Origin: an uncultured virus (IMG/VR IMGVR_UViG_3300005675_000019)
Taxonomy: Duplodnaviria; Heunggongvirae; Uroviricota; Caudoviricetes
Virus record (IMG/VR): IMGVR_UViG_3300005675_000019
Direction: 5' to 3' (one strand)
DNA: 64,000 bases
The notes below the pieces were generated by a model, which worked only from the letters and a program-made list of their open reading frames with translations, had not been told where the DNA came from and searched no databases. The translations under genes and the position numbers were made by a program. Positions 1 to 64,000 of this stretch are shown in pieces; position 1 is the stretch's first letter; each line of letters opens with the position of its first letter.

Positions 1-549
1 TGACCAGCCAGGAAGCCGCAAACACTGATCAAGTGTGGCAATCAACCATTGACCATTGGAAAATTTATGCGACGCGAAGCAGGTATCACCACGCCTCATG
101 CATAGTATTCATTACCCGATGATTGATTGCAGCGCAATATGTCGTGTGCGATAGGTGAAAACGCGAAAGCAATACCATGCAACGGGTAACACATAACTTG
201 GCAATCGCTTAGTTATGTGTCGCAAACCGCCACTAGGATACAAAACTGAAAGCGGATAGCAGAGTGTGACAGACTCTTCTCGAGTATGGCTAACAGATAA
301 TCAACCGATTCCGATTAAAACAAGGCAGGCTTGCGCAAAGCGGTATCACTTTTGATACTGGCAGGTATAGCAGCGAACATAGATTGATCGTTCGCGCACG
401 CCGAAAAGTCCCGACCAGCGAGTCGAAAAACCGCATTGGCAGCATGCAGATACTACCGAGAGGCAGAATCGGCCAACAACATGCAGCAAGTCTTATGAGG
501 GCTTGCTTATGTGATGACGCATAAGCAAGCCCTTATGGAAGGAGGTAAT

Positions 550-840
550 ATGATCTTCAGCAACAAGCATGCAGTGGCCAGCGTCAAAATCATAGAAGAA
601 GATGATGACCTTGCCTACGAGGGGTATTACCCCAGTTTTGCTGTGCTGTCTGGTATCAACAGCACTGGCAAAGGGTACGCCAGTGGAGTGCTCATGCAAG
701 TCTGCCAATGGGCGGACAGCGAAGGTTACAGGTTAGTCCTGTGTCCTGTAGCCTCAGGTAATTTGAGCCAAGCGGAACTAATTGCTTGGTACGAGAGAAA
801 CGGCTTCAAACAAGATGAAGCCGGAATGATGGTAAGGTAG
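550..840 (+). CDS. GNAT-family acetyltransferase
   Basis: GKGYAS acetyl-CoA-binding motif and LIAWYERNGF motif; GGAGG RBS before ATG 550 (in frame with track ORF 511..840). Confidence 0.75.
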   Translation: MIFSNKHAVASVKIIEEDDDLAYEGYYPSFAVLSGINSTGKGYASGVLMQVCQWADSEGYRLVLCPVASGNLSQAELIAWYERNGFKQDEAGMMVR

Positions 841-842
841 CC

Positions 843-865
843 AAGCCCGCGAAAGCGGGCTTTTT
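843..865 (+). terminator. Rho-independent terminator
   Basis: AAGCCCGC-GAAA-GCGGGCTT followed by a T run, right after the GNAT stop. Confidence 0.85.
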
Positions 866-883
866 CGTTTCTGGCTTCTGGCT

Positions 884-1127
884 GTTACAAGCCCGAGGCC
901 GGGCACGAAAAAGCGTTACACAGCAGCAGAGTTTTGTAACAGATAGTTACACGTGGTCACACACTGTTACAGACTGTTACAAAACTTTGGCCGAAATTTG
1001 CAAAATTTTGAAATTTTCGCCTTTTTCACCCAAAAATGCACCAACATGGTGCATTTTCACCCGAAAACAGCCAGAACTCTGTTACAAACCAGTCACAGGC
1101 TGTTACAAACCGTTACACGCTGTTACA
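884..1127. repeat. Helically phased GT(T/C)ACA repeat arrays around a palindrome
   Basis: Copies start at 884, 915, 946, 956, 966, 976, 1081, 1092, 1102, 1112, 1122, plus an inverted copy at 935; 10-bp inverted repeat at 1033-1057. Confidence 0.85.
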
Positions 1128-1188
1128 AAGCGTGTCCAGCAGCACGAGGCCGGATTCGGTCCGCGTGTGCCACTTTGAGGAGGTTTTG

Positions 1189-1437
1189 ATGGAGACTTAC
1201 TGTCGTAGTCCTCAGCAAATTGACGAGGACTTCATGATTTCCGAGCTTGAAGGGCTGAAGAAGGCCCTCAGCAAGTGGTATGTAGGTTTCGCCGGAATGC
1301 CCGGTGAGTACTACCTGCGAGGGGCTGAGCGCAAGCGTGCCCTTGGTGTCGTTGCCACCATAGAGGCAGCAATCCTCGAAGGTGAGACCCTGGACTCCAG
1401 TCGGCTGGCAAGGCAGACATGGAATATTCCGCACTAG
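1189..1437 (+). CDS. Hypothetical phage protein
   Basis: GAGGAGG RBS, ATG 1189, followed by a terminator. Confidence 0.7.
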   Translation: METYCRSPQQIDEDFMISELEGLKKALSKWYVGFAGMPGEYYLRGAERKRALGVVATIEAAILEGETLDSSRLARQTWNIPH

Positions 1438-1442
1438 CCAGC

Positions 1443-1468
1443 AGGCCCCTCGAAGGGGCCTTTCTTTT
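1443..1468 (+). terminator. Rho-independent terminator
   Basis: AGGCCCCT-CGA-AGGGGCCT plus TTCTTTT. Confidence 0.8.
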
Positions 1469-1541
1469 GGGCATTCCAACATAGTGCTCAAACGAAAACC
1501 TGACGCGCAGCAGGCCGACTGTGCCAACGAAAGGAGAAACC

Positions 1542-1835
1542 ATGTACAAACTCACCGACTACGTGGTCGAGGTCCTGATCACAGGCCTGGACCCGATCCC
1601 GAACAGCCCCTACCACACGGCAGGCTCCGCACTGGTCACATACAACAACGGGCCGCAGAGCAGGTTCGCGCTCCGGTTCAGCACCACCAACAAAAGGCAA
1701 ATCAAGGACGCGGTCCTGTTCCGCGCCCGTGGCGAGGTCCTGGACGCGATCGAGGCCCTCCAGCGACTCAAGGACGGGGAGCCGGCATGGCTCCGGGACG
1801 CCAAGGTGGCCAACAAAGCGCCGAGCTACCTGTGA
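1542..1835 (+). CDS. Hypothetical phage protein
   Basis: AAGGAG RBS, ATG 1542, GC3-rich codons. Confidence 0.7.
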   Translation: MYKLTDYVVEVLITGLDPIPNSPYHTAGSALVTYNNGPQSRFALRFSTTNKRQIKDAVLFRARGEVLDAIEALQRLKDGEPAWLRDAKVANKAPSYL

Positions 1836-2028
1836 GAGTCTGCAAACTGAGCAACGGCAAAATCTGCCAGCTCCTCCAGCACGACGTGACTGTGAAGTTC
1901 GACCGCAGGCCGGGCTGGAGCCTGGTTGCGCGCCCGATCGAAGCTCCCACCACGCAACAGGCCGTGTGGTGGGTTCAATCTACCCAAGTAGCATGGATTC
2001 TGACCGTCTGAGGGCCGACCCATGCCTG

Positions 2029-2700
2029 TTGCATAAATATGCAAGTACCATAGGAAAATCAGCAGGCACTTTCCCTAGCACAGTCTAAACCACCCTGTCA
2101 AGCTGCACTGCAACAATTCCATGCCACCAGCATACTCTGGCGGAAAAAACGGGGTTTTCGCAGGAGGGGTCAGCTGCAGGCCTAAAGGGTTGATTTGCAG
2201 GCCTTTCTCTATACAGTACGGAATAACGTACACTATATAAAAATACTTTTTTTATTTTTACTGTATAGATGCACAGTACTCAAGAACCCTGCAGAGTGTT
2301 GTATTTGCCCACACAAAGTGAAAAAAGTTATTCTCTAGGCAAATGCACTAACCTACTGAAAGCAATAGAAAAAAAGTGTCAAAAGTGCCCTGCAGCGCGT
2401 AAGACTTTTCCGAAACTCTCCTGAGAAATTTCTTGACATTTCAGCAGGAAGTCCTGAGATTTCTGGCAAAAGGCTTGTGCTGCCTAAAATTTAGGCGGAA
2501 AATTGGTGAAAACAGGAGAAAATGGGCCTGTTTTAGGAGAAACTTTTTCCCGTCCTCGACACCTGTTGCCTAAAATTTAAGCAACAGCGTCAAAAACACG
2601 CCTCAAACCCCTGTGAGGTGTAAAAAGTTTCTCCTAAATATCCCTCCTTTTCTCCTGCCCCTATCCAGCGTTCTCCTTGACGTTTTTGGGCCTTTCCGCT
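2029..2700. other. AT-rich non-coding region with nested inverted repeats (candidate origin or terminus)
   Basis: No credible ORF; inverted repeats 2208-2218/2259-2269, 2532-2548/2622-2638, 2513-2522/2648-2657; GCCTAAAATTTA(G/A)GC twice. Confidence 0.55.
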
Positions 2701-2705
2701 AGCTT
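2677..2705 (+). promoter_or_regulatory. Sigma70-like promoter
   Basis: TTGACG-17 nt-TAGCTT upstream of the C4-like RNA and antirepressor. Confidence 0.55.
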
Positions 2706-2711
2706 TTGATC

Positions 2712-2815
2712 GTGGTGTCAAGGCCACTCATCAGTAAGCAAGTTTCGGGCAGTCTGTTTCGTGCGTTGGGCGCTTACTCCCTCCTTGACCGCACTTAGCA
2801 GCCTGCCCAAAATTT
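2712..2815 (+). ncRNA. C4-like antisense RNA cassette 1 (target boxes plus structured RNA)
   Basis: Box a GTCAAGG 2717-23 in a GTGG/CCAC hairpin; box b AGTAAGC 2733-39; stem 2740-59/2797-2815 encloses GCTTACT 2772-78 and CCTTGAC 2783-89. Confidence 0.7.
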
Positions 2816-2830
2816 TTGGAAAGCCAAAAC

Positions 2831-3607
2831 ATGAGCACCGAACTTCAAGTAATCGTCAACAATCAACCATTGACCGTGGCCCTGCCAGAGCGCCTGGCCC
2901 CGGTCGCGGTCCTGCTTCCGATCGTGACCCGCCTCTTCAGCAAGGACAGGCACACCGTGGTCCTGGCCAAGGACCTGTTCGCCCGTCTGGGCGGCAGCTA
3001 CAGGCCGGGCCGCTGGTTGGAGGGGGTCATCAAGGACTGCCGCCTTGAGAAGGACGTGGACTACTTCGAGGTTGAACTAGACCCGTCAGACCCTGCCAAC
3101 TTCCAAGCCATAGCAGCAAACAAAGGCGTGGCCCCGGTCTACACCTACTTCACGTTGAAGGCGACGAGGAAGATCACCCTGCGGTCGAGTGCTGAAGAAG
3201 CCCACATCTTCTTCGAGTTCGTGGACGCGGTCCTGGACGCGGTCGTGCCCAGCCTGTTGACCAAGCTCACGGCAGCCAACCAAGAAGCCACCCGCCAGCG
3301 CTCTCTCGCTGACAGAAACGAAGCCGTAGCCCTGGCCGCAGTCAAGAAAGTTGACGGGAAACTGAACATCACCCAGTTCGAGTCCGCCGAACAGATCAAG
3401 AAGCGCCTCGGCATCACCCAGGCACGCCTCTGCGACGCCGAACAAGCCGCTTTCGCGCTCTGGGAGTACTCCAGCAAGGCACGCCGGGCGCTGGCCGCCA
3501 GCAAGCCACAGCAGGCCGTGGAAGCCCTGCAATACCTGGACAAACTCTTCGGAAACTACAGCGACCTGCTGCGCGACACTCCTCCGTGGAGCAACAACCA
3601 GAGCTAG
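2831..3607 (+). CDS. AntA/AntB-like antirepressor or DNA-binding protein
   Basis: AKDLFARLG...RWLEGVIKDCRLEKDVDYF resembles the AntA N-terminal domain; coiled-coil C-terminus. Confidence 0.6.
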   Translation: MSTELQVIVNNQPLTVALPERLAPVAVLLPIVTRLFSKDRHTVVLAKDLFARLGGSYRPGRWLEGVIKDCRLEKDVDYFEVELDPSDPANFQAIAANKGVAPVYTYFTLKATRKITLRSSAEEAHIFFEFVDAVLDAVVPSLLTKLTAANQEATRQRSLADRNEAVALAAVKKVDGKLNITQFESAEQIKKRLGITQARLCDAEQAAFALWEYSSKARRALAASKPQQAVEALQYLDKLFGNYSDLLRDTPPWSNNQS

Positions 3608-3634
3608 ACCAGCAGCACCATTGAACTAACCGTC

Positions 3635-3655
3635 GCCCCACCTGTGGGGCTTTTT
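3635..3655 (+). terminator. Rho-independent terminator
   Basis: GCCCCA-CCTG-TGGGGC plus TTTTT. Confidence 0.75.
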
Positions 3656-3678
3656 GTCGTCTGAAGAAAGGAAGAGCC

Positions 3679-4303
3679 GTGTACACGACCCTGAACAAAA
3701 TCAAGTCTCATGACCCTTGCGCTAGAGGCTGGAGGACCCTGCTCACTGCTTTGGGCAAAACCAAGGCTGATGACGATCCCGTATCTATGGCCTTCATCCT
3801 ACAGTCCAACGGCTTTGAGGATGCCGTCTGGACCTTCAAGTGCCTAGCAGGAGCTGATCGAGAGATTCGGCTCTTTGCAGTGGACTGCGCCCGCCAAGTG
3901 CAGCACCTCATGACTGACCCTCGGTCACTGGCAGCGCTTGATGTTGCTGAGCGTTTTGCGAACGGGTTAGCAACTTCCGAGGAATTGGACGCAGCCAGGG
4001 CCGCAGCCTGGGCCGCAGCAGACGCAGCCAGGGACGCAGCCTGGGCCGCAGCAGACGCAGCCTGGGCCGCAGCCAGGGACACAGCCTGGGCCGCAGCCAG
4101 GGACACAGCCAGAACCGCAGCCAGGGACACAGCCAGAGCCGCAGCCTGGGACACAGCCTGGGCCGCAGCCAGGGACACAGCCAGAGCCGCAGCCTGGGAC
4201 ACAGCCAGGGACACAGCCAGAGCCGCAGNNNNNNNNNNNNNNNNNNGCCTGGGACACAGCCAGAGCCAAGCAGGAAGAACTCTTCCTGAAGTACTTCGGG
4301 TAG
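3679..4303 (+). CDS. Phage protein with AARAAAW low-complexity repeats (spans an assembly gap)
   Basis: TTLNKIKSHDPC...RLFAVDCARQV N-terminus; N gap 4229-4246 shifts the frame; probable true end AKQEELFLKYFG-TAG at 4303. Confidence 0.7.
3991..4267 (+). repeat. In-frame 12-nt tandem repeat (RCAGCCWGGGMC-like)
   Basis: Repeated GCAGCCTGGGCC, GCAGCCAGGGAC and ACAGCCAGAGCC units; contains the N gap. Confidence 0.9.
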
Positions 4304-5347
4304 GTTGCCACTTCCCTAGGCAGTAACCAGTGTCTGGAAATCCCGCCTGACGCACAGTAAGCAGTATTCAACCAAGGAGAGTCAAAATGTCACACCGCTA
4401 TCAACAACCCCTCTGGGTCAGCATGGCCCAACGGCTTGTCAACATCGCCCAAAGAGATCTGGCCCGCAAAGCACGCCGGGCTGCCGCAATCAAGGCCCTG
4501 TACACGATCGAGAGCCGGGCAACGTTCCGGGACGGAGGCAAGGCAAGTGGCTAGGCCCTGCCTCAAGACGATCAGCCCGAGGCACGGCTTTGTGGTCGAG
4601 GCTGTGCCCACTATCAGCGGGTGCGACTGGTACGAATACCTCACAGGTGACGCCCCAGCCCACTACGCAGCCGTGCTGGACTGCACCTATGAGATGACCC
4701 TGGACCTGGTCGCGGCCAACGCCATAACACCGGCAGCAGCCGTGGCCCAGGTCATGAAGGATGAGCACTGGAAGGTCTTGCCAACGCATGTCAAGGCCAT
4801 TATCAAACGAGTTGAGGAGGATTAAACATGTGCTTCAGACTTTACGCAGAGTACGACCAAGTAGCTGTCCGCACAGCTAGGAAGTACAACGACCTGCAAA
4901 AGGCAGTCCAGGTGGCCAAGACAATCAAAGCCAAGGCCGTGTACATCCGGGACCTGCTCCCGAGCGGAAAGGAGCGACTGGTTGATGTCGTGACAGGAGG
5001 GCGCAGTGTCACGTTCGGCTAACCGACCACCGAGTGAGAACAGCCGGCGTTACTCGCCGGCTTTCAGCAGAAAGTGCAAGGCATCAGTCTTGCGACACAT
5101 AGCAAGGAAGGAGCAGAAACATGCACAGACGCAAGAAATATCTGGTCTACAAGAAGGACTATAACCCGCTCGTTGACACCTACCAGACTAGGTACTCGAA
5201 GTACCAGGCCTGGAAGTGTGCCGTGAGGATGGGCGCAGGAGCGTCAGTGATGGCCTGCTTCTACCAGCACCCTGGCCCCTTCAAGATGTGGACCAGGTCC
5301 TGGTCCGAAGATTTGTGGGTAGTCGTTTAATCAATAAGGAGAAAAGC

Positions 5348-7102
5348 ATGTCAAATCTTATGGATGTGCCGAAGTACAGACTCAGGACTCATATTCGCAA
5401 CAACATCAACAGCGCCAATCACCGTTGCAGGAGCTCACCTGTATCAAATAATGATCCTACGATCAAGAGGATCATCAAGGAGTTCGGCACCCCTGTTGGG
5501 CCACGCTACCGGGTGAAGAACCTCAACGTGTTCCTCCAGATTCTGGAGGAGATTGGGCCTTACACGGCTGATAAGGTCATGCCGGAGCTGGGGATGGCCT
5601 ATGGGTCCAGAGTACGGAAGTCTTATGACTGGGATTGTGATGTCTTTTCTGCTGCCCGGTGGATGATGCGTGATCATGATCGCCACATGTACTTGACCCA
5701 CCTCGTCCATGTCTCGGAGGTGGATAACACCCAGGTCGCATTCACGCCAGACGCGAGATCCCTGATTGCCGACAAGCAAATCCGCATGAGGCCGGGCAAG
5801 TACCTTACGAAGTACTGGGGGAGCGGGTCTCTGCGCCCACTCTTCAGTGACGACGAGGTCAGAGACATGGTCGAGCGCCTTGCAGCACTCAACACCCCGA
5901 GAGAGCTGCACCTGATCCCCAACACCGACCCGGATGGGTGGGAGTGGGTGTATGAGAACAGCCCACCCTCATGCATGAGGCACAACAGGGTGTCCCGCTA
6001 CCTCAAAGACGGTCTGCATGGTAGGGACCACCCTGTTAGGCTGTATGCCCACCCAGATAACGACCTGGCCCTGGCCTACATCATGGTTGATGGGGAATCG
6101 GCCCCGAAGGACTACACGTTTTGGTCCGACGAGGACGAGTCCGTGGTTGCAGCACGAGCCATCGTCAACGTGGACCTCAAAACCTACCTCCGCATCTACT
6201 GCAGCGGAGACACGGACGCCACCAGAGTCATGGAAGTCACGCTGGCCAAGGCCGGCTTCACCCAATCCAACGACACGTTGGCTGGCCAGAAACTGGTCAG
6301 ACGCACCTATGACGGCAGGATCATCTGTCCGTACCTCGATGGGAATTACGCCTATGTCGAGGATGAGGGGGACTGCCTGACCATCTCCAGGGGCGGGCTG
6401 GGCAGGCAGAACAGCGGGGGTTTGATCGGTGGTGTGACATGCCCCTGCTGTGAAGAGACGGTGCGGGATGAGGACAGCCTCACCTACGTCGAGGCCAGAG
6501 GTGAGGCAATTTGCCAGAACTGCCTGGAATACTACGTCTATGCCTGGGTCACCCGCTGGAGACAAGAGTGGGTGCATGGCGAAGACGACGACCTTTACCA
6601 GTACAACGGGGACTACTACACCAGCGAGGGCTTGGCTGGGCATGGGCTCTCGATCTGCGACCACTGCGGGGAGATCGAGGACGACGACAATATGGTCGAT
6701 GCCGAGGGCCAGTGGGTGTGCGAGTGCCACACCACGACGTGTGAGGTCAGCGACGAGACCATCCTGAGGGAGGACAGCACGTACAGCGACTACGATGGGA
6801 CGATCGCCGACAAGTACCGGGTCAGACTGTACCCTTGCGGTGGTTATGGGCACGAGGACAGGGTCTTCAGCTTGACAACTTCGCGGGGTGTAACCCATGT
6901 GCACATGGAGTTCATCAAGGACGCATCCGAGGCTGAATTGAGGGAGCACTTTGTGGTTATCGGCACTGAGTTGCTGCCCGCCTCCCTATATGGTGAATAC
7001 GGGCGACCGCCTAGGCATGGTGACACCTACACCAACGTCACGTCAGGTGATGACTGTGACGACAGCATCGAGTCCTACATGGACGCGACCCTGGAAGAAT
7101 AG
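5348..7102 (+). CDS. Large phage protein with C-terminal CxxC zinc ribbons
   Basis: AAGGAG RBS; PGKYL, PSCM, ARAIV, RIY and PYLD motifs; CPCC, CQNC, CDHC and CECH pairs. Confidence 0.8.
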   Translation: MSNLMDVPKYRLRTHIRNNINSANHRCRSSPVSNNDPTIKRIIKEFGTPVGPRYRVKNLNVFLQILEEIGPYTADKVMPELGMAYGSRVRKSYDWDCDVFSAARWMMRDHDRHMYLTHLVHVSEVDNTQVAFTPDARSLIADKQIRMRPGKYLTKYWGSGSLRPLFSDDEVRDMVERLAALNTPRELHLIPNTDPDGWEWVYENSPPSCMRHNRVSRYLKDGLHGRDHPVRLYAHPDNDLALAYIMVDGESAPKDYTFWSDEDESVVAARAIVNVDLKTYLRIYCSGDTDATRVMEVTLAKAGFTQSNDTLAGQKLVRRTYDGRIICPYLDGNYAYVEDEGDCLTISRGGLGRQNSGGLIGGVTCPCCEETVRDEDSLTYVEARGEAICQNCLEYYVYAWVTRWRQEWVHGEDDDLYQYNGDYYTSEGLAGHGLSICDHCGEIEDDDNMVDAEGQWVCECHTTTCEVSDETILREDSTYSDYDGTIADKYRVRLYPCGGYGHEDRVFSLTTSRGVTHVHMEFIKDASEAELREHFVVIGTELLPASLYGEYGRPPRHGDTYTNVTSGDDCDDSIESYMDATLEE

Positions 7103-7134
7103 ATCGAAGAAGAGATCGAAGAATTGGAGGCAGC

Positions 7135-8160
7135 ATGAACCACATTGACCTGGGTAGAATCACCCAAATCCTCACCTACAAGAGGCCACATGGCTCCCAA
7201 GGGGTCGAGGACCTGATCAGGGACATCTTCGCGGGCTACACCTACACCACCTTCCAGGACGAGCTGGGCGCGGACCTGGCCCTGGTCATCACCGTGGGCA
7301 AGAGCAAGACCCTGTTCTCCTGCCACCTGGACACGGTCCACCACTCGTCCGGGTACCAGACCGTGATGTGGGACGAAGGCATCGCCCTGTTCTACAAGGA
7401 AGACGTGAACGTGGTCCCGATCAAAGGCAAGGTCCCGCCCGTGCTTCAGTTCGGTGAGCCCCTCGGGGCGGATGATGGGGCAGGCATCTGGCTGCTCCTG
7501 AACATGATCGACGCCGATGTTCCGGGCACCTACATCTTCCACTTCGGTGAGGAGAGGGGCGGGGTCGGGTCCCGTGGCATGGCCATGTTCCATGATGATT
7601 GGCTGGCCGAGTTTGATCGAGCAATCGCGTTCGATCGGCGGGACACCGACAACATCGTCACCCATCAGATGGGAGGGCGGTGCTGCTCCGACGAGTTCGG
7701 CGCAGCCCTGGCCAGCGCCCTGAACGCAGCACAGCCCGCTTTCACGTACCAGCCCGATGACAGCGGCGTCTTCACAGACACAGCCAACTACACCGACCTC
7801 ATAGGCGAATGCACCAACGTGTCATGTGGCTATGACCGGGAGCACAGCCCGGACGAGACCCTGGACATGGAGCACCTCAGCATGCTGCGGCAGGCCTGCA
7901 TCGAGATCAAGTGGGAGGAATTGCCCACCGTCCGCAAGCCGGGCGAGGTCGATGAGGAGGAGTTCAAGGCGAGTGCCACAGGCTTGAGGAGTTACTGGAC
8001 CGACCGGTACGAGGAGGTGCCGGAAGACCTCACGAAGATGAACTACTGCCAGCTAGAGGCCTGGGTCGAGGCCCAGGTCCTACTCAAGGACACGTGGAAG
8101 ATCACGGAAGCCCTGTGGGAAGCGCTGGAGTCCTCTAGGGGCAGGTTCTGGGAGGCCTGA
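7135..8160 (+). CDS. M20/M28-family zinc peptidase
   Basis: SCHLDTV, GADDGAG, GEERGGVGS, AFDR and EH metal-binding motifs. Confidence 0.85.
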   Translation: MNHIDLGRITQILTYKRPHGSQGVEDLIRDIFAGYTYTTFQDELGADLALVITVGKSKTLFSCHLDTVHHSSGYQTVMWDEGIALFYKEDVNVVPIKGKVPPVLQFGEPLGADDGAGIWLLLNMIDADVPGTYIFHFGEERGGVGSRGMAMFHDDWLAEFDRAIAFDRRDTDNIVTHQMGGRCCSDEFGAALASALNAAQPAFTYQPDDSGVFTDTANYTDLIGECTNVSCGYDREHSPDETLDMEHLSMLRQACIEIKWEELPTVRKPGEVDEEEFKASATGLRSYWTDRYEEVPEDLTKMNYCQLEAWVEAQVLLKDTWKITEALWEALESSRGRFWEA

Positions 8161-8292
8161 GATGATCAAGCAACTGAAGGCCTTCCTGATAGGCATACTC
8201 ACATGCAAGAAGCCCTACAGAACAACGTGGGATTCATTCGACGAACTCGCGGCCTACGAGCTGGGCCGCGAGGGGACAAGGAGGATTTTGAA

Positions 8293-8682
8293 ATGAACGA
8301 TAAGTTGAAAAATGCGGCAACAGCAGCCGGTGGAACCTTACTGTTAGTCCACATGCCTCCCATTCCTCTCGGAAAAAACGGGGGTTGTGGTGCTAGAACC
8401 CATGTAGAAGGAACGAATCGCGGCACGATGCCGTGCGGAAGTTTGTTGACTCAGTTTGGCAATACCGAGCCGTACTACTGTGCTCGCTGCGATCAAGAGC
8501 GTAAAAGGCCAAAATATTTTGTAATCGTTGATTGTGAGCGGGTCGAGCCGCTTATCAACTGCGCCAACTTTGAAGATGCGGTAGAAAGAGCCGACCTGTG
8601 CTGGCCAAACAACCACACGTGGGTCTCCACAAAAGACTCACTGAGAAGCCTGCGCAAGGCTCTTAATGCACTTGATATTTGA
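8293..8682 (+). CDS. Hypothetical protein, lower GC, flanked by direct repeats
   Basis: ATG 8293; GAGG(A/G)TTTTGAAATGA at 8281 and 8681. Confidence 0.6.
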   Translation: MNDKLKNAATAAGGTLLLVHMPPIPLGKNGGCGARTHVEGTNRGTMPCGSLLTQFGNTEPYYCARCDQERKRPKYFVIVDCERVEPLINCANFEDAVERADLCWPNNHTWVSTKDSLRSLRKALNALDI

Positions 8683-9176
8683 GGGTTTTGAAATGAGAGT
8701 CGAACTAACACTCTACATCGACTACGACAGCGGCGACTTCGAGGACATCAGGATGCGATTGTACGACGCTGCTGAGCACCTGTACGACAACGGCCTGCTG
8801 ACTGGTAACGACCCTGACATAGAGATCAGTAGCTGTACCCACTCCGTGACCCTGGTGCACCCTGATCGTGACTCCCTGAGCGTCCCTACTTACAGTTGGA
8901 AGTGGGGTAGTACTGGACCTGAAGGAGAGCCGAAATGAAAATCGAATTCGACAACTACCGGCAGCGCAACGTACTGAAAGAAGCGCTGATGAACTACCTG
9001 TCCGCTCGTATGCTGGGTTTTGAACGCTTCCCGCTGTATAGCGAGGATCAGTGGGAGGTCATAGCACGTGCCTACGTCAATCACAGGTACGCCTCCCATA
9101 CCCCAGAGTTCAGAAAGGTCAAGGTCCTGGAGAAGATCGAGGACTTCAAGGCGGTCAGATCAATCATGGAGGCACT

Positions 9177-9554
9177 ATGAAAAACCTACACACCCGCGTC
9201 ATCGTCCTCAACTACTTCGAGGACGAGGTCCAGCTCCATACCAATGACAAGGAGCAGCAAGAGTGGTACGCCGCCCTGGGCCGAATGGTGGCCTATGGCC
9301 TGTACCATGACAGGAACCCAGCCGAGGAGTTGACCACGCAGTATGTCGACATGGGGTTCCGAAAGGACCCAGTCGAGATTGATGCGGTGTACCACGAGCC
9401 TGTCCCACAGCCGAGGTATGAGGATGGGACACCCAAGTTCGTTGGAACGGCTGACCAAGACATCAAGGAATTGCGGGAGCGCTTAGCCTCATCAAATTGC
9501 TTCATCATGGGCGCGGTCCTGCGCGGTGATGGGAAGTGGGGATTCCACTCATGA
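9177..9554 (+). CDS. Hypothetical phage protein
   Basis: GGAGG RBS; ATGA overlap with neighbours. Confidence 0.65.
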   Translation: MKNLHTRVIVLNYFEDEVQLHTNDKEQQEWYAALGRMVAYGLYHDRNPAEELTTQYVDMGFRKDPVEIDAVYHEPVPQPRYEDGTPKFVGTADQDIKELRERLASSNCFIMGAVLRGDGKWGFHS

Positions 9555-10592
9555 GCCCCGACGCTGATTACATCGTAGTTAGGCCTTGTACCACAGCCAT
9601 CATCGCCTGGGCCGACAACACGTGGGAGTACCTGGAGGACTACAGCCCCGAGGACTGGACCCACATGAGTGACGACTACGCCATTATGTACCTGCCAGCA
9701 GGCGCGGACGAGGACCAGATCGAGGAGTATGTCCGGGCATTTAACCGAGGAGAGGGCGAGGCATGGACCGCCTCCTGAACAACCTCACCGTCCTGGCCAT
9801 AATGGCCACCCTGCTGGGGGTTCCAGCATTTATTCACTACAGTGTTATGGGGTATTGAGAATGAAAACGATTGAAGAGAAACTCGCCATCTACAAGGCAT
9901 ACCTTGAGGGCAAGGAGATTGAAGTCAAGTATTACGGGGAAGGTGAAAAGTGGGGGCCTCCTGCGTATATGCCCTCGTTTAACTACGCACAGTATGACTA
10001 CAGGGTGAAACCTGAGCCGGTCAAGCCTGTCGTGGCCAAGGCCTACATCATGTCTGAGGGTTATGTGATCTGGACCATAACCGATCCAATTTACCCGCAC
10101 ACAGACTCCACCCGCGCCCCCGAGTTCGACATCGTGGCCAAGGAAGTTCCGTGAAGTCCTTCATCTACACCTACCACGAAAAGACCAAGTCCAACGGGGT
10201 CGAGAAGACGGTCAACGTCTACCGCATCTACAAGAACCGGCTACGCCCTGTCGGCACGATGACTGACATGTTTGTGTCGGAGTTCCAACTGGTAATGCAA
10301 ATGCTGGAAAAGGCACAAGCCCTGCCAGCAGTGGCGTTTGCCCGGCACCCTAACGGCTGCCCAATCTATGGTAATGCCTGGCGGCTGGAGCAGGACGGCA
10401 TTGCGATTGTGGAGCGGGTGGTATGACCGAACTACTCAACTACGTGCAACTGGACTTTGTAGCCATTGGTGTCATCTTATTCATTTTGTGGAGGTGTTTA
10501 TGAACAACATCGAAATCTTCTTACTCGTTCTGCTGTGGTGCCTGCTCGGCCCGCTCAGTGTCCTGATCATGTACCCACCGGAGGAGTGACCT

Positions 10593-10967
10593 ATGTACAT
10601 CCAAGCACCAAGCCGTGGCTATACCCATGACGGCCAGCAGTTCTGCCGCCGAGCGCCCTTCCTGCTACTGATTCAACAGCATGACTCACCCTGGAACAGC
10701 CAAATCTACGGCGTGGTCCGCACCGTAGCCCTGCGCCAGTGTGGGCACTGGATGATGGGCAAGGCCAGCATCACGGACAAGAGCTACACCGTGTCAGGCT
10801 CCTATGGCAACGATGGCCTACCCATGAACGTGGACGAAATCCCGCCCGATGCCAAGCCGCTGCCCGATGAACTGCGTGAAGCCTGGAACAGAGGCGGCGG
10901 CTGGAACAGCGCAGGGTCAGAGGCGCAAGCGATGGCCGAGTGGGCTAGGAAGGAGTTGTTGCGATGA
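10593..10967 (+). CDS. Hypothetical phage protein
   Basis: GGAGGAG RBS; typical codon usage. Confidence 0.65.
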   Translation: MYIQAPSRGYTHDGQQFCRRAPFLLLIQQHDSPWNSQIYGVVRTVALRQCGHWMMGKASITDKSYTVSGSYGNDGLPMNVDEIPPDAKPLPDELREAWNRGGGWNSAGSEAQAMAEWARKELLR

Positions 10968-11129
10968 CACAGGACAACTTCTACACAGCCAAGTACAAGT
11001 CCTGCTACATCCACTACAAATCAGTGGGCCGTAAGATGGTATTCACGTGGACCACACCAGACTGCAAGGTGCACTACGCTAACACGTGGGCAGGGGCACA
11101 ACGTGCCATAACCAAATGGGAGAAGGGCA

Positions 11130-11699
11130 GTGAATCTCAAGCCGTATGACCTGATGACCTTCGACTACGAGGGCAAGACCTTCCATGTAGATATAGTGGA
11201 CGACGACTTTTGCGAACCTCCCTGGGAGCACTGCGACGGGCACGGTCCAGTCTCTAACTGGACACCCCGTGACAAGAAGGCCGGGGAGTGGGTACTGTGT
11301 GAAGATCATGGCCTCAAGCGCTACTACGACTTCGCCGAGGCCATGAAGATGGCCAAGGAGGAGGGGTGGGACGCTGAACCCTATGGTGTGGGCACCAAAG
11401 GTGAGCGCGCCCTCCGCGCTGTCACAGCAGACTTCGAGTGGCTGCGTAAGTGGTGCAACGACGACTGGAAGTACGTAACTCTGCACGTGATCCTGTTCGG
11501 CGAGGTGGATGAATATGGCTACGCTGATATAGAGTACGAGGACTATCTCGGAAGGGTCGATTACGACTACAGCAGCAACGGTTACTGGTTGGAGGCCGCC
11601 ATGGAAATGGCGTCCGAGATTATGTACGAGGTCAAGCGCCAGGAATTGAAGACCAAGATCGCCAACCGATTCACTGAAGCAATGGAGTGTGGCCTATGA
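11130..11699 (+). CDS. Acidic hypothetical phage protein
   Basis: PWEHCDGHG...YYDFAEA; coupled to neighbours. Confidence 0.7.
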   Translation: MNLKPYDLMTFDYEGKTFHVDIVDDDFCEPPWEHCDGHGPVSNWTPRDKKAGEWVLCEDHGLKRYYDFAEAMKMAKEEGWDAEPYGVGTKGERALRAVTADFEWLRKWCNDDWKYVTLHVILFGEVDEYGYADIEYEDYLGRVDYDYSSNGYWLEAAMEMASEIMYEVKRQELKTKIANRFTEAMECGL

Positions 11700-11838
11700 C
11701 TCAAGCCGAACAACTACTCCATGACCTGGCCCACGCCTTGAATAATGCCTTTATCAGCACTTGGCAGACGACAGCCGCGTGGCAGAAGGCCCTAGATGCC
11801 GCGCTTGAGTATCTTAACGAACTGAATAAGGAGCAACC

Positions 11839-12243
11839 ATGAAAACCAACGAAGCCCTTAAAACCCTAGACATGCTGAACAAGTTCAAGGTCATCGGCAT
11901 GCTTCAATACCGAACCCTGCGCGAGTTCATTCTCCAGTCGGAGGAGTCCGACTTCTTCTGCAACACAGTGGATGAGGTGGCCAACATCGTGGCCGACACG
12001 CCGGACTTGTACAGCCAGGAAGAGGCTGGTGAGAAAGATATCGTGCGCTTGCACTACTTCAGGGGCAACTACGATGCCTGGATTACCGAGCTGAACCTGG
12101 GCACAAGAGAGGCTTTCGGCAAGGCATCCTTCAATGGGGCATCCGAGGCTGAGTACGGTTACATCAGCCTTCAGGAATTGTTCGACAACGACGTCGAACT
12201 GGACTTATACTGGACTCCCATACCAATAGGAGAGATCAGATGA
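11839..12243 (+). CDS. DUF2958-like protein
   Basis: LHYF...WITE...FG...EYGYISLQEL...ELDLYWTP pattern. Confidence 0.65.
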   Translation: MKTNEALKTLDMLNKFKVIGMLQYRTLREFILQSEESDFFCNTVDEVANIVADTPDLYSQEEAGEKDIVRLHYFRGNYDAWITELNLGTREAFGKASFNGASEAEYGYISLQELFDNDVELDLYWTPIPIGEIR

Positions 12244-12461
12244 AATCAATGGTGGTACTCGTGGCACTGATGGCAGGTTGCTCGATGGCGCAACCAAGGC
12301 CCACCTACTCAGACGGGCCGAAGCTGAGGCAGTGCAAGTTCGAGGCCCAGAAGGCAGTCGTGACGGGCAACAGCTACGGTGGCAGGACCCTGATCGGCCA
12401 GATGTACGGCGACGGACTGGTGTATCGGGACGTGCTGGACGCCTGCATGGCCCAGTATTGA
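12240..12461 (+). CDS. Small predicted lipoprotein
   Basis: MK + hydrophobic stretch + LMAGC lipobox-like signal. Confidence 0.55.
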   Translation: MKSMVVLVALMAGCSMAQPRPTYSDGPKLRQCKFEAQKAVVTGNSYGGRTLIGQMYGDGLVYRDVLDACMAQY

Positions 12462-12516
12462 GCAACAACCGCCCCGTGTCGGTTACACGGTGTAGCAACA
12501 CTTGAGAGGAAGTGAC

Positions 12517-12828
12517 ATGACAACGAAATGGATTGAGCAGCAAGAGCACGTGGCACTAGGAGACAAGGCCTTCCTAGTATCGTTCTCCAACGAGAACAGT
12601 GGCAGCACCCGGTACATCCTGCGCAGCCAGCCAGCCTACACCAACCGGAGTAGTGAGCCCCGCCTGACCGGGTGGTGTGGCACGTACAACAACGTGGCCA
12701 CCGAAGGTGAGGGAGCCTGGAAGGTGATCAGGATCGCCAAGAGCGGGCGCTACCTGATCGAGGAGTTGGAGGGTACGGAGTTGGCTGAGTTCCTGGAGGA
12801 GATGGGATACCCGGAGTTGATTCCATGA
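12517..12828 (+). CDS. Hypothetical phage protein
   Basis: GAGG RBS, ATG 12517. Confidence 0.6.
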   Translation: MTTKWIEQQEHVALGDKAFLVSFSNENSGSTRYILRSQPAYTNRSSEPRLTGWCGTYNNVATEGEGAWKVIRIAKSGRYLIEELEGTELAEFLEEMGYPELIP

Positions 12829-13329
12829 ATAAGCACCCGTACTATCGAGTCAACAAGTACAAAAGGCTAGTCACCAACCTTACCACAGGGGAACTCATTA
12901 GTGAGTTATGCCCTTTTACTGAGGGCCACGCCAATGAGTGTGGTGCCGTCCTTGAGCCGGATGGGATTGCCATAGAGAGCGCCATCAAGTTGTGTAAGAA
13001 GTGGAATGGTATGTCTAAAAGATATGGTAGCCCAGACTTTGAGGTGGCATACACAATACCTTTGGTACGGCAGGAACTGACAAACCCTTAAAGGACTGAA
13101 ATGATCACCACACAAAAAGCCCTACGCAACGAGTTCTGGTACCAGCACCCGCAATACAAGAGGGTCTCGGGCTGGAAGCAGAACAACTACCACACAGACA
13201 TTCGCATCGCCTGGTGTGAGTGGATTGACGACATGTACCAGAGCGACCAGATAAGCAAAGGCTTGGTTGAACGAGCCACACTCTAACCAACGGTCCCGAA
13301 AGGGGTCTTTTCTTTTTGGAGAATAGGAT

Positions 13330-13731
13330 ATGACATACCCCACCAGAATTGACGTATGCGACGGCAAGTACACAATAATTTATGACTTCGAGACCGGTCA
13401 ATCGGAGGCCCTGCGCTACGGTGAAAAATGGCGCGACCTGTGCGGCGACAAGATGGTGCTCGCCATGTTCGACACAATCGTGGAGCTGCGAGAGCGGGCA
13501 GCAGAAGTTGAGGGCCTGAAGGATTACATCAACAAGTTAGAGGTGTTCCGAGCAATGCTGTCAGGATTAGTACACTATCTCACGAACAACTACGGTGATG
13601 ATCACTGGGACAGCACTACTCGGGAGCTACTCGAAGAGGCCAACGACTACATCGGCAACCAGCCGATTGTGTGGAATATTGAGGATGAGCCGGACTACTC
13701 GGCAGAAATGCCGGAGGGGTATGTTAGATGA
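13330..13731 (+). CDS. Hypothetical phage protein
   Basis: DGKYT...ALRYGEKWRD pattern; follows a weak terminator. Confidence 0.65.
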   Translation: MTYPTRIDVCDGKYTIIYDFETGQSEALRYGEKWRDLCGDKMVLAMFDTIVELRERAAEVEGLKDYINKLEVFRAMLSGLVHYLTNNYGDDHWDSTTRELLEEANDYIGNQPIVWNIEDEPDYSAEMPEGYVR

Positions 13732-14030
13732 ACATTAACAAGTGGCTCAAGAACCACCCCGTCTCCTGCAAATACGGCGCACCACTCGGTGACAGAGGAG
13801 AACTAGGGGACCCCGACTACCCCTACAAGTTCTACCTGCAACGCATCCGCAGGGTGGACGGGGATTATGACCCTGCCGGGACGTATTGGGGAGGTAGTGG
13901 TGAGCCCCTCTGGGGCTTCATGGGGGAAGACGACCAGTTGCTGGTCCGGGGCTTTGTCAGGGCCATGAGCCGTGTCTCTGCTAAGGCACGTGTTACTGAT
14001 GAGTATCCGAATGCGAGGTTCTACAGATGA
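13728..14030 (+). CDS. Hypothetical phage protein
   Basis: YGAPLG...GDYDPAGTYWG motif; ATGA coupling. Confidence 0.65.
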   Translation: MNINKWLKNHPVSCKYGAPLGDRGELGDPDYPYKFYLQRIRRVDGDYDPAGTYWGGSGEPLWGFMGEDDQLLVRGFVRAMSRVSAKARVTDEYPNARFYR

Positions 14031-14217
14031 GGAATAAGTATCCAGGATTTTGCTACTACTGTGGAGAGTTCGTGAATAAAGGACAATGGCACTTTGAGAT
14101 TCATAGAGGTGTGTGGAAGGTGATACACGCTGAGTGTGTGTTCAAGCAGAGATACGAAAAGGGACTAACAAGAGACGGTAAAAGGTCCAGATTAAATCCT
14201 GATGGGACGTTCTTTCG

Positions 14218-14355
14218 ATGAAGGAGTACACAAAACTCTGCACAATAATAGCAGCCAGGCGTTGCTATAACGCTGGCCAAAGCGTCAAGGAAATTGCCAA
14301 GAGTGCCGGCGTATCACCGAGTACGGTATATCGCTGGTTGAGAATATCCGCATAG
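14218..14355 (+). CDS. 45 aa helix-turn-helix microprotein (not in ORF track)
   Basis: Hand translation gives GQSVKEIAKSAGVSPSTVYRWL. Confidence 0.65.
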   Translation: MKEYTKLCTIIAARRCYNAGQSVKEIAKSAGVSPSTVYRWLRISA

Positions 14356-14364
14356 GGGGAAAGA

Positions 14365-14691
14365 ATGCTGAAGAAAGTAAACAAACTGATCGGTGCTGAG
14401 CTTGACTATGCCGTGGCACTGGTTGAGGGATGCGTGTACGGCTTGCCTGGCACCATTCATGCGTTCAGCCCTTCTACGAAGTGGTCACAAGGCGGCCCAA
14501 TCATTGCGCGGGAAAAAATTCACTGGGGAATGTCTGAACAGGATGGCTGCATGATCTACATTGCCAGCATCTTCAAGCAATACAATCGACCTCTTACAGG
14601 TCCTACAGAACTCATAGCCGCCATGCGCTGCTACGTCGCCAGCAAATTCGGCGACACGGTTGAAATTCCAGACGAGATTGGAGCTAAATGA
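14365..14691 (+). CDS. NinX/DUF2591-family phage protein
   Basis: LIGAELDYAVA...FSPSTKWSQGGPII...LIAAMRCYVASK.G. Confidence 0.8.
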   Translation: MLKKVNKLIGAELDYAVALVEGCVYGLPGTIHAFSPSTKWSQGGPIIAREKIHWGMSEQDGCMIYIASIFKQYNRPLTGPTELIAAMRCYVASKFGDTVEIPDEIGAK

Positions 14692-14860
14692 CGAAACTCA
14701 ATAACCTGCCAGAAGTTATGTTATATCTCCATGCTCGGCAGAATGAGCTGAAGAAGGATTTAAACCTCGGCATGTACTCGACAGAACCAACTGACACCCT
14801 TATGGGCAGGCTGCAGGAGATTAAAGCCCTTATCAACATGATCAACCTAGAGGAACCACA

Positions 14861-16873
14861 ATGAACTTCAACGTCTTCAAGCAAGCAGTCGCCACCCAAT
14901 TCGCCAAGATGGCCAAGAACCCCTTGTTCGTCACTGCCATCACCGGTGACGACCTCTGGGCCACCTACCTGGCAGCCTTCCCCGAGGGCACCAACCCGAT
15001 CTACCGTGAGCGGACGGAGCATGACTGCTCCTGTTGCAAGCAGTTCATCCGCAACATCGGCAATGTCGTGACCATCCAGGACGGGAAGCTGGTCAGCATC
15101 TGGGACATCGTCCCTACCAACAGCCCATACGACTTGGTTGCAGCAGCCCTGTCTTCTGTCGTCAAGGCTCAGCCCGTGGCCAACGTGTACCGCCACTACG
15201 AGCGGTCAGTCGGCACGGACAAGAACTTCGAGCAGCTCGTCACAGGCCAGAAGGCATGGGAGCACTTCTACGTGACGCTGCAGGCCACTGTGGTCATGGA
15301 CAAGCGGTCGATCCCCACCAAGCTGGGTGAGTACAGGGAAGCACACCAGATGCTGACCCGAGCCCTGGCCACGATCTCTGACGACGCCATCGACACGGTG
15401 CTGGAGCTGATCTCGCAGAACTCCATCTACCGGGGAGCCGAGCACAAGGGACTGGTCACGGCCTTCAAGGATGTGAAGCAGTTCGTGGGCAATCTCGGCG
15501 TCCCACAAGACCTCGTTATATGGCCCATTGCAGCGAACGGACCGTCCGCCGTCACCGGTATCCGCAACAGCGTGATCGGCACCCTTCTGGTCGACCTGTC
15601 GGAAGGCGTGCCGATCGAGCGTGCCGTGGCCTCGTTCGAGGCCAAGGTTGCGCCGACCAACTACAAGCGGCCCACAGCCCTGGTCACGCAAGCCATGATC
15701 AGCAAGGCCAAGCAGGCACTTACAGACCTGGGCCTGCTCAGCGCCCTGGAGCGACGCTACGCCACCATTGATGACATCAAGATCGGCGACATCCTGTTTG
15801 CCAACAAGGACGCTCGCCGCACCCTGGTCAAGGACGTGTTCGATGATCTGGCCGGTACGGTGAAGGCCAAGCCGAACCTGGACAAGGTCGAGGAGGGGAG
15901 CATCGACAAGTTCCTCGCCGACATCCTGCCGACGATCAGCCACATGGAAGTCCTGGTCGAGAACCGCCACATGGGTAATTTCGTTAGCTTGGTAGCGCCC
16001 GCTGACCCGACTGCGCCCAGCATGTTCAAGTGGAACAACGCTTTCTCCTGGTCCTACCAGGGTGACATGGCTGACTCCATCAAGGAGCGCGTCAAGGCGG
16101 CAGGCGGGAACGTCACCGGTGATCTGTGCTGCCGTCTGGCCTGGGACTACGCCGACGACCTGGACTTCCACATGTATGAGCCGGGCAGCAGTCACATCTT
16201 CTACAGCACTCGCCGCAGGAAGTCACCCCATGGTGGCATGCTCGACGTGGATGCGAATGGTATGGACGGCATTGTCGAGAACCCCGTGGAGAACATCTTC
16301 TACGAGAAGTTGAGCACGATGGGCAATGGTGAGTACGCTCTCTGGGTGGACAATTTTGCGAGGCGATCTTCTGGCGTAGGTTTTGAGGTGGAGATTGACC
16401 TTTTCGGCCAGGTACTAAGGATGGGGTACGACAAGGTGATCAACCACAAGGAGACCATCAAGGTTGCCACCCTAGTAAAGTCGCCAACAGGGGTGGAAGT
16501 AACGCCCCACCTGCCCTCGACGCAATCGAGCAAGTCAGTGTGGGGCGTGGCCACCCACACCTTCGTGCCCGTGACGGTCATGATGCTATCCCCCAACTTC
16601 TGGGAAGACACCGGCTCAGGCATCGGCAACAAGCACTACTTCTTCATGCTGGATGGCTGCCAGAACGATGGGTCAGCCCGAGGATTCTTCAACGAGTTCC
16701 TCAAGTCGGAACTGGACCAGCACCGCAAGGTGATCGAGATGGTCGGCAGTCGCATGAAGACGGAGGAGGCAGGTCGGCAGCTTAGTGGCCTCGGCTTCTC
16801 CAGCACACAGCGTAACAGCGTCACCTGCCGCATCACTGGCAGCTTCACCCGCAACATCACCATCACCTTCTGA
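14861..16873 (+). CDS. 670 aa phage protein of unknown function with a YfaP/DUF2135-like segment
   Basis: HDCSCCKQF motif; DLDFHMYEP...LDVD...PVENIF segment; strong codon bias. Confidence 0.85.
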   Translation: MNFNVFKQAVATQFAKMAKNPLFVTAITGDDLWATYLAAFPEGTNPIYRERTEHDCSCCKQFIRNIGNVVTIQDGKLVSIWDIVPTNSPYDLVAAALSSVVKAQPVANVYRHYERSVGTDKNFEQLVTGQKAWEHFYVTLQATVVMDKRSIPTKLGEYREAHQMLTRALATISDDAIDTVLELISQNSIYRGAEHKGLVTAFKDVKQFVGNLGVPQDLVIWPIAANGPSAVTGIRNSVIGTLLVDLSEGVPIERAVASFEAKVAPTNYKRPTALVTQAMISKAKQALTDLGLLSALERRYATIDDIKIGDILFANKDARRTLVKDVFDDLAGTVKAKPNLDKVEEGSIDKFLADILPTISHMEVLVENRHMGNFVSLVAPADPTAPSMFKWNNAFSWSYQGDMADSIKERVKAAGGNVTGDLCCRLAWDYADDLDFHMYEPGSSHIFYSTRRRKSPHGGMLDVDANGMDGIVENPVENIFYEKLSTMGNGEYALWVDNFARRSSGVGFEVEIDLFGQVLRMGYDKVINHKETIKVATLVKSPTGVEVTPHLPSTQSSKSVWGVATHTFVPVTVMMLSPNFWEDTGSGIGNKHYFFMLDGCQNDGSARGFFNEFLKSELDQHRKVIEMVGSRMKTEEAGRQLSGLGFSSTQRNSVTCRITGSFTRNITITF

Positions 16874-16883
16874 GAGGAACACC

Positions 16884-17276
16884 ATGAACATCTTTGAACA
16901 AGCCACCCGCCAAGCCTTCCGCTTTGAGAGCCAGAAGGGCTCCCTCACCGTTGAGGACCTGTGGAACCTCCCTCTTACCAGCAATACCGGACGGGCAAAC
17001 CTCGACGACATCGCCAAGGGCCTGCAGCAGACGCTCAGCAATACGGCGGTGTCATTCGTGACCGACACCACCCCGGTGAACAAGGTGTATCAGGCCAAGT
17101 TCGATGTGGTCATCCACATCATCAACACCAAAATCTCCGAGGCCAAGGCTGCTGAGCAGGCCAGCCTGGCTCGTGAGAAGAAGCAGAAGATCATGGCCAT
17201 CATCGAACAGAAGCAGGACGAGGCCCTGTCCGGTGCCAGCCTTGAAGACCTGGAGGCGATGCTGAACAGCCTGTAA
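16884..17276 (+). CDS. 130 aa helical partner of the 670 aa protein
   Basis: GAGG RBS; MNIFEQATR...VEDLWNLPL; coiled-coil C-terminus. Confidence 0.8.
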   Translation: MNIFEQATRQAFRFESQKGSLTVEDLWNLPLTSNTGRANLDDIAKGLQQTLSNTAVSFVTDTTPVNKVYQAKFDVVIHIINTKISEAKAAEQASLAREKKQKIMAIIEQKQDEALSGASLEDLEAMLNSL

Positions 17277-17380
17277 CCGATCAATGCCACCCCTCGAAGC
17301 CGACCTTGTAACACAACCTTATGAGGAACGACAGCATCGGGAAAATGCAGAGGGGTGGCACCCAACACAAGGAGAGACAA

Positions 17381-17485
17381 ATGAAGTACAGAATGGCCAG
17401 TTTTACTGGGCGATGCAAGCATTGTGGGTATTGGTGTGACAGCCTGCTTCGACCATGCCCTTGTTGTGCAAGATACCCCAGTTAG
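17381..17485 (+). CDS. 34 aa Cys-rich microprotein (not in ORF track)
   Basis: AAGGAG RBS; MKYRMASFTGRCKHCGYWCDSLLRPCPCCARYPS. Confidence 0.45.
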   Translation: MKYRMASFTGRCKHCGYWCDSLLRPCPCCARYPS

Positions 17486-17493
17486 CTAACAAC

Positions 17494-17564
17494 GCCGAGA
17501 TGTGCGTAAGTAACGCAACCCAAGTGTAAAGGGAAGATTGCGGGTTCGAGTCCCGCCCTCGATA
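17494..17564 (+). pseudogene. Degenerate tRNA-like element (possibly derived from tRNA-Thr(UGU))
   Basis: Perfect T arm GCGGG-TTCGAGT-CCCGC; D stem TGCGT/ACGCA; broken acceptor and anticodon stems; ACTA instead of ACCA. Confidence 0.55.
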
Positions 17565-17773
17565 CTACTTAAAGGAGGACACATGAGTTTTGACCACTTG
17601 GAAAATGTATGTAGGCTTATGGAGAGTAACATGCTATCACTGGCACAAGCCTTTCAGGACGCCCATGGTCGCATTGACCAAGGGCTGTCAGAGCTGACTG
17701 TATCAGGCCTGTTGCGTATTTGCGCGATGAACAACATCGAGATCAGGTTCAAGTACCTTGGGGAGGGGCAACC

Positions 17774-18187
17774 GTGAAAGTCAAAGACTGGCTCGACACA
17801 ATCGAGCGCAACACATCTGAACGCTTCCCACACCTAGTGTGTGGCTGGCCGGATGAGGAGCATGGCATCACCCACAACGCCTACGTGGAAGCGGCCATGG
17901 TGGAGCTGGAGGACCTAGAAGATGGTGAGGACATCCAGCCTTGGCCCCCATTCGAGCAGTGGAAGACCGAGAGGAGATCAGTTGAGGAGTACCGCGACAA
18001 CCTCGGCTTCTCGCACATGAAGTGCGAACTGTGTGGCTCTTTCCCTGGCGACCGCTACGCCGTCACAGCCATGCCAACCAACCCGGCTGAGAACCATGAC
18101 TACGTCGCACTCTCAGTCTGCGGCGACTGCTTGCAGTGGGTAGCGAACGATGAGGTTCCAGATTGGCTGGAAGGGGAGAACGACTGA
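17774..18187 (+). CDS. Acidic protein with CxxC pairs
   Basis: CELC and CGDC; GGAGG RBS before GTG. Confidence 0.65.
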   Translation: MKVKDWLDTIERNTSERFPHLVCGWPDEEHGITHNAYVEAAMVELEDLEDGEDIQPWPPFEQWKTERRSVEEYRDNLGFSHMKCELCGSFPGDRYAVTAMPTNPAENHDYVALSVCGDCLQWVANDEVPDWLEGEND

Positions 18188-18358
18188 TGACCAACTACTA
18201 TGTGTCATTGGTGGAAACCATCAAAGTTGGGTACAAAACGCTGTGCGGCATGCGAGTGGTGTTTCAGTGCTTGGCAGATGACCTTGAGCATGCAGAGAAG
18301 CAGGCTAGGAGCACCTATCCTGACTGCATCATTATCAGTATTGACAAGGAGAAGTGAC

Positions 18359-18778
18359 ATGGCATTCATGACAGCAAGAGTAAGCGACACCAGGGACTAC
18401 TTCCTGACCAGCGAGGACCTGGAAGAGTGTGTCTTCTGCAAGTACAACAGCATCGGCTTGCCTGTGGGTGTGTACTCCGTCGATGATGAGCCTCCATCAG
18501 GAGAGCATGCACCGGAGTGGGACACCTATGAGGACAGCCGCGTGGTGTTTATGAGTCTGCCCCAGGTCAATTCGTTCGAGATCGTCTACAAGTTCTGGGG
18601 CCAGCTCAGCGCCTCCGGCTACATGGACCAGACGGACTACGTCCTGGGCGATACCCAGGCCGAGGTTGCGCAGCAGCTCCTGGACATGTACTTCGACGAT
18701 GATGACGAGTACATGGATGACGAGGAGCGGGCTGATCGGGAGTGGTTGGAGAGCATTGTTGAAGGGGAGGGGGCATGA
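18359..18778 (+). CDS. Highly acidic hypothetical protein
   Basis: AAGGAG RBS; LSASGYMDQTD motif; DDDDEYMDDEE tail. Confidence 0.7.
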   Translation: MAFMTARVSDTRDYFLTSEDLEECVFCKYNSIGLPVGVYSVDDEPPSGEHAPEWDTYEDSRVVFMSLPQVNSFEIVYKFWGQLSASGYMDQTDYVLGDTQAEVAQQLLDMYFDDDDEYMDDEERADREWLESIVEGEGA

Positions 18779-19363
18779 AGACAGCCTATGTAGCAACAGT
18801 GACCCTGCTCATTGACGCCGACAGTGAGGCTGAGGCTTGCGATGGTGTGACGGCTCTGTTGACAGAGAACATGCGGAAGTACGCGACGGTACCGGAGAAC
18901 ACATGCCTGCTTGATTGGCATTACCACAACTATCAGTGTCCGGTCGAGACACAGATACCGGACGACTACGAAGGAGACTGATGTGAAGACCCAATTTCAG
19001 ATGTTCTACAAGGCACACCGCCGTATCTCAGACCGCAATAATGCCTTCATGGACTTAGTCACTGATGAGACCAACCCGATGACGAAGCAGGACCTGGAGG
19101 GGCTCATTGCCAGATGGCCCGAGAAGTACGGCATGTTCTCCGAGTTCTTGAAGGTGTTGCCTGACGAGGTGCAGGCATGACCCCCACCGCCCGCCTAGCC
19201 CTCTACGCCGCCCAGCACTACCACCAGTGGGGGCGCTACGCCACGGTCCACTACTGCGCCCGGCGCGGGGTTCCCCGGAGGCTTCTGACCTTGGCCCTGC
19301 AGCTTGACGCAGTTGCGGGCTGTGTGTAGTATTCACGTAACAAGACTATCCAAGGAGATTGAC

Positions 19364-19858
19364 ATGACCTATCGCATCTATGTAGGAACTTACAAAAAGT
19401 ACTCGGAAGGCTCGATCAAAGGAGCCTGGCTTGATCTCGAAGACTACGCAAGCAAAGATGACTTCTACGCTGCGTGCTACGCACTTCACTCAGATGAACC
19501 AGCACCAGAAATTGAACCGATGTTTTCGGATCATGAGGGCATCCCTGACTTCTTCATCGGTGAGTCCTGGATCAAGGATGAGTTCTGGTCCTACATGGAC
19601 TGCCGCATGGACGACGAGGTGAAGAAGGCCTACGTCGAGGCACGGGCTCGGTGGGATGAGGAGGACTGCGAGTCCTCGTACATCGGGGAGTTCGACAACT
19701 TCACAAAACTGGCCGAGTACCTAGTGGATGAGCAAGGCACGCTCAGTGAGGTACCTGAGCACCTCCAGTACTACTTCGACTACGAGGCCTACGGTCGGGA
19801 CATCCGACTGGGCGGTGACGTGGTCGAGGAAAACCGCCACTTTTTCTGGAATCACTGA
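19364..19858 (+). CDS. ardA: Antirestriction protein ArdA
   Basis: IYVGTYKKY.EGSI.GAWLDL and YFDYEAYGRD signatures; acidic. Confidence 0.92.
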   Translation: MTYRIYVGTYKKYSEGSIKGAWLDLEDYASKDDFYAACYALHSDEPAPEIEPMFSDHEGIPDFFIGESWIKDEFWSYMDCRMDDEVKKAYVEARARWDEEDCESSYIGEFDNFTKLAEYLVDEQGTLSEVPEHLQYYFDYEAYGRDIRLGGDVVEENRHFFWNH

Positions 19859-20478
19859 CATGAAGAAACAAACATGGACGCCCATGTCATGTAAGCGGGT
19901 GGATGGGTCAGGCTACTTCCTCTGGAGCAGGGAAGCTGGCCGTGGCCTGATCTACCAGCTTACAATAGAACCAACAGCACCGCCTGATGACATGGGTGGC
20001 CACTACAAACTCGACAAACTTCTCGCCCTGAAAGGACTCTGACATGTTCCCAACCAAACCAGCAATGACCCGCAACGAGCAGGAGCAGTTCGTGGTCGAT
20101 ATGTTATTCGCAGTGGCGAAGGACATAGTGGTGAAGTTCGACTCCGGCGCTATCCCTGAGCACTGGGACGGGGTCCAGCTCCGGCAGTACATCACTGACA
20201 AGGTTAAGGAACGGTGTGATGCTGGGCGATTCATGACGCCGAAGGACTACTCCGACTACCTCAACACCGTGTACCACATGAACAACAACCTTTAAGGAGC
20301 CAACCATGATTGAACCCCACCGAGTCGACGGCTACTGCGTGTACGCACCCTACCGGGTCGCCATTGATGGCGTCCTGGTCCGGGACAAGAAGGGCAACCC
20401 CCGCAAGTTCGCATCCATGATGGACGCCCTGGAGTGGGGCCAGCGCCACCTCCAGAAGAAGGGGCGGGGGGAGCACAA

Positions 20479-20781
20479 GTGAGTGATTGGGACCCGCAGA
20501 ACATCTGGGAGGGGCTGCATAAGGACAGCCCCTTCATCCGGCCAGCGGAGGTAGTCAGCGCCCGGCTGCACAGCACGGCCCACCCGGACGACGGGCGCAT
20601 GCCACCCCCGGACCCGAGCATCGTGCCTGCCACGCACGTGCTCTACGACGACCAGCGGCAGCACTGGTATGTCAAGTTCAGGAACCCTCGGGGCAGTCTG
20701 AAGCGGTTCCACGTCAAGACCGGTTTCTACACCCAGGCCGAGGCCATAGCCTACCGTGACACTGTGAAGCCATCGGCGTAA
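20479..20781 (+). CDS. Protein with AP2/arm-type DNA-binding-like domain
   Basis: VLYDDQRQHWYVKF...GFYTQAEAIAYRD. Confidence 0.45.
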   Translation: MSDWDPQNIWEGLHKDSPFIRPAEVVSARLHSTAHPDDGRMPPPDPSIVPATHVLYDDQRQHWYVKFRNPRGSLKRFHVKTGFYTQAEAIAYRDTVKPSA

Positions 20782-22834
20782 AATGAGCGCAGTAGACCAG
20801 ACAGTTAATGATCTTATGTCCAGTATACGAAACCACTTGGGCTCCGTTATCTGGTCTAAGCGTGGGGCAGTTGTAGAGGGCAAAGATGAGTGCATCCATG
20901 TAGCTATACCTACAGATAATCTGTGGATAGTATTACTCAAAAATAATGAGTTTGACCTGACCGCTTCACATCCATCTGGGGCATCGTGGACTGGTACAGC
21001 ATACCCTAGCTGTGTGTCTCACAGTGGGTGCTCGTGGGCCATGGTAGCCTGGGTACAGAAACTACTTTTTATAGGACAGAAATGAGTAAGACACTCGTTA
21101 TACTCCGTCACAACCCACTCACCAACCACTTCTACGTCCATTCTGATGGGCAGATGGACTGGACATCCACGAGCCATACGGAAGCGGACCATGAAGTGAC
21201 CCGCATCCTGTCTCGTGGGAAGTCAGCGCATGATGCCTGGGTCTCCCGGAAATTCAAGAACACCCGCCAGGCCCGGAAGTACTGCCTGCTGCGCGGTGAG
21301 GGCGCGGACCACGAGTTCGCCCTGACGGAGTCCACAAGGTGAAGTGGGCATCCAGGTCAATGTCGGAGGCCCTGGAACGCCCGACTGGCGGTGGCTGCAC
21401 GGCCCCCAGTTCGACCGCACGGAGTGCGTGAGCCGGGAGCATGCCCAGACCCTGAAGGACTTGTGGTATCCGGGCGCGAAGAAGAACTTGTTCAGAGTTG
21501 AACAGATTGATGAGGGAGCATGACTGACATCCTCCGAGCCACCACAGAAGGCTACCTCGCTGGCCTGGCTGTGGGAAAGGCAGAAGCTGCCAAGTACCGG
21601 CGCGGCAACACGCTGCTGATCATGTCCTTGATGGACATGGTGATCCAGTTCTTCCACACCCGGCCAGATGACACGCTCTCGCACAGTTTCATGAGCGCAG
21701 AGGAGAACGCAATCGAGACCCTTATCAAGGCCGGTTTTGCAGAGGAGCTTGAGGGTTGCACCTATCGTCTCCTCTGGGACAAGTTAGAAGAAAGGATACA
21801 AAGTGAAATATGAACACATCCCCAAGCACAAGTGCCTGAACAGAGGCCCTGACCTACCCATGCTGTTGGCCCTGCACCCGGTCTACAAGGACCTGAGCCG
21901 GATGTCAGCACCGCTGGTTGGCATCGAGGCCTTCACCAGCACGTACCTGCGAACGCTGACGGAGTTGTTGCCGTGAGCGGCAGCTCTATCGACACCCGCC
22001 ACCTGCGGGGCATGCAGCTCGGAGGGATGAACATTGTTGTCAGCTCCTGGCTTTCTCCGATCCCGGCTGTGTCCCTCAGTCATGACTTCACGGCAGCCTC
22101 GGACGAGTGCATTGCTGATATGAATGCTTGGTTGCTGGAGCAGTTCGGTACTAGAGAGCAAGTCTTTAGACTGGCTGACAACACACTGGTAGTGAGCCAT
22201 AAGACGTATCAACTTTTGAAGGATATGGTATGACGGCTTCGCTTTTACATGTCATGTTGAAGCAACACTACATCTAGGAGATCACATGAGACTGAGAGCA
22301 CATATTCACCGGAGCAACGGTAAGTGGTGGTGCTTCTGGGGCTACTTTGTTGGCCTTGGTCACACACCTGAACAAGCATGGGCCGACTGCAACAAGCATC
22401 GGTCCAAATTCAATGTGTCGATGGGGGTTAAGACATGACCCAGAAGCAACCAAGCATCAACTGCATTGCAATCTGTGGTGTCCGGTGCAAACACAACGCA
22501 GCCCCGAGACAACTTCTGTCACTGCCCTACTGCATCCTTCTTGTCCCGAGCAAGGACATGAGGGTTCCAAAAGGCTGCGCCCTACAAGTGGAGCACCCCC
22601 GCCAGATGACACCAGTAACCCCGCCTCCACCACCTCCACGTACCACTAACTGGGGCCGATGATTATGGCTACTTTGTATGGCAGTGATTACTACGGCAAC
22701 TCCAGAGCATTGCAAGAAGCCAAGCGACAAGTACGGGCTAAGTTCCCTCAACTTCCAGAGGGCAGCAGCGGCTGGTACCGAGCAGTGGAGAACAGGCGTA
22801 AGCGACTTTTATCAACAGGTACTTAGGAGATAGT

Positions 22835-23059
22835 ATGCCTTACCAACACCAACAGGACGTGACATCGTCCAACATCGCCAAGGCTGGCTATAGCGACACG
22901 CTCTACCTGCTGTTCAATAGTGGTGTTGCCTACAAGTATGAGAACGTACCCAAGGCACAGTACCTGGCCCTCATCAAAGCCGACTCAGTCGGCTCTTATT
23001 TTCACAAGAACATTCGTGGTGTCTACCCCCACGAGAAGCTGGAGGTACACCAGTTCTAA
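22835..23059 (+). CDS. KTSC domain protein
   Basis: VTSSNI..AGY...LYLLFNSG..YKY.NVP...L..ADSVGSYFHKNIR. Confidence 0.85.
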   Translation: MPYQHQQDVTSSNIAKAGYSDTLYLLFNSGVAYKYENVPKAQYLALIKADSVGSYFHKNIRGVYPHEKLEVHQF

Positions 23060-23874
23060 GTAGTGACGTGGCTACAATCCCGTCGCTACCTGTTTAATCT
23101 TTGGAAGAAACCATGCAAATTACCATATCAAAGAATTATAAGGACGATACTTGGGCACTGCGCCCAACCAGTGGCATGTTTGAAGGTGTACTGATAGCCA
23201 CGGCTGAGAGACTCAGCCTCAAGCAGGTCGCTTTTCAAGGTAAGACCATGGTCGGAGTCGTCAAGGCCCTGTGGGGCGTGACCGTGCTCTGTGAGGGTAT
23301 TTACGACGATGTCCCAACCATTCATGCGTTGGGACTACGAGGAGTCTTTGATCAGTCTCTAGGTGAGAGGCTGGTCCTGGACTACGATGGCTACATCAGG
23401 AGTAGCCGAACCAAGGCATTGGCAGCGCAGCGTGTCGTTGTGATCGGCGATGCCGTTTATGCGAAGGGTGTCGAATGATCTGTGAACTTGCCTACTACGA
23501 ACTCCCAACCCACAACGTCACCCTGGACCACGTCCAGGGCATCTTCTGCTTCGACCAGCAGAAGTGGAACCTCTTCGGCCTGGTCGAGCCCCGCATCGAC
23601 ACCGAGGGCATTGAGGCGGCCCGGGCACACCCCATCGCCCACTCCATCAACTCAGGCATGTTCATCGAGCTGCGACAGTCCTTGCTGCTGCCCCCGGCCC
23701 AGTTCCTGGACCAGTGGGAGGAGTGGGCGTGGCATGTCGATGGCGAGTGGCCGAGCGGCTACCGGGCGGTGCTCAAGCACCGGGCACATCAGGTCCAGCG
23801 CAAGTTGCTGGGCGTGACCGAGGTGGGGAACGTGATCACGGTGGATTTCAGGAGGAGTGCATGAAGTGGGTCAG

Positions 23875-25335
23875 ATGACCCCTACGACCCCCTATGACCT
23901 AGTCCTCAGCCACTACGACTTCCCATTCCCCCTCTACCCCTTCCAGGTAGAGGCGGTGAATGACCTGGCCCCAAGGAAAAGGTCGGGGCTGTACCTGCAT
24001 CCAGGCCTGGGCAAGACGGCAGTCAGCACCATCTGCGCCCTTTACAAGATGATCATGGGCGAGGTCCAGGGCACGCTCGGGATCATGCCCCCTCTCCTAG
24101 TTGCACAGTGGGCGAGGTGGTTGTCCAGGGTCAAGCACAAGGATGGGAGGCCGCTGCGGGTGACCAAGTACCAGGGCTCTCCAGCACAGCGGAAAGACCT
24201 GGACCTGGACGTCGACTTCCTGTTGATGGGGGTGCAGATTTTCAAGCGGGACTTTTGCAGCCGGAAGAAGAACGTCCACGGCCACTACGACTTCATAACG
24301 ACCAAGCCTCTGCCTGGGAAGAAATGGCACATCCTCATGGACGAGGCCCAGGCCATCAAGAGTGTCGAGTCCGCTATCTACCACCATTACAGTGGGCTTG
24401 TCGAGGACGAGTCACACCAGTTGCTTACCGGCACCCCACTTAACGTACCGGAGGATGCTTATGCGTACATCAACTTAATTACACCGGGTCTGTACCGCAC
24501 CCTGCTTGACTTCGAGCAGACCCACATCTGGGCCAAGGGCGCTTTCGACAAGGCGGTGGAGTATGTCAATCTGGACACGCTCACCAGCAACCTGCTGTTC
24601 AACTCCTTCCTGAGAACCAAGGAGGACGTGCTCCCGGACCTGCCCGAGTGCATCATCTCGGACATTGAGTACGAGCTGGACAGCCCGCACATGGCCCTGT
24701 ACCGGAAGATGGCAACGCACAAGCTGCTGGAATGGAAGGAGGAGCAGAAGCTGGACCTGACCCAGGCCACGGCGCTGTACCACGCCCTGGGACAGATCGT
24801 CTGCCAGTGGCACTACTTCGGGCAGGACGAGACCCTGAAGTCGAAGGTCTACTCCTTGATCGAGGAGGTGTTGGAGGAACTGGGCGACAAGAAGCTGATC
24901 ATCTTCTCGAACTACCAGCGGACCAACGAGGAGATTGTGAGACGCTTCAAGTGCCCCGGTATCTGGGGGCAGGTATCACCCGGCCAGAAGCAGAGGAACC
25001 TCAACAAGTTCCTGGACGACCCCAAGTGCCGGATACTGGCAGCTAACCCACTGGCGGCAGGGCAAGGCGTGGACGGGTGCCAGCACGTCTGTCAGGACGT
25101 GCTCTACACCGAGCCACCCATCACCCCCTCGCACTGGGTCCAGAGCCTCTCACGAGTCCATCGGGAGGGGCAGCGGAATGCCGTGACCGTGCGCATGGCA
25201 GTGGCCAAGGGCACCCTGCAGCGGCACCTTGTCAATCAACTGGCCGACAAGGAGGCACTGATCATGCCCGTGCAGAAAGCGATCCCTTACCTGACGGTGA
25301 GTGAGATTCGGAAGATTGTTTTTGGAGAGGAGTGA
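23875..25335 (+). CDS. SNF2-family (SF2) helicase
   Basis: PGLGKT Walker A; DEAQ; LLTGTP; QSLSRVHREGQ motif VI. Confidence 0.9.
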   Translation: MTPTTPYDLVLSHYDFPFPLYPFQVEAVNDLAPRKRSGLYLHPGLGKTAVSTICALYKMIMGEVQGTLGIMPPLLVAQWARWLSRVKHKDGRPLRVTKYQGSPAQRKDLDLDVDFLLMGVQIFKRDFCSRKKNVHGHYDFITTKPLPGKKWHILMDEAQAIKSVESAIYHHYSGLVEDESHQLLTGTPLNVPEDAYAYINLITPGLYRTLLDFEQTHIWAKGAFDKAVEYVNLDTLTSNLLFNSFLRTKEDVLPDLPECIISDIEYELDSPHMALYRKMATHKLLEWKEEQKLDLTQATALYHALGQIVCQWHYFGQDETLKSKVYSLIEEVLEELGDKKLIIFSNYQRTNEEIVRRFKCPGIWGQVSPGQKQRNLNKFLDDPKCRILAANPLAAGQGVDGCQHVCQDVLYTEPPITPSHWVQSLSRVHREGQRNAVTVRMAVAKGTLQRHLVNQLADKEALIMPVQKAIPYLTVSEIRKIVFGEE

Positions 25336-25553
25336 TATGCCTAGTAAGTTTGCCTCCAAGCAACCGAAGGGACTCAGGAAGAAGCCTGTAGAGTTTTGCT
25401 ATGCGAAGGGCTTTGCCCCTAAGAAGCGCATGGAGAAATGCTCTAACTGCGGCGATGAAAGGCCGGCGTACTACGACTACCCAGCTAAATGTCGCTGTGG
25501 TGGAACGTATCAAACGTTTGGTGTGGCTTCTCATTTTAGAAAGGATGACCAGT

Positions 25554-26066
25554 ATGGGTATTAGCGAAGTAAACTCAAAGGGTGAGTGTATCGAACTGGC
25601 CATTGATAGCCTACTGAAGTTGGAGGAGTGCTGTGTAGAGGCTGTGGCCTGGCTCGACAAAAGTAAGGCTTTCATCCCTGATGAGTCCAAGACCATGCAA
25701 GAGTTGAGGGCTGCAATGATAGAGTCCCTCCAGAGAGAGGAGGCACTGAGAGGGAACTTGGTCAAGTCTGAGGGCAGCAGAGATGAACTGAAGGCAGCTC
25801 TCGCCAAGTCAATTGAGCGGGAGACGGAGCTGGAGCGGCGGCTGGCAGCATCCATGGCACGGGAGCGAAGGCTGACCACCTATATTGGTGGCCTGTCCAA
25901 AGTGGCCTCTGAAGCAGAGTCGATTCTGGAGGATGTGAGGAACATTGGGAAACATCTACCGACTCCAACATTTGAGGACCTCATGCACATTATGGCTCAT
26001 GGCAGAGACAGCATACCACCAGCGGACTGGTACACGGAGCCTGTCAAGCCGAGACCACTGCTCTAA
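25554..26066 (+). CDS. Coiled-coil hypothetical protein
   Basis: ATG 25554 in track ORF 25401..26066; heptad-rich. Confidence 0.55.
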   Translation: MGISEVNSKGECIELAIDSLLKLEECCVEAVAWLDKSKAFIPDESKTMQELRAAMIESLQREEALRGNLVKSEGSRDELKAALAKSIERETELERRLAASMARERRLTTYIGGLSKVASEAESILEDVRNIGKHLPTPTFEDLMHIMAHGRDSIPPADWYTEPVKPRPLL

Positions 26067-26069
26067 ACC

Positions 26070-26098
26070 TTGCCACAACCAACCCAAGTGTGTAATTT
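26070..26098 (+). promoter_or_regulatory. Sigma70-like promoter
   Basis: TTGCCA-17 nt-TAATTT. Confidence 0.5.
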
Positions 26099-26158
26099 AT
26101 GTCCGTAATGCCGTTACGCCCTTGACCGAGGAAGGTCAAGGGCGTAGCCTGTCGGCTG

Positions 26159-26258
26159 CCACTTGGAGGTGGAAAATGACAAAACAGTAGAATCCCTGGT
26201 GCCGGCCTGTCCCCGGTCCTCCAACGCTCGCAAGAGTGACCAGGGATTCTACTGTTTT
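26159..26258 (+). ncRNA. C4-like antisense RNA cassette 2
   Basis: Box a TTGGAG in a CCAC/GTGG hairpin; box b GACA; perfect 20-bp stem 26181-200/26239-58 enclosing CCTGTC, CTCCAA and a GCAA-loop hairpin. Confidence 0.75.
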
Positions 26259-26267
26259 CAACTAGGA

Positions 26268-26945
26268 ATGCAGATGAATACAATAAGAAGACCGGCGATA
26301 GAGTCGGCTGGAGAACGTTTTGGCAGGTTGGTTGTGACTGCCATATTTCCAGGCAAAAAAGGGGCAGTTGCTAAGGCGAAGTGTGACTGTGGAGGGGAAT
26401 GGGAAGGGCCACTTAATTCTCTGAGGAAGAAGACCACAAAGTCGTGTGGGTGTATGGCCAGGAAAAAGACAAACAATGGTATTAAAACCCACGGTATGTC
26501 AAAGTCTCCTGAATTTAAGATATGGGCTGCTATTAAGACAAGGTGCTTTAACGAAAACACCCATTCATACAAGAATTATGGAGGAAGGGGCATAACTCTA
26601 TTCGACCCCTGGGTTAACGACTTTCAAGCCTTCTATGCCTACGTAGGTCCGAGGCCTAGCAATAATCACAGCATAGAGAGGTCTGACAATAGTGCAGGGT
26701 ATGTACCGGGTAACGTGTCTTGGCAGACTAAAAAGGTACAGGCTAACAATAATAGAAGAAATCATCTGGTAACTATAGATGGTGTGACAAAGAACATGAT
26801 GCAGTGGTGCGCACTATACAACCGAAGGTACCACACTGTATATGAGCGTATAACTAAATGTGGGTGGGATGTGAAGTCGGCTCTAACCACACCAACTGCA
26901 AGGCCGTATGTTGAGGTTGGTGCCTGTGAGGAAACTGACTCATGA
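26268..26945 (+). CDS. Freestanding HNH homing endonuclease
   Basis: GERFGRL...CDCG...SCGC...YGGRGI...HSIER.DN..GY.PGN; low GC. Confidence 0.88.
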   Translation: MQMNTIRRPAIESAGERFGRLVVTAIFPGKKGAVAKAKCDCGGEWEGPLNSLRKKTTKSCGCMARKKTNNGIKTHGMSKSPEFKIWAAIKTRCFNENTHSYKNYGGRGITLFDPWVNDFQAFYAYVGPRPSNNHSIERSDNSAGYVPGNVSWQTKKVQANNNRRNHLVTIDGVTKNMMQWCALYNRRYHTVYERITKCGWDVKSALTTPTARPYVEVGACEETDS

Positions 26946-29794
26946 CAATGTATCTCTTTTACCAGATGGAGGGGAAATCCAAATGGATTCCAGCTCTGGC
27001 CACAGAGCGGGAGAATATTGCAAAGACCTACAAACCGGCACTGATCAGTGTCCTGGACGTGGACAACTCGTTTGACACTGACCTTACAGGGGATGAGATA
27101 CGGGCGCTGAGATATTCGGGCTCTTTCTACGCTGACTTTGATGCAGAGGACATCGAGGAAGCCACCGAGCAGTTCAAGGTATTCCTCCTCAAGCTGAAAG
27201 CCATGAACGTGGACCTGGACATGCTCCGGCTCTACGCCACAGGCAAGAAGGGCTACCACATCGAGGTCCCGGCCCAGATGTTCATGGGCAAGGTACCAGT
27301 GGCCGGCGTGCTGCACCTGCCTCACATCTACCGGGAGATGGCCTACGGCCTCTTCGTAGACACGCTGGACATGAACGTGTATAGCACCAAGCGTGGCCGT
27401 CAATGGCGTTGTCCTAACGTCAAGCGGGCCGACAACGGCAAGTACAAGGTCCAGATCAGTGCTGAAGAAGCACTGACCATGACGCCCGAGACCTACGCTG
27501 GGGTCTGCAACAGCCCCCGCAACGCCCTGCCGATCGAACCACCCAGCCTCAACGCGGACCTGGGCCTGCTCTACGCCCAGTCAAGGGACAAGGTCGAGAA
27601 AGCGGTCGCCCGGAAGAAGACACGCAAGGTCGTGGACAGCCCTCTGGCACGCTTCAAGGGTGAGTGGCCAGACACCTTCGAGGGCATCCTCCACGGCGTC
27701 ACCATCAAGCCGGGCGTGGGCTGGAACCACATCTCGATGCAGCTTGCCATCGTGGCCGCCGAGCTGGGCAAGACCGAGGACCAACTGCTCAAGGATGCAG
27801 CCGGCGTCATCGAGAGCCACGAGAGCGACAGCTCCCGCTACAACAGCCCGGCCAAGCGGCGCACCGACCTGCGGGACATGTTCCGGTACTGCAACGGCAA
27901 CCCGACGATGGAGTACAGCGTTGGCGCGATCATGGCCCTGCTCATGCCCGAGGTCAGGGCCAACTCTGACATCATCTTCGGGGAGTTCCTCCCGGACGCG
28001 GTCGAGCCCGCCGCCCCGGCAGCGCCCCGCAAGGAGGGGGACCCGGAGCCAGCCCCGGCAGCGCCCGTGTCACTGGACGAGAACGGGGGTCAGCTCCGCA
28101 TCAGCAAGCAGGGCATCTTCGCCCGCTGCGACGACGGCTACCGAAACATCTGCGACCTGGGCCTGCAGAACCCACTGGCCATGGCCCAGCTTGGTGGCGA
28201 CAACCTGGGCTATGAACTCGACGTGACCCTAGATGGTAAGCCAAGAGGGAAGAAGTTCCTGCCCATGAACGCACTCGCAACCCGGTCCCAATTCAACAAC
28301 TGGGCACTACTTTTAGGAGCCTCAATGCGTGGATCTGATCAGCAAGTAAGCAGCCTCGCGGACCTGTTCCGCAAAGGCACCACCAACACGGTGTACGCCG
28401 TGGAGCGGGAGGGGATTGATGTCGTCACACCCCCCGGCGCTGACTCGGCTGACGACGAGGATGTGATCTGGGCAGCACCCGACAAGGTAACGTGCCTCCG
28501 GGAGGGGGTCAGCTACCGATACAACGGTGTCTACAATGCGGGTGGCACCTACCGATCGGACCTGATGCACGCCCCGGAAATGACCACTGAAGATGAGGAC
28601 TATATCAGCGACCTGCTCCAGATCAACACGAGCCAGAACGTGGCCAAGACCCTGGGCTGGTTCTGCGCTGCCTTCCTGACGCAACTGATCAGGCGCAAGT
28701 TCAAGAGGTTCCCCTCGCTCCAGGTCTACGGGCAGGCAGGGGCGGGCAAATCCATGACTGTGATCCTGCTGAACCACCTGCACTACCACATGGTAGAGCC
28801 ACGACAGTTCGGCGTCGCCGGCCAGACCCACTTCCCGATCATCGCCGCCGTCGCCGCCTCGGCATCGCTGCCCCTGGTCTTTGAGGAGGTCAAGCGCCGA
28901 CAGCTCCACAAGAGCATGCTCGACTTCCTACAGAATATCCTCCGGTCCAACTACACGGCTGACCACCTGTCACGGGGCAGCCTGGGCCGGGACAAGTCGG
29001 TGCGGGAGCTGACCGTGACCAACTTCACGAACAGCGCCCCGATCGCCTTTGTCGGTGAAGCTCTGGAAGACCAGAGCGCGATCCTGGAGCGCTGCGTGTG
29101 CGTGGCCATGTCCAAGACTGATCGGTCAGGTCGGGACAAGTACTTCGAGCGATGCCTCGACAGTGCCCACAAGATGGGCCGTATCGGCAAGTCCCTGGCC
29201 ATGGCAGCTCTGGCCATTGACCGGGAGTGGCTTCATTCACAGGTCATGCTCAACCTCAAGACAGTCACCGGGAAGGTGACCTCGACCATGGCGGACGACG
29301 CCGCTCGCCCGGCCTACAACCTGGCCGTGACCCTGACCGGTCTCGACTTCCTGAAAGGGACCCTGGCCCGTGTCTTTGGCACCCTCTTTGATGCCAGGCT
29401 TGATGAGCTGCGTGACAGCATCCTCGACAACGTCATGGACAGCATCCCGAGGAACCTGAGTGAAGTCAGCCGCGTCCTCGATACGATGGCCGACCTGACA
29501 CGTAACGCTGATGACACCTTCAGGATGGTCCAGAACGTGGACTATGTGGTCAAGGACACGTACATCGAACTGAAGCTGCGCAATGCCTTTGACAAGTACG
29601 TCAGGTACCAGCGCAGCCTGGGCCTGGAGGTGCTGTTTGACAGCCATAATGCCTGGCAGTCGGCACTGATCAACTACGGTGGCACCATGCAGCGGGCTGT
29701 ACCTGACAGCATCATGTGGGACTCGCCACGGGCTGTCATCTTTAAGTTGTCGTTGGCCTACCTCGATAAGGAGGGGGTCAATACTTTTGCGTGA
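26942..29794 (+). CDS. Primase-polymerase (AEP) fused to a P-loop helicase
   Basis: ADFD and TGKKGYH AEP motifs; GQAGAGKS Walker A; LVFEE Walker B. Confidence 0.82.
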   Translation: MTMYLFYQMEGKSKWIPALATERENIAKTYKPALISVLDVDNSFDTDLTGDEIRALRYSGSFYADFDAEDIEEATEQFKVFLLKLKAMNVDLDMLRLYATGKKGYHIEVPAQMFMGKVPVAGVLHLPHIYREMAYGLFVDTLDMNVYSTKRGRQWRCPNVKRADNGKYKVQISAEEALTMTPETYAGVCNSPRNALPIEPPSLNADLGLLYAQSRDKVEKAVARKKTRKVVDSPLARFKGEWPDTFEGILHGVTIKPGVGWNHISMQLAIVAAELGKTEDQLLKDAAGVIESHESDSSRYNSPAKRRTDLRDMFRYCNGNPTMEYSVGAIMALLMPEVRANSDIIFGEFLPDAVEPAAPAAPRKEGDPEPAPAAPVSLDENGGQLRISKQGIFARCDDGYRNICDLGLQNPLAMAQLGGDNLGYELDVTLDGKPRGKKFLPMNALATRSQFNNWALLLGASMRGSDQQVSSLADLFRKGTTNTVYAVEREGIDVVTPPGADSADDEDVIWAAPDKVTCLREGVSYRYNGVYNAGGTYRSDLMHAPEMTTEDEDYISDLLQINTSQNVAKTLGWFCAAFLTQLIRRKFKRFPSLQVYGQAGAGKSMTVILLNHLHYHMVEPRQFGVAGQTHFPIIAAVAASASLPLVFEEVKRRQLHKSMLDFLQNILRSNYTADHLSRGSLGRDKSVRELTVTNFTNSAPIAFVGEALEDQSAILERCVCVAMSKTDRSGRDKYFERCLDSAHKMGRIGKSLAMAALAIDREWLHSQVMLNLKTVTGKVTSTMADDAARPAYNLAVTLTGLDFLKGTLARVFGTLFDARLDELRDSILDNVMDSIPRNLSEVSRVLDTMADLTRNADDTFRMVQNVDYVVKDTYIELKLRNAFDKYVRYQRSLGLEVLFDSHNAWQSALINYGGTMQRAVPDSIMWDSPRAVIFKLSLAYLDKEGVNTFA

Positions 29795-29801
29795 TGGTTA
29801 G

Positions 29802-29880
29802 ATGCCTGCCTATCGTGCCAAGGCAGTCGGGTAAGCCACGGCTATGACACGGTCTACTGTATGCCTGCCTATCGTGCCAA
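29802..29880. repeat. Perfect 20-bp direct repeat with a 39-nt spacer
   Basis: ATGCCTGCCTATCGTGCCAA at 29802-21 and 29861-80. Confidence 0.9.
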
Positions 29881-29911
29881 TAAAGAAAGGAGTGCGCAAT
29901 GTAGATAGATG

Positions 29912-29942
29912 TTGACAACACCCCCAAGCAGTCAGCTATAAT
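29912..29942 (+). promoter_or_regulatory. Consensus sigma70 hexamers with a 19-nt spacer
   Basis: TTGACA-19 nt-TATAAT. Confidence 0.6.
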
Positions 29943-29990
29943 TCGTCTCGTACTAGAGCCGAACCACAACCACAACCTAGGGGAAATATC

Positions 29991-30704
29991 ATGGGACTCA
30001 AGAACCAACCTGAATTCGAGCAAATGGAAAACGACCACGCATTTGACACCGACGCAGAAGCCGCCGCACAAGCCAGCACCGCCATCGCCAAGGCCGCCGC
30101 CACTGGCGTATCCACCAACGTTCGCAAGTTCGAGCCGGCGTTCAAGGACAAGAACAACGTCTTCGACAACGCCACTGTTGAAGGCCTGTCCATGGCCGCG
30201 CCCCGTATCAAGGGCGAGCAGGGGTCGATGGCACTGGGTGACCAGGACCTGGGCGAAGCTATCCAGTTTGAGCTGGTGTCCTTCAACCATCGGTGGGCCA
30301 TCGGCACCGGTGAGAATGACAAGGAGGCGAAGGACTACTTCCGGGTCAGCCTCGACAACGAGACCATCAGCGGCGAAGGTACTCTGGTCACGGACTACCT
30401 CAACACGCTGCGGGCCAAGGGCTTTGCCAAGGCCAAGAAAAGTCCCTACATGGACCTGTGGGGCTTCGTGACCTGGTCGTCAAAGACAGGTGCAATCCCG
30501 GTTGACGAGCGGCAACTGGCCTGCTTGCAGTGCTCGCAGACCAGCATGGGGAACTGGACCTCCTTCTGCACCAGTCGTGGCCTGTTGGAGCAGTCAGGGC
30601 GTGTCAAACCGATCGACCTGATTGAGGTCCATGCGGTGAAGCAGTCGAACAAGAACGGTGATCGTTATACGAATTTTGCGTTTTTCGTGCCCAAGGCAAA
30701 GTAA
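29991..30704 (+). CDS. Probable ssDNA-binding or annealing protein
   Basis: Position after the primase, own promoter, highly biased codons, aromatic beta-rich sequence; function is inferred. Confidence 0.5.
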   Translation: MGLKNQPEFEQMENDHAFDTDAEAAAQASTAIAKAAATGVSTNVRKFEPAFKDKNNVFDNATVEGLSMAAPRIKGEQGSMALGDQDLGEAIQFELVSFNHRWAIGTGENDKEAKDYFRVSLDNETISGEGTLVTDYLNTLRAKGFAKAKKSPYMDLWGFVTWSSKTGAIPVDERQLACLQCSQTSMGNWTSFCTSRGLLEQSGRVKPIDLIEVHAVKQSNKNGDRYTNFAFFVPKAK

Positions 30705-30752
30705 GACGGCCAGCCCCGACCCACTGAGGTCGGGGCCGCCTCAAGAATTTCT

Positions 30753-30975
30753 CAGCGTATGGCAGATGCGTCCCCGATGGGGAGCGTGGGGTGTTCTTCC
30801 AGGTGGTGCTGCCCCTGGTCCTTCCACCCAAGCCTGAATTGCCAGGGTAATCTGCCGAGGCAACACGGTCTGGCTAGACCAGACGCTGGAAGAGACGTAA
30901 CCAGCACTTAACTGATGCAGGTTTGGGTATGAAAGCCCGCTATGGACTTTAGTAGTCAGGCCTGTGCCAATTAAG
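30753..30975 (+). ncRNA. Candidate multi-stem structured RNA(s)
   Basis: Nested stems CAGCGT/ACGCTG, TGGCAGA/TCTGCCG, GGGTG/CACCC, CCAGG/CCTGG, GTCTGG/CCAGAC; second junction at 30908-30974. Confidence 0.55.
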
Positions 30976-31001
30976 TCTAACAATAAGAACAAGAGGCAAC
31001 C

Positions 31002-31673
31002 ATGAGATTCTTCCTAGCAGATACGGAAACAACCGGGGTCTTGGCCGATGACGCGGTCTGCGAGGTGGCCTGGGCCGAGATTGATGAGGATTTCAACATC
31101 CTCGCTCAGGGTGCGAGCCTGATCAATCCAGGCAAGCCCATCCATTACGCAGCCAGCGCCGTCAACGGCATCACGGATGCGATGGTGGCTGATGCCCCGA
31201 CTCTGGAAGAGTACATGGTCAGTGTGGGCCACCCGCTGTTCGGTGACGACGTGGTGTTCATAGCTCACCAAGCTGCCTTCGACCACCGCTTCCTGAAGAA
31301 CATGCTGCACGATGACACCCAGCTCCTCTGCACGCTAAAGGTGGCCCGCCGCCTGTACCCGCATGCGGACAACCACAAGCAGGGCACACTGGCTGCCATG
31401 CTCGGCATCGAGGTGGCCCGCGAGAAGGCGCACAGTGCGGACGGTGACATCGACGTGCTGCTGAAGCTGGTCAAGCAGATGTGCGCTGATGCGGGCTGTG
31501 GCCTGAGTGATCTACTGCACATCCAGTCCATACCCCTGATCCCAACCAAGATTCCTTTCGGCAAACACAAGGGCACCAAACTCACCGACCTGCCGAAGTC
31601 CTACGTGTCCTGGCTGTTGGAGAAAGCCACCAACCTGGACCCTGATTTACGGACAGCCTTGTCCGCCCTGTAG
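31002..31673 (+). CDS. DEDDh 3'-5' exonuclease (ExoX/DnaQ-like) with a C-terminal PFGKHKG domain
   Basis: DTETTG, HQAAFD, HSADGD motifs. Confidence 0.9.
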   Translation: MRFFLADTETTGVLADDAVCEVAWAEIDEDFNILAQGASLINPGKPIHYAASAVNGITDAMVADAPTLEEYMVSVGHPLFGDDVVFIAHQAAFDHRFLKNMLHDDTQLLCTLKVARRLYPHADNHKQGTLAAMLGIEVAREKAHSADGDIDVLLKLVKQMCADAGCGLSDLLHIQSIPLIPTKIPFGKHKGTKLTDLPKSYVSWLLEKATNLDPDLRTALSAL

Positions 31674-31703
31674 CACCACAACAACTAGAAAGAGGCATCC
31701 AAT

Positions 31704-31940
31704 ATGGCAACTGAAATCACCAAGTATCTCGACTCCGCTGGCAAAGAGTGGCCGACCGCCGTTGAAGCGGACGCATCCGACGCCAAGCTCGCCAACCAGG
31801 CAGCCGTTGAGAAGTTCGTCGGCGAAAACTACAGCCAGACCACGACCAATGGCCGCAAGTCGCCGGCAGCCCGCGCCGCCGCCAACGCCATCTACAAGTG
31901 GCTCGGCAGCCAGAACGCAGCGTTCTCGCTCGAAGCCTAA
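31704..31940 (+). CDS. Small hypothetical protein
   Basis: GAGG RBS; biased codons; followed by a terminator. Confidence 0.7.
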   Translation: MATEITKYLDSAGKEWPTAVEADASDAKLANQAAVEKFVGENYSQTTTNGRKSPAARAAANAIYKWLGSQNAAFSLEA

Positions 31941-31962
31941 GCGGTCAACGACGGCGTAGTTC

Positions 31963-31988
31963 AGGCCCCCACTTCGGTGGGGGCTTTT
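31963..31988 (+). terminator. Rho-independent terminator
   Basis: AGGCCCCCAC-TTCG-GTGGGGGCTT plus TT. Confidence 0.85.
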
Positions 31989-32006
31989 CCATATCAAGGA
32001 GAGAGC

Positions 32007-32366
32007 GTGGACATCGAAACGTACAGCACGTTAGCACTGAGAACAGCCCCAAGGGGTTACACATGGACAGACGAAATTACCCACGCATCATTGGGTATTG
32101 GGGGCGAAGCCGGTGAGGTCCTGGACCATGTCAAGAAGGCGGCGTTCAACAACAGATCACTTGATCACGACCACCTGGTTGCTGAAGTTGGAGACCTGAT
32201 GTGGTACCTGAACCTGCTGGTGGCGTCTCTGGGTACTACTTGGGGCCACGTCCTGTCAGTTAACATCGCCAAGCTGGAGGCCCGTTACCCCGATCTGAAG
32301 TTCGACGCCGAGCACTCCCTGAACCGTGACCTGGCCGCAGAGAAGGCGGCGATGGAGTCGGTGTAA
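32007..32366 (+). CDS. MazG-like NTP pyrophosphohydrolase
   Basis: LGIGGEAGEV...EVGDLMWY...NIAKL..RYP. Confidence 0.88.
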   Translation: MDIETYSTLALRTAPRGYTWTDEITHASLGIGGEAGEVLDHVKKAAFNNRSLDHDHLVAEVGDLMWYLNLLVASLGTTWGHVLSVNIAKLEARYPDLKFDAEHSLNRDLAAEKAAMESV

Positions 32367-33262
32367 TGGACCGGGTCGAGGTCTTCAAGGCGGCGTTGAT
32401 GCGCTGCTGCCGAAGGTACTGCCGGGCCGGCGTCAACGGCCCCAGGCTGGTGACGTTGGAGACCCTGCCCTGGGTCACCAACAAGGTCTTCTTCGGTCTC
32501 CCGCTGCGCAGCGTCATGTCGCCTCCGGTCCCCGCTACAGGGATTGAAACCGAGGCGATTTTTGACGCCTGGCTCTGGCCGAAGTTTGCTGGCGAGGGTG
32601 ACTCTGTCGAGGACCTGGTCACGGCCAGCTCAGTGGCGCTGAAGAACTGGGTGATCCTGGGCAAGGACTTCAACGAGCAGACGCTGCGCCTGCTCTATGC
32701 CTTGGGCAATGCCGAGGGAGCGACCCTGGCCTTTGACAAGGCTGCCATGATGGTTCACCACGGCGACAGGTCCTACGGCATCATCGACGGTGCGATCCAC
32801 AGCCGGTTCTGCACCGGGCTAAAGGTGGGGACTGACCACTGGGCGTGGCTGCACAAGCGGCACAAGGTCAACTTCACGGACGAGCACCTGTGCTCCCTGT
32901 GGCAGGAGGCCTACCGGCGCGGACGTGGGGCGGTGGATGCGGTCACGGCCCTGTGGCAGGGTAATCCTGACATCTCATGGAGGGCAGTGCTGAAGACACG
33001 GGTACGTCGGGACCCGCCGAGCCAGGCCACGTTCGATAAGTGGGTGGCCATCCTCTGCACACCCGGCGATGCCCTCGCCATCCTGTACCCGAAGCTAGTA
33101 CCGCAGTGGATGAGTACTGGTGAGTTCTCCAAGGTGTTCTGCAGGTTGGCAGTTCGGAAAGAGAACCCGTCAGAGAGAGCCCTTCAGGGGTATATCACCC
33201 GGTTGTACAGGTTCATGTATGAGGGGGTTCAAAAGCCAGTCGGTAAGACTGACTCCGAGTAG
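32366..33262 (+). CDS. Hypothetical protein (298 aa)
   Basis: Long ORF coupled to the MazG-like gene; no motif recognised. Confidence 0.7.
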   Translation: MDRVEVFKAALMRCCRRYCRAGVNGPRLVTLETLPWVTNKVFFGLPLRSVMSPPVPATGIETEAIFDAWLWPKFAGEGDSVEDLVTASSVALKNWVILGKDFNEQTLRLLYALGNAEGATLAFDKAAMMVHHGDRSYGIIDGAIHSRFCTGLKVGTDHWAWLHKRHKVNFTDEHLCSLWQEAYRRGRGAVDAVTALWQGNPDISWRAVLKTRVRRDPPSQATFDKWVAILCTPGDALAILYPKLVPQWMSTGEFSKVFCRLAVRKENPSERALQGYITRLYRFMYEGVQKPVGKTDSE

Positions 33263-33290
33263 CACAACAATAACTATAAAGAAGAATAAT

Positions 33291-33830
33291 ATGAAAATCA
33301 TTGGAATTACCGGCCTTGCCCGCAGTGGCAAGGATAGCATCGCCAAATACCTCTGGGCCGAGTATGGTTACACCCGTATCGCTTTCGCCGACCCGCTGAA
33401 GATGGCGGCACAGCACATCTTCGGCCTGACTGCCGAGCAAACCTGGAACGAGGACCTGAAGGAGGTCGTGATCGAGTACTGGGGCATGTCCCCACGGCAG
33501 ATGTTTCAGAAGCTGGGCACGGAAGCAGTCAAGGGCACGTTCGGTGAGGACACCTGGTGCAAGCGCTGGGAACTCAGTTATGGCATCCTCGCATTGACGG
33601 ATGACGTGGTCGTCCCGGATGTCCGCACTGACGTGGAGGCGAGCATGCTCCGCTCTCTGGGCGCGGTCATGATCGAGGTCACCCGCAAGTCAGCGGGCCT
33701 AGATGGGGAAGACGGCAGGCACAGCTCCGAGAATGGGCTGAGCACCTTTGCTGAGTTCGAGATCACCAACGACGGCACGATGCAGGACCTGCATGATGCT
33801 GTGGATGTTGTTCTTGGGAAGCTGGGATGA
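33291..33830 (+). CDS. Deoxynucleoside monophosphate kinase
   Basis: IIGITGLARSGKD, FADPLK, PRQMFQKLGTE, DVR, HSSE. Confidence 0.92.
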   Translation: MKIIGITGLARSGKDSIAKYLWAEYGYTRIAFADPLKMAAQHIFGLTAEQTWNEDLKEVVIEYWGMSPRQMFQKLGTEAVKGTFGEDTWCKRWELSYGILALTDDVVVPDVRTDVEASMLRSLGAVMIEVTRKSAGLDGEDGRHSSENGLSTFAEFEITNDGTMQDLHDAVDVVLGKLG

Positions 33831-33894
33831 GCGCACACACCTTACATTCAGAGACGTGTGCCACAGCCTTGACCACCCAACCTGGAGGCGCAGG

Positions 33895-34164
33895 ATGAGC
33901 ACATTTCAAGAGGAGTCCGACCGCTGCGCGGACATGATCGACGCAGCGAGTGCCATCACGGAGACGTTCAACCGCCACAGTGAGGCCGCAGCACGGGCCA
34001 AGGCTGCACCGCAACAAAGACAGAACGCGGACGGCACGTGGCCGGTGACGGAATGTGAGTGCGGCGTGGAGATTGTCCCGGCCCGCCTTGCCCTGGGCCG
34101 GATCAAGTGCGTGGCCTGCCAGACCGAGCAGGAGTTACGGGAGAGGCAGTATGGACGTAGGTGA
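33895..34164 (+). CDS. DksA/TraR C4-type zinc finger protein
   Basis: ADMIDAAS...CECGVEI.PARL.L...CVACQ. Confidence 0.8.
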   Translation: MSTFQEESDRCADMIDAASAITETFNRHSEAAARAKAAPQQRQNADGTWPVTECECGVEIVPARLALGRIKCVACQTEQELRERQYGRR

Positions 34165-34432
34165 ACTCCGGCGTATCCGGGACGACGCAGTTGCAGAGAT
34201 GCACCGCCAGATTGAACTGGTAGAACCTGTCGATCTGCCCCACTGGTTGCTGATGAGCATGATGCTGCCCCTGTTTATGGGGGCAGCGCTGCAAATGACC
34301 GGGCGCATGCTCTGGACCCTGGTCGTGGGCTGGGTCAAGAGCCCCTTCAGCTTCCTGGCAATCTGGGCAGACTTGTTGGGGATCATGTGGTGGTTCCTCA
34401 AATCGAGTGTGGAAAGGATGGCACGGAAGTGA
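34151..34432 (+). CDS. Small membrane protein
   Basis: Long hydrophobic segments. Confidence 0.5.
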   Translation: MDVGELRRIRDDAVAEMHRQIELVEPVDLPHWLLMSMMLPLFMGAALQMTGRMLWTLVVGWVKSPFSFLAIWADLLGIMWWFLKSSVERMARK

Positions 34433-34520
34433 CGCCTGAATATCAGTGCGAAGTCGCAGCACAAAGTAAAGTCGCGCTGAGTTTCACATTCAGCACAGAT
34501 CAACGGAAAGGAGAAGCGCT

Positions 34521-37500
34521 ATGAGACGACTGATCGTGGATGTAAGCAGCCTGCTGTGGCAGTCGCTGCTGGCCGGCAAGGACAAAGAGTTCGGCATGGT
34601 TGTGGAGCACGAGGGTAAGGAGGTCCATGTCAATGGGTGGCAGTTCGGGCAGGAGTGTGCCATCAGCCACCTGCTCAGCGTCATGGGCGAGCTGGACGTG
34701 GTCCCGATCGAGACCATTTTCGTGGTCGAGGGCGCGTACTCGAAGCAGCGCCGGAAGGCCATCTACAACGGGTACAAGGAAGGCCGGGACTCTCGCCACA
34801 GCCTGGCCTATGAGCAGTTCAGCATCCTGCGGGACAAGCTGACCCAGACCTTCCGTAACCTGGGCGCTCAGATCGTGACCCAGGAAGGGGTCGAGGCTGA
34901 CGACATCATCGCCTACCTGGCCCGCAACCTCGACGGCGAGAAGGTGATCCTGACGACGGACGGGGACATGGCGACACTGATTGGCCCGGACGTGGCTCTC
35001 TGGCGCGGCGGCATGCTGACCCGTGAGAACCCCTACGGCCCCTTCCCCCACAAACTCATCCCGGTGTACAAGGCCCTGGTCGGGGACGGAAACGAGTACA
35101 AGGGCGCAACCCGGTTCGGGCCGAAGACCTTTCTCGACTTCCTGGTCTGGGCCGGCGAGGGCGGCCTGGCTGCCCTTGAGGGGATGATGAAGCGGCGGAC
35201 GTTGCATGAACTGGCTGATGACGTGGCTGAGTTCAAGCCTCTGAAGCTGATCGTCGACAGCGCCGAGCACGTCTACCAGTCCTACGACTGCGCCCTGCTG
35301 CACGACGAGTGGGTCAACACCCTGCGCCAGCCGCTGGAGTGGAAGGCTGGCATGGTCAAGCCAGTCAGCGCGTTCGAGGACAAGCGGCTGCACAAGTGGG
35401 CGCAGCAAGTGCGCTTGGTCGTGAGAAGCAACTACGATCAGGCTGCCTCATTTCTCGCGCAGCAGACGGGCAAGTCTGCCTTCTTCTGCCTAGACCTGGA
35501 AACTACAACCCCGGACGAGTCCGACGAATGGTTGGCACTCCGCACAACCAAAGGCGGGGGCGTGGACGTGATCGCTTCCACCATTGTGGGTTGTGGCCTT
35601 ACGTTCGGAAGGAACCAACAGTACGGCTTTTACTGTTCTGTTGACCACGCCGGGACCGACAACATCTCGTTGGACCAGTTACAAGGCCTGCTGGAGCTGA
35701 TCCCCCACGATAAAATGACCGTGGCGCACAACGCAGCAGGATTTGAGATACCCGTCCTGTTCAATGCGTTCGGCCAGAAGTGGGCCAGCAACGGCTGGCG
35801 CGGCATGTTCCCGAACATGGTTGATAGCCGGATAGCGGCCAGCTACTGGGATGAGAACCAACCTAGCCACGGGTTGAAGCAACTATCTGCGAAGCTGCTA
35901 GATTACCAGCAGCAGACCTACGAGGAAGTGACCGAAGGCAGGAAGATGGACGCGCTCACGGCGCAGCATGTCCTGTCCTACGGCCTGGATGACGTATTCT
36001 GTACGGTCGGTGTGTGGAACCTGTTTGTGACGGTGATGAAGTTAGAGAAGACGTGGGACGCCTTCATACGAGTCGAACAACAGCCAATGTACCTGTCCGC
36101 TTTATCCTACGTTCAGGGTACGCCGATCTCTTTGGAACGCCTGTTCAAACTAAAAGCCGAGGACGAGAACAAGTACACGGAGTATGAAAGTACTTTGAAC
36201 ACGTACCTGGTTGAGAAGGGGTGGAGCGGCACGAAGTGCCCCGTCCTGACTGAACTCACCCCCTCGGGCATCAAGGAAGCGGTTCAAGTCATCCTCGGCA
36301 CTCCGCTTGAAACCGCAGTGAGGACCGTATCAAAGCTGGCCAAACTGATAGATGTCATGGATCACGAGGATGCCCCGCTTCTGGCCAAGCTAGTCCAGGA
36401 TGCTGACATTCCGCAGATAAACGACTGGATGTCACGCCGGTTTGACGGCACACCTGATCTGAACGTCGGCAGCAACAAGCAGTTGGTGACCTTGATGTAC
36501 GACACCATGGGGCTGCCCATTCGCTTGCGCAACAAGGCAACTGATACGATGCGGGCCAAGGGGATTCGAGAAGGCAACCCCCGCGCCGACGATGACGCCA
36601 TGGCGATGGCCATCAAGAGAGGGGACGCTTCCCCGGAAGTGGCCCCTGTGCTGGAGGCCTTGAGCGCAATGAAGTCGATCAACACTCGGCGGGGTCTGTA
36701 CTGGGAGGCGTACCCCAAGATGGTCCATTGGAAGGACCGGCGTCTGCACCCGGAAGTTCGCCAGTGCGCTACCAACACTCGGCGGCATACCAGCGGAAAC
36801 CCGAACATCCAGCAACTGGACTCTGGGTATGGCGGGGTGCGCTCAGTATTTGTTCCCCACCACAAGGACGCTGTGATCGTGTCCTGTGACTTAGCCGGGC
36901 AGGAGATTCGCCTTCTGGCTGACATGTCCAGGGACGAGAACATGATGTCGGCCTACATGGGAGACGACCTGAAGGACCTGCACTCCTTCACGGCGGCTAT
37001 GGTGCTGGGGATACCGTATGACGAGTTCCGCACCCGGTACAAATCGGAAGACCCTGCCATAGCTGAGGCTGCTTACAACGCCCGCCAAAACGGGAAGATC
37101 ACCTTCTTTGCTTCCTCCTACGGTGCGATGGCACCGAAAATTGCAGAGGGTCTTGGCATCGAGGACGAGATAGCGCAAGGCTACCTCGACGCCCTCGATC
37201 GCGCCTTTCCACGGGTCAACATCTGGAAGAAGGAGACAGAAGACTTTGCCAGCCGGCAGGGCTGGGTCCCGCTCCATGGCGGGAATCGCCGACATCTGCG
37301 GGAACTGCTTCTGTCCGGGGACAAGTGGACGGCGCAGAAAGCCTTGAGACAGGCGTCCAATGCCTGTATCCAGGGTGCTGGTGGTAACCAGCTTCGCACC
37401 ATCATGGGCAGGATATGGAGCAGCGGTGTGCTGGACCGCTATGACCTGCGCTGGTACTGGCCATGTCACGACGAAATTATCGTGTCGGTGGGCAGGGCCG

Positions 37501-37691
37501 ATGCGGTGGCCTGCATCAAGGAACTGCACGGGATCATGTGCGAGCAGTTCCTGGACCTGCTTCCGTCCGCTTCCTCGATCGGTATCGGGGCGACGTTCGG
37601 GACCCTGATTGAGATAGGGGAGGTGCCAGAAGCCGCTCTGATTGAAGCGGCTTTGGATGAGATATTTGCCAAAACAGAGGCGACTGTGTAG
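34521..37691 (+). CDS. polA: Family A DNA polymerase with 5'-3' and 3'-5' exonuclease domains
   Basis: YKEGR, EADD and DGD (5' exo); DLETT, HNA and YGLDD (3' exo); DLAGQEIR, R...K...F...YG and HDE motifs. Confidence 0.95.
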   Translation: MRRLIVDVSSLLWQSLLAGKDKEFGMVVEHEGKEVHVNGWQFGQECAISHLLSVMGELDVVPIETIFVVEGAYSKQRRKAIYNGYKEGRDSRHSLAYEQFSILRDKLTQTFRNLGAQIVTQEGVEADDIIAYLARNLDGEKVILTTDGDMATLIGPDVALWRGGMLTRENPYGPFPHKLIPVYKALVGDGNEYKGATRFGPKTFLDFLVWAGEGGLAALEGMMKRRTLHELADDVAEFKPLKLIVDSAEHVYQSYDCALLHDEWVNTLRQPLEWKAGMVKPVSAFEDKRLHKWAQQVRLVVRSNYDQAASFLAQQTGKSAFFCLDLETTTPDESDEWLALRTTKGGGVDVIASTIVGCGLTFGRNQQYGFYCSVDHAGTDNISLDQLQGLLELIPHDKMTVAHNAAGFEIPVLFNAFGQKWASNGWRGMFPNMVDSRIAASYWDENQPSHGLKQLSAKLLDYQQQTYEEVTEGRKMDALTAQHVLSYGLDDVFCTVGVWNLFVTVMKLEKTWDAFIRVEQQPMYLSALSYVQGTPISLERLFKLKAEDENKYTEYESTLNTYLVEKGWSGTKCPVLTELTPSGIKEAVQVILGTPLETAVRTVSKLAKLIDVMDHEDAPLLAKLVQDADIPQINDWMSRRFDGTPDLNVGSNKQLVTLMYDTMGLPIRLRNKATDTMRAKGIREGNPRADDDAMAMAIKRGDASPEVAPVLEALSAMKSINTRRGLYWEAYPKMVHWKDRRLHPEVRQCATNTRRHTSGNPNIQQLDSGYGGVRSVFVPHHKDAVIVSCDLAGQEIRLLADMSRDENMMSAYMGDDLKDLHSFTAAMVLGIPYDEFRTRYKSEDPAIAEAAYNARQNGKITFFASSYGAMAPKIAEGLGIEDEIAQGYLDALDRAFPRVNIWKKETEDFASRQGWVPLHGGNRRHLRELLLSGDKWTAQKALRQASNACIQGAGGNQLRTIMGRIWSSGVLDRYDLRWYWPCHDEIIVSVGRADAVACIKELHGIMCEQFLDLLPSASSIGIGATFGTLIEIGEVPEAALIEAALDEIFAKTEATV

Positions 37692-37694
37692 TCT
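37666..37694 (+). promoter_or_regulatory. Sigma70-like promoter overlapping the polA stop
   Basis: TTGCCA-17 nt-TAGTCT. Confidence 0.5.
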
Positions 37695-37747
37695 CAATCA
37701 AAGGTGCCAGTAGCGCCAAAGTGTGCAGTCTTGTACAATACAGGCAT

Positions 37748-37852
37748 CGCTTGGCCGCGTGTTTAATACTCCAGGGAGGATCGGATTCCCCACTGCACAT
37801 CCTGGATGTGTCGGCCAATCTCGCGTAAGCGGGAAGTGGGGAACCCGATCCT
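37748..37852 (+). ncRNA. C4-like antisense RNA cassette 3
   Basis: Box a TTGGCCG 37751-57 in a CGC/GCG hairpin; box b TCCAGG 37770-75; stem 37777-94/37835-52 enclosing CCTGGA, CGGCCAA and a GTAA-loop hairpin. Confidence 0.75.
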
Positions 37853-37876
37853 TTCGCAATTCAAAGGTCTGTAAGA

Positions 37877-38419
37877 ATGAAAATTACTCAACCAGTCTTG
37901 CCTATTGCTCGGCTCCATGAACTGCTACGGTACGACGCAGAAACCGGGCTCCTTCATTGGACCGTCCGACGAAATCAATATGCGGTTAAAGATGCAGTGG
38001 CTGGACACAAAGCCGACTGCAGAGGTAAGACCTATTACCGTGTAAGGGTAGATGACCACATGATCATGGGACACTGGATCGTTTGGGCTATGTCATATGG
38101 AACTTGGCCAGAAGATCAAATAGACCATGACGACGGGGATGGTCTAAACAATAGGCTTAGCAATCTAAGGATTGCCCCGCAGTCTGAAAACAACAAAAAT
38201 GCAGCGATCAGGAAAGATAACAAGACAGGTGTCCTTGGCGTTGTAATTTCAAGGTGCGGGAATTTCGTCGCCCACGTCCGTGTAAATGGGAAGATGCTAA
38301 GCCTTGGGACTTACAAAACCCTAGAAGAAGCAGCCGCAGTCAGAGCGGCGGCTTCTGTTAAGTTTGGGTTCAACCCAAATCACGGTAGGGTTCCGAAGCA
38401 TATTAGCTCGACTGTGTAA
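37877..38419 (+). CDS. HNH endonuclease with C-terminal AP2 domain
   Basis: LRYDAETG...IDHDDGDGLNNRLSNLR...NKTGVLGV...LGTY.TLEEA. Confidence 0.9.
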   Translation: MKITQPVLPIARLHELLRYDAETGLLHWTVRRNQYAVKDAVAGHKADCRGKTYYRVRVDDHMIMGHWIVWAMSYGTWPEDQIDHDDGDGLNNRLSNLRIAPQSENNKNAAIRKDNKTGVLGVVISRCGNFVAHVRVNGKMLSLGTYKTLEEAAAVRAAASVKFGFNPNHGRVPKHISSTV

Positions 38420-38909
38420 TATTCAGGAGGTTTGACACATGAAGATAAACTATGGAGTTTCCGGGTGGCCATCATGGGAGATCAGCCTGGAGGAGGCCTT
38501 TACTATGGTCCTCCTATCAAGGTCTCATGCTACAGGGTCTTTGGAGGAGTTAACGGCAAGAGTGAGTCACCTTGAGACTATCATCAGACTCGTACTCACA
38601 CCAGAGCAAATACTGACACTGGCCAAGGAGTTCATGAGCCCGACGGCTTTTCTGTGTGACCTAGACAAGGAGCAATAACATGGGACACCAACCAACAATA
38701 AGCTGCCCGTTCTATGAAAAGGACGGCATGTGTGACCACCACGCCAGCCGGCACAAGGTGTTGTTCGGCCTTGTCATCATGCGTGATGACTGCGTACTGA
38801 CACTGCGTGATGAGCGAATTCAGGAGTGCGGAGTCAAGAAGCGGTGGGATGGGACTGTGAAACAGCCAAAACCTCTGTAACAACTGTAACAGTACATAAG
38901 AAGAATAAT

Positions 38910-39374
38910 ATGAAGAAATTTAGCATCGAATGGTGGCAGTCACTGACTGGTCCACAAGTTGGTAACGAAGTCGAGGCCCAGGTCGAGAAGGTGCTCAAGG
39001 GCTGGAACAATAGCGTGAAGTTTGCGTGGGCTCGGTTGCCTGATACCAAAGCTGCCCGCATGAGTATGATGCAGGCCCAGCCCGCTGACTACATCTACCG
39101 CTGTGGCTCATACGCCGGCTTCATCGAGGTCAAGGGCTTGGCCCACGCCTACCGGCTGCCGCGAGGCAACCTGTCGCAACTCCCGACGCTGCACAAGTGG
39201 GAACTGGCTGGCAGTGATGACGTGGTCCTGGTCTACCACTACCTCTTCGATGAGTGGCGTGCCATAGACCCTCGCCATCTCAAGGCGGACGTGCCGAGCC
39301 ACGACCTGCGTGAGTTCCCGGTCCATGCGAGTGCCGCTGAGGCGCTGAAGTCGATTGGGTACTTCGGGTCATGA
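38910..39374 (+). CDS. PD-(D/E)XK nuclease, RecU-like Holliday junction resolvase
   Basis: E...RLPD...PADY...FIEVK...Q pattern. Confidence 0.65.
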   Translation: MKKFSIEWWQSLTGPQVGNEVEAQVEKVLKGWNNSVKFAWARLPDTKAARMSMMQAQPADYIYRCGSYAGFIEVKGLAHAYRLPRGNLSQLPTLHKWELAGSDDVVLVYHYLFDEWRAIDPRHLKADVPSHDLREFPVHASAAEALKSIGYFGS

Positions 39375-39678
39375 GTGCCACACTGCCACTCACTGATGGC
39401 ACTACCACTCTGGAACCCTGCACCACTCCTCTGAAGGGGGCTGGACCTACTCCCCTCAAACTCTGCCCCTACTGCCAGCGCCTGCACCCCGAGGATGACT
39501 TCCACCGGCTGGTCAAGGGCAGGGGTGGCAAGATCATCGTCTACCAGTGTGGCCCATGCTACAAGGCCCGCCAGAACCCAGCGGCCAACAAGGAGCGGCT
39601 GGAGATCATGGTCTCGAACAACAAGCTCGCCAACAAGCGGGCATTCATTTTCCCGTCCATACCGAAAGGAAGAGGGGC

Positions 39679-40077
39679 ATGAAAGTTTGCAGGAGGTGCA
39701 ATGAGGAGAAGCCACTGACTGAGTTTTGGGCAGCCAAATCAGCGGCAGATGGCAAGCAGACCTACTGCAAGGCGTGCGCAAAGGCCAATAACTTAGCGTG
39801 GCATGCGGCAAACAGGGAGCGATGCAGAGCGAGGGACGCGGCATGGCGTGCCGCAAACCCTGAGAAAGTTAGAGCCTCCCACGCGAAGTGGCGGGCAGAG
39901 AACCCGGAGAAAGACAAGGCAAGGCACGACGCATGGCGTGCCGCAAACCCGGAGAAGGTAGAGGCCATCAAGGAGAAGCAGCGGGCTAAGAGAGCAGAGG
40001 CCAAGGTAGCCTGGTTCGAGGCCAACAAGGACGCAATCACAAAACCAATAAAGACTCCAGAGGAGTGGTCACAATGA
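39679..40077 (+). CDS. Zinc-finger protein resembling an endonuclease N-terminus without a nuclease domain
   Basis: CRRC.EEKPLTEF...DG...YCKAC followed by WRAANPEK repeats. Confidence 0.6.
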   Translation: MKVCRRCNEEKPLTEFWAAKSAADGKQTYCKACAKANNLAWHAANRERCRARDAAWRAANPEKVRASHAKWRAENPEKDKARHDAWRAANPEKVEAIKEKQRAKRAEAKVAWFEANKDAITKPIKTPEEWSQ

Positions 40078-40937
40078 AGCCAATGCTTTCTCACACAATC
40101 ACCGATACGACTGCTGTCAGGTATCCCGTACTTGTTTCACAAAAACTGGATGGTATCCGGTGCCTTATCACTGATGGCGTGGCCGTCAGTCGTAACCTGA
40201 AGCCGATCAGGAACGAGTACGTGCAGGCAATCATTGGGATGCCTGAGTATAACGGCCTGGATGGGGAGCTGATAGTTGGTGACCCGTTTGCCGAGGACTG
40301 CTATCGCGTAACCAACTCGGGGGTCATGTCCAAGGATGGCGAGCCGGATTTCACCTACTACGTGTTCGATCGGTGGGACCTCCCCCTCAGCGGATTTGCT
40401 GACCGATTGGCAGCCACTCAACCGGGTTACAAAATCCAACGTGTCACGCACCACTGGGCCTACTGTGAGGCGGACCTGCTCCGCATTGAGGAAGTGCTCC
40501 TTGCCAAGGGCGCGGAAGGGGTCATGGTCCGCAGCCTGGGTGGCACCTACAAGTATGGCCGGAGCACGGTGAAGGAGGGCATCCTCGGCAAACTTAAACG
40601 CTTTTCCGAGGATGATTTCTTGGTTGTCGACTTCGAGGAGCGCTTCCACAATGCGAACCCGGCCACCATCAATGCCCTGGGACACACCGAACGATCCATG
40701 CACGTCGAGAACATGATTGGGCGTGGCGACCTTGGTGCCCTAGTCTTGGAAACAAGTGGAGGTAAACGCTTCACCTGCGGAACCGGCTTTGATGACGCCA
40801 CGCGCCGGGAAATTTGGGGCAACAAGGAGAAGTACGTGGGCAGGTGGGTGAAGGTCAAGCACTTCCCTGTGGGTGTTAAAACACTGCCGAGATTTCCTAC
40901 CTTCTTGGGCTTCCGCGACGAAAACGACATGTCTTGA
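40074..40937 (+). CDS. ATP-dependent DNA ligase
   Basis: KLDGIR, LDGEL, VFD, EGVMVR, KLK, GTGF, PRFP. Confidence 0.95.
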   Translation: MKPMLSHTITDTTAVRYPVLVSQKLDGIRCLITDGVAVSRNLKPIRNEYVQAIIGMPEYNGLDGELIVGDPFAEDCYRVTNSGVMSKDGEPDFTYYVFDRWDLPLSGFADRLAATQPGYKIQRVTHHWAYCEADLLRIEEVLLAKGAEGVMVRSLGGTYKYGRSTVKEGILGKLKRFSEDDFLVVDFEERFHNANPATINALGHTERSMHVENMIGRGDLGALVLETSGGKRFTCGTGFDDATRREIWGNKEKYVGRWVKVKHFPVGVKTLPRFPTFLGFRDENDMS

Positions 40938-40962
40938 CAACAACGGCACCAGTGTCTAGTAT
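40934..40962 (+). promoter_or_regulatory. Sigma70-like promoter
   Basis: TTGACA-17 nt-TAGTAT. Confidence 0.6.
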
Positions 40963-41205
40963 GGGCGCTGGTTCATTTTGGAGGCGGAATATGAATTGCA
41001 CATATACACTGACAAAGGGCGAGATATGGGACTACAGGCACATGTGCCACTCCTTTCTGCGTGCTGGGTCTGTCATGGAGCTGACCCTACCTGGTGTAGG
41101 GTCTGAGGCTTTCAGTAGCAGTGACCAGTTGGAAGACTGGTTGAGGGAGGACGATGACACACCTTACCATAAGTATAAAGTACGATTCCTTGCAGGGGAG
41201 CCAGC

Positions 41206-42267
41206 ATGATGATAATCAGTGATCTGCACATCGGAGTGCAGCGCGCCGGGGGGACCACACCCCAGTCTCAACAAGCATTGCGGGACCACCTGCGCAACAG
41301 CCTTGAGTCTCTACTAGCTACTGAGAACGAGTGGGTAGTCGTGAACGGGGACCTGTTTGACAAGTTCACAGTGGACACTTCTGAGGTTCTGCTCACCTGT
41401 GAAATCTTCTACCGCTGGCTGGGTGAGAGGCCAAGTGCTAAGCTGACCTTGATCTCAGGTAACCATGATTGGTCCCCGAGGGGTAATGACGTGTCCTCTT
41501 TCCACCTGTTGGCGGCTATGCTGCAGATGTCTGGTGTGGGGCACGATGTTGAGGTCAGGGACCACACCAATGGTCTCTCAAGGGTTGATGCCAGCAGAGG
41601 CGTGTTCTGCGTCCCTCACATGCCCAACCAGGCCCTGTTCGACGCTGAAATCCAGAACGCTGCGGTGACACTGGGAAAGGACCGGTACCTGCTCCTCCAC
41701 TGCAACTACAAGAACACCTTCGCGGATCACAGCGACCACTCCCTGAACCTCAGTGATGACCAGGTTGGGGCGCTGATGGAGGCTGGCTGGAGCCTGATCA
41801 TTGGTCACGAGCATATTGGTTACAGCCTTCGGGGTGGGAGAGTGCTGGTGGTCGGCAACCAGTTTCCCTCGTCGGTACTGGACTGCCTCGGCAACCAGAC
41901 GAAGCATGCTGTACGACTCACTGACAAGGGCGTGGAGCTGGTCCAGACCTGGAGCCGTGATGGATTCTACCTTGAGGTGGACTGGAGGCAGATCAAGGAA
42001 GGCGCTGGGGCGGACTTCATACGTGTCACCGGTGAGGCCACGAGCGCGGAAGCAGCCGAGGTCATCAAGGCGATCTCTACCCTGCGCCAGACCAGTGACG
42101 CCTTCGTGATCACCAACGCCGTCAAGGTAGCGGGCCACGACATGTCCGGGGAGAAGGCCGCCGAGAGCATAGAGAACCTGAAAGCGTTCGATGTCCTCTC
42201 TGCTATTTATGAAAACTTAAATGAGGCTGAAGTAGATACAGTTAGGGGGCTATTATGCCAAGAGTGA
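41206..42267 (+). CDS. SbcD/Mre11-like metallophosphoesterase nuclease
   Basis: SDLHIG, GDLFD, GNHD, GHEH. Confidence 0.88.
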   Translation: MMIISDLHIGVQRAGGTTPQSQQALRDHLRNSLESLLATENEWVVVNGDLFDKFTVDTSEVLLTCEIFYRWLGERPSAKLTLISGNHDWSPRGNDVSSFHLLAAMLQMSGVGHDVEVRDHTNGLSRVDASRGVFCVPHMPNQALFDAEIQNAAVTLGKDRYLLLHCNYKNTFADHSDHSLNLSDDQVGALMEAGWSLIIGHEHIGYSLRGGRVLVVGNQFPSSVLDCLGNQTKHAVRLTDKGVELVQTWSRDGFYLEVDWRQIKEGAGADFIRVTGEATSAEAAEVIKAISTLRQTSDAFVITNAVKVAGHDMSGEKAAESIENLKAFDVLSAIYENLNEAEVDTVRGLLCQE

Positions 42268-42827
42268 ATAACACGACAGGCAATATAGGTAACACTAAAC
42301 ATGGCATGAGAAACTCAGCAGAGTATAAATCTTGGTGCGCTGCAAAAGGGAGATGCTTTAACGTTAGGGACGAGGCTTACCCAAGATATGGAGGTAGGGG
42401 TATCACTATGTGTGAGAAGTGGAGAAATTCTTTCTCAGAGTTCTTATCTGACATGGGCCATAAACCCACCCCAGACCACTCCCTTGACCGTATTGACACA
42501 AATGGCAATTACACAGTTGGTAATTGCCGTTGGGCAACTATAACGGAGCAGGCTCGCAATAGACGTAACACCGTAAGGGTTGCTGAGGGAGTGCTAGCTG
42601 AGGTTGCAGAAGACCACGGTGTAAGATACAAGACACTGCACAGACGTTTAAGGGATGGCAGGCCTCTTGATGTCAGCAATCCTAACGTATCTTTATGGCA
42701 CAGGTTTGAGGTTAACGGCAGCCTACTGACGTTGTCGGAAATTGCCTCACTTCTAGGTAAGTCATATCACCACGTATATCATAGGGTAATAACGAAGAGG
42801 TGTTCTTTACTGGAGTTGATGGCATGA
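42255..42827 (+). CDS. Freestanding HNH homing endonuclease
   Basis: YGGRGITMC...DMG...HSLDRIDTNGNY..GNCRWAT; low GC. Confidence 0.88.
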   Translation: MPRVNNTTGNIGNTKHGMRNSAEYKSWCAAKGRCFNVRDEAYPRYGGRGITMCEKWRNSFSEFLSDMGHKPTPDHSLDRIDTNGNYTVGNCRWATITEQARNRRNTVRVAEGVLAEVAEDHGVRYKTLHRRLRDGRPLDVSNPNVSLWHRFEVNGSLLTLSEIASLLGKSYHHVYHRVITKRCSLLELMA

Positions 42828-43224
42828 GCAGGCAGAGCGAGGCAAAGGCAGCACAGAACTATAGGACTACACCTGACACGTGTAGTAACTGTACCCACTA
42901 TACCTGTGAGGTAGTCAAGAAAAGCTACAACGGGTGGCAGGGGAGGGTGGAATGGTCAGAGGAGCGGGGCAGGCGATGTGCTTTAGGGGGTTTTGCCGTA
43001 GGTAAGACTGCTGTATGTGATAAGCATGAGGGCAAATCATGAAGATGTCGGTATCAGAATTCGAGTTGTTGATGGCAGCAGAGTTGGCGTCCTTTCGTGG
43101 TGAGTGGGTCCGCGAACACGCTGAAATGGGCCTGACGCCGTGTGAGTGGTACTGTTTGTTCGCCAGGTATCTGAGGGATAGGACTGGGTTGAGGTCGGCG
43201 TTGCCATGATTAAAGGAGATATAC

Positions 43225-45357
43225 ATGCTTAACCAAATAACACTCACCTGCTTCCGCAAGCACCAAGCCCTGACCATCGACTTCACCAACGGCATACAAG
43301 TAATCAGAGCTGCGAACGAGTGCGGCAAGTCGAGTCTACTAGAGGGAATAGGCTATGCCTTGTTCGGTACCAGGGCACTGCGCACTACCTTCGATCAGGC
43401 CGTGACCTGGGGCGAGGATTCAAAGCGCCTCAAGGTCTCGCTCACTCTCACGGTGGGTGACGCAACCTACACCTTCACCCGTGGCAAGTCCGGGGCCGAG
43501 GTCCTGTTCCAGGGCAAGGTCTTTGTCACCGGCCAGGATGCGGTCACGTCCTTCGCCTCACACCTCCTCGGTGCTGACGTGGGCACAGCCAACAAGCTGA
43601 TGGTGGCCAGTCAGAACTCCATCCGTGGGGCACTCGAAGAAGGGCCGAAGGCGCTCAGCCAGATGATCGAAGACCTGGCCGGGTTCGACACCTTCGACAG
43701 GATTCTGAGCGAGGCCTCGACCAGGCTCGCGCTTGGGTCGCCGGCCATGGCCGAGGATCGACTGAAACGGGCGGAAGCGAGCCTGATCGACATGCTCAGC
43801 TCCGTGCCTCCAGAGCCCGACGTTGTGGAGTATGAAAAGGCCCTTGGGACTCTACAAACCAGGTTGTGGAGTTTCGGTGAGCAACTACCGGGGCTGCGGA
43901 CGGCGTCAGCGGCTGCCGTCAAGGCGTGGCAGGAGGGCTCCGCCCTCTACCTCAAGCGAGTAGCCCTGGAGGAGAAAGTCGACCGCGCCCTGCGGACGCT
44001 GAAGGACGCTGACAAGCTCGTGAAGGAATTGATGCCCGCGACCAAGGTCGTGGTCGATACCAGCCAGATCGAGGGGCTGAAGGAACAGATCGCCCTGAGC
44101 CTGGACCACAACAAGAGGAAGGCGGCGTACAAGGCGTTTCTGGATTTACCCTCTGGAGACCGTTGGGTTGGGTCCAGTGAGGAGTTCTACAAGGGCTTAA
44201 AGGATTGTGAGTTGAGAGTGAGCAACCTCAATACGGCGATCTCAGGGGTAGGCTATGAGGTGAAGACCCTCAAAGCCAAGAGATTTGACAGTGACACATG
44301 CAGCAAGTGTGGCCAGAAACTTCCAAACGCCGAGAACATATCAGCCCGCAACGCTGAGGTTGATAGAGGCCTAGAGGACCTAGCTGATGACCTGAAAGAC
44401 CTAGAGGTAAAAAGGTCGGAAGAGATTAGGGCTCAGCACAGATTCACTGAAGCTGCTGCATTCGCCACCCGGTACACTGCCGCCGCTGAGCAGATCAGGG
44501 ACTATGTCGTGTGGGACATCACGACCTACCCTGGCACAGCCACTTGGAATGGTCCGGTGCCAGAAGGAGAAGCCACCGACGTAGTCGCCCTTCGCCGCCG
44601 CATCCTCGACATCGAGACCCAGGCCAAGGCTGTGGACTCGGCCAAGGCCAAGCTCGAACTGGCGGTCGAGCAAGTGTCCAAGGCTGATGACAACTACCTA
44701 GACGCCGTCAAAGCACTCGCTGACTTCGATGGCCCGACCGCTGACGACATCGTGACCCTGACTGCTGCCAAGGACCAGGCCATCGCTGATGAGCAGGTTG
44801 CGGAGGGGACCCTGATCGTGACCAAGGCAGAGATGGCAGCGCTGACCAAGGATCATGAGGCGGCTGTCGCACTCTGGACCATGGCCAAGCAGCGGGTTGA
44901 ATCAACGCAGGTTGCCATTGCCGAGTGCAAGGAGGAGATCAAGGCCCTGGCTTTCAACAATTCCCTGATCAAGAAGCTGCGAGCCATCCGGCCAGTCATC
45001 GCCAACAAGCTGTGGAATACGGTGCTGGCCTCGGTCAGTGTCATGTTCTCTACCATGCGCAAAGAGGAGTCCTGGGTCACCAAGGAAGGGTCCGGGTTCA
45101 TGGTCAACGGCCAGCCGGTTGAGAGTCTGTCTGGGAGCACTTTGGATATTCTTGGAATGGCAATTAGATGTGCCATGTTAAGAACGTTTCTGCCACAGTG
45201 CGGATTACTGGTGCTCGATGAACCTGGTCATGGTTGCGACTCTGAGAGGGTCGAGTCCATGTTGGGATTCCTGAAGGGTGTGAATTTCCAACAGACACTG
45301 TTAGTTTCACATGAGGAAGTAAGTGAAACAGTGGCTGACAATCTGATTATTTTGTGA
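43225..45357 (+). CDS. SbcC/Rad50-like ATPase
   Basis: ANECGKSS Walker A; CSKC zinc hook; LSGS signature; LVLDEP; VSH. Confidence 0.92.
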   Translation: MLNQITLTCFRKHQALTIDFTNGIQVIRAANECGKSSLLEGIGYALFGTRALRTTFDQAVTWGEDSKRLKVSLTLTVGDATYTFTRGKSGAEVLFQGKVFVTGQDAVTSFASHLLGADVGTANKLMVASQNSIRGALEEGPKALSQMIEDLAGFDTFDRILSEASTRLALGSPAMAEDRLKRAEASLIDMLSSVPPEPDVVEYEKALGTLQTRLWSFGEQLPGLRTASAAAVKAWQEGSALYLKRVALEEKVDRALRTLKDADKLVKELMPATKVVVDTSQIEGLKEQIALSLDHNKRKAAYKAFLDLPSGDRWVGSSEEFYKGLKDCELRVSNLNTAISGVGYEVKTLKAKRFDSDTCSKCGQKLPNAENISARNAEVDRGLEDLADDLKDLEVKRSEEIRAQHRFTEAAAFATRYTAAAEQIRDYVVWDITTYPGTATWNGPVPEGEATDVVALRRRILDIETQAKAVDSAKAKLELAVEQVSKADDNYLDAVKALADFDGPTADDIVTLTAAKDQAIADEQVAEGTLIVTKAEMAALTKDHEAAVALWTMAKQRVESTQVAIAECKEEIKALAFNNSLIKKLRAIRPVIANKLWNTVLASVSVMFSTMRKEESWVTKEGSGFMVNGQPVESLSGSTLDILGMAIRCAMLRTFLPQCGLLVLDEPGHGCDSERVESMLGFLKGVNFQQTLLVSHEEVSETVADNLIIL

Positions 45358-45592
45358 GGTGTGATATGCCCGTGATTTTGTGTTCTGACAAACGAGTACA
45401 GGACTTGCTTAATCTGTTAGGCCAGCCCCCGATGTGTGCTGGAGCTAAGATAGTCTTCGAGCCTCAAAAGGCAGTAAAAATTGTATGGGAGTGCTACCTT
45501 GGAAGTGGGCACGTTGAGTTATTGAAGAATATGACTGACTATGAAATTGAGTCTGAAGTGGTGCCAGCGACCTGCTTTGGAGGGCGCGGCTG

Positions 45593-46042
45593 ATGGTCCA
45601 AGTAATTTCAGATCAGAAGTGGGATAAGAGGTTCATGAGTATGGCTGATCTTGTATCCTCTTGGTCCAAGGATACCAGCACAAAGGTAGGGTGTGTTCTT
45701 GTTGACAAGAGTCGTAGAGTAATCAGTGTGGGCTTCAATGGCCCTCCATCCAAAACGGTAGATGCAGAGTACCCAAGAGAGGTAAGGCTTCGCAGAAGTA
45801 TACATGCGGAGGCTAATGCCCTGCATTTTGCAAACTCTGACGTATCTGGGTGTACTGCCTACGTTACCCACCCTCCATGTGCAAACTGCACAGGGCACCT
45901 TATCCAGCGTGGCATCTCAAGGATAGTTGCAAAGGTTGGCTCCAAGGCTTTTGAGTCTAGATGGGCAGAAGACATTAAAGAGTCTGAAGCAATGTGCTCA
46001 GAGAGTGGTGTAACGCTTACGTGCATTGGAGACTTTGCATGA
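45593..46042 (+). CDS. dCMP deaminase
   Basis: SKD.STKVG, GFNG, HAEANA, PCANC. Confidence 0.92.
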   Translation: MVQVISDQKWDKRFMSMADLVSSWSKDTSTKVGCVLVDKSRRVISVGFNGPPSKTVDAEYPREVRLRRSIHAEANALHFANSDVSGCTAYVTHPPCANCTGHLIQRGISRIVAKVGSKAFESRWAEDIKESEAMCSESGVTLTCIGDFA

Positions 46043-46704
46043 CTTCTGGTGTAATGATAGACCTAGCTGGAAGAGTCTTTGGAAGGTTGGTTGTTACGGG
46101 TAGGTCAGATAACCATAGAACACCAAACGGAAGTCTCAAGCCATATTGGGAATGCAGATGCGATTGTGGTGTAGTGGTTAGGGTTCGGGCGGAGGCATTA
46201 CGTAATGGTATGACCCGTTCGTGTGGGTGTCTAGCTAGGGAGCTGTCAAGTGTCAACCACTCCACTCACGGTCAGTCTAAATCCCCTACTTATAACACAT
46301 GGAGGGCGATGATAGAGAGGTGTAACCGCAAGGGAAATACTCACTATAAACACTATGGGGAAAGAGGTATTACAGTATGTAAAGACTGGTTAAAGTATGA
46401 GAACTTCTTACGGGACATGGGGACCAGGCCCGACGGACTTTCTATAGAGAGGGTGAACAACGACCTCGGCTACAGCAAAGAAAACTGCAGGTGGGCAACT
46501 GCCATGGAGCAGTCTAGAAACACTACTAGAAGTGTGTTGATAGAGTGGGACGGAGCAATTAGAAATCGCTGTGACTGGGCCAAGTTAATTGGAATAACTC
46601 CAGAAGCCCTTGCGGTACGCATACGTAAATGGGGGCTGAATAGAGCTATGACTACACCTAATCAATATCCACTTAGTAGACGGGAGAGAATGAATGACAA
46701 TTGA
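46039..46704 (+). CDS. Freestanding HNH homing endonuclease
   Basis: FGRL...CRCDCG...SCGC...DMG.RP...SIERVNN..GYSKENCRWAT. Confidence 0.88.
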   Translation: MTSGVMIDLAGRVFGRLVVTGRSDNHRTPNGSLKPYWECRCDCGVVVRVRAEALRNGMTRSCGCLARELSSVNHSTHGQSKSPTYNTWRAMIERCNRKGNTHYKHYGERGITVCKDWLKYENFLRDMGTRPDGLSIERVNNDLGYSKENCRWATAMEQSRNTTRSVLIEWDGAIRNRCDWAKLIGITPEALAVRIRKWGLNRAMTTPNQYPLSRRERMNDN

Positions 46705-47533
46705 AGTAAAGGTGATAGCCGATTCTATCAATAGTGGGGGTGAGCGAATTACCACCATGCAACTGAAGTACCCGAGGTTTATCCACTCAGAATTTCTTAC
46801 CCACAGATTGTTCAGCAGAAATGCCAGCAGTAGTCGAGCAATCCCGGTAAGCAAGATGCTGAGGGCTGTGTGGCATGAGCCAGCCGCACCTGTGTACTGG
46901 GGCAGCAACAAGCCAGGCATGCAGGCCGGGGCAGAGTTGCGACCCTTTCGCCGGCTGGCAGCCAAGGTTCTGTGGAAGGCATCTGGCCGGGCCATGTGCG
47001 GGGTGGTGTGGGTACTGTCGAAACTGGGGCTGCACAAGCAGGTGTCCAACCGCCTACTGGAGCCCTGGCAGCACATTCACGTGGTTGTGACCAGCACAGA
47101 GTGGCAGAACTTCTTCGACCTACGTTGCCATCCTGACGCGCAGCCTGAGTTCCAGGAGCTTGCCAAGCAGATGCGATTGATGCGGAACATCAGCACGCCC
47201 AGGAAACTGGAGGATCACGACTGGCATCTCCCATACATCGACTGTCTGGAGCGGGAGCGGCTGAGCACCCATGAGGCTATCCAGGTCTCTGCGGCCCGTT
47301 GCTGCCGGGTGTCCTACCTCAACCACGAGGGGCGCACCTCCACCCTTGAACAGGACGTGGCCCGGTACGAGAGCCTGGTCAACGCCGTACCACCGCACAT
47401 GTCCCCGGTCGAGCACCAGGCTATGGCCCTGCCTGGGCTGGCTTATGCCAATTTCCTGGGTTGGGCATCACACCGGTGGCTGCTGGAGGAGGCTGCAATC
47501 CATAAAGTGTGGGACAGCCCACAAACTTCCTGA
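46694..47533 (+). CDS. thyX: Flavin-dependent thymidylate synthase
   Basis: THRLFSRNASSSRAIP; NFFDLRCHPDAQPE; HMSPVEHQA. Confidence 0.88.
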   Translation: MTIEVKVIADSINSGGERITTMQLKYPRFIHSEFLTHRLFSRNASSSRAIPVSKMLRAVWHEPAAPVYWGSNKPGMQAGAELRPFRRLAAKVLWKASGRAMCGVVWVLSKLGLHKQVSNRLLEPWQHIHVVVTSTEWQNFFDLRCHPDAQPEFQELAKQMRLMRNISTPRKLEDHDWHLPYIDCLERERLSTHEAIQVSAARCCRVSYLNHEGRTSTLEQDVARYESLVNAVPPHMSPVEHQAMALPGLAYANFLGWASHRWLLEEAAIHKVWDSPQTS

Positions 47534-47579
47534 CTTTTGCCCACAGCGCGTTTGTAACTCATTGAATAATAAGAAGAAT

Positions 47580-47966
47580 ATGAAGACAAAGAAAAAGGTG
47601 TCAGCCCACTTGATCAACGAGTTGGGAGCAGAAATGCACTTCGCATTGCTCGGGATGCAGCTCGGAACCCCGTGCTCTATCAACTGGGTGCGCGTGGCCA
47701 AGGTCCTTGTCGTGATCTCGGTCGCTGCTGACCGCACCACACACCGGGTGAAGCGGTCCCTAAAGGACAAGGTCAACGTGGCACTCGAAATCCTGGCTGA
47801 CATGGCTGACCGCCGCCCACCCGGACAAGAGTGGACGGCTGAGGTCGGGGAGTTGCGTGATCTGGCTGATGGCATCCTGGCAGCGGAATCCATCCTCCCC
47901 CGCCTTGACTACCCCACGCTACAGATCGCCTACACGACTGTTGGTCACCTTACGCATCCGCAGTGA
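47580..47966 (+). CDS. Hypothetical protein
   Basis: ATG 47580 after an A-rich leader; converges with the tail module. Confidence 0.6.
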   Translation: MKTKKKVSAHLINELGAEMHFALLGMQLGTPCSINWVRVAKVLVVISVAADRTTHRVKRSLKDKVNVALEILADMADRRPPGQEWTAEVGELRDLADGILAAESILPRLDYPTLQIAYTTVGHLTHPQ

Positions 47967-48600
47967 TGCGAACGACATCAGTACCATCAGCAAACAGGTG
48001 GGCTCTTTTGGTTTGGGCGACAACGATACCAGCACCCGCAGATGTTTTGAAGGTGGTAGTGAACGCCCCAGTGTTGTTGCAATAGACGATACCTTCCCAG
48101 TCATTGGGCACGATCACGGCCCTGTTCCCTGTCAGGGCTCCTGTGGTTGTCAGGTACCGGCACGCAGCCTGGGCTGCGGTCAGGGTCACGTCAGCGGCTG
48201 TTACCACGACACTGGCCTTGCTAGTCACGTGGTTAGGCGTCACCCACGCACGATAGTCTGTGTAACTGGTCACAGTTATGGCACTTGTGCTGAGTTGGTA
48301 CAGTGGGATAGAGCCAGGAGTGAAACCAGTAGTGTTCTTTGAGACTACGCCTGCACGAGTGGCTTCTATGTAGTTTGTGGTGCTGGCTGATAAAGCTATA
48401 CCAGCCGGGTTTGCGATTACAGTCAGTACCCCATCTATCACCATAGGACCACCATAGCAATACCATGTGAGGCCCGTACTATTCTCCCTGCGGGCAAACA
48501 GCATGGCCGGGCTAGCGCTGTTGAACAGTCCATTGGCAGTGATTTCTTTAGAAGCCTGAGATTGAATAATCAAATCTAGGTTTGATGTTATAGATGCCAT
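47950..48600 (-). CDS. Tail fibre or baseplate-associated protein
   Basis: Follows the tail tip gene; QSQASKEITAN N-terminus; Thr/Gly-rich beta sequence. Confidence 0.6.
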   Translation of the reverse strand: MASITSNLDLIIQSQASKEITANGLFNSASPAMLFARRENSTGLTWYCYGGPMVIDGVLTVIANPAGIALSASTTNYIEATRAGVVSKNTTGFTPGSIPLYQLSTSAITVTSYTDYRAWVTPNHVTSKASVVVTAADVTLTAAQAACRYLTTTGALTGNRAVIVPNDWEGIVYCNNTGAFTTTFKTSAGAGIVVAQTKRAHLFADGTDVVRITADA

Positions 48601-48609
48601 TATGTTTCC

Positions 48610-51600
48610 TTAACCGTGTGGAAAATCTGCAGTAGGCGTTACCAATGGGGAGCGGGCTGTGCCTACAGTAACCCTGATTGGACCAATATTGCCCTTAAAA
48701 TCCCATGATGGATTCCTAGAGGCAACCTGAGCGCCTATAGCAAAAGTTAAAGTGGTGTAATTAAGGTTGGCTGCATAAGGAGTGCCTATCCCGTCCTCAA
48801 GTAAGGGTTGACCCAGTCTAGCGCTGTAGAAGTGAACGTTGCCAAGCTCCCTAGTAACCGCAGCATAAGTCCACTCACCTGTGCACAGGTTTTTAGACCC
48901 TGTCTTTACAGAGCCACCTGTGTAGAACCACAGGAACCCTGAAGAATCTAACAGTATCTGCCACCCTGCTTGGCCTCCTGTGTAGAAGTCAAGGAGTACT
49001 CCGTGCTTCTGGCTAGTCTTGAATATTATCTCTACACAGAAGTCCCCTGCCCCTAGTCTGTATCTATCCTTACCTGGAGTCATAATATAGTCACCCACAC
49101 CATCAAACTGAGCAGATGACCCAAGAGTAAAAGGCCCTGTTGAGGTTGTAGTCTTGACCTCCCCAGAACTAGACATAAGCGCACCCCTAACATCCCTGAA
49201 CCTCTTGTTACCTTCAGCGCCTGTGTTAGAGGTAAGGAACACAACCTCGTTAAAGTTAGGGTCTGCGAGGTTTGCACCATTAAAACTAGACCCTGGGTAT
49301 ATTGCCGGAGCGCCCCTACCAACAACTGATGAGACCTGGTACACCTTGAAGAATACAGCCGTTTTGACAGTTCCTTGATCTATTATCTGGTCGCCAGACG
49401 TGTAGGTACATTCAGCAGATGGCACTCTAATCGTGCGGTGAACTGTAGTAAAACTAGCGTCAGAGTAAATCTCAACATCATAAGACTCCTCATACTCGCC
49501 TAAGTCAGCGTCGACATTATCTCTCCAGGCCCAGTCTGTGCGGCTTCTGCGAATCCAGTAAAAGTACCAGTTATTTGTGCTTAAATCACGAAAAGTTTTC
49601 ACGTAGACGGGTGACAAGCACTCCAGGTTTACGGCTTGGTAGGTAAAATCATAGTCCTTGTAGACGTCCAGGGAGTTGATGTCATCCCCACTCCTGTATG
49701 TTCTAGGGAGGCCTATCAACTGATTACTTATACCTACAAGGCTGAGGTGATTCTCATCAAGCAGTATCAGGTAATCGCCTATACTGTGTTCGCCCATTGC
49801 CCATTCGGTCCCAAACTTCCCACGGATCATGTCAGTACATGTATAGCGACCAGGTCCGGTTAGAGTGCACAACTGTATACTTATTATCTCCCACCTGCCG
49901 TCTGCGCCATAAGCAAAGAGATTAGCCCCGTTTAACACAGCCAGGTCAGTAACGCTGGTAAGGCTGCTACCACCGACCATCCTAACGTTAAGTACACTGG
50001 CCTTATCCCAAACACCAGTATCCACTGCGGTGATTGCATTTGTTGCAGTCGCTACAACACCTCCGGGAGGACTGAAACCCTGCACAAGGTCCCAACTAAC
50101 TCCATCATCCTCTGTACGGTATATCTCCCCGCCACCAAATGTGTCGCTTGGGGCATACATAGTCCACAGGAAAGACGGGCGGTCCATCTGCCTGTCCATA
50201 TAGGGTACATCCATCAAGACATACCCAGGCTCTAGGGCGTATTCTATAATGATGGGGCCACTGACTACTGGGTCAGCGCCCACTGCATTAGGTGAGTAAA
50301 CAGCAGCTGAATTGTACTTGGCCTTACACACAACAACACCGTCAGTTGTGTTGTCCACTGCGGTCAGCCTGAGTTGAATGTTACCCTCCAGAGATTGAAG
50401 AGTTACTACATCAGCGGGCTCTAGTTGATTATATGTAGGAGGTAGGCTGAAAGAAACGTCGTACCTCTCAAGCCAGTATAGATATAGTAATAGCTCTGCT
50501 AAGTTAGCAGCCTCACTCCCAGTAAGTACTACGGGTATGTCAATAACACGAAGATTTACTGAGTTACCATCGTTACGCTCTGCATATTGTTCACCTACAT
50601 CATACTCCCTGTTGAAGTCTAGGTACTTTAATGTAACGTTATTTGGCAACTGCGCGTCTGACTCCCTAGACGTAGTCAAACTCACACCTCTCTCAGACGA
50701 TGCGCTTCTAGCGTCTAAATCGCCCATCGGTATGTCTACTACAGAGCCTGAATTGCGAGGCTTAAACTGAACCTTGTAACCGTGCTGTACAATATCAAAT
50801 GGCCAGACAGACTGTAACGGTTCCACTGCTGATCTGATTGCACCTATTGACCCAACGCGGTAACCCCTTACCTGCTGAGTTAGGGCAGTTACATCTATGT
50901 CTGTATCCGCTAAGATGCTAGAGTTTCTACACTCTACAGAAACTATATGGCTCAAACTTACTGGTGTGGCTGCTATCTTATATGGCTGTATCGTAGCTGC
51001 TACCCCACCAGAACCTCTTACACCAACAAAGACATCACCGCCCCAGACTAAGGAATTCCAGGTATTTACTGGCCCGCCTGGGAATTGTTTTATTTCCCAT
51101 GTTACACCGTCTGGGGATAGGCAATAGGTTGAATAGGACGTAGCACAGAATAGTGATCCATCAGATGCAACCTGAGAACCAAAACCAGCGAAATTCACAG
51201 CATTGTACGTCCAGGCGTAACCATCATCAGATGTGTACGTGCCAGCAAAATTTGTTGAAGTTATGCAAAATCTACCATTATTAACACCTATAGACTTCCA
51301 ATTGTTACCATTAGTAGCTACATATCTAGTCCATGTACCAGTTGTCCCAGTCTTTGAGGTCAAAAACCTTGTGCCTTGTGCCACTGTTACAAAAACTGAA
51401 CCATTCCATGCCAAGCCTTTGTAAGCTACACTCCCTAGCCCCATAGCCTCCTCTGGGGCTCTCTCTGATGTCCACGCAAACCCGTCTGGAGACTTAAAGA
51501 ATGGTCCACTATCAGTTGCAACTAAAAACACAGAACCGTTGTAACAAGCGTCAGTGCAGTAGTAGTTCCCTGGCATTGAGACCTCTACCCATGTAACCCC

Positions 51601-52506
51601 ATCATCCTCAGATACACATACGGACCCGAATGAGAATGCCAAAATAATGTTTGGATTGGATACGATGCACTGCCAGGATGCCGATTTAGGCATGAGGTAC
51701 TCAGTCCACGTTACACCATCTGGTGATGTGGCGCATATATTTGTATTATTTGCTAGTGTGCAGTATACCCTACTGTTGTACGTAACACACGTCCACTGCC
51801 TGCTTCCTATAGCCTGCTGTGTAGCCTCATAGACATGCTCCGAGCCCGCAGCTACAATCTCTACCTTTATCTGTGCAGCAGCCAGAGAGTTGCCGTACTT
51901 AGCTAGTGGCAGGTCATAGAAAACTATGTAGGCTAGGCCTCGGTACGCTGATGCGTTTACGCCTAAATTAGCGCTAATCCGTGGGTCAACTAGCTGCGTA
52001 TCAGAGCCTCTATACAATTCAAAGCCTACAGCAGCAGCATTTGAGGCAGCGATAGTGCCAGGGTCTGTTGACCCCGCGTCATACCAAAGGTCAGGGCCTA
52101 TCCATATCCTCTTAACCCCGGTGATGGGCTCTCCGAGAGCCCTTGTATCTACTAACCCTACAGCAAAAGTAGCTGAGTACAGGTATGTTTTAGTTGTTGT
52201 CTGTGAGCCGCCACCTTTACCGCCCGACTTCTTCTTAGACACTGTCTCTTTTAACTTATTGTTCTCTAGCCAAAACACATTCCCAGACACAGTTATCGTG
52301 CCATAGGCTCTAGGTACAGTAGCCCCATAGGTACTGGTCTGTATTGTCAGGTCTTCTAGCCTAGGACCGTTAATAGTTGGCCCTTTTGGTGGGTCAAGGG
52401 CACCCCCAAGCATCATACCAAGCTGAGCGCCAAGCATGGGGTAGCCGACAAATGTCCCGACTACAGTCCCTACTACACCACCTACTATTTGGCCAGTGCT
52501 ACTCAT
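48610..52506 (-). CDS. Tail tip / host-specificity protein (GTA-like) with propeller repeats and a C-terminal LamG/ConA-like domain
   Basis: GPRLEDL..QTSTYG; AYRGLAYIVF.DLPL..YGN; SPDGVTW BNR-like repeats; FDGVGDY...GDFCVE. Confidence 0.88.
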   Translation of the reverse strand: MSSTGQIVGGVVGTVVGTFVGYPMLGAQLGMMLGGALDPPKGPTINGPRLEDLTIQTSTYGATVPRAYGTITVSGNVFWLENNKLKETVSKKKSGGKGGGSQTTTKTYLYSATFAVGLVDTRALGEPITGVKRIWIGPDLWYDAGSTDPGTIAASNAAAVGFELYRGSDTQLVDPRISANLGVNASAYRGLAYIVFYDLPLAKYGNSLAAAQIKVEIVAAGSEHVYEATQQAIGSRQWTCVTYNSRVYCTLANNTNICATSPDGVTWTEYLMPKSASWQCIVSNPNIILAFSFGSVCVSEDDGVTWVEVSMPGNYYCTDACYNGSVFLVATDSGPFFKSPDGFAWTSERAPEEAMGLGSVAYKGLAWNGSVFVTVAQGTRFLTSKTGTTGTWTRYVATNGNNWKSIGVNNGRFCITSTNFAGTYTSDDGYAWTYNAVNFAGFGSQVASDGSLFCATSYSTYCLSPDGVTWEIKQFPGGPVNTWNSLVWGGDVFVGVRGSGGVAATIQPYKIAATPVSLSHIVSVECRNSSILADTDIDVTALTQQVRGYRVGSIGAIRSAVEPLQSVWPFDIVQHGYKVQFKPRNSGSVVDIPMGDLDARSASSERGVSLTTSRESDAQLPNNVTLKYLDFNREYDVGEQYAERNDGNSVNLRVIDIPVVLTGSEAANLAELLLYLYWLERYDVSFSLPPTYNQLEPADVVTLQSLEGNIQLRLTAVDNTTDGVVVCKAKYNSAAVYSPNAVGADPVVSGPIIIEYALEPGYVLMDVPYMDRQMDRPSFLWTMYAPSDTFGGGEIYRTEDDGVSWDLVQGFSPPGGVVATATNAITAVDTGVWDKASVLNVRMVGGSSLTSVTDLAVLNGANLFAYGADGRWEIISIQLCTLTGPGRYTCTDMIRGKFGTEWAMGEHSIGDYLILLDENHLSLVGISNQLIGLPRTYRSGDDINSLDVYKDYDFTYQAVNLECLSPVYVKTFRDLSTNNWYFYWIRRSRTDWAWRDNVDADLGEYEESYDVEIYSDASFTTVHRTIRVPSAECTYTSGDQIIDQGTVKTAVFFKVYQVSSVVGRGAPAIYPGSSFNGANLADPNFNEVVFLTSNTGAEGNKRFRDVRGALMSSSGEVKTTTSTGPFTLGSSAQFDGVGDYIMTPGKDRYRLGAGDFCVEIIFKTSQKHGVLLDFYTGGQAGWQILLDSSGFLWFYTGGSVKTGSKNLCTGEWTYAAVTRELGNVHFYSARLGQPLLEDGIGTPYAANLNYTTLTFAIGAQVASRNPSWDFKGNIGPIRVTVGTARSPLVTPTADFPHG

Positions 52507-52919
52507 ACTGTGACCTCATTAAATCTGTAAGCGTGCACTACTCTATTCCACCACTTTGTGTTCATGGTATGCCTCACGCATTTGCCTACAGCCTCATAGG
52601 CGTGAATAACCTCATCGTGACCCATTATTGCCAGATGTTGGGGCTCCCCAAGGAACCGCATAAGCATCATGTCACCGGGCCTTACTTCGGCCTTGGTAAT
52701 ACGTGAAACAAACGGTTGGTAGTCAAGGGCAGACTCAAGCTGACCATTCAAGGGAGTCCTGCCGTAGCCCACCACATCGGCTGGCTCAAGTCCCAATCTC
52801 TTACAGACATGGATTGCCACGCCAACACAATCAAGGCCGGCCCCAACCACCCGCCCCTGGTGCATGAAGGGGGTATCAATGCACTCCAAAGCGGCAGTGA
52901 TGATGTCGTCTGGCGTCAT
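52503..52919 (-). CDS. NlpC/P60 tail-associated peptidase
   Basis: TPFMHQGR...GLDCVG...PQHLAI...IHA. Confidence 0.9.
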   Translation of the reverse strand: MTPDDIITAALECIDTPFMHQGRVVGAGLDCVGVAIHVCKRLGLEPADVVGYGRTPLNGQLESALDYQPFVSRITKAEVRPGDMMLMRFLGEPQHLAIMGHDEVIHAYEAVGKCVRHTMNTKWWNRVVHAYRFNEVTV

Positions 52920-52920
52920 G

Positions 52921-53769
52921 TTAGTTAGCCCCTCTCTGGGCATAAACGGAGCCAGTTGGTATGTACTCGAAACCGCCAAAGTTCACCATATTTGAGTAGG
53001 TAGTGAACCCGTCCCACCTATTTTTACAGTCTATTGACCTCTTCAGACATCCACGAATTATTCTATACTGGTTACCTATAACAGGCATGTAGTAAAACGC
53101 TTCATGTGTCTCTATAATGCCAGGGACAGTGAAGCTCTTTATCTCCAGCGGTTTAAGGCCAGCGTTTGGACCAGTTAAGAACTCTATTGTCCCAGCCTGG
53201 AACACACCAGATGTCTCAGGCCTAGTACCATCACTGAATACTCTTGCTGACGATACACCAGTTAATGTCCCCATCTCAGTCTGGAGTGCAAGATTTACAC
53301 CACACCCTGCATACTCTGTTCCCCCGAACTTTTTTGGGCACTGTACTGAGTATGTAGCGCCCACTGTTTGATTTAGAGCATCTATCATGGAGGTCCCATT
53401 GATGACATACTTATCATCTAGTAGGGTAGTTTTACCAAACACTCCAGCAGTTATAGGCTCCTGATCTTCAACGGGTGCTACCCAAGATGTTGCAAAGCAG
53501 TAGCACCTAGCCCCATCAAACACACCACTGGATACAGTTGCACGGGTGATACCAGCCAACCCCACTATCCCCTCTATGTCTATGTTGGAGGGGGTAAATC
53601 CAGCGGTGGAACTGTTACCCGTAAACTGATAACCAGACGTAGATAGGTACGTGTGCCCACTCATGGTCAAGTCTGTGACGTGGTCCGTAAGGTAGACAGG
53701 TGTCCCAGTTTTTGGCACTATCCTCATACATAGGGCTCTATACCTATAATCGGCGACTATTGCTTTCAT
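52921..53769 (-). CDS. Baseplate hub protein (DUF2163-like)
   Basis: LTDH..DL; C-terminal GC.K...DC...NFGGF.YIP. Confidence 0.85.
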   Translation of the reverse strand: MKAIVADYRYRALCMRIVPKTGTPVYLTDHVTDLTMSGHTYLSTSGYQFTGNSSTAGFTPSNIDIEGIVGLAGITRATVSSGVFDGARCYCFATSWVAPVEDQEPITAGVFGKTTLLDDKYVINGTSMIDALNQTVGATYSVQCPKKFGGTEYAGCGVNLALQTEMGTLTGVSSARVFSDGTRPETSGVFQAGTIEFLTGPNAGLKPLEIKSFTVPGIIETHEAFYYMPVIGNQYRIIRGCLKRSIDCKNRWDGFTTYSNMVNFGGFEYIPTGSVYAQRGAN

Positions 53770-54638
53770 GGGTCAATCAACTCAATGATGTCAATCCCGC
53801 CACAATCCCTAACTCCTTCGGATATAGCAGCCACATCTATCCTGCTGTTAAAGCGGCAAGGCAGATCAAAGTAGCAACCGCCAGAGACTACCTCACCTAC
53901 TTGGGGTGCCGTATTTACGGCTCCACCGCTTGTGTAATTGCTATAAGCTATGGTATCTAAATTTATTGTGACTAGCCCACCGATATCCGTGCTGACAACT
54001 GTCACACGCTTGTTGTTTATCTGTGTCATACCAACAACACCAGTTACGTAGATTGATCTTCCAGCAACAAGTGCATTCCCTGGTATAGTAAGTACAGCTT
54101 GAACTTCCTTGGTTATATTAGTGATAGCCCAAGTACCATTGGCTAGAAAAGTAACACGCCCGTTAGTGGTGTCAACCGTAAAGTTAGAGCTATCTAGCTG
54201 CACTGCACCAACAGCTACAACAGTACTCCCAGCCACAGGTTTATACACTTTCCTGTAAGGCAGTCCCAAGGTAATCGGTGTTCCCCCAGAGCCGTAGGCT
54301 GTGACTAACTGATACACCCCAGTAGAGATCAAAGGTAACTGCCAATCTCCTGCAGTTGGTACATTGACGCTGCCATTAGTACTGAAGTCATCCTCGCACC
54401 TAACCCTGAATCCAGCATACATACCGTACACTCTACTGTACATGGCCAGTACACCTTGAGCTATCGTGGACCGCCAGTTGGTAAAGTTAATTTGAAAACT
54501 ACGGACAGGGAAAGGATGAATAAGCCTGCGATACTCCTTGCCAGATGCTGTGGTCACTATCTGCACAGCGAACTCGTCGTTGTAGGTTGCCCCCATCCTG
54601 ACATTAACTGGTAGCCTACCCTCATGAAACTCAGCCAT
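53766..54638 (-). CDS. Distal tail protein (DUF2460-like) with an inserted domain
   Basis: SGKEYR...GFR..D...KPVAG...VD.TNGRVTF...FDLPCRF. Confidence 0.85.
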   Translation of the reverse strand: MAEFHEGRLPVNVRMGATYNDEFAVQIVTTASGKEYRRLIHPFPVRSFQINFTNWRSTIAQGVLAMYSRVYGMYAGFRVRCEDDFSTNGSVNVPTAGDWQLPLISTGVYQLVTAYGSGGTPITLGLPYRKVYKPVAGSTVVAVGAVQLDSSNFTVDTTNGRVTFLANGTWAITNITKEVQAVLTIPGNALVAGRSIYVTGVVGMTQINNKRVTVVSTDIGGLVTINLDTIAYSNYTSGGAVNTAPQVGEVVSGGCYFDLPCRFNSRIDVAAISEGVRDCGGIDIIELIDP

Positions 54639-57600
54639 ATCTGCGTGCTCCATTAAGTGCTGACAAGGCCTCTCGTGCACCTTGTCCAGCGGCCCTTCTC
54701 ACATCCGGGGCGTTAGTACCATTGACGTTGACCGTGATGTTGACCACCTTCGACCCACCAAAGCCCTCAGCCTGCACGCCTAGCCGCCCATAGGAGTCAC
54801 GCTTCAGGGGCATGACTGCCTCCGGCCCGGCCTCGGCGAAGATGCCACCCTTGGCGAAGCCATGAAGGTTCTGGAAGGCAAAGGTCTTCGGACTGGTCTG
54901 CACCGTGTTGGCGTAGGCGTGCAGGCTCGGGGAGCCTGAGAAGACGTTGCCTTTGGCGCTGTCAATGAAGCTGGCCGCCAGGTTGGCGAAGTCACCACTG
55001 CTGAACCCGCCTCCACCCCCGCCGAACATCCCGAGGATGCCGTTGACAATGCCGCCGAAGCCTCCCTCGCCCCCGCCGATACTGCTCATGGCCTTGGCAG
55101 CCAAAGCCTTGGCCTCGATCTTGGCGATGTCCAGGATCACGGATTGGGCGAACTTCGCAAAGTTGAGTTTGCCCGTGGTAAGAAACTCGTCCAGTGCGCC
55201 CTCAATGGCGCTGGACATCGCTTGATATGAGTCAGCAGCCTGCTTGGCAGCGTTGGTCGCGTCATCCACGTAGGCCTTGTGGGCCTTCTTCCACCCCGCC
55301 ACATAGCTCCGCTGAAACTCCTGGTCCTGCATCTGGGCGGCGGCTTTGGCGTCGATCGCTCCACGCTCAGCCTTTGCAACCTCCGGGTCGACCTGGTTCC
55401 TGTCGACACGTCTTTGGAGGTCCTCAACGGCTCTCAATTGCTCACGCTCGATTCGGAGCTGGGCCACTTCCTGGGCCGTTTTGTCGAGGGCGATCTGCTC
55501 GAACTGAAGGTCGTCAATGTACCTGCCGGTTGACACGCTCAGGTCGTCAATGGCATTCCTGTTTGCTGTGCGGGCCTTGGTTGTGTCGAGCAGCGCTTGC
55601 TGCTGCTGCTTCTCCAGCTTTAGGGAGTTCTCGGCTAGGTCGTTCAGGAACTTCTCGACCTGGACCTTGTCACCAGCCGCCTTGGCGTCAGCCAGAGAAG
55701 CCTCAATGAGCAGGCGCTCGATCTCAAGTGATGCCATCGTCGCCTGGTTCTTCTTCTCCGTGGCCACTGTCGTGCTGATGGTCTGGGCAGCGAGGTCGAT
55801 CTCGATCTCGATCAGCTCACGGCCAAGCTGAATCTTTTCCTGCTTCAAACCTGATTCAAGGTTATCGTTCAGGATGGAGCGAGCGTCCTTCAGGGCACCA
55901 CGACCGGAGCCTCCAGCGCCCCTGCCTTCAGACCCAAGAATCTCCGAGGCCTTGCGTGTCGGCTTCTTCGTTTCTCCGGCCACGGCAGCCTTCAGACCCT
56001 CGGAAGCGTTCGAGGCCTTGTACTTCTCCCTCTCCAGACCCTCAACTACCTTGCCCCATTTGGCGACTGACTCACGTGCATCGGAGAGAGCGGTGCCCGT
56101 AGCCCGGCCCTCAACCCTCAAACTGAGCAGCTTCTCAGCCTTGTCCAATTCTTCCTGGGCCTCGCCCAGGTCCCCGACCCCGTACTTCTCCCGGCGAGAA
56201 ACCTTGTCCAGAGCGGCTGATGCCCTGACGGCAGCGTCATAGGCCTTGTCACCGGCCCGTGAGGCGTTATTGCCCCAGATAGTCCAGGCGACTGCACCGG
56301 CTGCCAACCCCCCAGCAATGATCGTGAGAGGTGTTGGGATGGCCATGAGGAGTGAGGGCAAGCCAGCAACAATGGCCTTCATGGACGCCATTGGCCCAAG
56401 TGCTGGACCCATGATGCCACTGGCAATCTGCATGCTCGTGGCAAAGCCCATGACTGCTGTAGAAGTGGCAGTCCAAACAGCAGCGGTGATCATCCCAGCC
56501 TTGTACACTACCCAAGCCTGTGCCAGAGTGATTAAGTGTGGGGCCATCTCTATTACGGCATTGGTCAGCGATGCCATACCCCCGACAATCGACTTCAGAT
56601 TTTGTAGGAATGCGGGGTCAGCGAACAACGCCTTGAGGTTGTCTGCTAACTGACTGAAGATGGGCTCCATCTCATTGAAGGCAGTGACTAGCTGGACCTT
56701 CATGGTGTTTATTGCTTGAGCCCACTTACCTTTGGCTGTGTTCTCAAGTTCGGTGGCAACTCCCTCCATGAATCCTTTAGAGTTCTTGATCTCATCACGC
56801 AGCTCTATCCACTTGTCTTTGGTAAGAGCAAGCATGGCAACAGCTTCTTTAGCACCTCTCTCACCAAACAGCCTCTGAAGTATCTCTACCTGGTCTCCCT
56901 TACTGAAGTCTGCCAACTTACCCTTCATATCGAACACCACATCAGCAAAGTTTCTGAGATTGCCCTCAGCATCTTTTGTTTTCAGGCCAAGGTTCTCCAT
57001 GGCCTTGGCTGACTGTGGTACAGGGGCGTACAGTTCCTTGAGCATATTGCGGAAGGATGTGCCCGCAGCAGTTCCAGTGATGTTGACTTTTGCAAGCAGC
57101 GTGATGGCAGTCGCTGTGTCTTCGAGGTTTGCGCCATACTGTTCGCCAACAACGGAGGCTGTCTTCATGGCCTCAGTCATACCCTGGACCGAGGTCTGCG
57201 ACAGGGCAGCCGCCTTGGCGAACACGTCCCCCACGCGCTCAGAGTCCTTGACTGTCAGATTGAAGGCTTTCATCACACCAACCAGGGTGACAGCCGCCTG
57301 CTCCATCTCCATCTCACCGACCGTGGCAAGGTTCAATGTCTGTGGCATCGCCTCAAGAGCCTCGGACGCATCAAGGCCTGCCTGAGCCAGTATCCTGAAG
57401 CCGCTGGCAATCTCTGTAGGTCCTCGCAAACCGGTCTGTGAAAGGCCCAGGGCAGCATCAGACAGCTTCTGTACTGCCTCAGCAGACTCACCTCCCAGGG
57501 CTTTCACAAAGGTGAGCTGGTAGGCGAACTCGGAGCCAGCCTTGGCTGCGTTTATGAACGCGCTGCCAATGGTTGCTCCAGCCAGCAGCGGGATGAGTGA

Positions 57601-58565
57601 GCCGTAAGTGATCCACAACGTCCCCAGCGAACCGGCCAAACCCCTCGCCGCCGCATGCCCCTCGTTAGCGACCTTGTTCCAGTGAACCTGGGAGGCGGCG
57701 CTTTCTTTGGTGGCAGTGGACAACGACTTGTAGGCTGCCTCGGCTGCGACAACACTGCCCCGCGCCTGAGCGGCTGCAAGAGCTTGAGACGACCCCGCAA
57801 CACCGGGCAACTGCTCCTGTCTAGCTCCCCCGTAGAAAGCCTTCGCGGCCTGAACAGTAGCAGATGCTCGCTGCTTATCAGTTAGCGCCAGCCATTTGGC
57901 CTGAGCCTCCAGCTCTTTGGTTATCTGCTTTTCCGCAGCCNNNNNNNNNNNNNNNNNNNNNNNNNNNNNNNNNNNNNNNNNNNNNNNNNNNNNNNNNNNN
58001 NNNNNNNNNNNNNNNNNNNNNNNNNNNNNNNNNNNNNNNNNNNNNNNNNNNNNNNNNNNNNNNNNNNNNNNNNNNNNNNNNNNNNNNNNNNNNNNNNNNC
58101 CAGTGCCCTGGCTCTTTCAGAGGCATTGGTTCCGGCTGCGTTAAGTTCCCGCAGACCCGCCTGTGCCCTAGCCCTTTGCTCGTCACCCCTCAACAATTCG
58201 CTATAGACAGCCGCTTGGGCCGCCTTCAGTCTGTCAAGGTTCTTGATCTGGGCTTCGCCAGCTTTAATGGAGGCAGCCCCGGTCATCTCGGCGCTTCGCA
58301 ACATGATCTTCATGTTGTTGGCCATGCCGTCAGACGCCACAGCAGTCTTCGCCTGCAGCGTAGCTACCTGCTTCGTCAGGCTGTCGATCTTTTTGGCGGC
58401 GAACTCAGCATCTGCGCCGATCCCCTCCACGCCCTTGCCGGTCGCGGGTGCCCGCATGACAGCCAGCAGGTCGCCGTACTTTTCCTTGAGTAGTTCGAGA
58501 TCGGCCTTGGCCTGCCCGGTGTCAATCCTCAGAGTTAGGGTTGCTGCTGCGTCCGTACCACTCAT
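54631..58565 (-). CDS. Tape measure protein (interrupted by assembly gap 57941-58099)
   Basis: TP901-type core (LAQAG, AAGTSFRNML); lambda-like C-terminus with AEAGPEAVMPL; frame is open from the gap into ORF 54631..57810. Confidence 0.92.
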
Positions 58566-58575
58566 GACCTAACTC

Positions 58576-58899
58576 CTAAGATTTGTGCATCTGCGTTATT
58601 GCTGAGGATGACATCACTCGTATTGCGCGTAGCGTATCAAGCCTCTCGTCCGTACCCTGGACCTCGAACAGGTCCATGACCTGGAAGACCACGTTGAGGT
58701 CCAACCCTACCGGGCCGCCTTGCTCCATTCGCCACTGGTCCGAAACCTCGCAGAAAATCTCGTAAGGCAGCCAGTTGTCAGGCCACACCTCGAAGTCCGA
58801 GGTGTCCATCACGTCTTCCCGCAACAGGCCGATGGCCTTCAGCTCAGCGTCTGACGGCCCGGAGTCGTACATCCGGGCAGCCAGGGCTACGAGTTTTTT
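58576..58899 (-). CDS. Tail assembly chaperone, frameshift extension (gpT/DUF1799-like)
   Basis: EVWPDNW...QWR....GPVGLD; reached by a -1 shift at A AAA AAC. Confidence 0.85.
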   Translation of the reverse strand, partial: KKLVALAARMYDSGPSDAELKAIGLLREDVMDTSDFEVWPDNWLPYEIFCEVSDQWRMEQGGPVGLDLNVVFQVMDLFEVQGTDERLDTLRAIRVMSSSAITQMHKS

Positions 58900-59207
58900 T
58901 GCCGCCCCTCGAACAGGCCCTTGTTGTAGCCCTCGAAGATGGCACGGGCTGCGGACGGGTAGTTGTCCAGCAGCATGTCCAGGGCGGCAGCATCGAACGG
59001 GACATCGACGCCTTCCCAGCCCTCGACCAGCTCCTGGAGCGCGTCCAGATCGGTGCGGGCGGTCTCGCCATCACCCAGGCTGTCGAAGAAAGCCTTGAGG
59101 GCCTTGCGCCCCTTGTGCTTGAACACGAACGTGACTGTCGCATCGCCATCGGTGGTCGGGATGGCCACGGGTTGCTTGAAGGTGGGTTTCGGTTGCAGTA
59201 CAAACAT
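58887..59207 (-). CDS. Tail assembly chaperone (gpG-like)
   Basis: PKPTF...FKH...GWE...ends QKNS; lies between tail tube and tape measure genes. Confidence 0.88.
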   Translation of the reverse strand: MFVLQPKPTFKQPVAIPTTDGDATVTFVFKHKGRKALKAFFDSLGDGETARTDLDALQELVEGWEGVDVPFDAAALDMLLDNYPSAARAIFEGYNKGLFEGRQKNS

Positions 59208-59345
59208 GGTATCGCCTCATGTGATTGGTCCACCTCTAGGTTGGTGCCACTGACCTGTCCGCGAGGCGGGTACGGACACGGATCGCTCCGCTGGTCAGTG
59301 GGTTCTGGAGCCGCTAACTGCCTACAGCTAGCGGTTATGTCAGGA

Positions 59346-60014
59346 TTACGTCGAGTAGCGCAGCGGCTCGGCGGCGTAGGACAGGCTGATCTGCGTCATC
59401 AGGGCCTCGTTCGTGGCCATGGTCGGCACCTTCAACAGCGACCAGTAGGCGTTCGCAGCCAGCTTCGAGCCATTTGGGAAGGTCATGAGCAGTCCGTAGG
59501 GAGCCCGCGCTTCGTCCGCCACGCTCACGTCAGCGTACCAGGCCAGGGTCGGATCATCGAACACGTCGATGGTCATGTTGACCGCGTCCTTGATGGTCGG
59601 AATCTGGCGCTTGACCGTGTCCGTGATCGAGGTAATGTCGGCGAACTGCTGCGCACCACCGGAAGCGCTCACGCCCTTGACCTGCGACAGCACGGACCAG
59701 GCGGTGATCTTGCGGAAGGTACCAGCACCCGCCGAAACACCACCAGCGTACTTGGTCGTGTCAGAGGTATCGACGCCTTCAAGGGTCATGGAGACACCAG
59801 CGGCGACCGCTGACACGCGGCAAACCCGTTGGTCAAGCAGGCCCCAGCCAGACGAGATGACGACATAATCACCAACGGTGGGAGGGGTAGCCGTACTGGC
59901 GACTGCCGGGTTGGCATTCGTGATGGCGGTGATCGTGGTGCCAGCCAGGGTGAGGACGGGGGAGTAAGTTTTGGCCACAGCCACTGTGGCTCCGGTAGAA
60001 AGTGTGATGCTCAT
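59346..60014 (-). CDS. Major tail tube protein
   Basis: ITAITNANPAVA...SGW..LD.RV...SGGAQQF; position upstream of the chaperones. Confidence 0.9.
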   Translation of the reverse strand: MSITLSTGATVAVAKTYSPVLTLAGTTITAITNANPAVASTATPPTVGDYVVISSGWGLLDQRVCRVSAVAAGVSMTLEGVDTSDTTKYAGGVSAGAGTFRKITAWSVLSQVKGVSASGGAQQFADITSITDTVKRQIPTIKDAVNMTIDVFDDPTLAWYADVSVADEARAPYGLLMTFPNGSKLAANAYWSLLKVPTMATNEALMTQISLSYAAEPLRYST

Positions 60015-60196
60015 GGAATATGCCCTTTCGGCTTCAAGCCAAATGATAGATAATCTTCGGCCTTAGTCGAAAACGATTTTGGGCCTACTGGAATTCTAGC
60101 GCTCTGGCATTTTCTCGCTTGGGCACGAGAGTTGAATGGTCCTCAGATGCGAACTGTGGTCCCACGATATGCTAAAATGCCGGGAAAGGAGATGCC

Positions 60197-60418
60197 ATGA
60201 CGCCCGCCCCTACCCCGGAAAATCTCGCCCTGATCATGGACGAATACAATCTGAATGTGAAGAAGACCGCAGGTCTGCTGCATGTTTCCACCAGGACAGT
60301 TAATCACTGGCGAAAAGGCGACAGGGTTATGTCGCAAATGGCTTGGGACTGCCTTTTATTGAAACTTCAGAAACCAAAATCATTGACCATTATTGGTAAT
60401 GACTGGCACATCCAGTAA
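60197..60418 (+). CDS. XRE-like HTH protein, antisense to the structural operon
   Basis: LNVKKTAGLLHVSTRTVNHWRKG; AAGGAG RBS. Confidence 0.8.
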   Translation: MTPAPTPENLALIMDEYNLNVKKTAGLLHVSTRTVNHWRKGDRVMSQMAWDCLLLKLQKPKSLTIIGNDWHIQ

Positions 60419-60826
60419 TTACTGGAAGAAGTAGAAAGGCACGATCAGGTCCTGGCTGGTCCAGCCGTTACGGCTTTGCTTCCGGCCAAACCTCGGGCAG
60501 TCCAGGTCCACGCCAGTCAGGCGCTGGTACTTCAGTAATTCACGCAGGTAGTTCAACTTGACTAGGGCGTCGCGTGTACCCTGGCCCTCCTTAGAGAACA
60601 ACTGCAGGATCACTTCCCCATAGCTGGCTGTGTACGGGGCAAGGTCAATGCCCTGGCGGACGCTGTCTGTGAACTCGATCATCACCCGTAGAAAGCTGCT
60701 GCCCACAGCATCGAGATCGACCTTGACCGCGTTCTCATAGAACAGCTTGACGGTGGGGTAGGTCAGAGCCCACGCAGGGTTCAGGTAGGCCACGATGGCA
60801 TCGCGGACTTGGACTTCAGTGGTCAT
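60419..60826 (-). CDS. Tail terminator
   Basis: Position before the tail tube; G...LQLF..EGQG pattern. Confidence 0.7.
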   Translation of the reverse strand: MTTEVQVRDAIVAYLNPAWALTYPTVKLFYENAVKVDLDAVGSSFLRVMIEFTDSVRQGIDLAPYTASYGEVILQLFSKEGQGTRDALVKLNYLRELLKYQRLTGVDLDCPRFGRKQSRNGWTSQDLIVPFYFFQ

Positions 60827-61350
60827 ACACCGAGACTCCTGAGAATGGTGAGCTGTGATCTGCCGATGCTGGCGAACCTGTGCTTCGTGAAATCTACGGC
60901 CCTGGACACGACATGGGATGAACTTGGGTTGACTGATCGGAAGTCGATCTCGCCACGTTCAATCTTCCAAGCGTAGGGCTCATCATGCACTGCTGAGTTG
61001 GACAGGTAGATGTCGGTGCCAAGGGGCTGCGCCTTGGCCGCTGACAGCCGTGGCCAAGCCTTATTGAGGGCGTGCTCTATGGCCGGAGCATCCCCTTTCT
61101 CGTATGGGTCAACGACACCGGACGAGATCATCTTGTGGGTCAGGAGTTTTGCAGGTCTCCAGATGTTGGGTGGGTTGTTGAATCCCACCTCCCACCCAGA
61201 GACAAAGTCACCAGTGAACTGCGGAGACTCCTCTAGGACTTGTTGCAGGGCGATCTCGGCAAGGCCCGCCGCCGCGTCCTGCGCGGCCCTCTCCACCGCC
61301 CCGAACCACGCCCCTACATCAGCGTCGAATTTCTCAAGCCCTTCGAGCAT
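60823..61350 (-). CDS. Tail completion / neck protein (HK97 gp10-like)
   Basis: SPQFTG.F..GW...IYLSN...YA..IE.G. Confidence 0.75.
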   Translation of the reverse strand: MLEGLEKFDADVGAWFGAVERAAQDAAAGLAEIALQQVLEESPQFTGDFVSGWEVGFNNPPNIWRPAKLLTHKMISSGVVDPYEKGDAPAIEHALNKAWPRLSAAKAQPLGTDIYLSNSAVHDEPYAWKIERGEIDFRSVNPSSSHVVSRAVDFTKHRFASIGRSQLTILRSLGV

Positions 61351-62161
61351 GGCAGCTCCAGGTCAGGCCCTCATCCTGTGCGGAGAGGATGCGCCAGACG
61401 CCATCTGAGAGCGTCAGGGTGTCCGGTGGATCAGGGGTCACGGCCTTGAGCATCATCACGGTCAGGTCCCCGCGCTCGTACTGCTCTGTGGCCTTGCTCA
61501 GGTACTCGAAGTGCTCTGCCCACTTGATGCGGAACACCTTGATAGCTGAGGGTGTGTCCACGTAGGTGTCCGTCAGCGGGGCATAGACGCGGGAGGTGAA
61601 CGTCGCCATCTCAAAGTTCGGGGACTCGACCACATTGGCCAGCGACACTCGCAGCCCGGAGGTCGAGACATAGGACTCCTTGACCAGGTACCAGACCGAG
61701 TTGAGGTAGATCAGGGAGTCGGCAGGGGCAGACTCCGTGCCCGACAGAAAGACCTGGTACTGCGGTGGGTACTTCGAGGAGTCCTCAGCATCCGGCAGGT
61801 ACTTGGCGAAGGCCAGCGCAGCGTAGGCGGTGCCCGGTGCAGTGCCAGCAAGCTCGTCAGCGATCGTTGTCAGGTTGGCAAGGCCGTCCGCGCCCTGGAC
61901 AACGTAGTTGAGCCGGATGGTCTCATCATCCCAGAAATCTGGCGCTCCATGCCCGACGAGATAGGTCTGCCCATGAATGGTAACAACCCGTCTCGCCGGG
62001 ATGGTAACGCTAGAAGCTGTACTTATCTGGCGTTTCTTAACAGCTACACCGTCGATCTTGGAATACGCCAGGACCTCGAACTGACACTTGAAAGTAGTCG
62101 CACTATAGGCGTCAGTAGCTGTAGTTTTGTCGAAGCGTCTGGCTGCGTCCAGGAGTCTCAT
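61334..62161 (-). CDS. Head closure / virion structural protein
   Basis: Position in the neck module; beta-rich. Confidence 0.6.
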   Translation of the reverse strand: MRLLDAARRFDKTTATDAYSATTFKCQFEVLAYSKIDGVAVKKRQISTASSVTIPARRVVTIHGQTYLVGHGAPDFWDDETIRLNYVVQGADGLANLTTIADELAGTAPGTAYAALAFAKYLPDAEDSSKYPPQYQVFLSGTESAPADSLIYLNSVWYLVKESYVSTSGLRVSLANVVESPNFEMATFTSRVYAPLTDTYVDTPSAIKVFRIKWAEHFEYLSKATEQYERGDLTVMMLKAVTPDPPDTLTLSDGVWRILSAQDEGLTWSCHARRA

Positions 62162-62625
62162 ACCTCCCCCGTTCTCATCATGTTAGCTAGCCTGACAGCC
62201 CTGCCCTTTACCTGTGATGCCCATTTACTGTCTAACATACATTTAGCCGCCTCTTGGTATTCTCCTGCCTGCACACTTGATAAAGTGTCCTTAAATCTTT
62301 TGAGACCTTCAACACCAAGATTAAACGCCATATTGACTAGAACACTGCGTCTTGTGTCGTCAAGGGTAGACCACCAAGGTAGGCACCTGTCTAGCGACTC
62401 CATCGTCCTTGTAATATCATTAGTAAGGAGTAACTCAGCCTGCGCAGCAGTTATAGGTTTGCGTCTACCGTCGTGCCCTACCTTACGAAGTTCCTCAGTA
62501 GTAAGTGGGCATGAGTCAAGGTTCCTGCCAACTCCAATTGTCAAAAACCCCTTGGTGCAGCGGTAGGGAGCCAGCTTTAAGCCCTCATCCCTGATCAAAT
62601 CCTGTCTGAGGCTGATCATGTCCAT
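62158..62625 (-). CDS. GH24 (T4-like) lysozyme, probable endolysin
   Basis: DEG.KL.PY.CT.G.LTIGVGRNL...NMAFNLG...SKWA.QV..RA.RL. Confidence 0.92.
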   Translation of the reverse strand: MDMISLRQDLIRDEGLKLAPYRCTKGFLTIGVGRNLDSCPLTTEELRKVGHDGRRKPITAAQAELLLTNDITRTMESLDRCLPWWSTLDDTRRSVLVNMAFNLGVEGLKRFKDTLSSVQAGEYQEAAKCMLDSKWASQVKGRAVRLANMMRTGEV

Positions 62626-62627
62626 CG

Positions 62628-63110
62628 TTATACGCCTGTCACCGGGTCCACGCTGGGAGACACGATCCCGAAGTACGACTTGGCCACGGTCGCTGTCGTG
62701 ACCGCGCCAATGGCCCCGAACGCGGCTACCAGCCGGGTGCGGGCCTTCTCGTACTGCGCTGTCACCTGCGCAATCACGTCCCTGTAGGGGTTGTCGAAGC
62801 GGCTTATCTGAGCCTTCCCATCCGTCACCTGCTTGGCGGCGAACAACGGCATGGTGGCGGTCAACTGCTTGGCCACCGAGTAAGTGGCGAACAGGTTGCA
62901 GGCTGTAAGGAACCTTGCCTCAGCAGCAGTCTTCACTGGCAGGGCCTTCGTCGTTGTGTAGGTGGACTCAAGGGTCAGATCAATCTCCTCGAACTCCTGC
63001 GTGAGCGTGTCAGCGTACAGGTTCAGGTCCAGGACCACGTCCGGGATGTCTTCCTCGCTGACGCCCAGGGCAGCCCGCACGTCGTTGTAGGTGGTATAGG
63101 TCGTCAGCAT
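62628..63110 (-). CDS. Head-tail adaptor
   Basis: YTTYNDVRAALGV N-terminus; position; AAGGAG RBS. Confidence 0.65.
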   Translation of the reverse strand: MLTTYTTYNDVRAALGVSEEDIPDVVLDLNLYADTLTQEFEEIDLTLESTYTTTKALPVKTAAEARFLTACNLFATYSVAKQLTATMPLFAAKQVTDGKAQISRFDNPYRDVIAQVTAQYEKARTRLVAAFGAIGAVTTATVAKSYFGIVSPSVDPVTGV

Positions 63111-63161
63111 GGAAATCTCCTTCCCGGCATTTTACCATGTTGTGACTGATGTTGGCTAAGG

Positions 63162-63190
63162 TTGACAGAACGGTGCGGTGTTGCTAGCAT
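63162..63190 (+). promoter_or_regulatory. Sigma70-like promoter
   Basis: TTGACA-17 nt-TAGCAT. Confidence 0.65.
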
Positions 63191-63212
63191 AACAACTTTA
63201 CTGGAGACCCGA

Positions 63213-63362
63213 ATGAAAACCGAGAAAATCTTCACCTTCCGCATCCCTGTTGAACTGCTCGATGCTGGCCACGCTCTGGCTGAAGCGCAGGACCTTACGT
63301 TGGCCCAACTCATGCGCCGCCTACTGAAGGAGGCCGTGGCAAAGGAGGGGCAGCAATCGTGA
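63213..63362 (+). CDS. Ribbon-helix-helix (CopG/Arc-like) protein
   Basis: IFTFRIPVELL...LA...LTLAQLMRRLL. Confidence 0.75.
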   Translation: MKTEKIFTFRIPVELLDAGHALAEAQDLTLAQLMRRLLKEAVAKEGQQS

Positions 63363-64000
63363 CAGAGACCCTGCCCCAGTCCCCTCGGCGGGCAATGATC
63401 GAGTCCATGTCATTTTCAAAGCTGCCAGACTATCGTTTCATGGGCGTGTACTACATCCAGAACCGTACCTCAAACAAGTTCTATGTAGGGTCCAGCTTCG
63501 ATGTCTACAGCCGGATAAAGTCCCATCTAAACCTGCTGCAGCGCAACTGCCACACAAACATCCACATGCAGAGGTCCTACAACAAACACGGACAAGACAA
63601 GTTTGCTTGGGGTATCTGTGAGGAGGTCTTTGACATTGACCAACTACTGGTAGTAGAGCAGGTGTGGATTGACGTCATGGGTGACTACAACATCTGTGCT
63701 GAGGCTGGCAGTACTAGAGGGTACGTGGCTACGGAGGAGACTAGGGCTAAGTTAAGGGCCAAAAATGCTGGAGAGGGAAACCCAATGTACGGGACCAAGA
63801 GACCAGAAGTTGGTGAGGCTTTTAGGAAACTACACACTGGAAAGGTCTTATCTGAGGACCATAAGCGCAAGTGTAGTGAGGCTCTCAAAGGAAAGCGTGG
63901 CCCGTGGGACAACCCAGAAAGTGCAGCCAAGGTAATCGAGGCAGCGCGTATGGCCAATACTGGAAGGAAGCACTCAGAAGAAACACGAGCAAAAGTATCG
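63359..64000 (+). CDS. GIY-YIG homing endonuclease with NUMOD3 repeats (runs off the window; not in ORF track)
   Basis: Hand translation gives GVYYIQN...FYVGSS...R...H and later TEETRAKL, SEDHKRK, HSEETRAKVS. Confidence 0.88.
   Translation, partial: MTETLPQSPRRAMIESMSFSKLPDYRFMGVYYIQNRTSNKFYVGSSFDVYSRIKSHLNLLQRNCHTNIHMQRSYNKHGQDKFAWGICEEVFDIDQLLVVEQVWIDVMGDYNICAEAGSTRGYVATEETRAKLRAKNAGEGNPMYGTKRPEVGEAFRKLHTGKVLSEDHKRKCSEALKGKRGPWDNPESAAKVIEAARMANTGRKHSEETRAKVS

Follow-up and report, generated by a model that had tools for sequence, protein, structure and literature searches.

The window analysed here, a 64,000-nucleotide stretch of DNA from an uncultured virus of the Caudoviricetes (IMG/VR IMGVR_UViG_3300005675_000019), contains three short cassettes in front of genes. 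Each holds two boxes, a and b, complementary to two sites, anti-a and anti-b, further along the same cassette. This raises the question whether the cassettes are RNA switches of the C4 antisense type described for phages P1 and P7, and which genes they serve. The six box pairs listed in a first-pass annotation were confirmed at their places in all three cassettes, on the + strand, where all features described below also lie. With the sites as chosen, an equally good two-box match arose by chance in 0, 69 and 7 of 200,000 shuffled leaders for cassettes 1, 2 and 3, respectively. The corresponding duplex energies are -19.9, -14.8 and -23.0 kcal/mol for the own pairing versus -3.5, -8.7 and -6.5 kcal/mol for the best foreign one. 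The proposed absence of cross-talk is thus largely reflected in orthogonal energies, except that the cassette 2 RNA is predicted to pair partly with the cassette 3 leader. Copies could not be counted with a loose two-box scan of the window, which let too much through, and family models were used instead; neither the model of cassette 1 nor that of cassettes 2 and 3 found a fourth cassette in the window. Contigs from RNA libraries span the region and, being assembled contigs, are uninformative on transcription, ends or levels.

Cassette 1 is preceded by a promoter-like site (2677..2705) with a -35 element at 2677-2682, a 17-nt spacer and a -10 element at 2700-2705. The -10 box agrees with the consensus at 3/6 positions and was missed by a strict consensus promoter scan; a better -10 box at the same spacing is found in the homologues L010, L016 and L160. 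The leader hairpin (2712..2727), whose loop contains box a (2717-2723), is indicated by the fold and by compensatory changes, and box b (2733..2739) by a compensatory change in the same three homologues. A long closing stem follows (2740..2817, fold z -4.1), which is kept in four homologues. It presents anti-b (2772-2778) in the loop of a 3-bp hairpin and, within an internal loop, anti-a (2783-2789), and it ends in a run of five U (2813-2817). Compensatory changes between a and anti-a occur in four homologues, all with a box a that differs from the one in the window, and the two-box complementarity to upstream targets is present in five cassette 1 sequences. A likeness of box a to the palindrome of the primase promoter, via its -35 letters, was taken as chance because four homologues carry another box a.

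The gene behind cassette 1 (2831..3607) encodes a 258-aa protein with a divergent AntA/AntB-related N-terminal domain, as judged from homologues. No small ORF lies between the stem and this gene. In a profile search the protein itself had no AntA match, while PF08346 (AntA) was matched by 7 of its 11 aligned homologues; AntA homologues at 33-53% identity score 45-50 bits, with a curated cut-off of 27 bits. Cassette 1 may gate an antirepressor gene, the AntA matches being those of the homologues and not of the window protein.

Cassette 2 lies downstream of the promoter-like site of the primase operon (26115..26150; -35 at 26122-26127, -10 at 26145-26150), which overlaps a 13-bp palindrome (26115-26146). 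This site is kept in L144 upstream of a different leader and also in near relatives without cassette 2. The leader hairpin region (26159..26181) contains box a (26163-26169) and box b (26178-26181), as seen in the fold. The a/anti-a pairing amounts to 7/7 positions, one base more than first annotated, and box b, at 4 bp, is as weak as any in its family. A three-way junction follows (26181..26258; fold z -8.8; 86 bits with the family model, whose training set includes it). In addition to the closing stem P1, fold and model give a stem P2 with the anti-b loop (26206-26212), anti-a (26218-26224) and a stem P3 with a GCAA loop (26225-26238). The two genes behind are an HNH endonuclease of the phrog_374/3377 type (26274..26945; phrog_374, E 6e-54), whose stop overlaps the primase start, and the primase itself (26942..29794, profile match).

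Cassette 3 is arranged in the same way, with a -10 element at 37734-37739, box a (37751-37757) in a leader hairpin and box b (37770-37775) within 37734..37775. The junction (37776..37855; fold z -5.7; 67.7 bits, again as a member of the training set) comprises stem P1, a stem P2 with the anti-b loop (37800-37806), anti-a (37812-37818) and a stem P3 with a GTAA loop (37819-37834). It is followed by an HNH endonuclease gene (37877..38419; phrog_99, E 6e-56; Pfam HNH_3 and a weak AP2 match). A 10-bp direct repeat is located where the polymerase gene ends (37681..37690) and again where the HNH gene ends (38409-38418); from their positions, the two copies are probably the bounds of an insertion of cassette 3 with its HNH gene. 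Sigma70-like promoter sites, which had been proposed for all cassettes, were thus seen, but they are imperfect: the -10 box of cassette 1 is degenerate, and in cassette 3 the -10 is good and the -35 poor, judged by eye.

The cassettes had been thought to share a layout but no obvious sequence. The two-box logic is indeed common to all three, but the third, GNAA-capped stem is absent from cassette 1, and cassettes 2 and 3 are alike in sequence as members of a single widespread family of three-stem RNAs with a long stem P1. The family model misses cassette 1, and the model of cassette 1 misses the other two. By sequence comparison, cassette 1 is hence a separate family heading an AntA-related gene. 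The cassette 2/3 family has no Rfam model and comprises 101 elements, 60 of them distinct, in a sample that is biased by a search pattern built from these two cassettes and by interrelated loci.

Covariation of both box pairings, which had been predicted for homologues, was borne out in this family as well as among the homologues of cassette 1. In 43 family sequences, all stems and both box helices taken together are paired in 96.6% of cells, and 34 of the 45 pairs have changed on both sides; none of 500 shuffles scored as high, and slid alignments reached 36-46%. Box a pairs with anti-a at 7/7 positions in all 60 distinct elements, in five variants. Among these are both elements recovered by a pattern that omitted box a, and L173, outside the training set, has a sixth variant. 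Box b matches its own loop over 6.25 nt versus 3.2 nt for foreign loops (60 elements), with an own-leader match of at least 6 nt for 21/26 loop variants. Two codes account for 25/60 elements, and codes are common to many phages. A reading on the opposite strand was rejected: G-U pairs outnumber A-C pairs by 66 to 2, and the GNAA loop (59/60) and the U-run are on the + strand. The U-run has at least seven U (7-8 U in 8) in 55/60 members. It is weaker in cassette 2 (5 U in the best 8), in cassette 3 (4 U in the best 8) and in the cassette of L145 (4-5 U in 8).

Folding of the growing transcript separates two states. Before the 3' strand of stem P1 exists, a and anti-a are paired in 59/60 elements and b and anti-b in 47/60; once it exists, the box pairings are found in 0/60. 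In the final fold both anti-boxes are single-stranded in 60/60. In this folding test, the b/anti-b pairing of cassette 2 is not predicted, and in L145 the leader hairpin beats the a/anti-a pairing.

The layout had been equated with the C4 RNA of P1/P7. Several properties are indeed alike: in C4 (RF01695; the cited part of PMC2864571) the same leader hairpin carries a 7-nt box that pairs with a junction strand, and a second variable box is matched by the loop of a hairpin. Here, too, two exposed boxes have complementary targets (as a1/b1 and seqA) farther upstream in their own transcript. In cassettes 2 and 3, the 5-bp stem and the junction strand are, by eye, nearly letter-identical to the C4 rows of P1, P4 and N15. 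However, in these rows the arm order is tetraloop arm, variable-loop arm and junction box, whereas the family has variable-loop arm, junction box and tetraloop arm. It further differs in having both targets within ~30 nt of stem P1, a U-run end instead of CACC, no icd, and replication genes behind. The proposed check against Rfam was negative: C4, c4-a1b1 and c4-2 had no match in the window (E up to 5), and the C4-clan models had none on 20 family loci (E up to 1) or on four stretches of 180-200 bases (E up to 10). A downstream a2/b2 target was rejected for the family, as no b target was found within 150 nt in the 60 elements (3.93 vs 3.99). The a signal over the same distance is weak (4.6 vs 4.0; 9/60 at 6 nt, none at 7). 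That the cassettes have the P1/P7 C4 layout proper is thus not supported, since there is no Rfam C4-clan match and, in the cassette 2/3 family, the arm order differs and a second target is absent. Judged from sequence, the cassette 2/3 family is an uncatalogued relative of C4 that keeps the C4 core.

An address code in C4 loops is not new in itself, as the loop code is already known to set the heteroimmunity specificity of P1 and P7 (PMC12197685, PMC5320573, in the parts cited here). PMC5320573 names the variable loop a', so that the box letters used for the window are swapped relative to that usage. The cited part of PMC4825925 describes two related systems, with short and long forms of one leader: CI RNA of P4, made from the leader of a replication operon, causes premature termination on pairing with the upstream seqA, a precedent for the termination proposed below, and in Gifsy-1 the long form of IsrK is activated in trans by IsrK itself. 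The family differs in having no seqC-like target and in being a ~110-nt switch with one predicted terminator. RNA structures commonly keep phage homing nucleases in check, and in the T4-like I-TevI, segB and mobE, an RNA structure likewise heads the gene and possibly limits its expression (PMC2988022, in the part cited). Those are single hairpins that hide the ribosome site and are relieved by a late promoter, whereas the cassettes are two-box, two-state elements with their own promoter that mostly serve the gene behind the nuclease. The c4-2 motif, a probable distant homologue of an earlier RNA (Weinberg 2017, PMC5737381, in part), is set apart from the family by its Rfam model. The literature search did not find the cassette 2/3 family, and the alignments of Fremin 2023 (PMC10690425), the supplements of Weinberg 2017 and the motif text of Weinberg 2010 may already hold the motif. 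It also found no paper joining HNH endonuclease, C4 antisense and phage.

Downstream genes were tabulated across the 68 family loci with flanks, as had been suggested, and replication initiators predominate: they are the first or second gene in 60/68. Identical family cassettes are found both with and without an inserted nuclease. In L145 the cassette lies directly upstream of the primase, and both HNH genes of the window are absent from L144 and L145; the family model had no match in the 68.7-kb record of L144 (84% complete). The portability of the cassettes with HNH genes was upheld, as near relatives are without cassette 2 and its HNH gene together (joint 26150-26975) and without cassette 3 and its HNH gene together (joint 37692-38668), in 2/4 runs each. 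Both HNH proteins have an HNH domain and are optionally present among relatives, which is characteristic of free-standing homing endonucleases, and cleavage and homing are predicted. Relatives of both in viral contigs are restricted to this phage and two 35-43% relatives without cassette; the best cultured-phage matches are ~41% identical. A cassette 1 pattern search gave 18 loci with one genuine member (L160), and a cassette 2-specific pattern found this phage only. The family search of the genome collection returned one match, the family model two over 151 genomes, and among phage and plasmid records the family was found in two uncultured phage records and no plasmid. Family carriers are 37-40 kb phages, 4/5 without a tyrosine integrase and 5/5 without an S24-type repressor domain.

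The reading that we prefer, with a probability of roughly 0.55, is a kinetic attenuator that is closed by the terminated RNA it produces, native to replication-initiator operons and hitch-hiking with HNH genes. It builds on the observed structure, covariation, strand, gene context and presence/absence, and on two computed folds and their order; from these we infer termination, trans action and the sign of control. Each cassette would head a transcript as its 5' leader and would switch between two RNA states by the logic of C4/CI. During synthesis of the leader, cis pairing of a with anti-a and of b with anti-b would block stem P1. Once P1 forms, a Y-shaped RNA (cassettes 2 and 3) or a hairpin (cassette 1) would display the unpaired anti-boxes. 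In a typical member, P1 and the U-run would act as an intrinsic terminator that the first transcripts read through. Terminated short RNAs would accumulate and bind, in trans, the a and b boxes of newly made transcripts, letting P1 form in time and closing the operon by code-specific negative feedback. One point against this is that a terminated RNA would keep its own a and b unless these are cut off. The cassette 2/3 family would be native to replication-initiator operons of small phages, where homing nucleases insert between leader and initiator, fall under the control of the leader and carry it elsewhere. In this phage, cassette 2 would gate the HNH gene and the primase, cassette 3 would have arrived with its HNH gene, and cassette 1, from its separate family, would gate the AntA-related gene.

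Covariation would look alike under cis and trans pairing. A purely cis-acting kinetic switch, in which box pairing sets the read-through fraction or a delay and the boxes drift with compensation rather than to avoid cross-talk, would explain all covariation seen, has its fold predicted at the right stage of transcription and agrees with codes common to many phages. It is nevertheless rather unlikely, given that the anti-boxes are left single-stranded in every final fold, that change is far more rapid in the variable box than in the stems, in parallel to the C4 specificity loop (PMC5320573, in the part cited), and that the three codes of this genome differ. The U-runs of cassettes 2, 3 and L145 are weak, and termination may therefore be weak there. 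This leaves some room for a translational, positive output in the copies of the lytic phage: in the box-paired state the 3' strand of P1, left free, would cover the ribosome site, and HNH and primase would be turned on after a delay, when P1 forms with help in trans from the short RNA. Forced a/anti-a pairing lowers the predicted ribosome-site access in all three (0.76 to 0.40, 0.74 to 0.13 and 0.80 to 0.34 for cassettes 2, 3 and L145) and in 34/59 family members, and would therefore give the opposite sign of control; the self-activation of IsrK offers a precedent. We consider it improbable, as access does not change for cassette 1 (0.64 vs 0.63), a terminator is the family norm, and in cassettes 2, 3 and L145 stem P1 is favoured by 14-29 kcal/mol, so that the ribosome site would be hidden only briefly.

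A control module recruited by HNH genes for self-restraint, the role originally suggested, would account for the joint absence of cassettes and HNH genes in near relatives, the 10-bp repeat bracketing cassette 3 and its HNH gene, and a nuclease as first gene in 17/68 loci; the RNA restraint of other homing nucleases is in line with it. As the main role it is not sustained and appears quite doubtful, since the initiator is first in 39/68 loci and second in 11 of the 17 nuclease-first ones, the L145 cassette precedes a primase without any HNH gene, the window contains another two HNH genes without a cassette, and flank co-conversion accounts for the hitch-hiking (PMC2988022, same part). It suits cassette 3 better than cassette 2. 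That the cassettes are ordinary C4/CI copies, from which RNase P excises a 75-80 nt RNA blocking a further a2/b2 site where the gene starts, is very improbable. The shared junction-adjacent core and GGW at the base of P1 in 42/60 elements would fit, but the C4-clan searches, the downstream target search and the arm order all speak against it. CCA near the 3' end was found in 0/60 elements.

With the attenuator reading, C4/CI-type control would no longer be confined to a few temperate phages and prophages of enterobacteria, but would include a compact RNA family in uncultured aquatic phages. The cassette 2/3 family heads replication-initiator operons and yet was missed by Rfam, and it may explain how replication is dosed without a protein repressor. 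Homing nucleases would be able to transfer an entire regulatory leader from one phage to another, and the ~110-nt two-box switches with their 25 codes would form a natural set usable as orthogonal attenuators. More tentatively, and with the odds against it, the rearranged one-piece C4 relative could be an RNA-only control of replication and superinfection in a sizeable group of small aquatic phages, with at least 25 incompatibility codes in 6-nt boxes. Homing nucleases would export the switch to unrelated lytic phages, where new orthogonal codes would make the copies independent timers, one of them on the primase. If true, this would apply to small aquatic phages that are mostly without an integrase and a cI-type repressor.

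Every box of the three C4-like leaders, namely cassettes 1 (2712-2815), 2 (26159-26258) and 3 (37748-37852), was found where the first-pass annotation had placed it. The covarying two-box switch it described is real and belongs to two families, in both of which the boxes covary among homologues; its interpretation proved partly right. The closing stems (P1) of all three cassettes fold far better than shuffled sequences. Equally good two-box matches (box a with anti-a, box b with anti-b) occurred in 0, 69 and 7 of 200,000 shuffled leaders for cassettes 1, 2 and 3, respectively. Cassettes 2 and 3 form a three-way junction in which a P1 of 17-20 bp is joined to two further arms. The first of these has 5 bp and presents anti-b in its 7-nt loop, the second is capped by GNAA, and the seven unpaired nucleotides between them are anti-a. 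In cassette 1, the stem is longer, the arm has 3 bp and the third arm is absent. A model of the cassette 2/3 family misses cassette 1, and vice versa.

A search pattern built from the features common to cassettes 2 and 3 matched at least 120 viral stretches. Among the matches listed, the same junction fold is present in 65 of 80 and 30 of 40; in the 15 rejects of the first 80, box a matches at just 4-5 of 7 positions, four of them imposed by the pattern. The fold-passing matches, the two window copies and loci L145, L149, L168 and L169 make up a set of 101 elements (60 distinct), in which four loci are the window's own phage and the P1 of L099 looks broken. Within the genome collection, the sole match lies in a betaproteobacterial assembly. 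Box a pairs with anti-a at 7 of 7 positions in all 60 distinct elements. Box b, fixed by no pattern, matches its own loop over 6.25 nt on average versus 3.2 nt for foreign loops, and the anti-b loop occurs in 26 variants with 25 codes. Covariation is found in all six helices of 43 aligned sequences; kinship among the sequences inflates these counts, and slid controls and the own-versus-foreign test of box b agree in direction. A search that left box a open yielded two elements with a compensated change in the box a core, and a further such change is present in L173, a locus that was not part of the training set. The plus-strand reading agrees with the G-U pairs, GNAA loops and U-runs alike. 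A -10-like hexamer 10-15 nt 5' of box a and a run of 7-8 U 3' of P1 are each present in 55/60 elements.

For cassette 1, homologues of the downstream gene were found at 14 metagenome loci, and leaders were compared in the 8 whose sequence extends past the gene start on the 5' side. Two of these match the window exactly; the rest represent three distinct leaders (L009; L010 with L012-L014; L016), and L160 provides a fourth. Two positions of box a and anti-a change jointly in each of the four, and L010 shows such a change at a third position as well. Joint changes of box b and anti-b are seen in three of the four, and one terminal b pair is lost in L009. The gene product itself matches no family; since 7 of 11 aligned homologues match Pfam AntA, the gene is a candidate antirepressor, which is a fair lead. 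Anti-a also creates a promoter-like site (2785-2813) shortly ahead of the gene; four homologues lack this site, which could bypass the switch. Further downstream, the gene at 3679-4326 includes an alanine-rich repeat (phrog_18326), as well as a stretch of N near 4229-4247.

The proposed comparison with the Rfam C4 models gave no C4-clan match on the window, on 20 related loci or, with E allowed to reach 10, on short stretches. By eye, the C4 rows of P1, P4 and N15 shown in PMC2864571 have the variable-loop arm and junction strand almost as in the cassette 2/3 family, and the box a most common in the family appears in a hairpin loop of one c4-a1b1 row there. In contrast, the C4 tetraloop arm precedes the variable-loop arm, whereas that of the family follows the junction box, and C4 ends in CACC but the family in U (PMC2864571). 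C4 also has a second downstream target; none was found for the family. The cassette 2/3 family fails three tests of C4/CI membership; it probably works like C4/CI and descends from it. Specificity by box code is already known from P1/P7 (PMC12197685, PMC5320573), and immI provides further background (PMC8198154). No description of the family was found in the portions of the literature covered; the supplements of PMC10690425, PMC5737381 and PMC2864571 may contain the motif.

In folding of the growing transcript, before the P1 3' strand, a/anti-a is paired in 59/60 and b/anti-b in 47/60 elements; after that strand emerges, box pairing is found in 0/60. Judging from the geometry, closed P1 would keep b from the loop because b abuts the P1 base. 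P1 and the U-run would act as an attenuator, the box-paired state being the read-through state. The finished short RNA would expose both anti-boxes and could thus capture a and b of new transcripts in trans. In phage P4, CI RNA acts on seqA in this way (PMC4825925). Three features argue against a simple transfer of the attenuator model to the window phage: the U-run has just 4-5 U in cassettes 2, 3 and L145, box b of cassette 2 has 4 bp, and in the same three cassettes the freed P1 strand is predicted to be able to hide the ribosome site, which would reverse the sign of control. The supposed lack of cross-talk holds in large part, as the three window codes are largely orthogonal, except that the cassette 2 RNA pairs partially with the cassette 3 leader.

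Gene context was tallied over 68 loci that had 900 flanking bases and are not independent of one another. The first gene is a replication initiator (DUF1376, O-like, HTH_36 and related families) in 39 loci; the initiator is second behind a nuclease in 11 and behind another ORF in 10; a nuclease without an initiator in view is found in six (four of the window's own phage) and another context in two. Identical cassettes occur both with and without an inserted nuclease (L024/L038; L032/L044/L083; L034/L089). Among hand-picked genes, the upstream neighbor is often a small Cro-like regulator. Five near-complete carrier genomes (37-40 kb) include one with a tyrosine integrase and none with an S24 repressor domain. 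In some initiator genes of the DUF1376 type (L021, L026, L040 and others), six letters of box a recur within the early codons, where the protein probably dictates them.

The window is part of the genome of a tailed phage that encodes its own helicase, primase, family A polymerase, ligase, SbcCD-like nuclease, thymidylate synthase and tape measure protein. No close cultured phage was found, the top polymerase matches being ~27% identical; near relatives are present in aquatic and wastewater runs. A tRNA-like match at 17494-17564 (24.9 bits) is under the Rfam gathering score. The relatives L144 (77%) and L145 (69%) were found through the primase. Only the first 293 residues of the window polymerase (34521-37691) are common to the same-place ORFs of L144 (17515-20436) and L145 (11906-14842), at 69-72%. 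The remaining 680 residues of L144 and L145 align with each other (64%) and not with the window, which points to an apparent swap of the polymerase domain.

In L145, a cassette of the same kind as cassette 2 (46.5 bits, outside the training set) immediately precedes the primase without an HNH gene. L144 keeps the palindromic promoter of the window with a different leader and no HNH gene, and behind the polymerase neither relative has an HNH gene or cassette. Both the -35 box and the spacer of the primase-operon promoter lie within the perfect 13-bp palindrome (26115-26146), which L144 retains with a different loop and which is possibly an operator or replication signal. In the cassette-less L144, a short hairpin (9920-10000) hides the primase ribosome site. 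A variant cassette 2 (26172-26262; 3-base insertion, 1-base deletion) has a contig depth of ~1650 in sequencing run X5, far above most of the region, and 167 in run X12.

Contigs of near relatives, compared at 85% likeness, skip the window sequence 26150-26975 (cassette 2, its HNH gene and the first primase codons) in 2/4 runs from two studies. They also join 37692 to 38668, without cassette 3, its HNH gene and the next small ORF, in 2/4 runs from one study. A 10-bp repeat at the end of the polymerase gene recurs at the end of the cassette 3 HNH gene. Cassettes 2 and 3 thus each now move with their own nuclease; the cassette 2 site before the primase also occurs nuclease-free. Self-restraint of HNH genes, as originally proposed, is not supported as the main role, given this nuclease-free site and the HNH genes at 42255 and 45994, which have no cassette. 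Indeed, none of the further nuclease genes of the replication module, one endonuclease VII-like (39547-40077) and two phrog_374-type HNH (42255-42827, 45994-46704), has one. Co-conversion of flanks is described for T4 homing (PMC2988022), and insertion behind a leader followed by flank co-conversion would account for all three alleles. On the best reading, the switch is a C4-type leader in rearranged form that belongs to replication operons and is picked up by homing nucleases.
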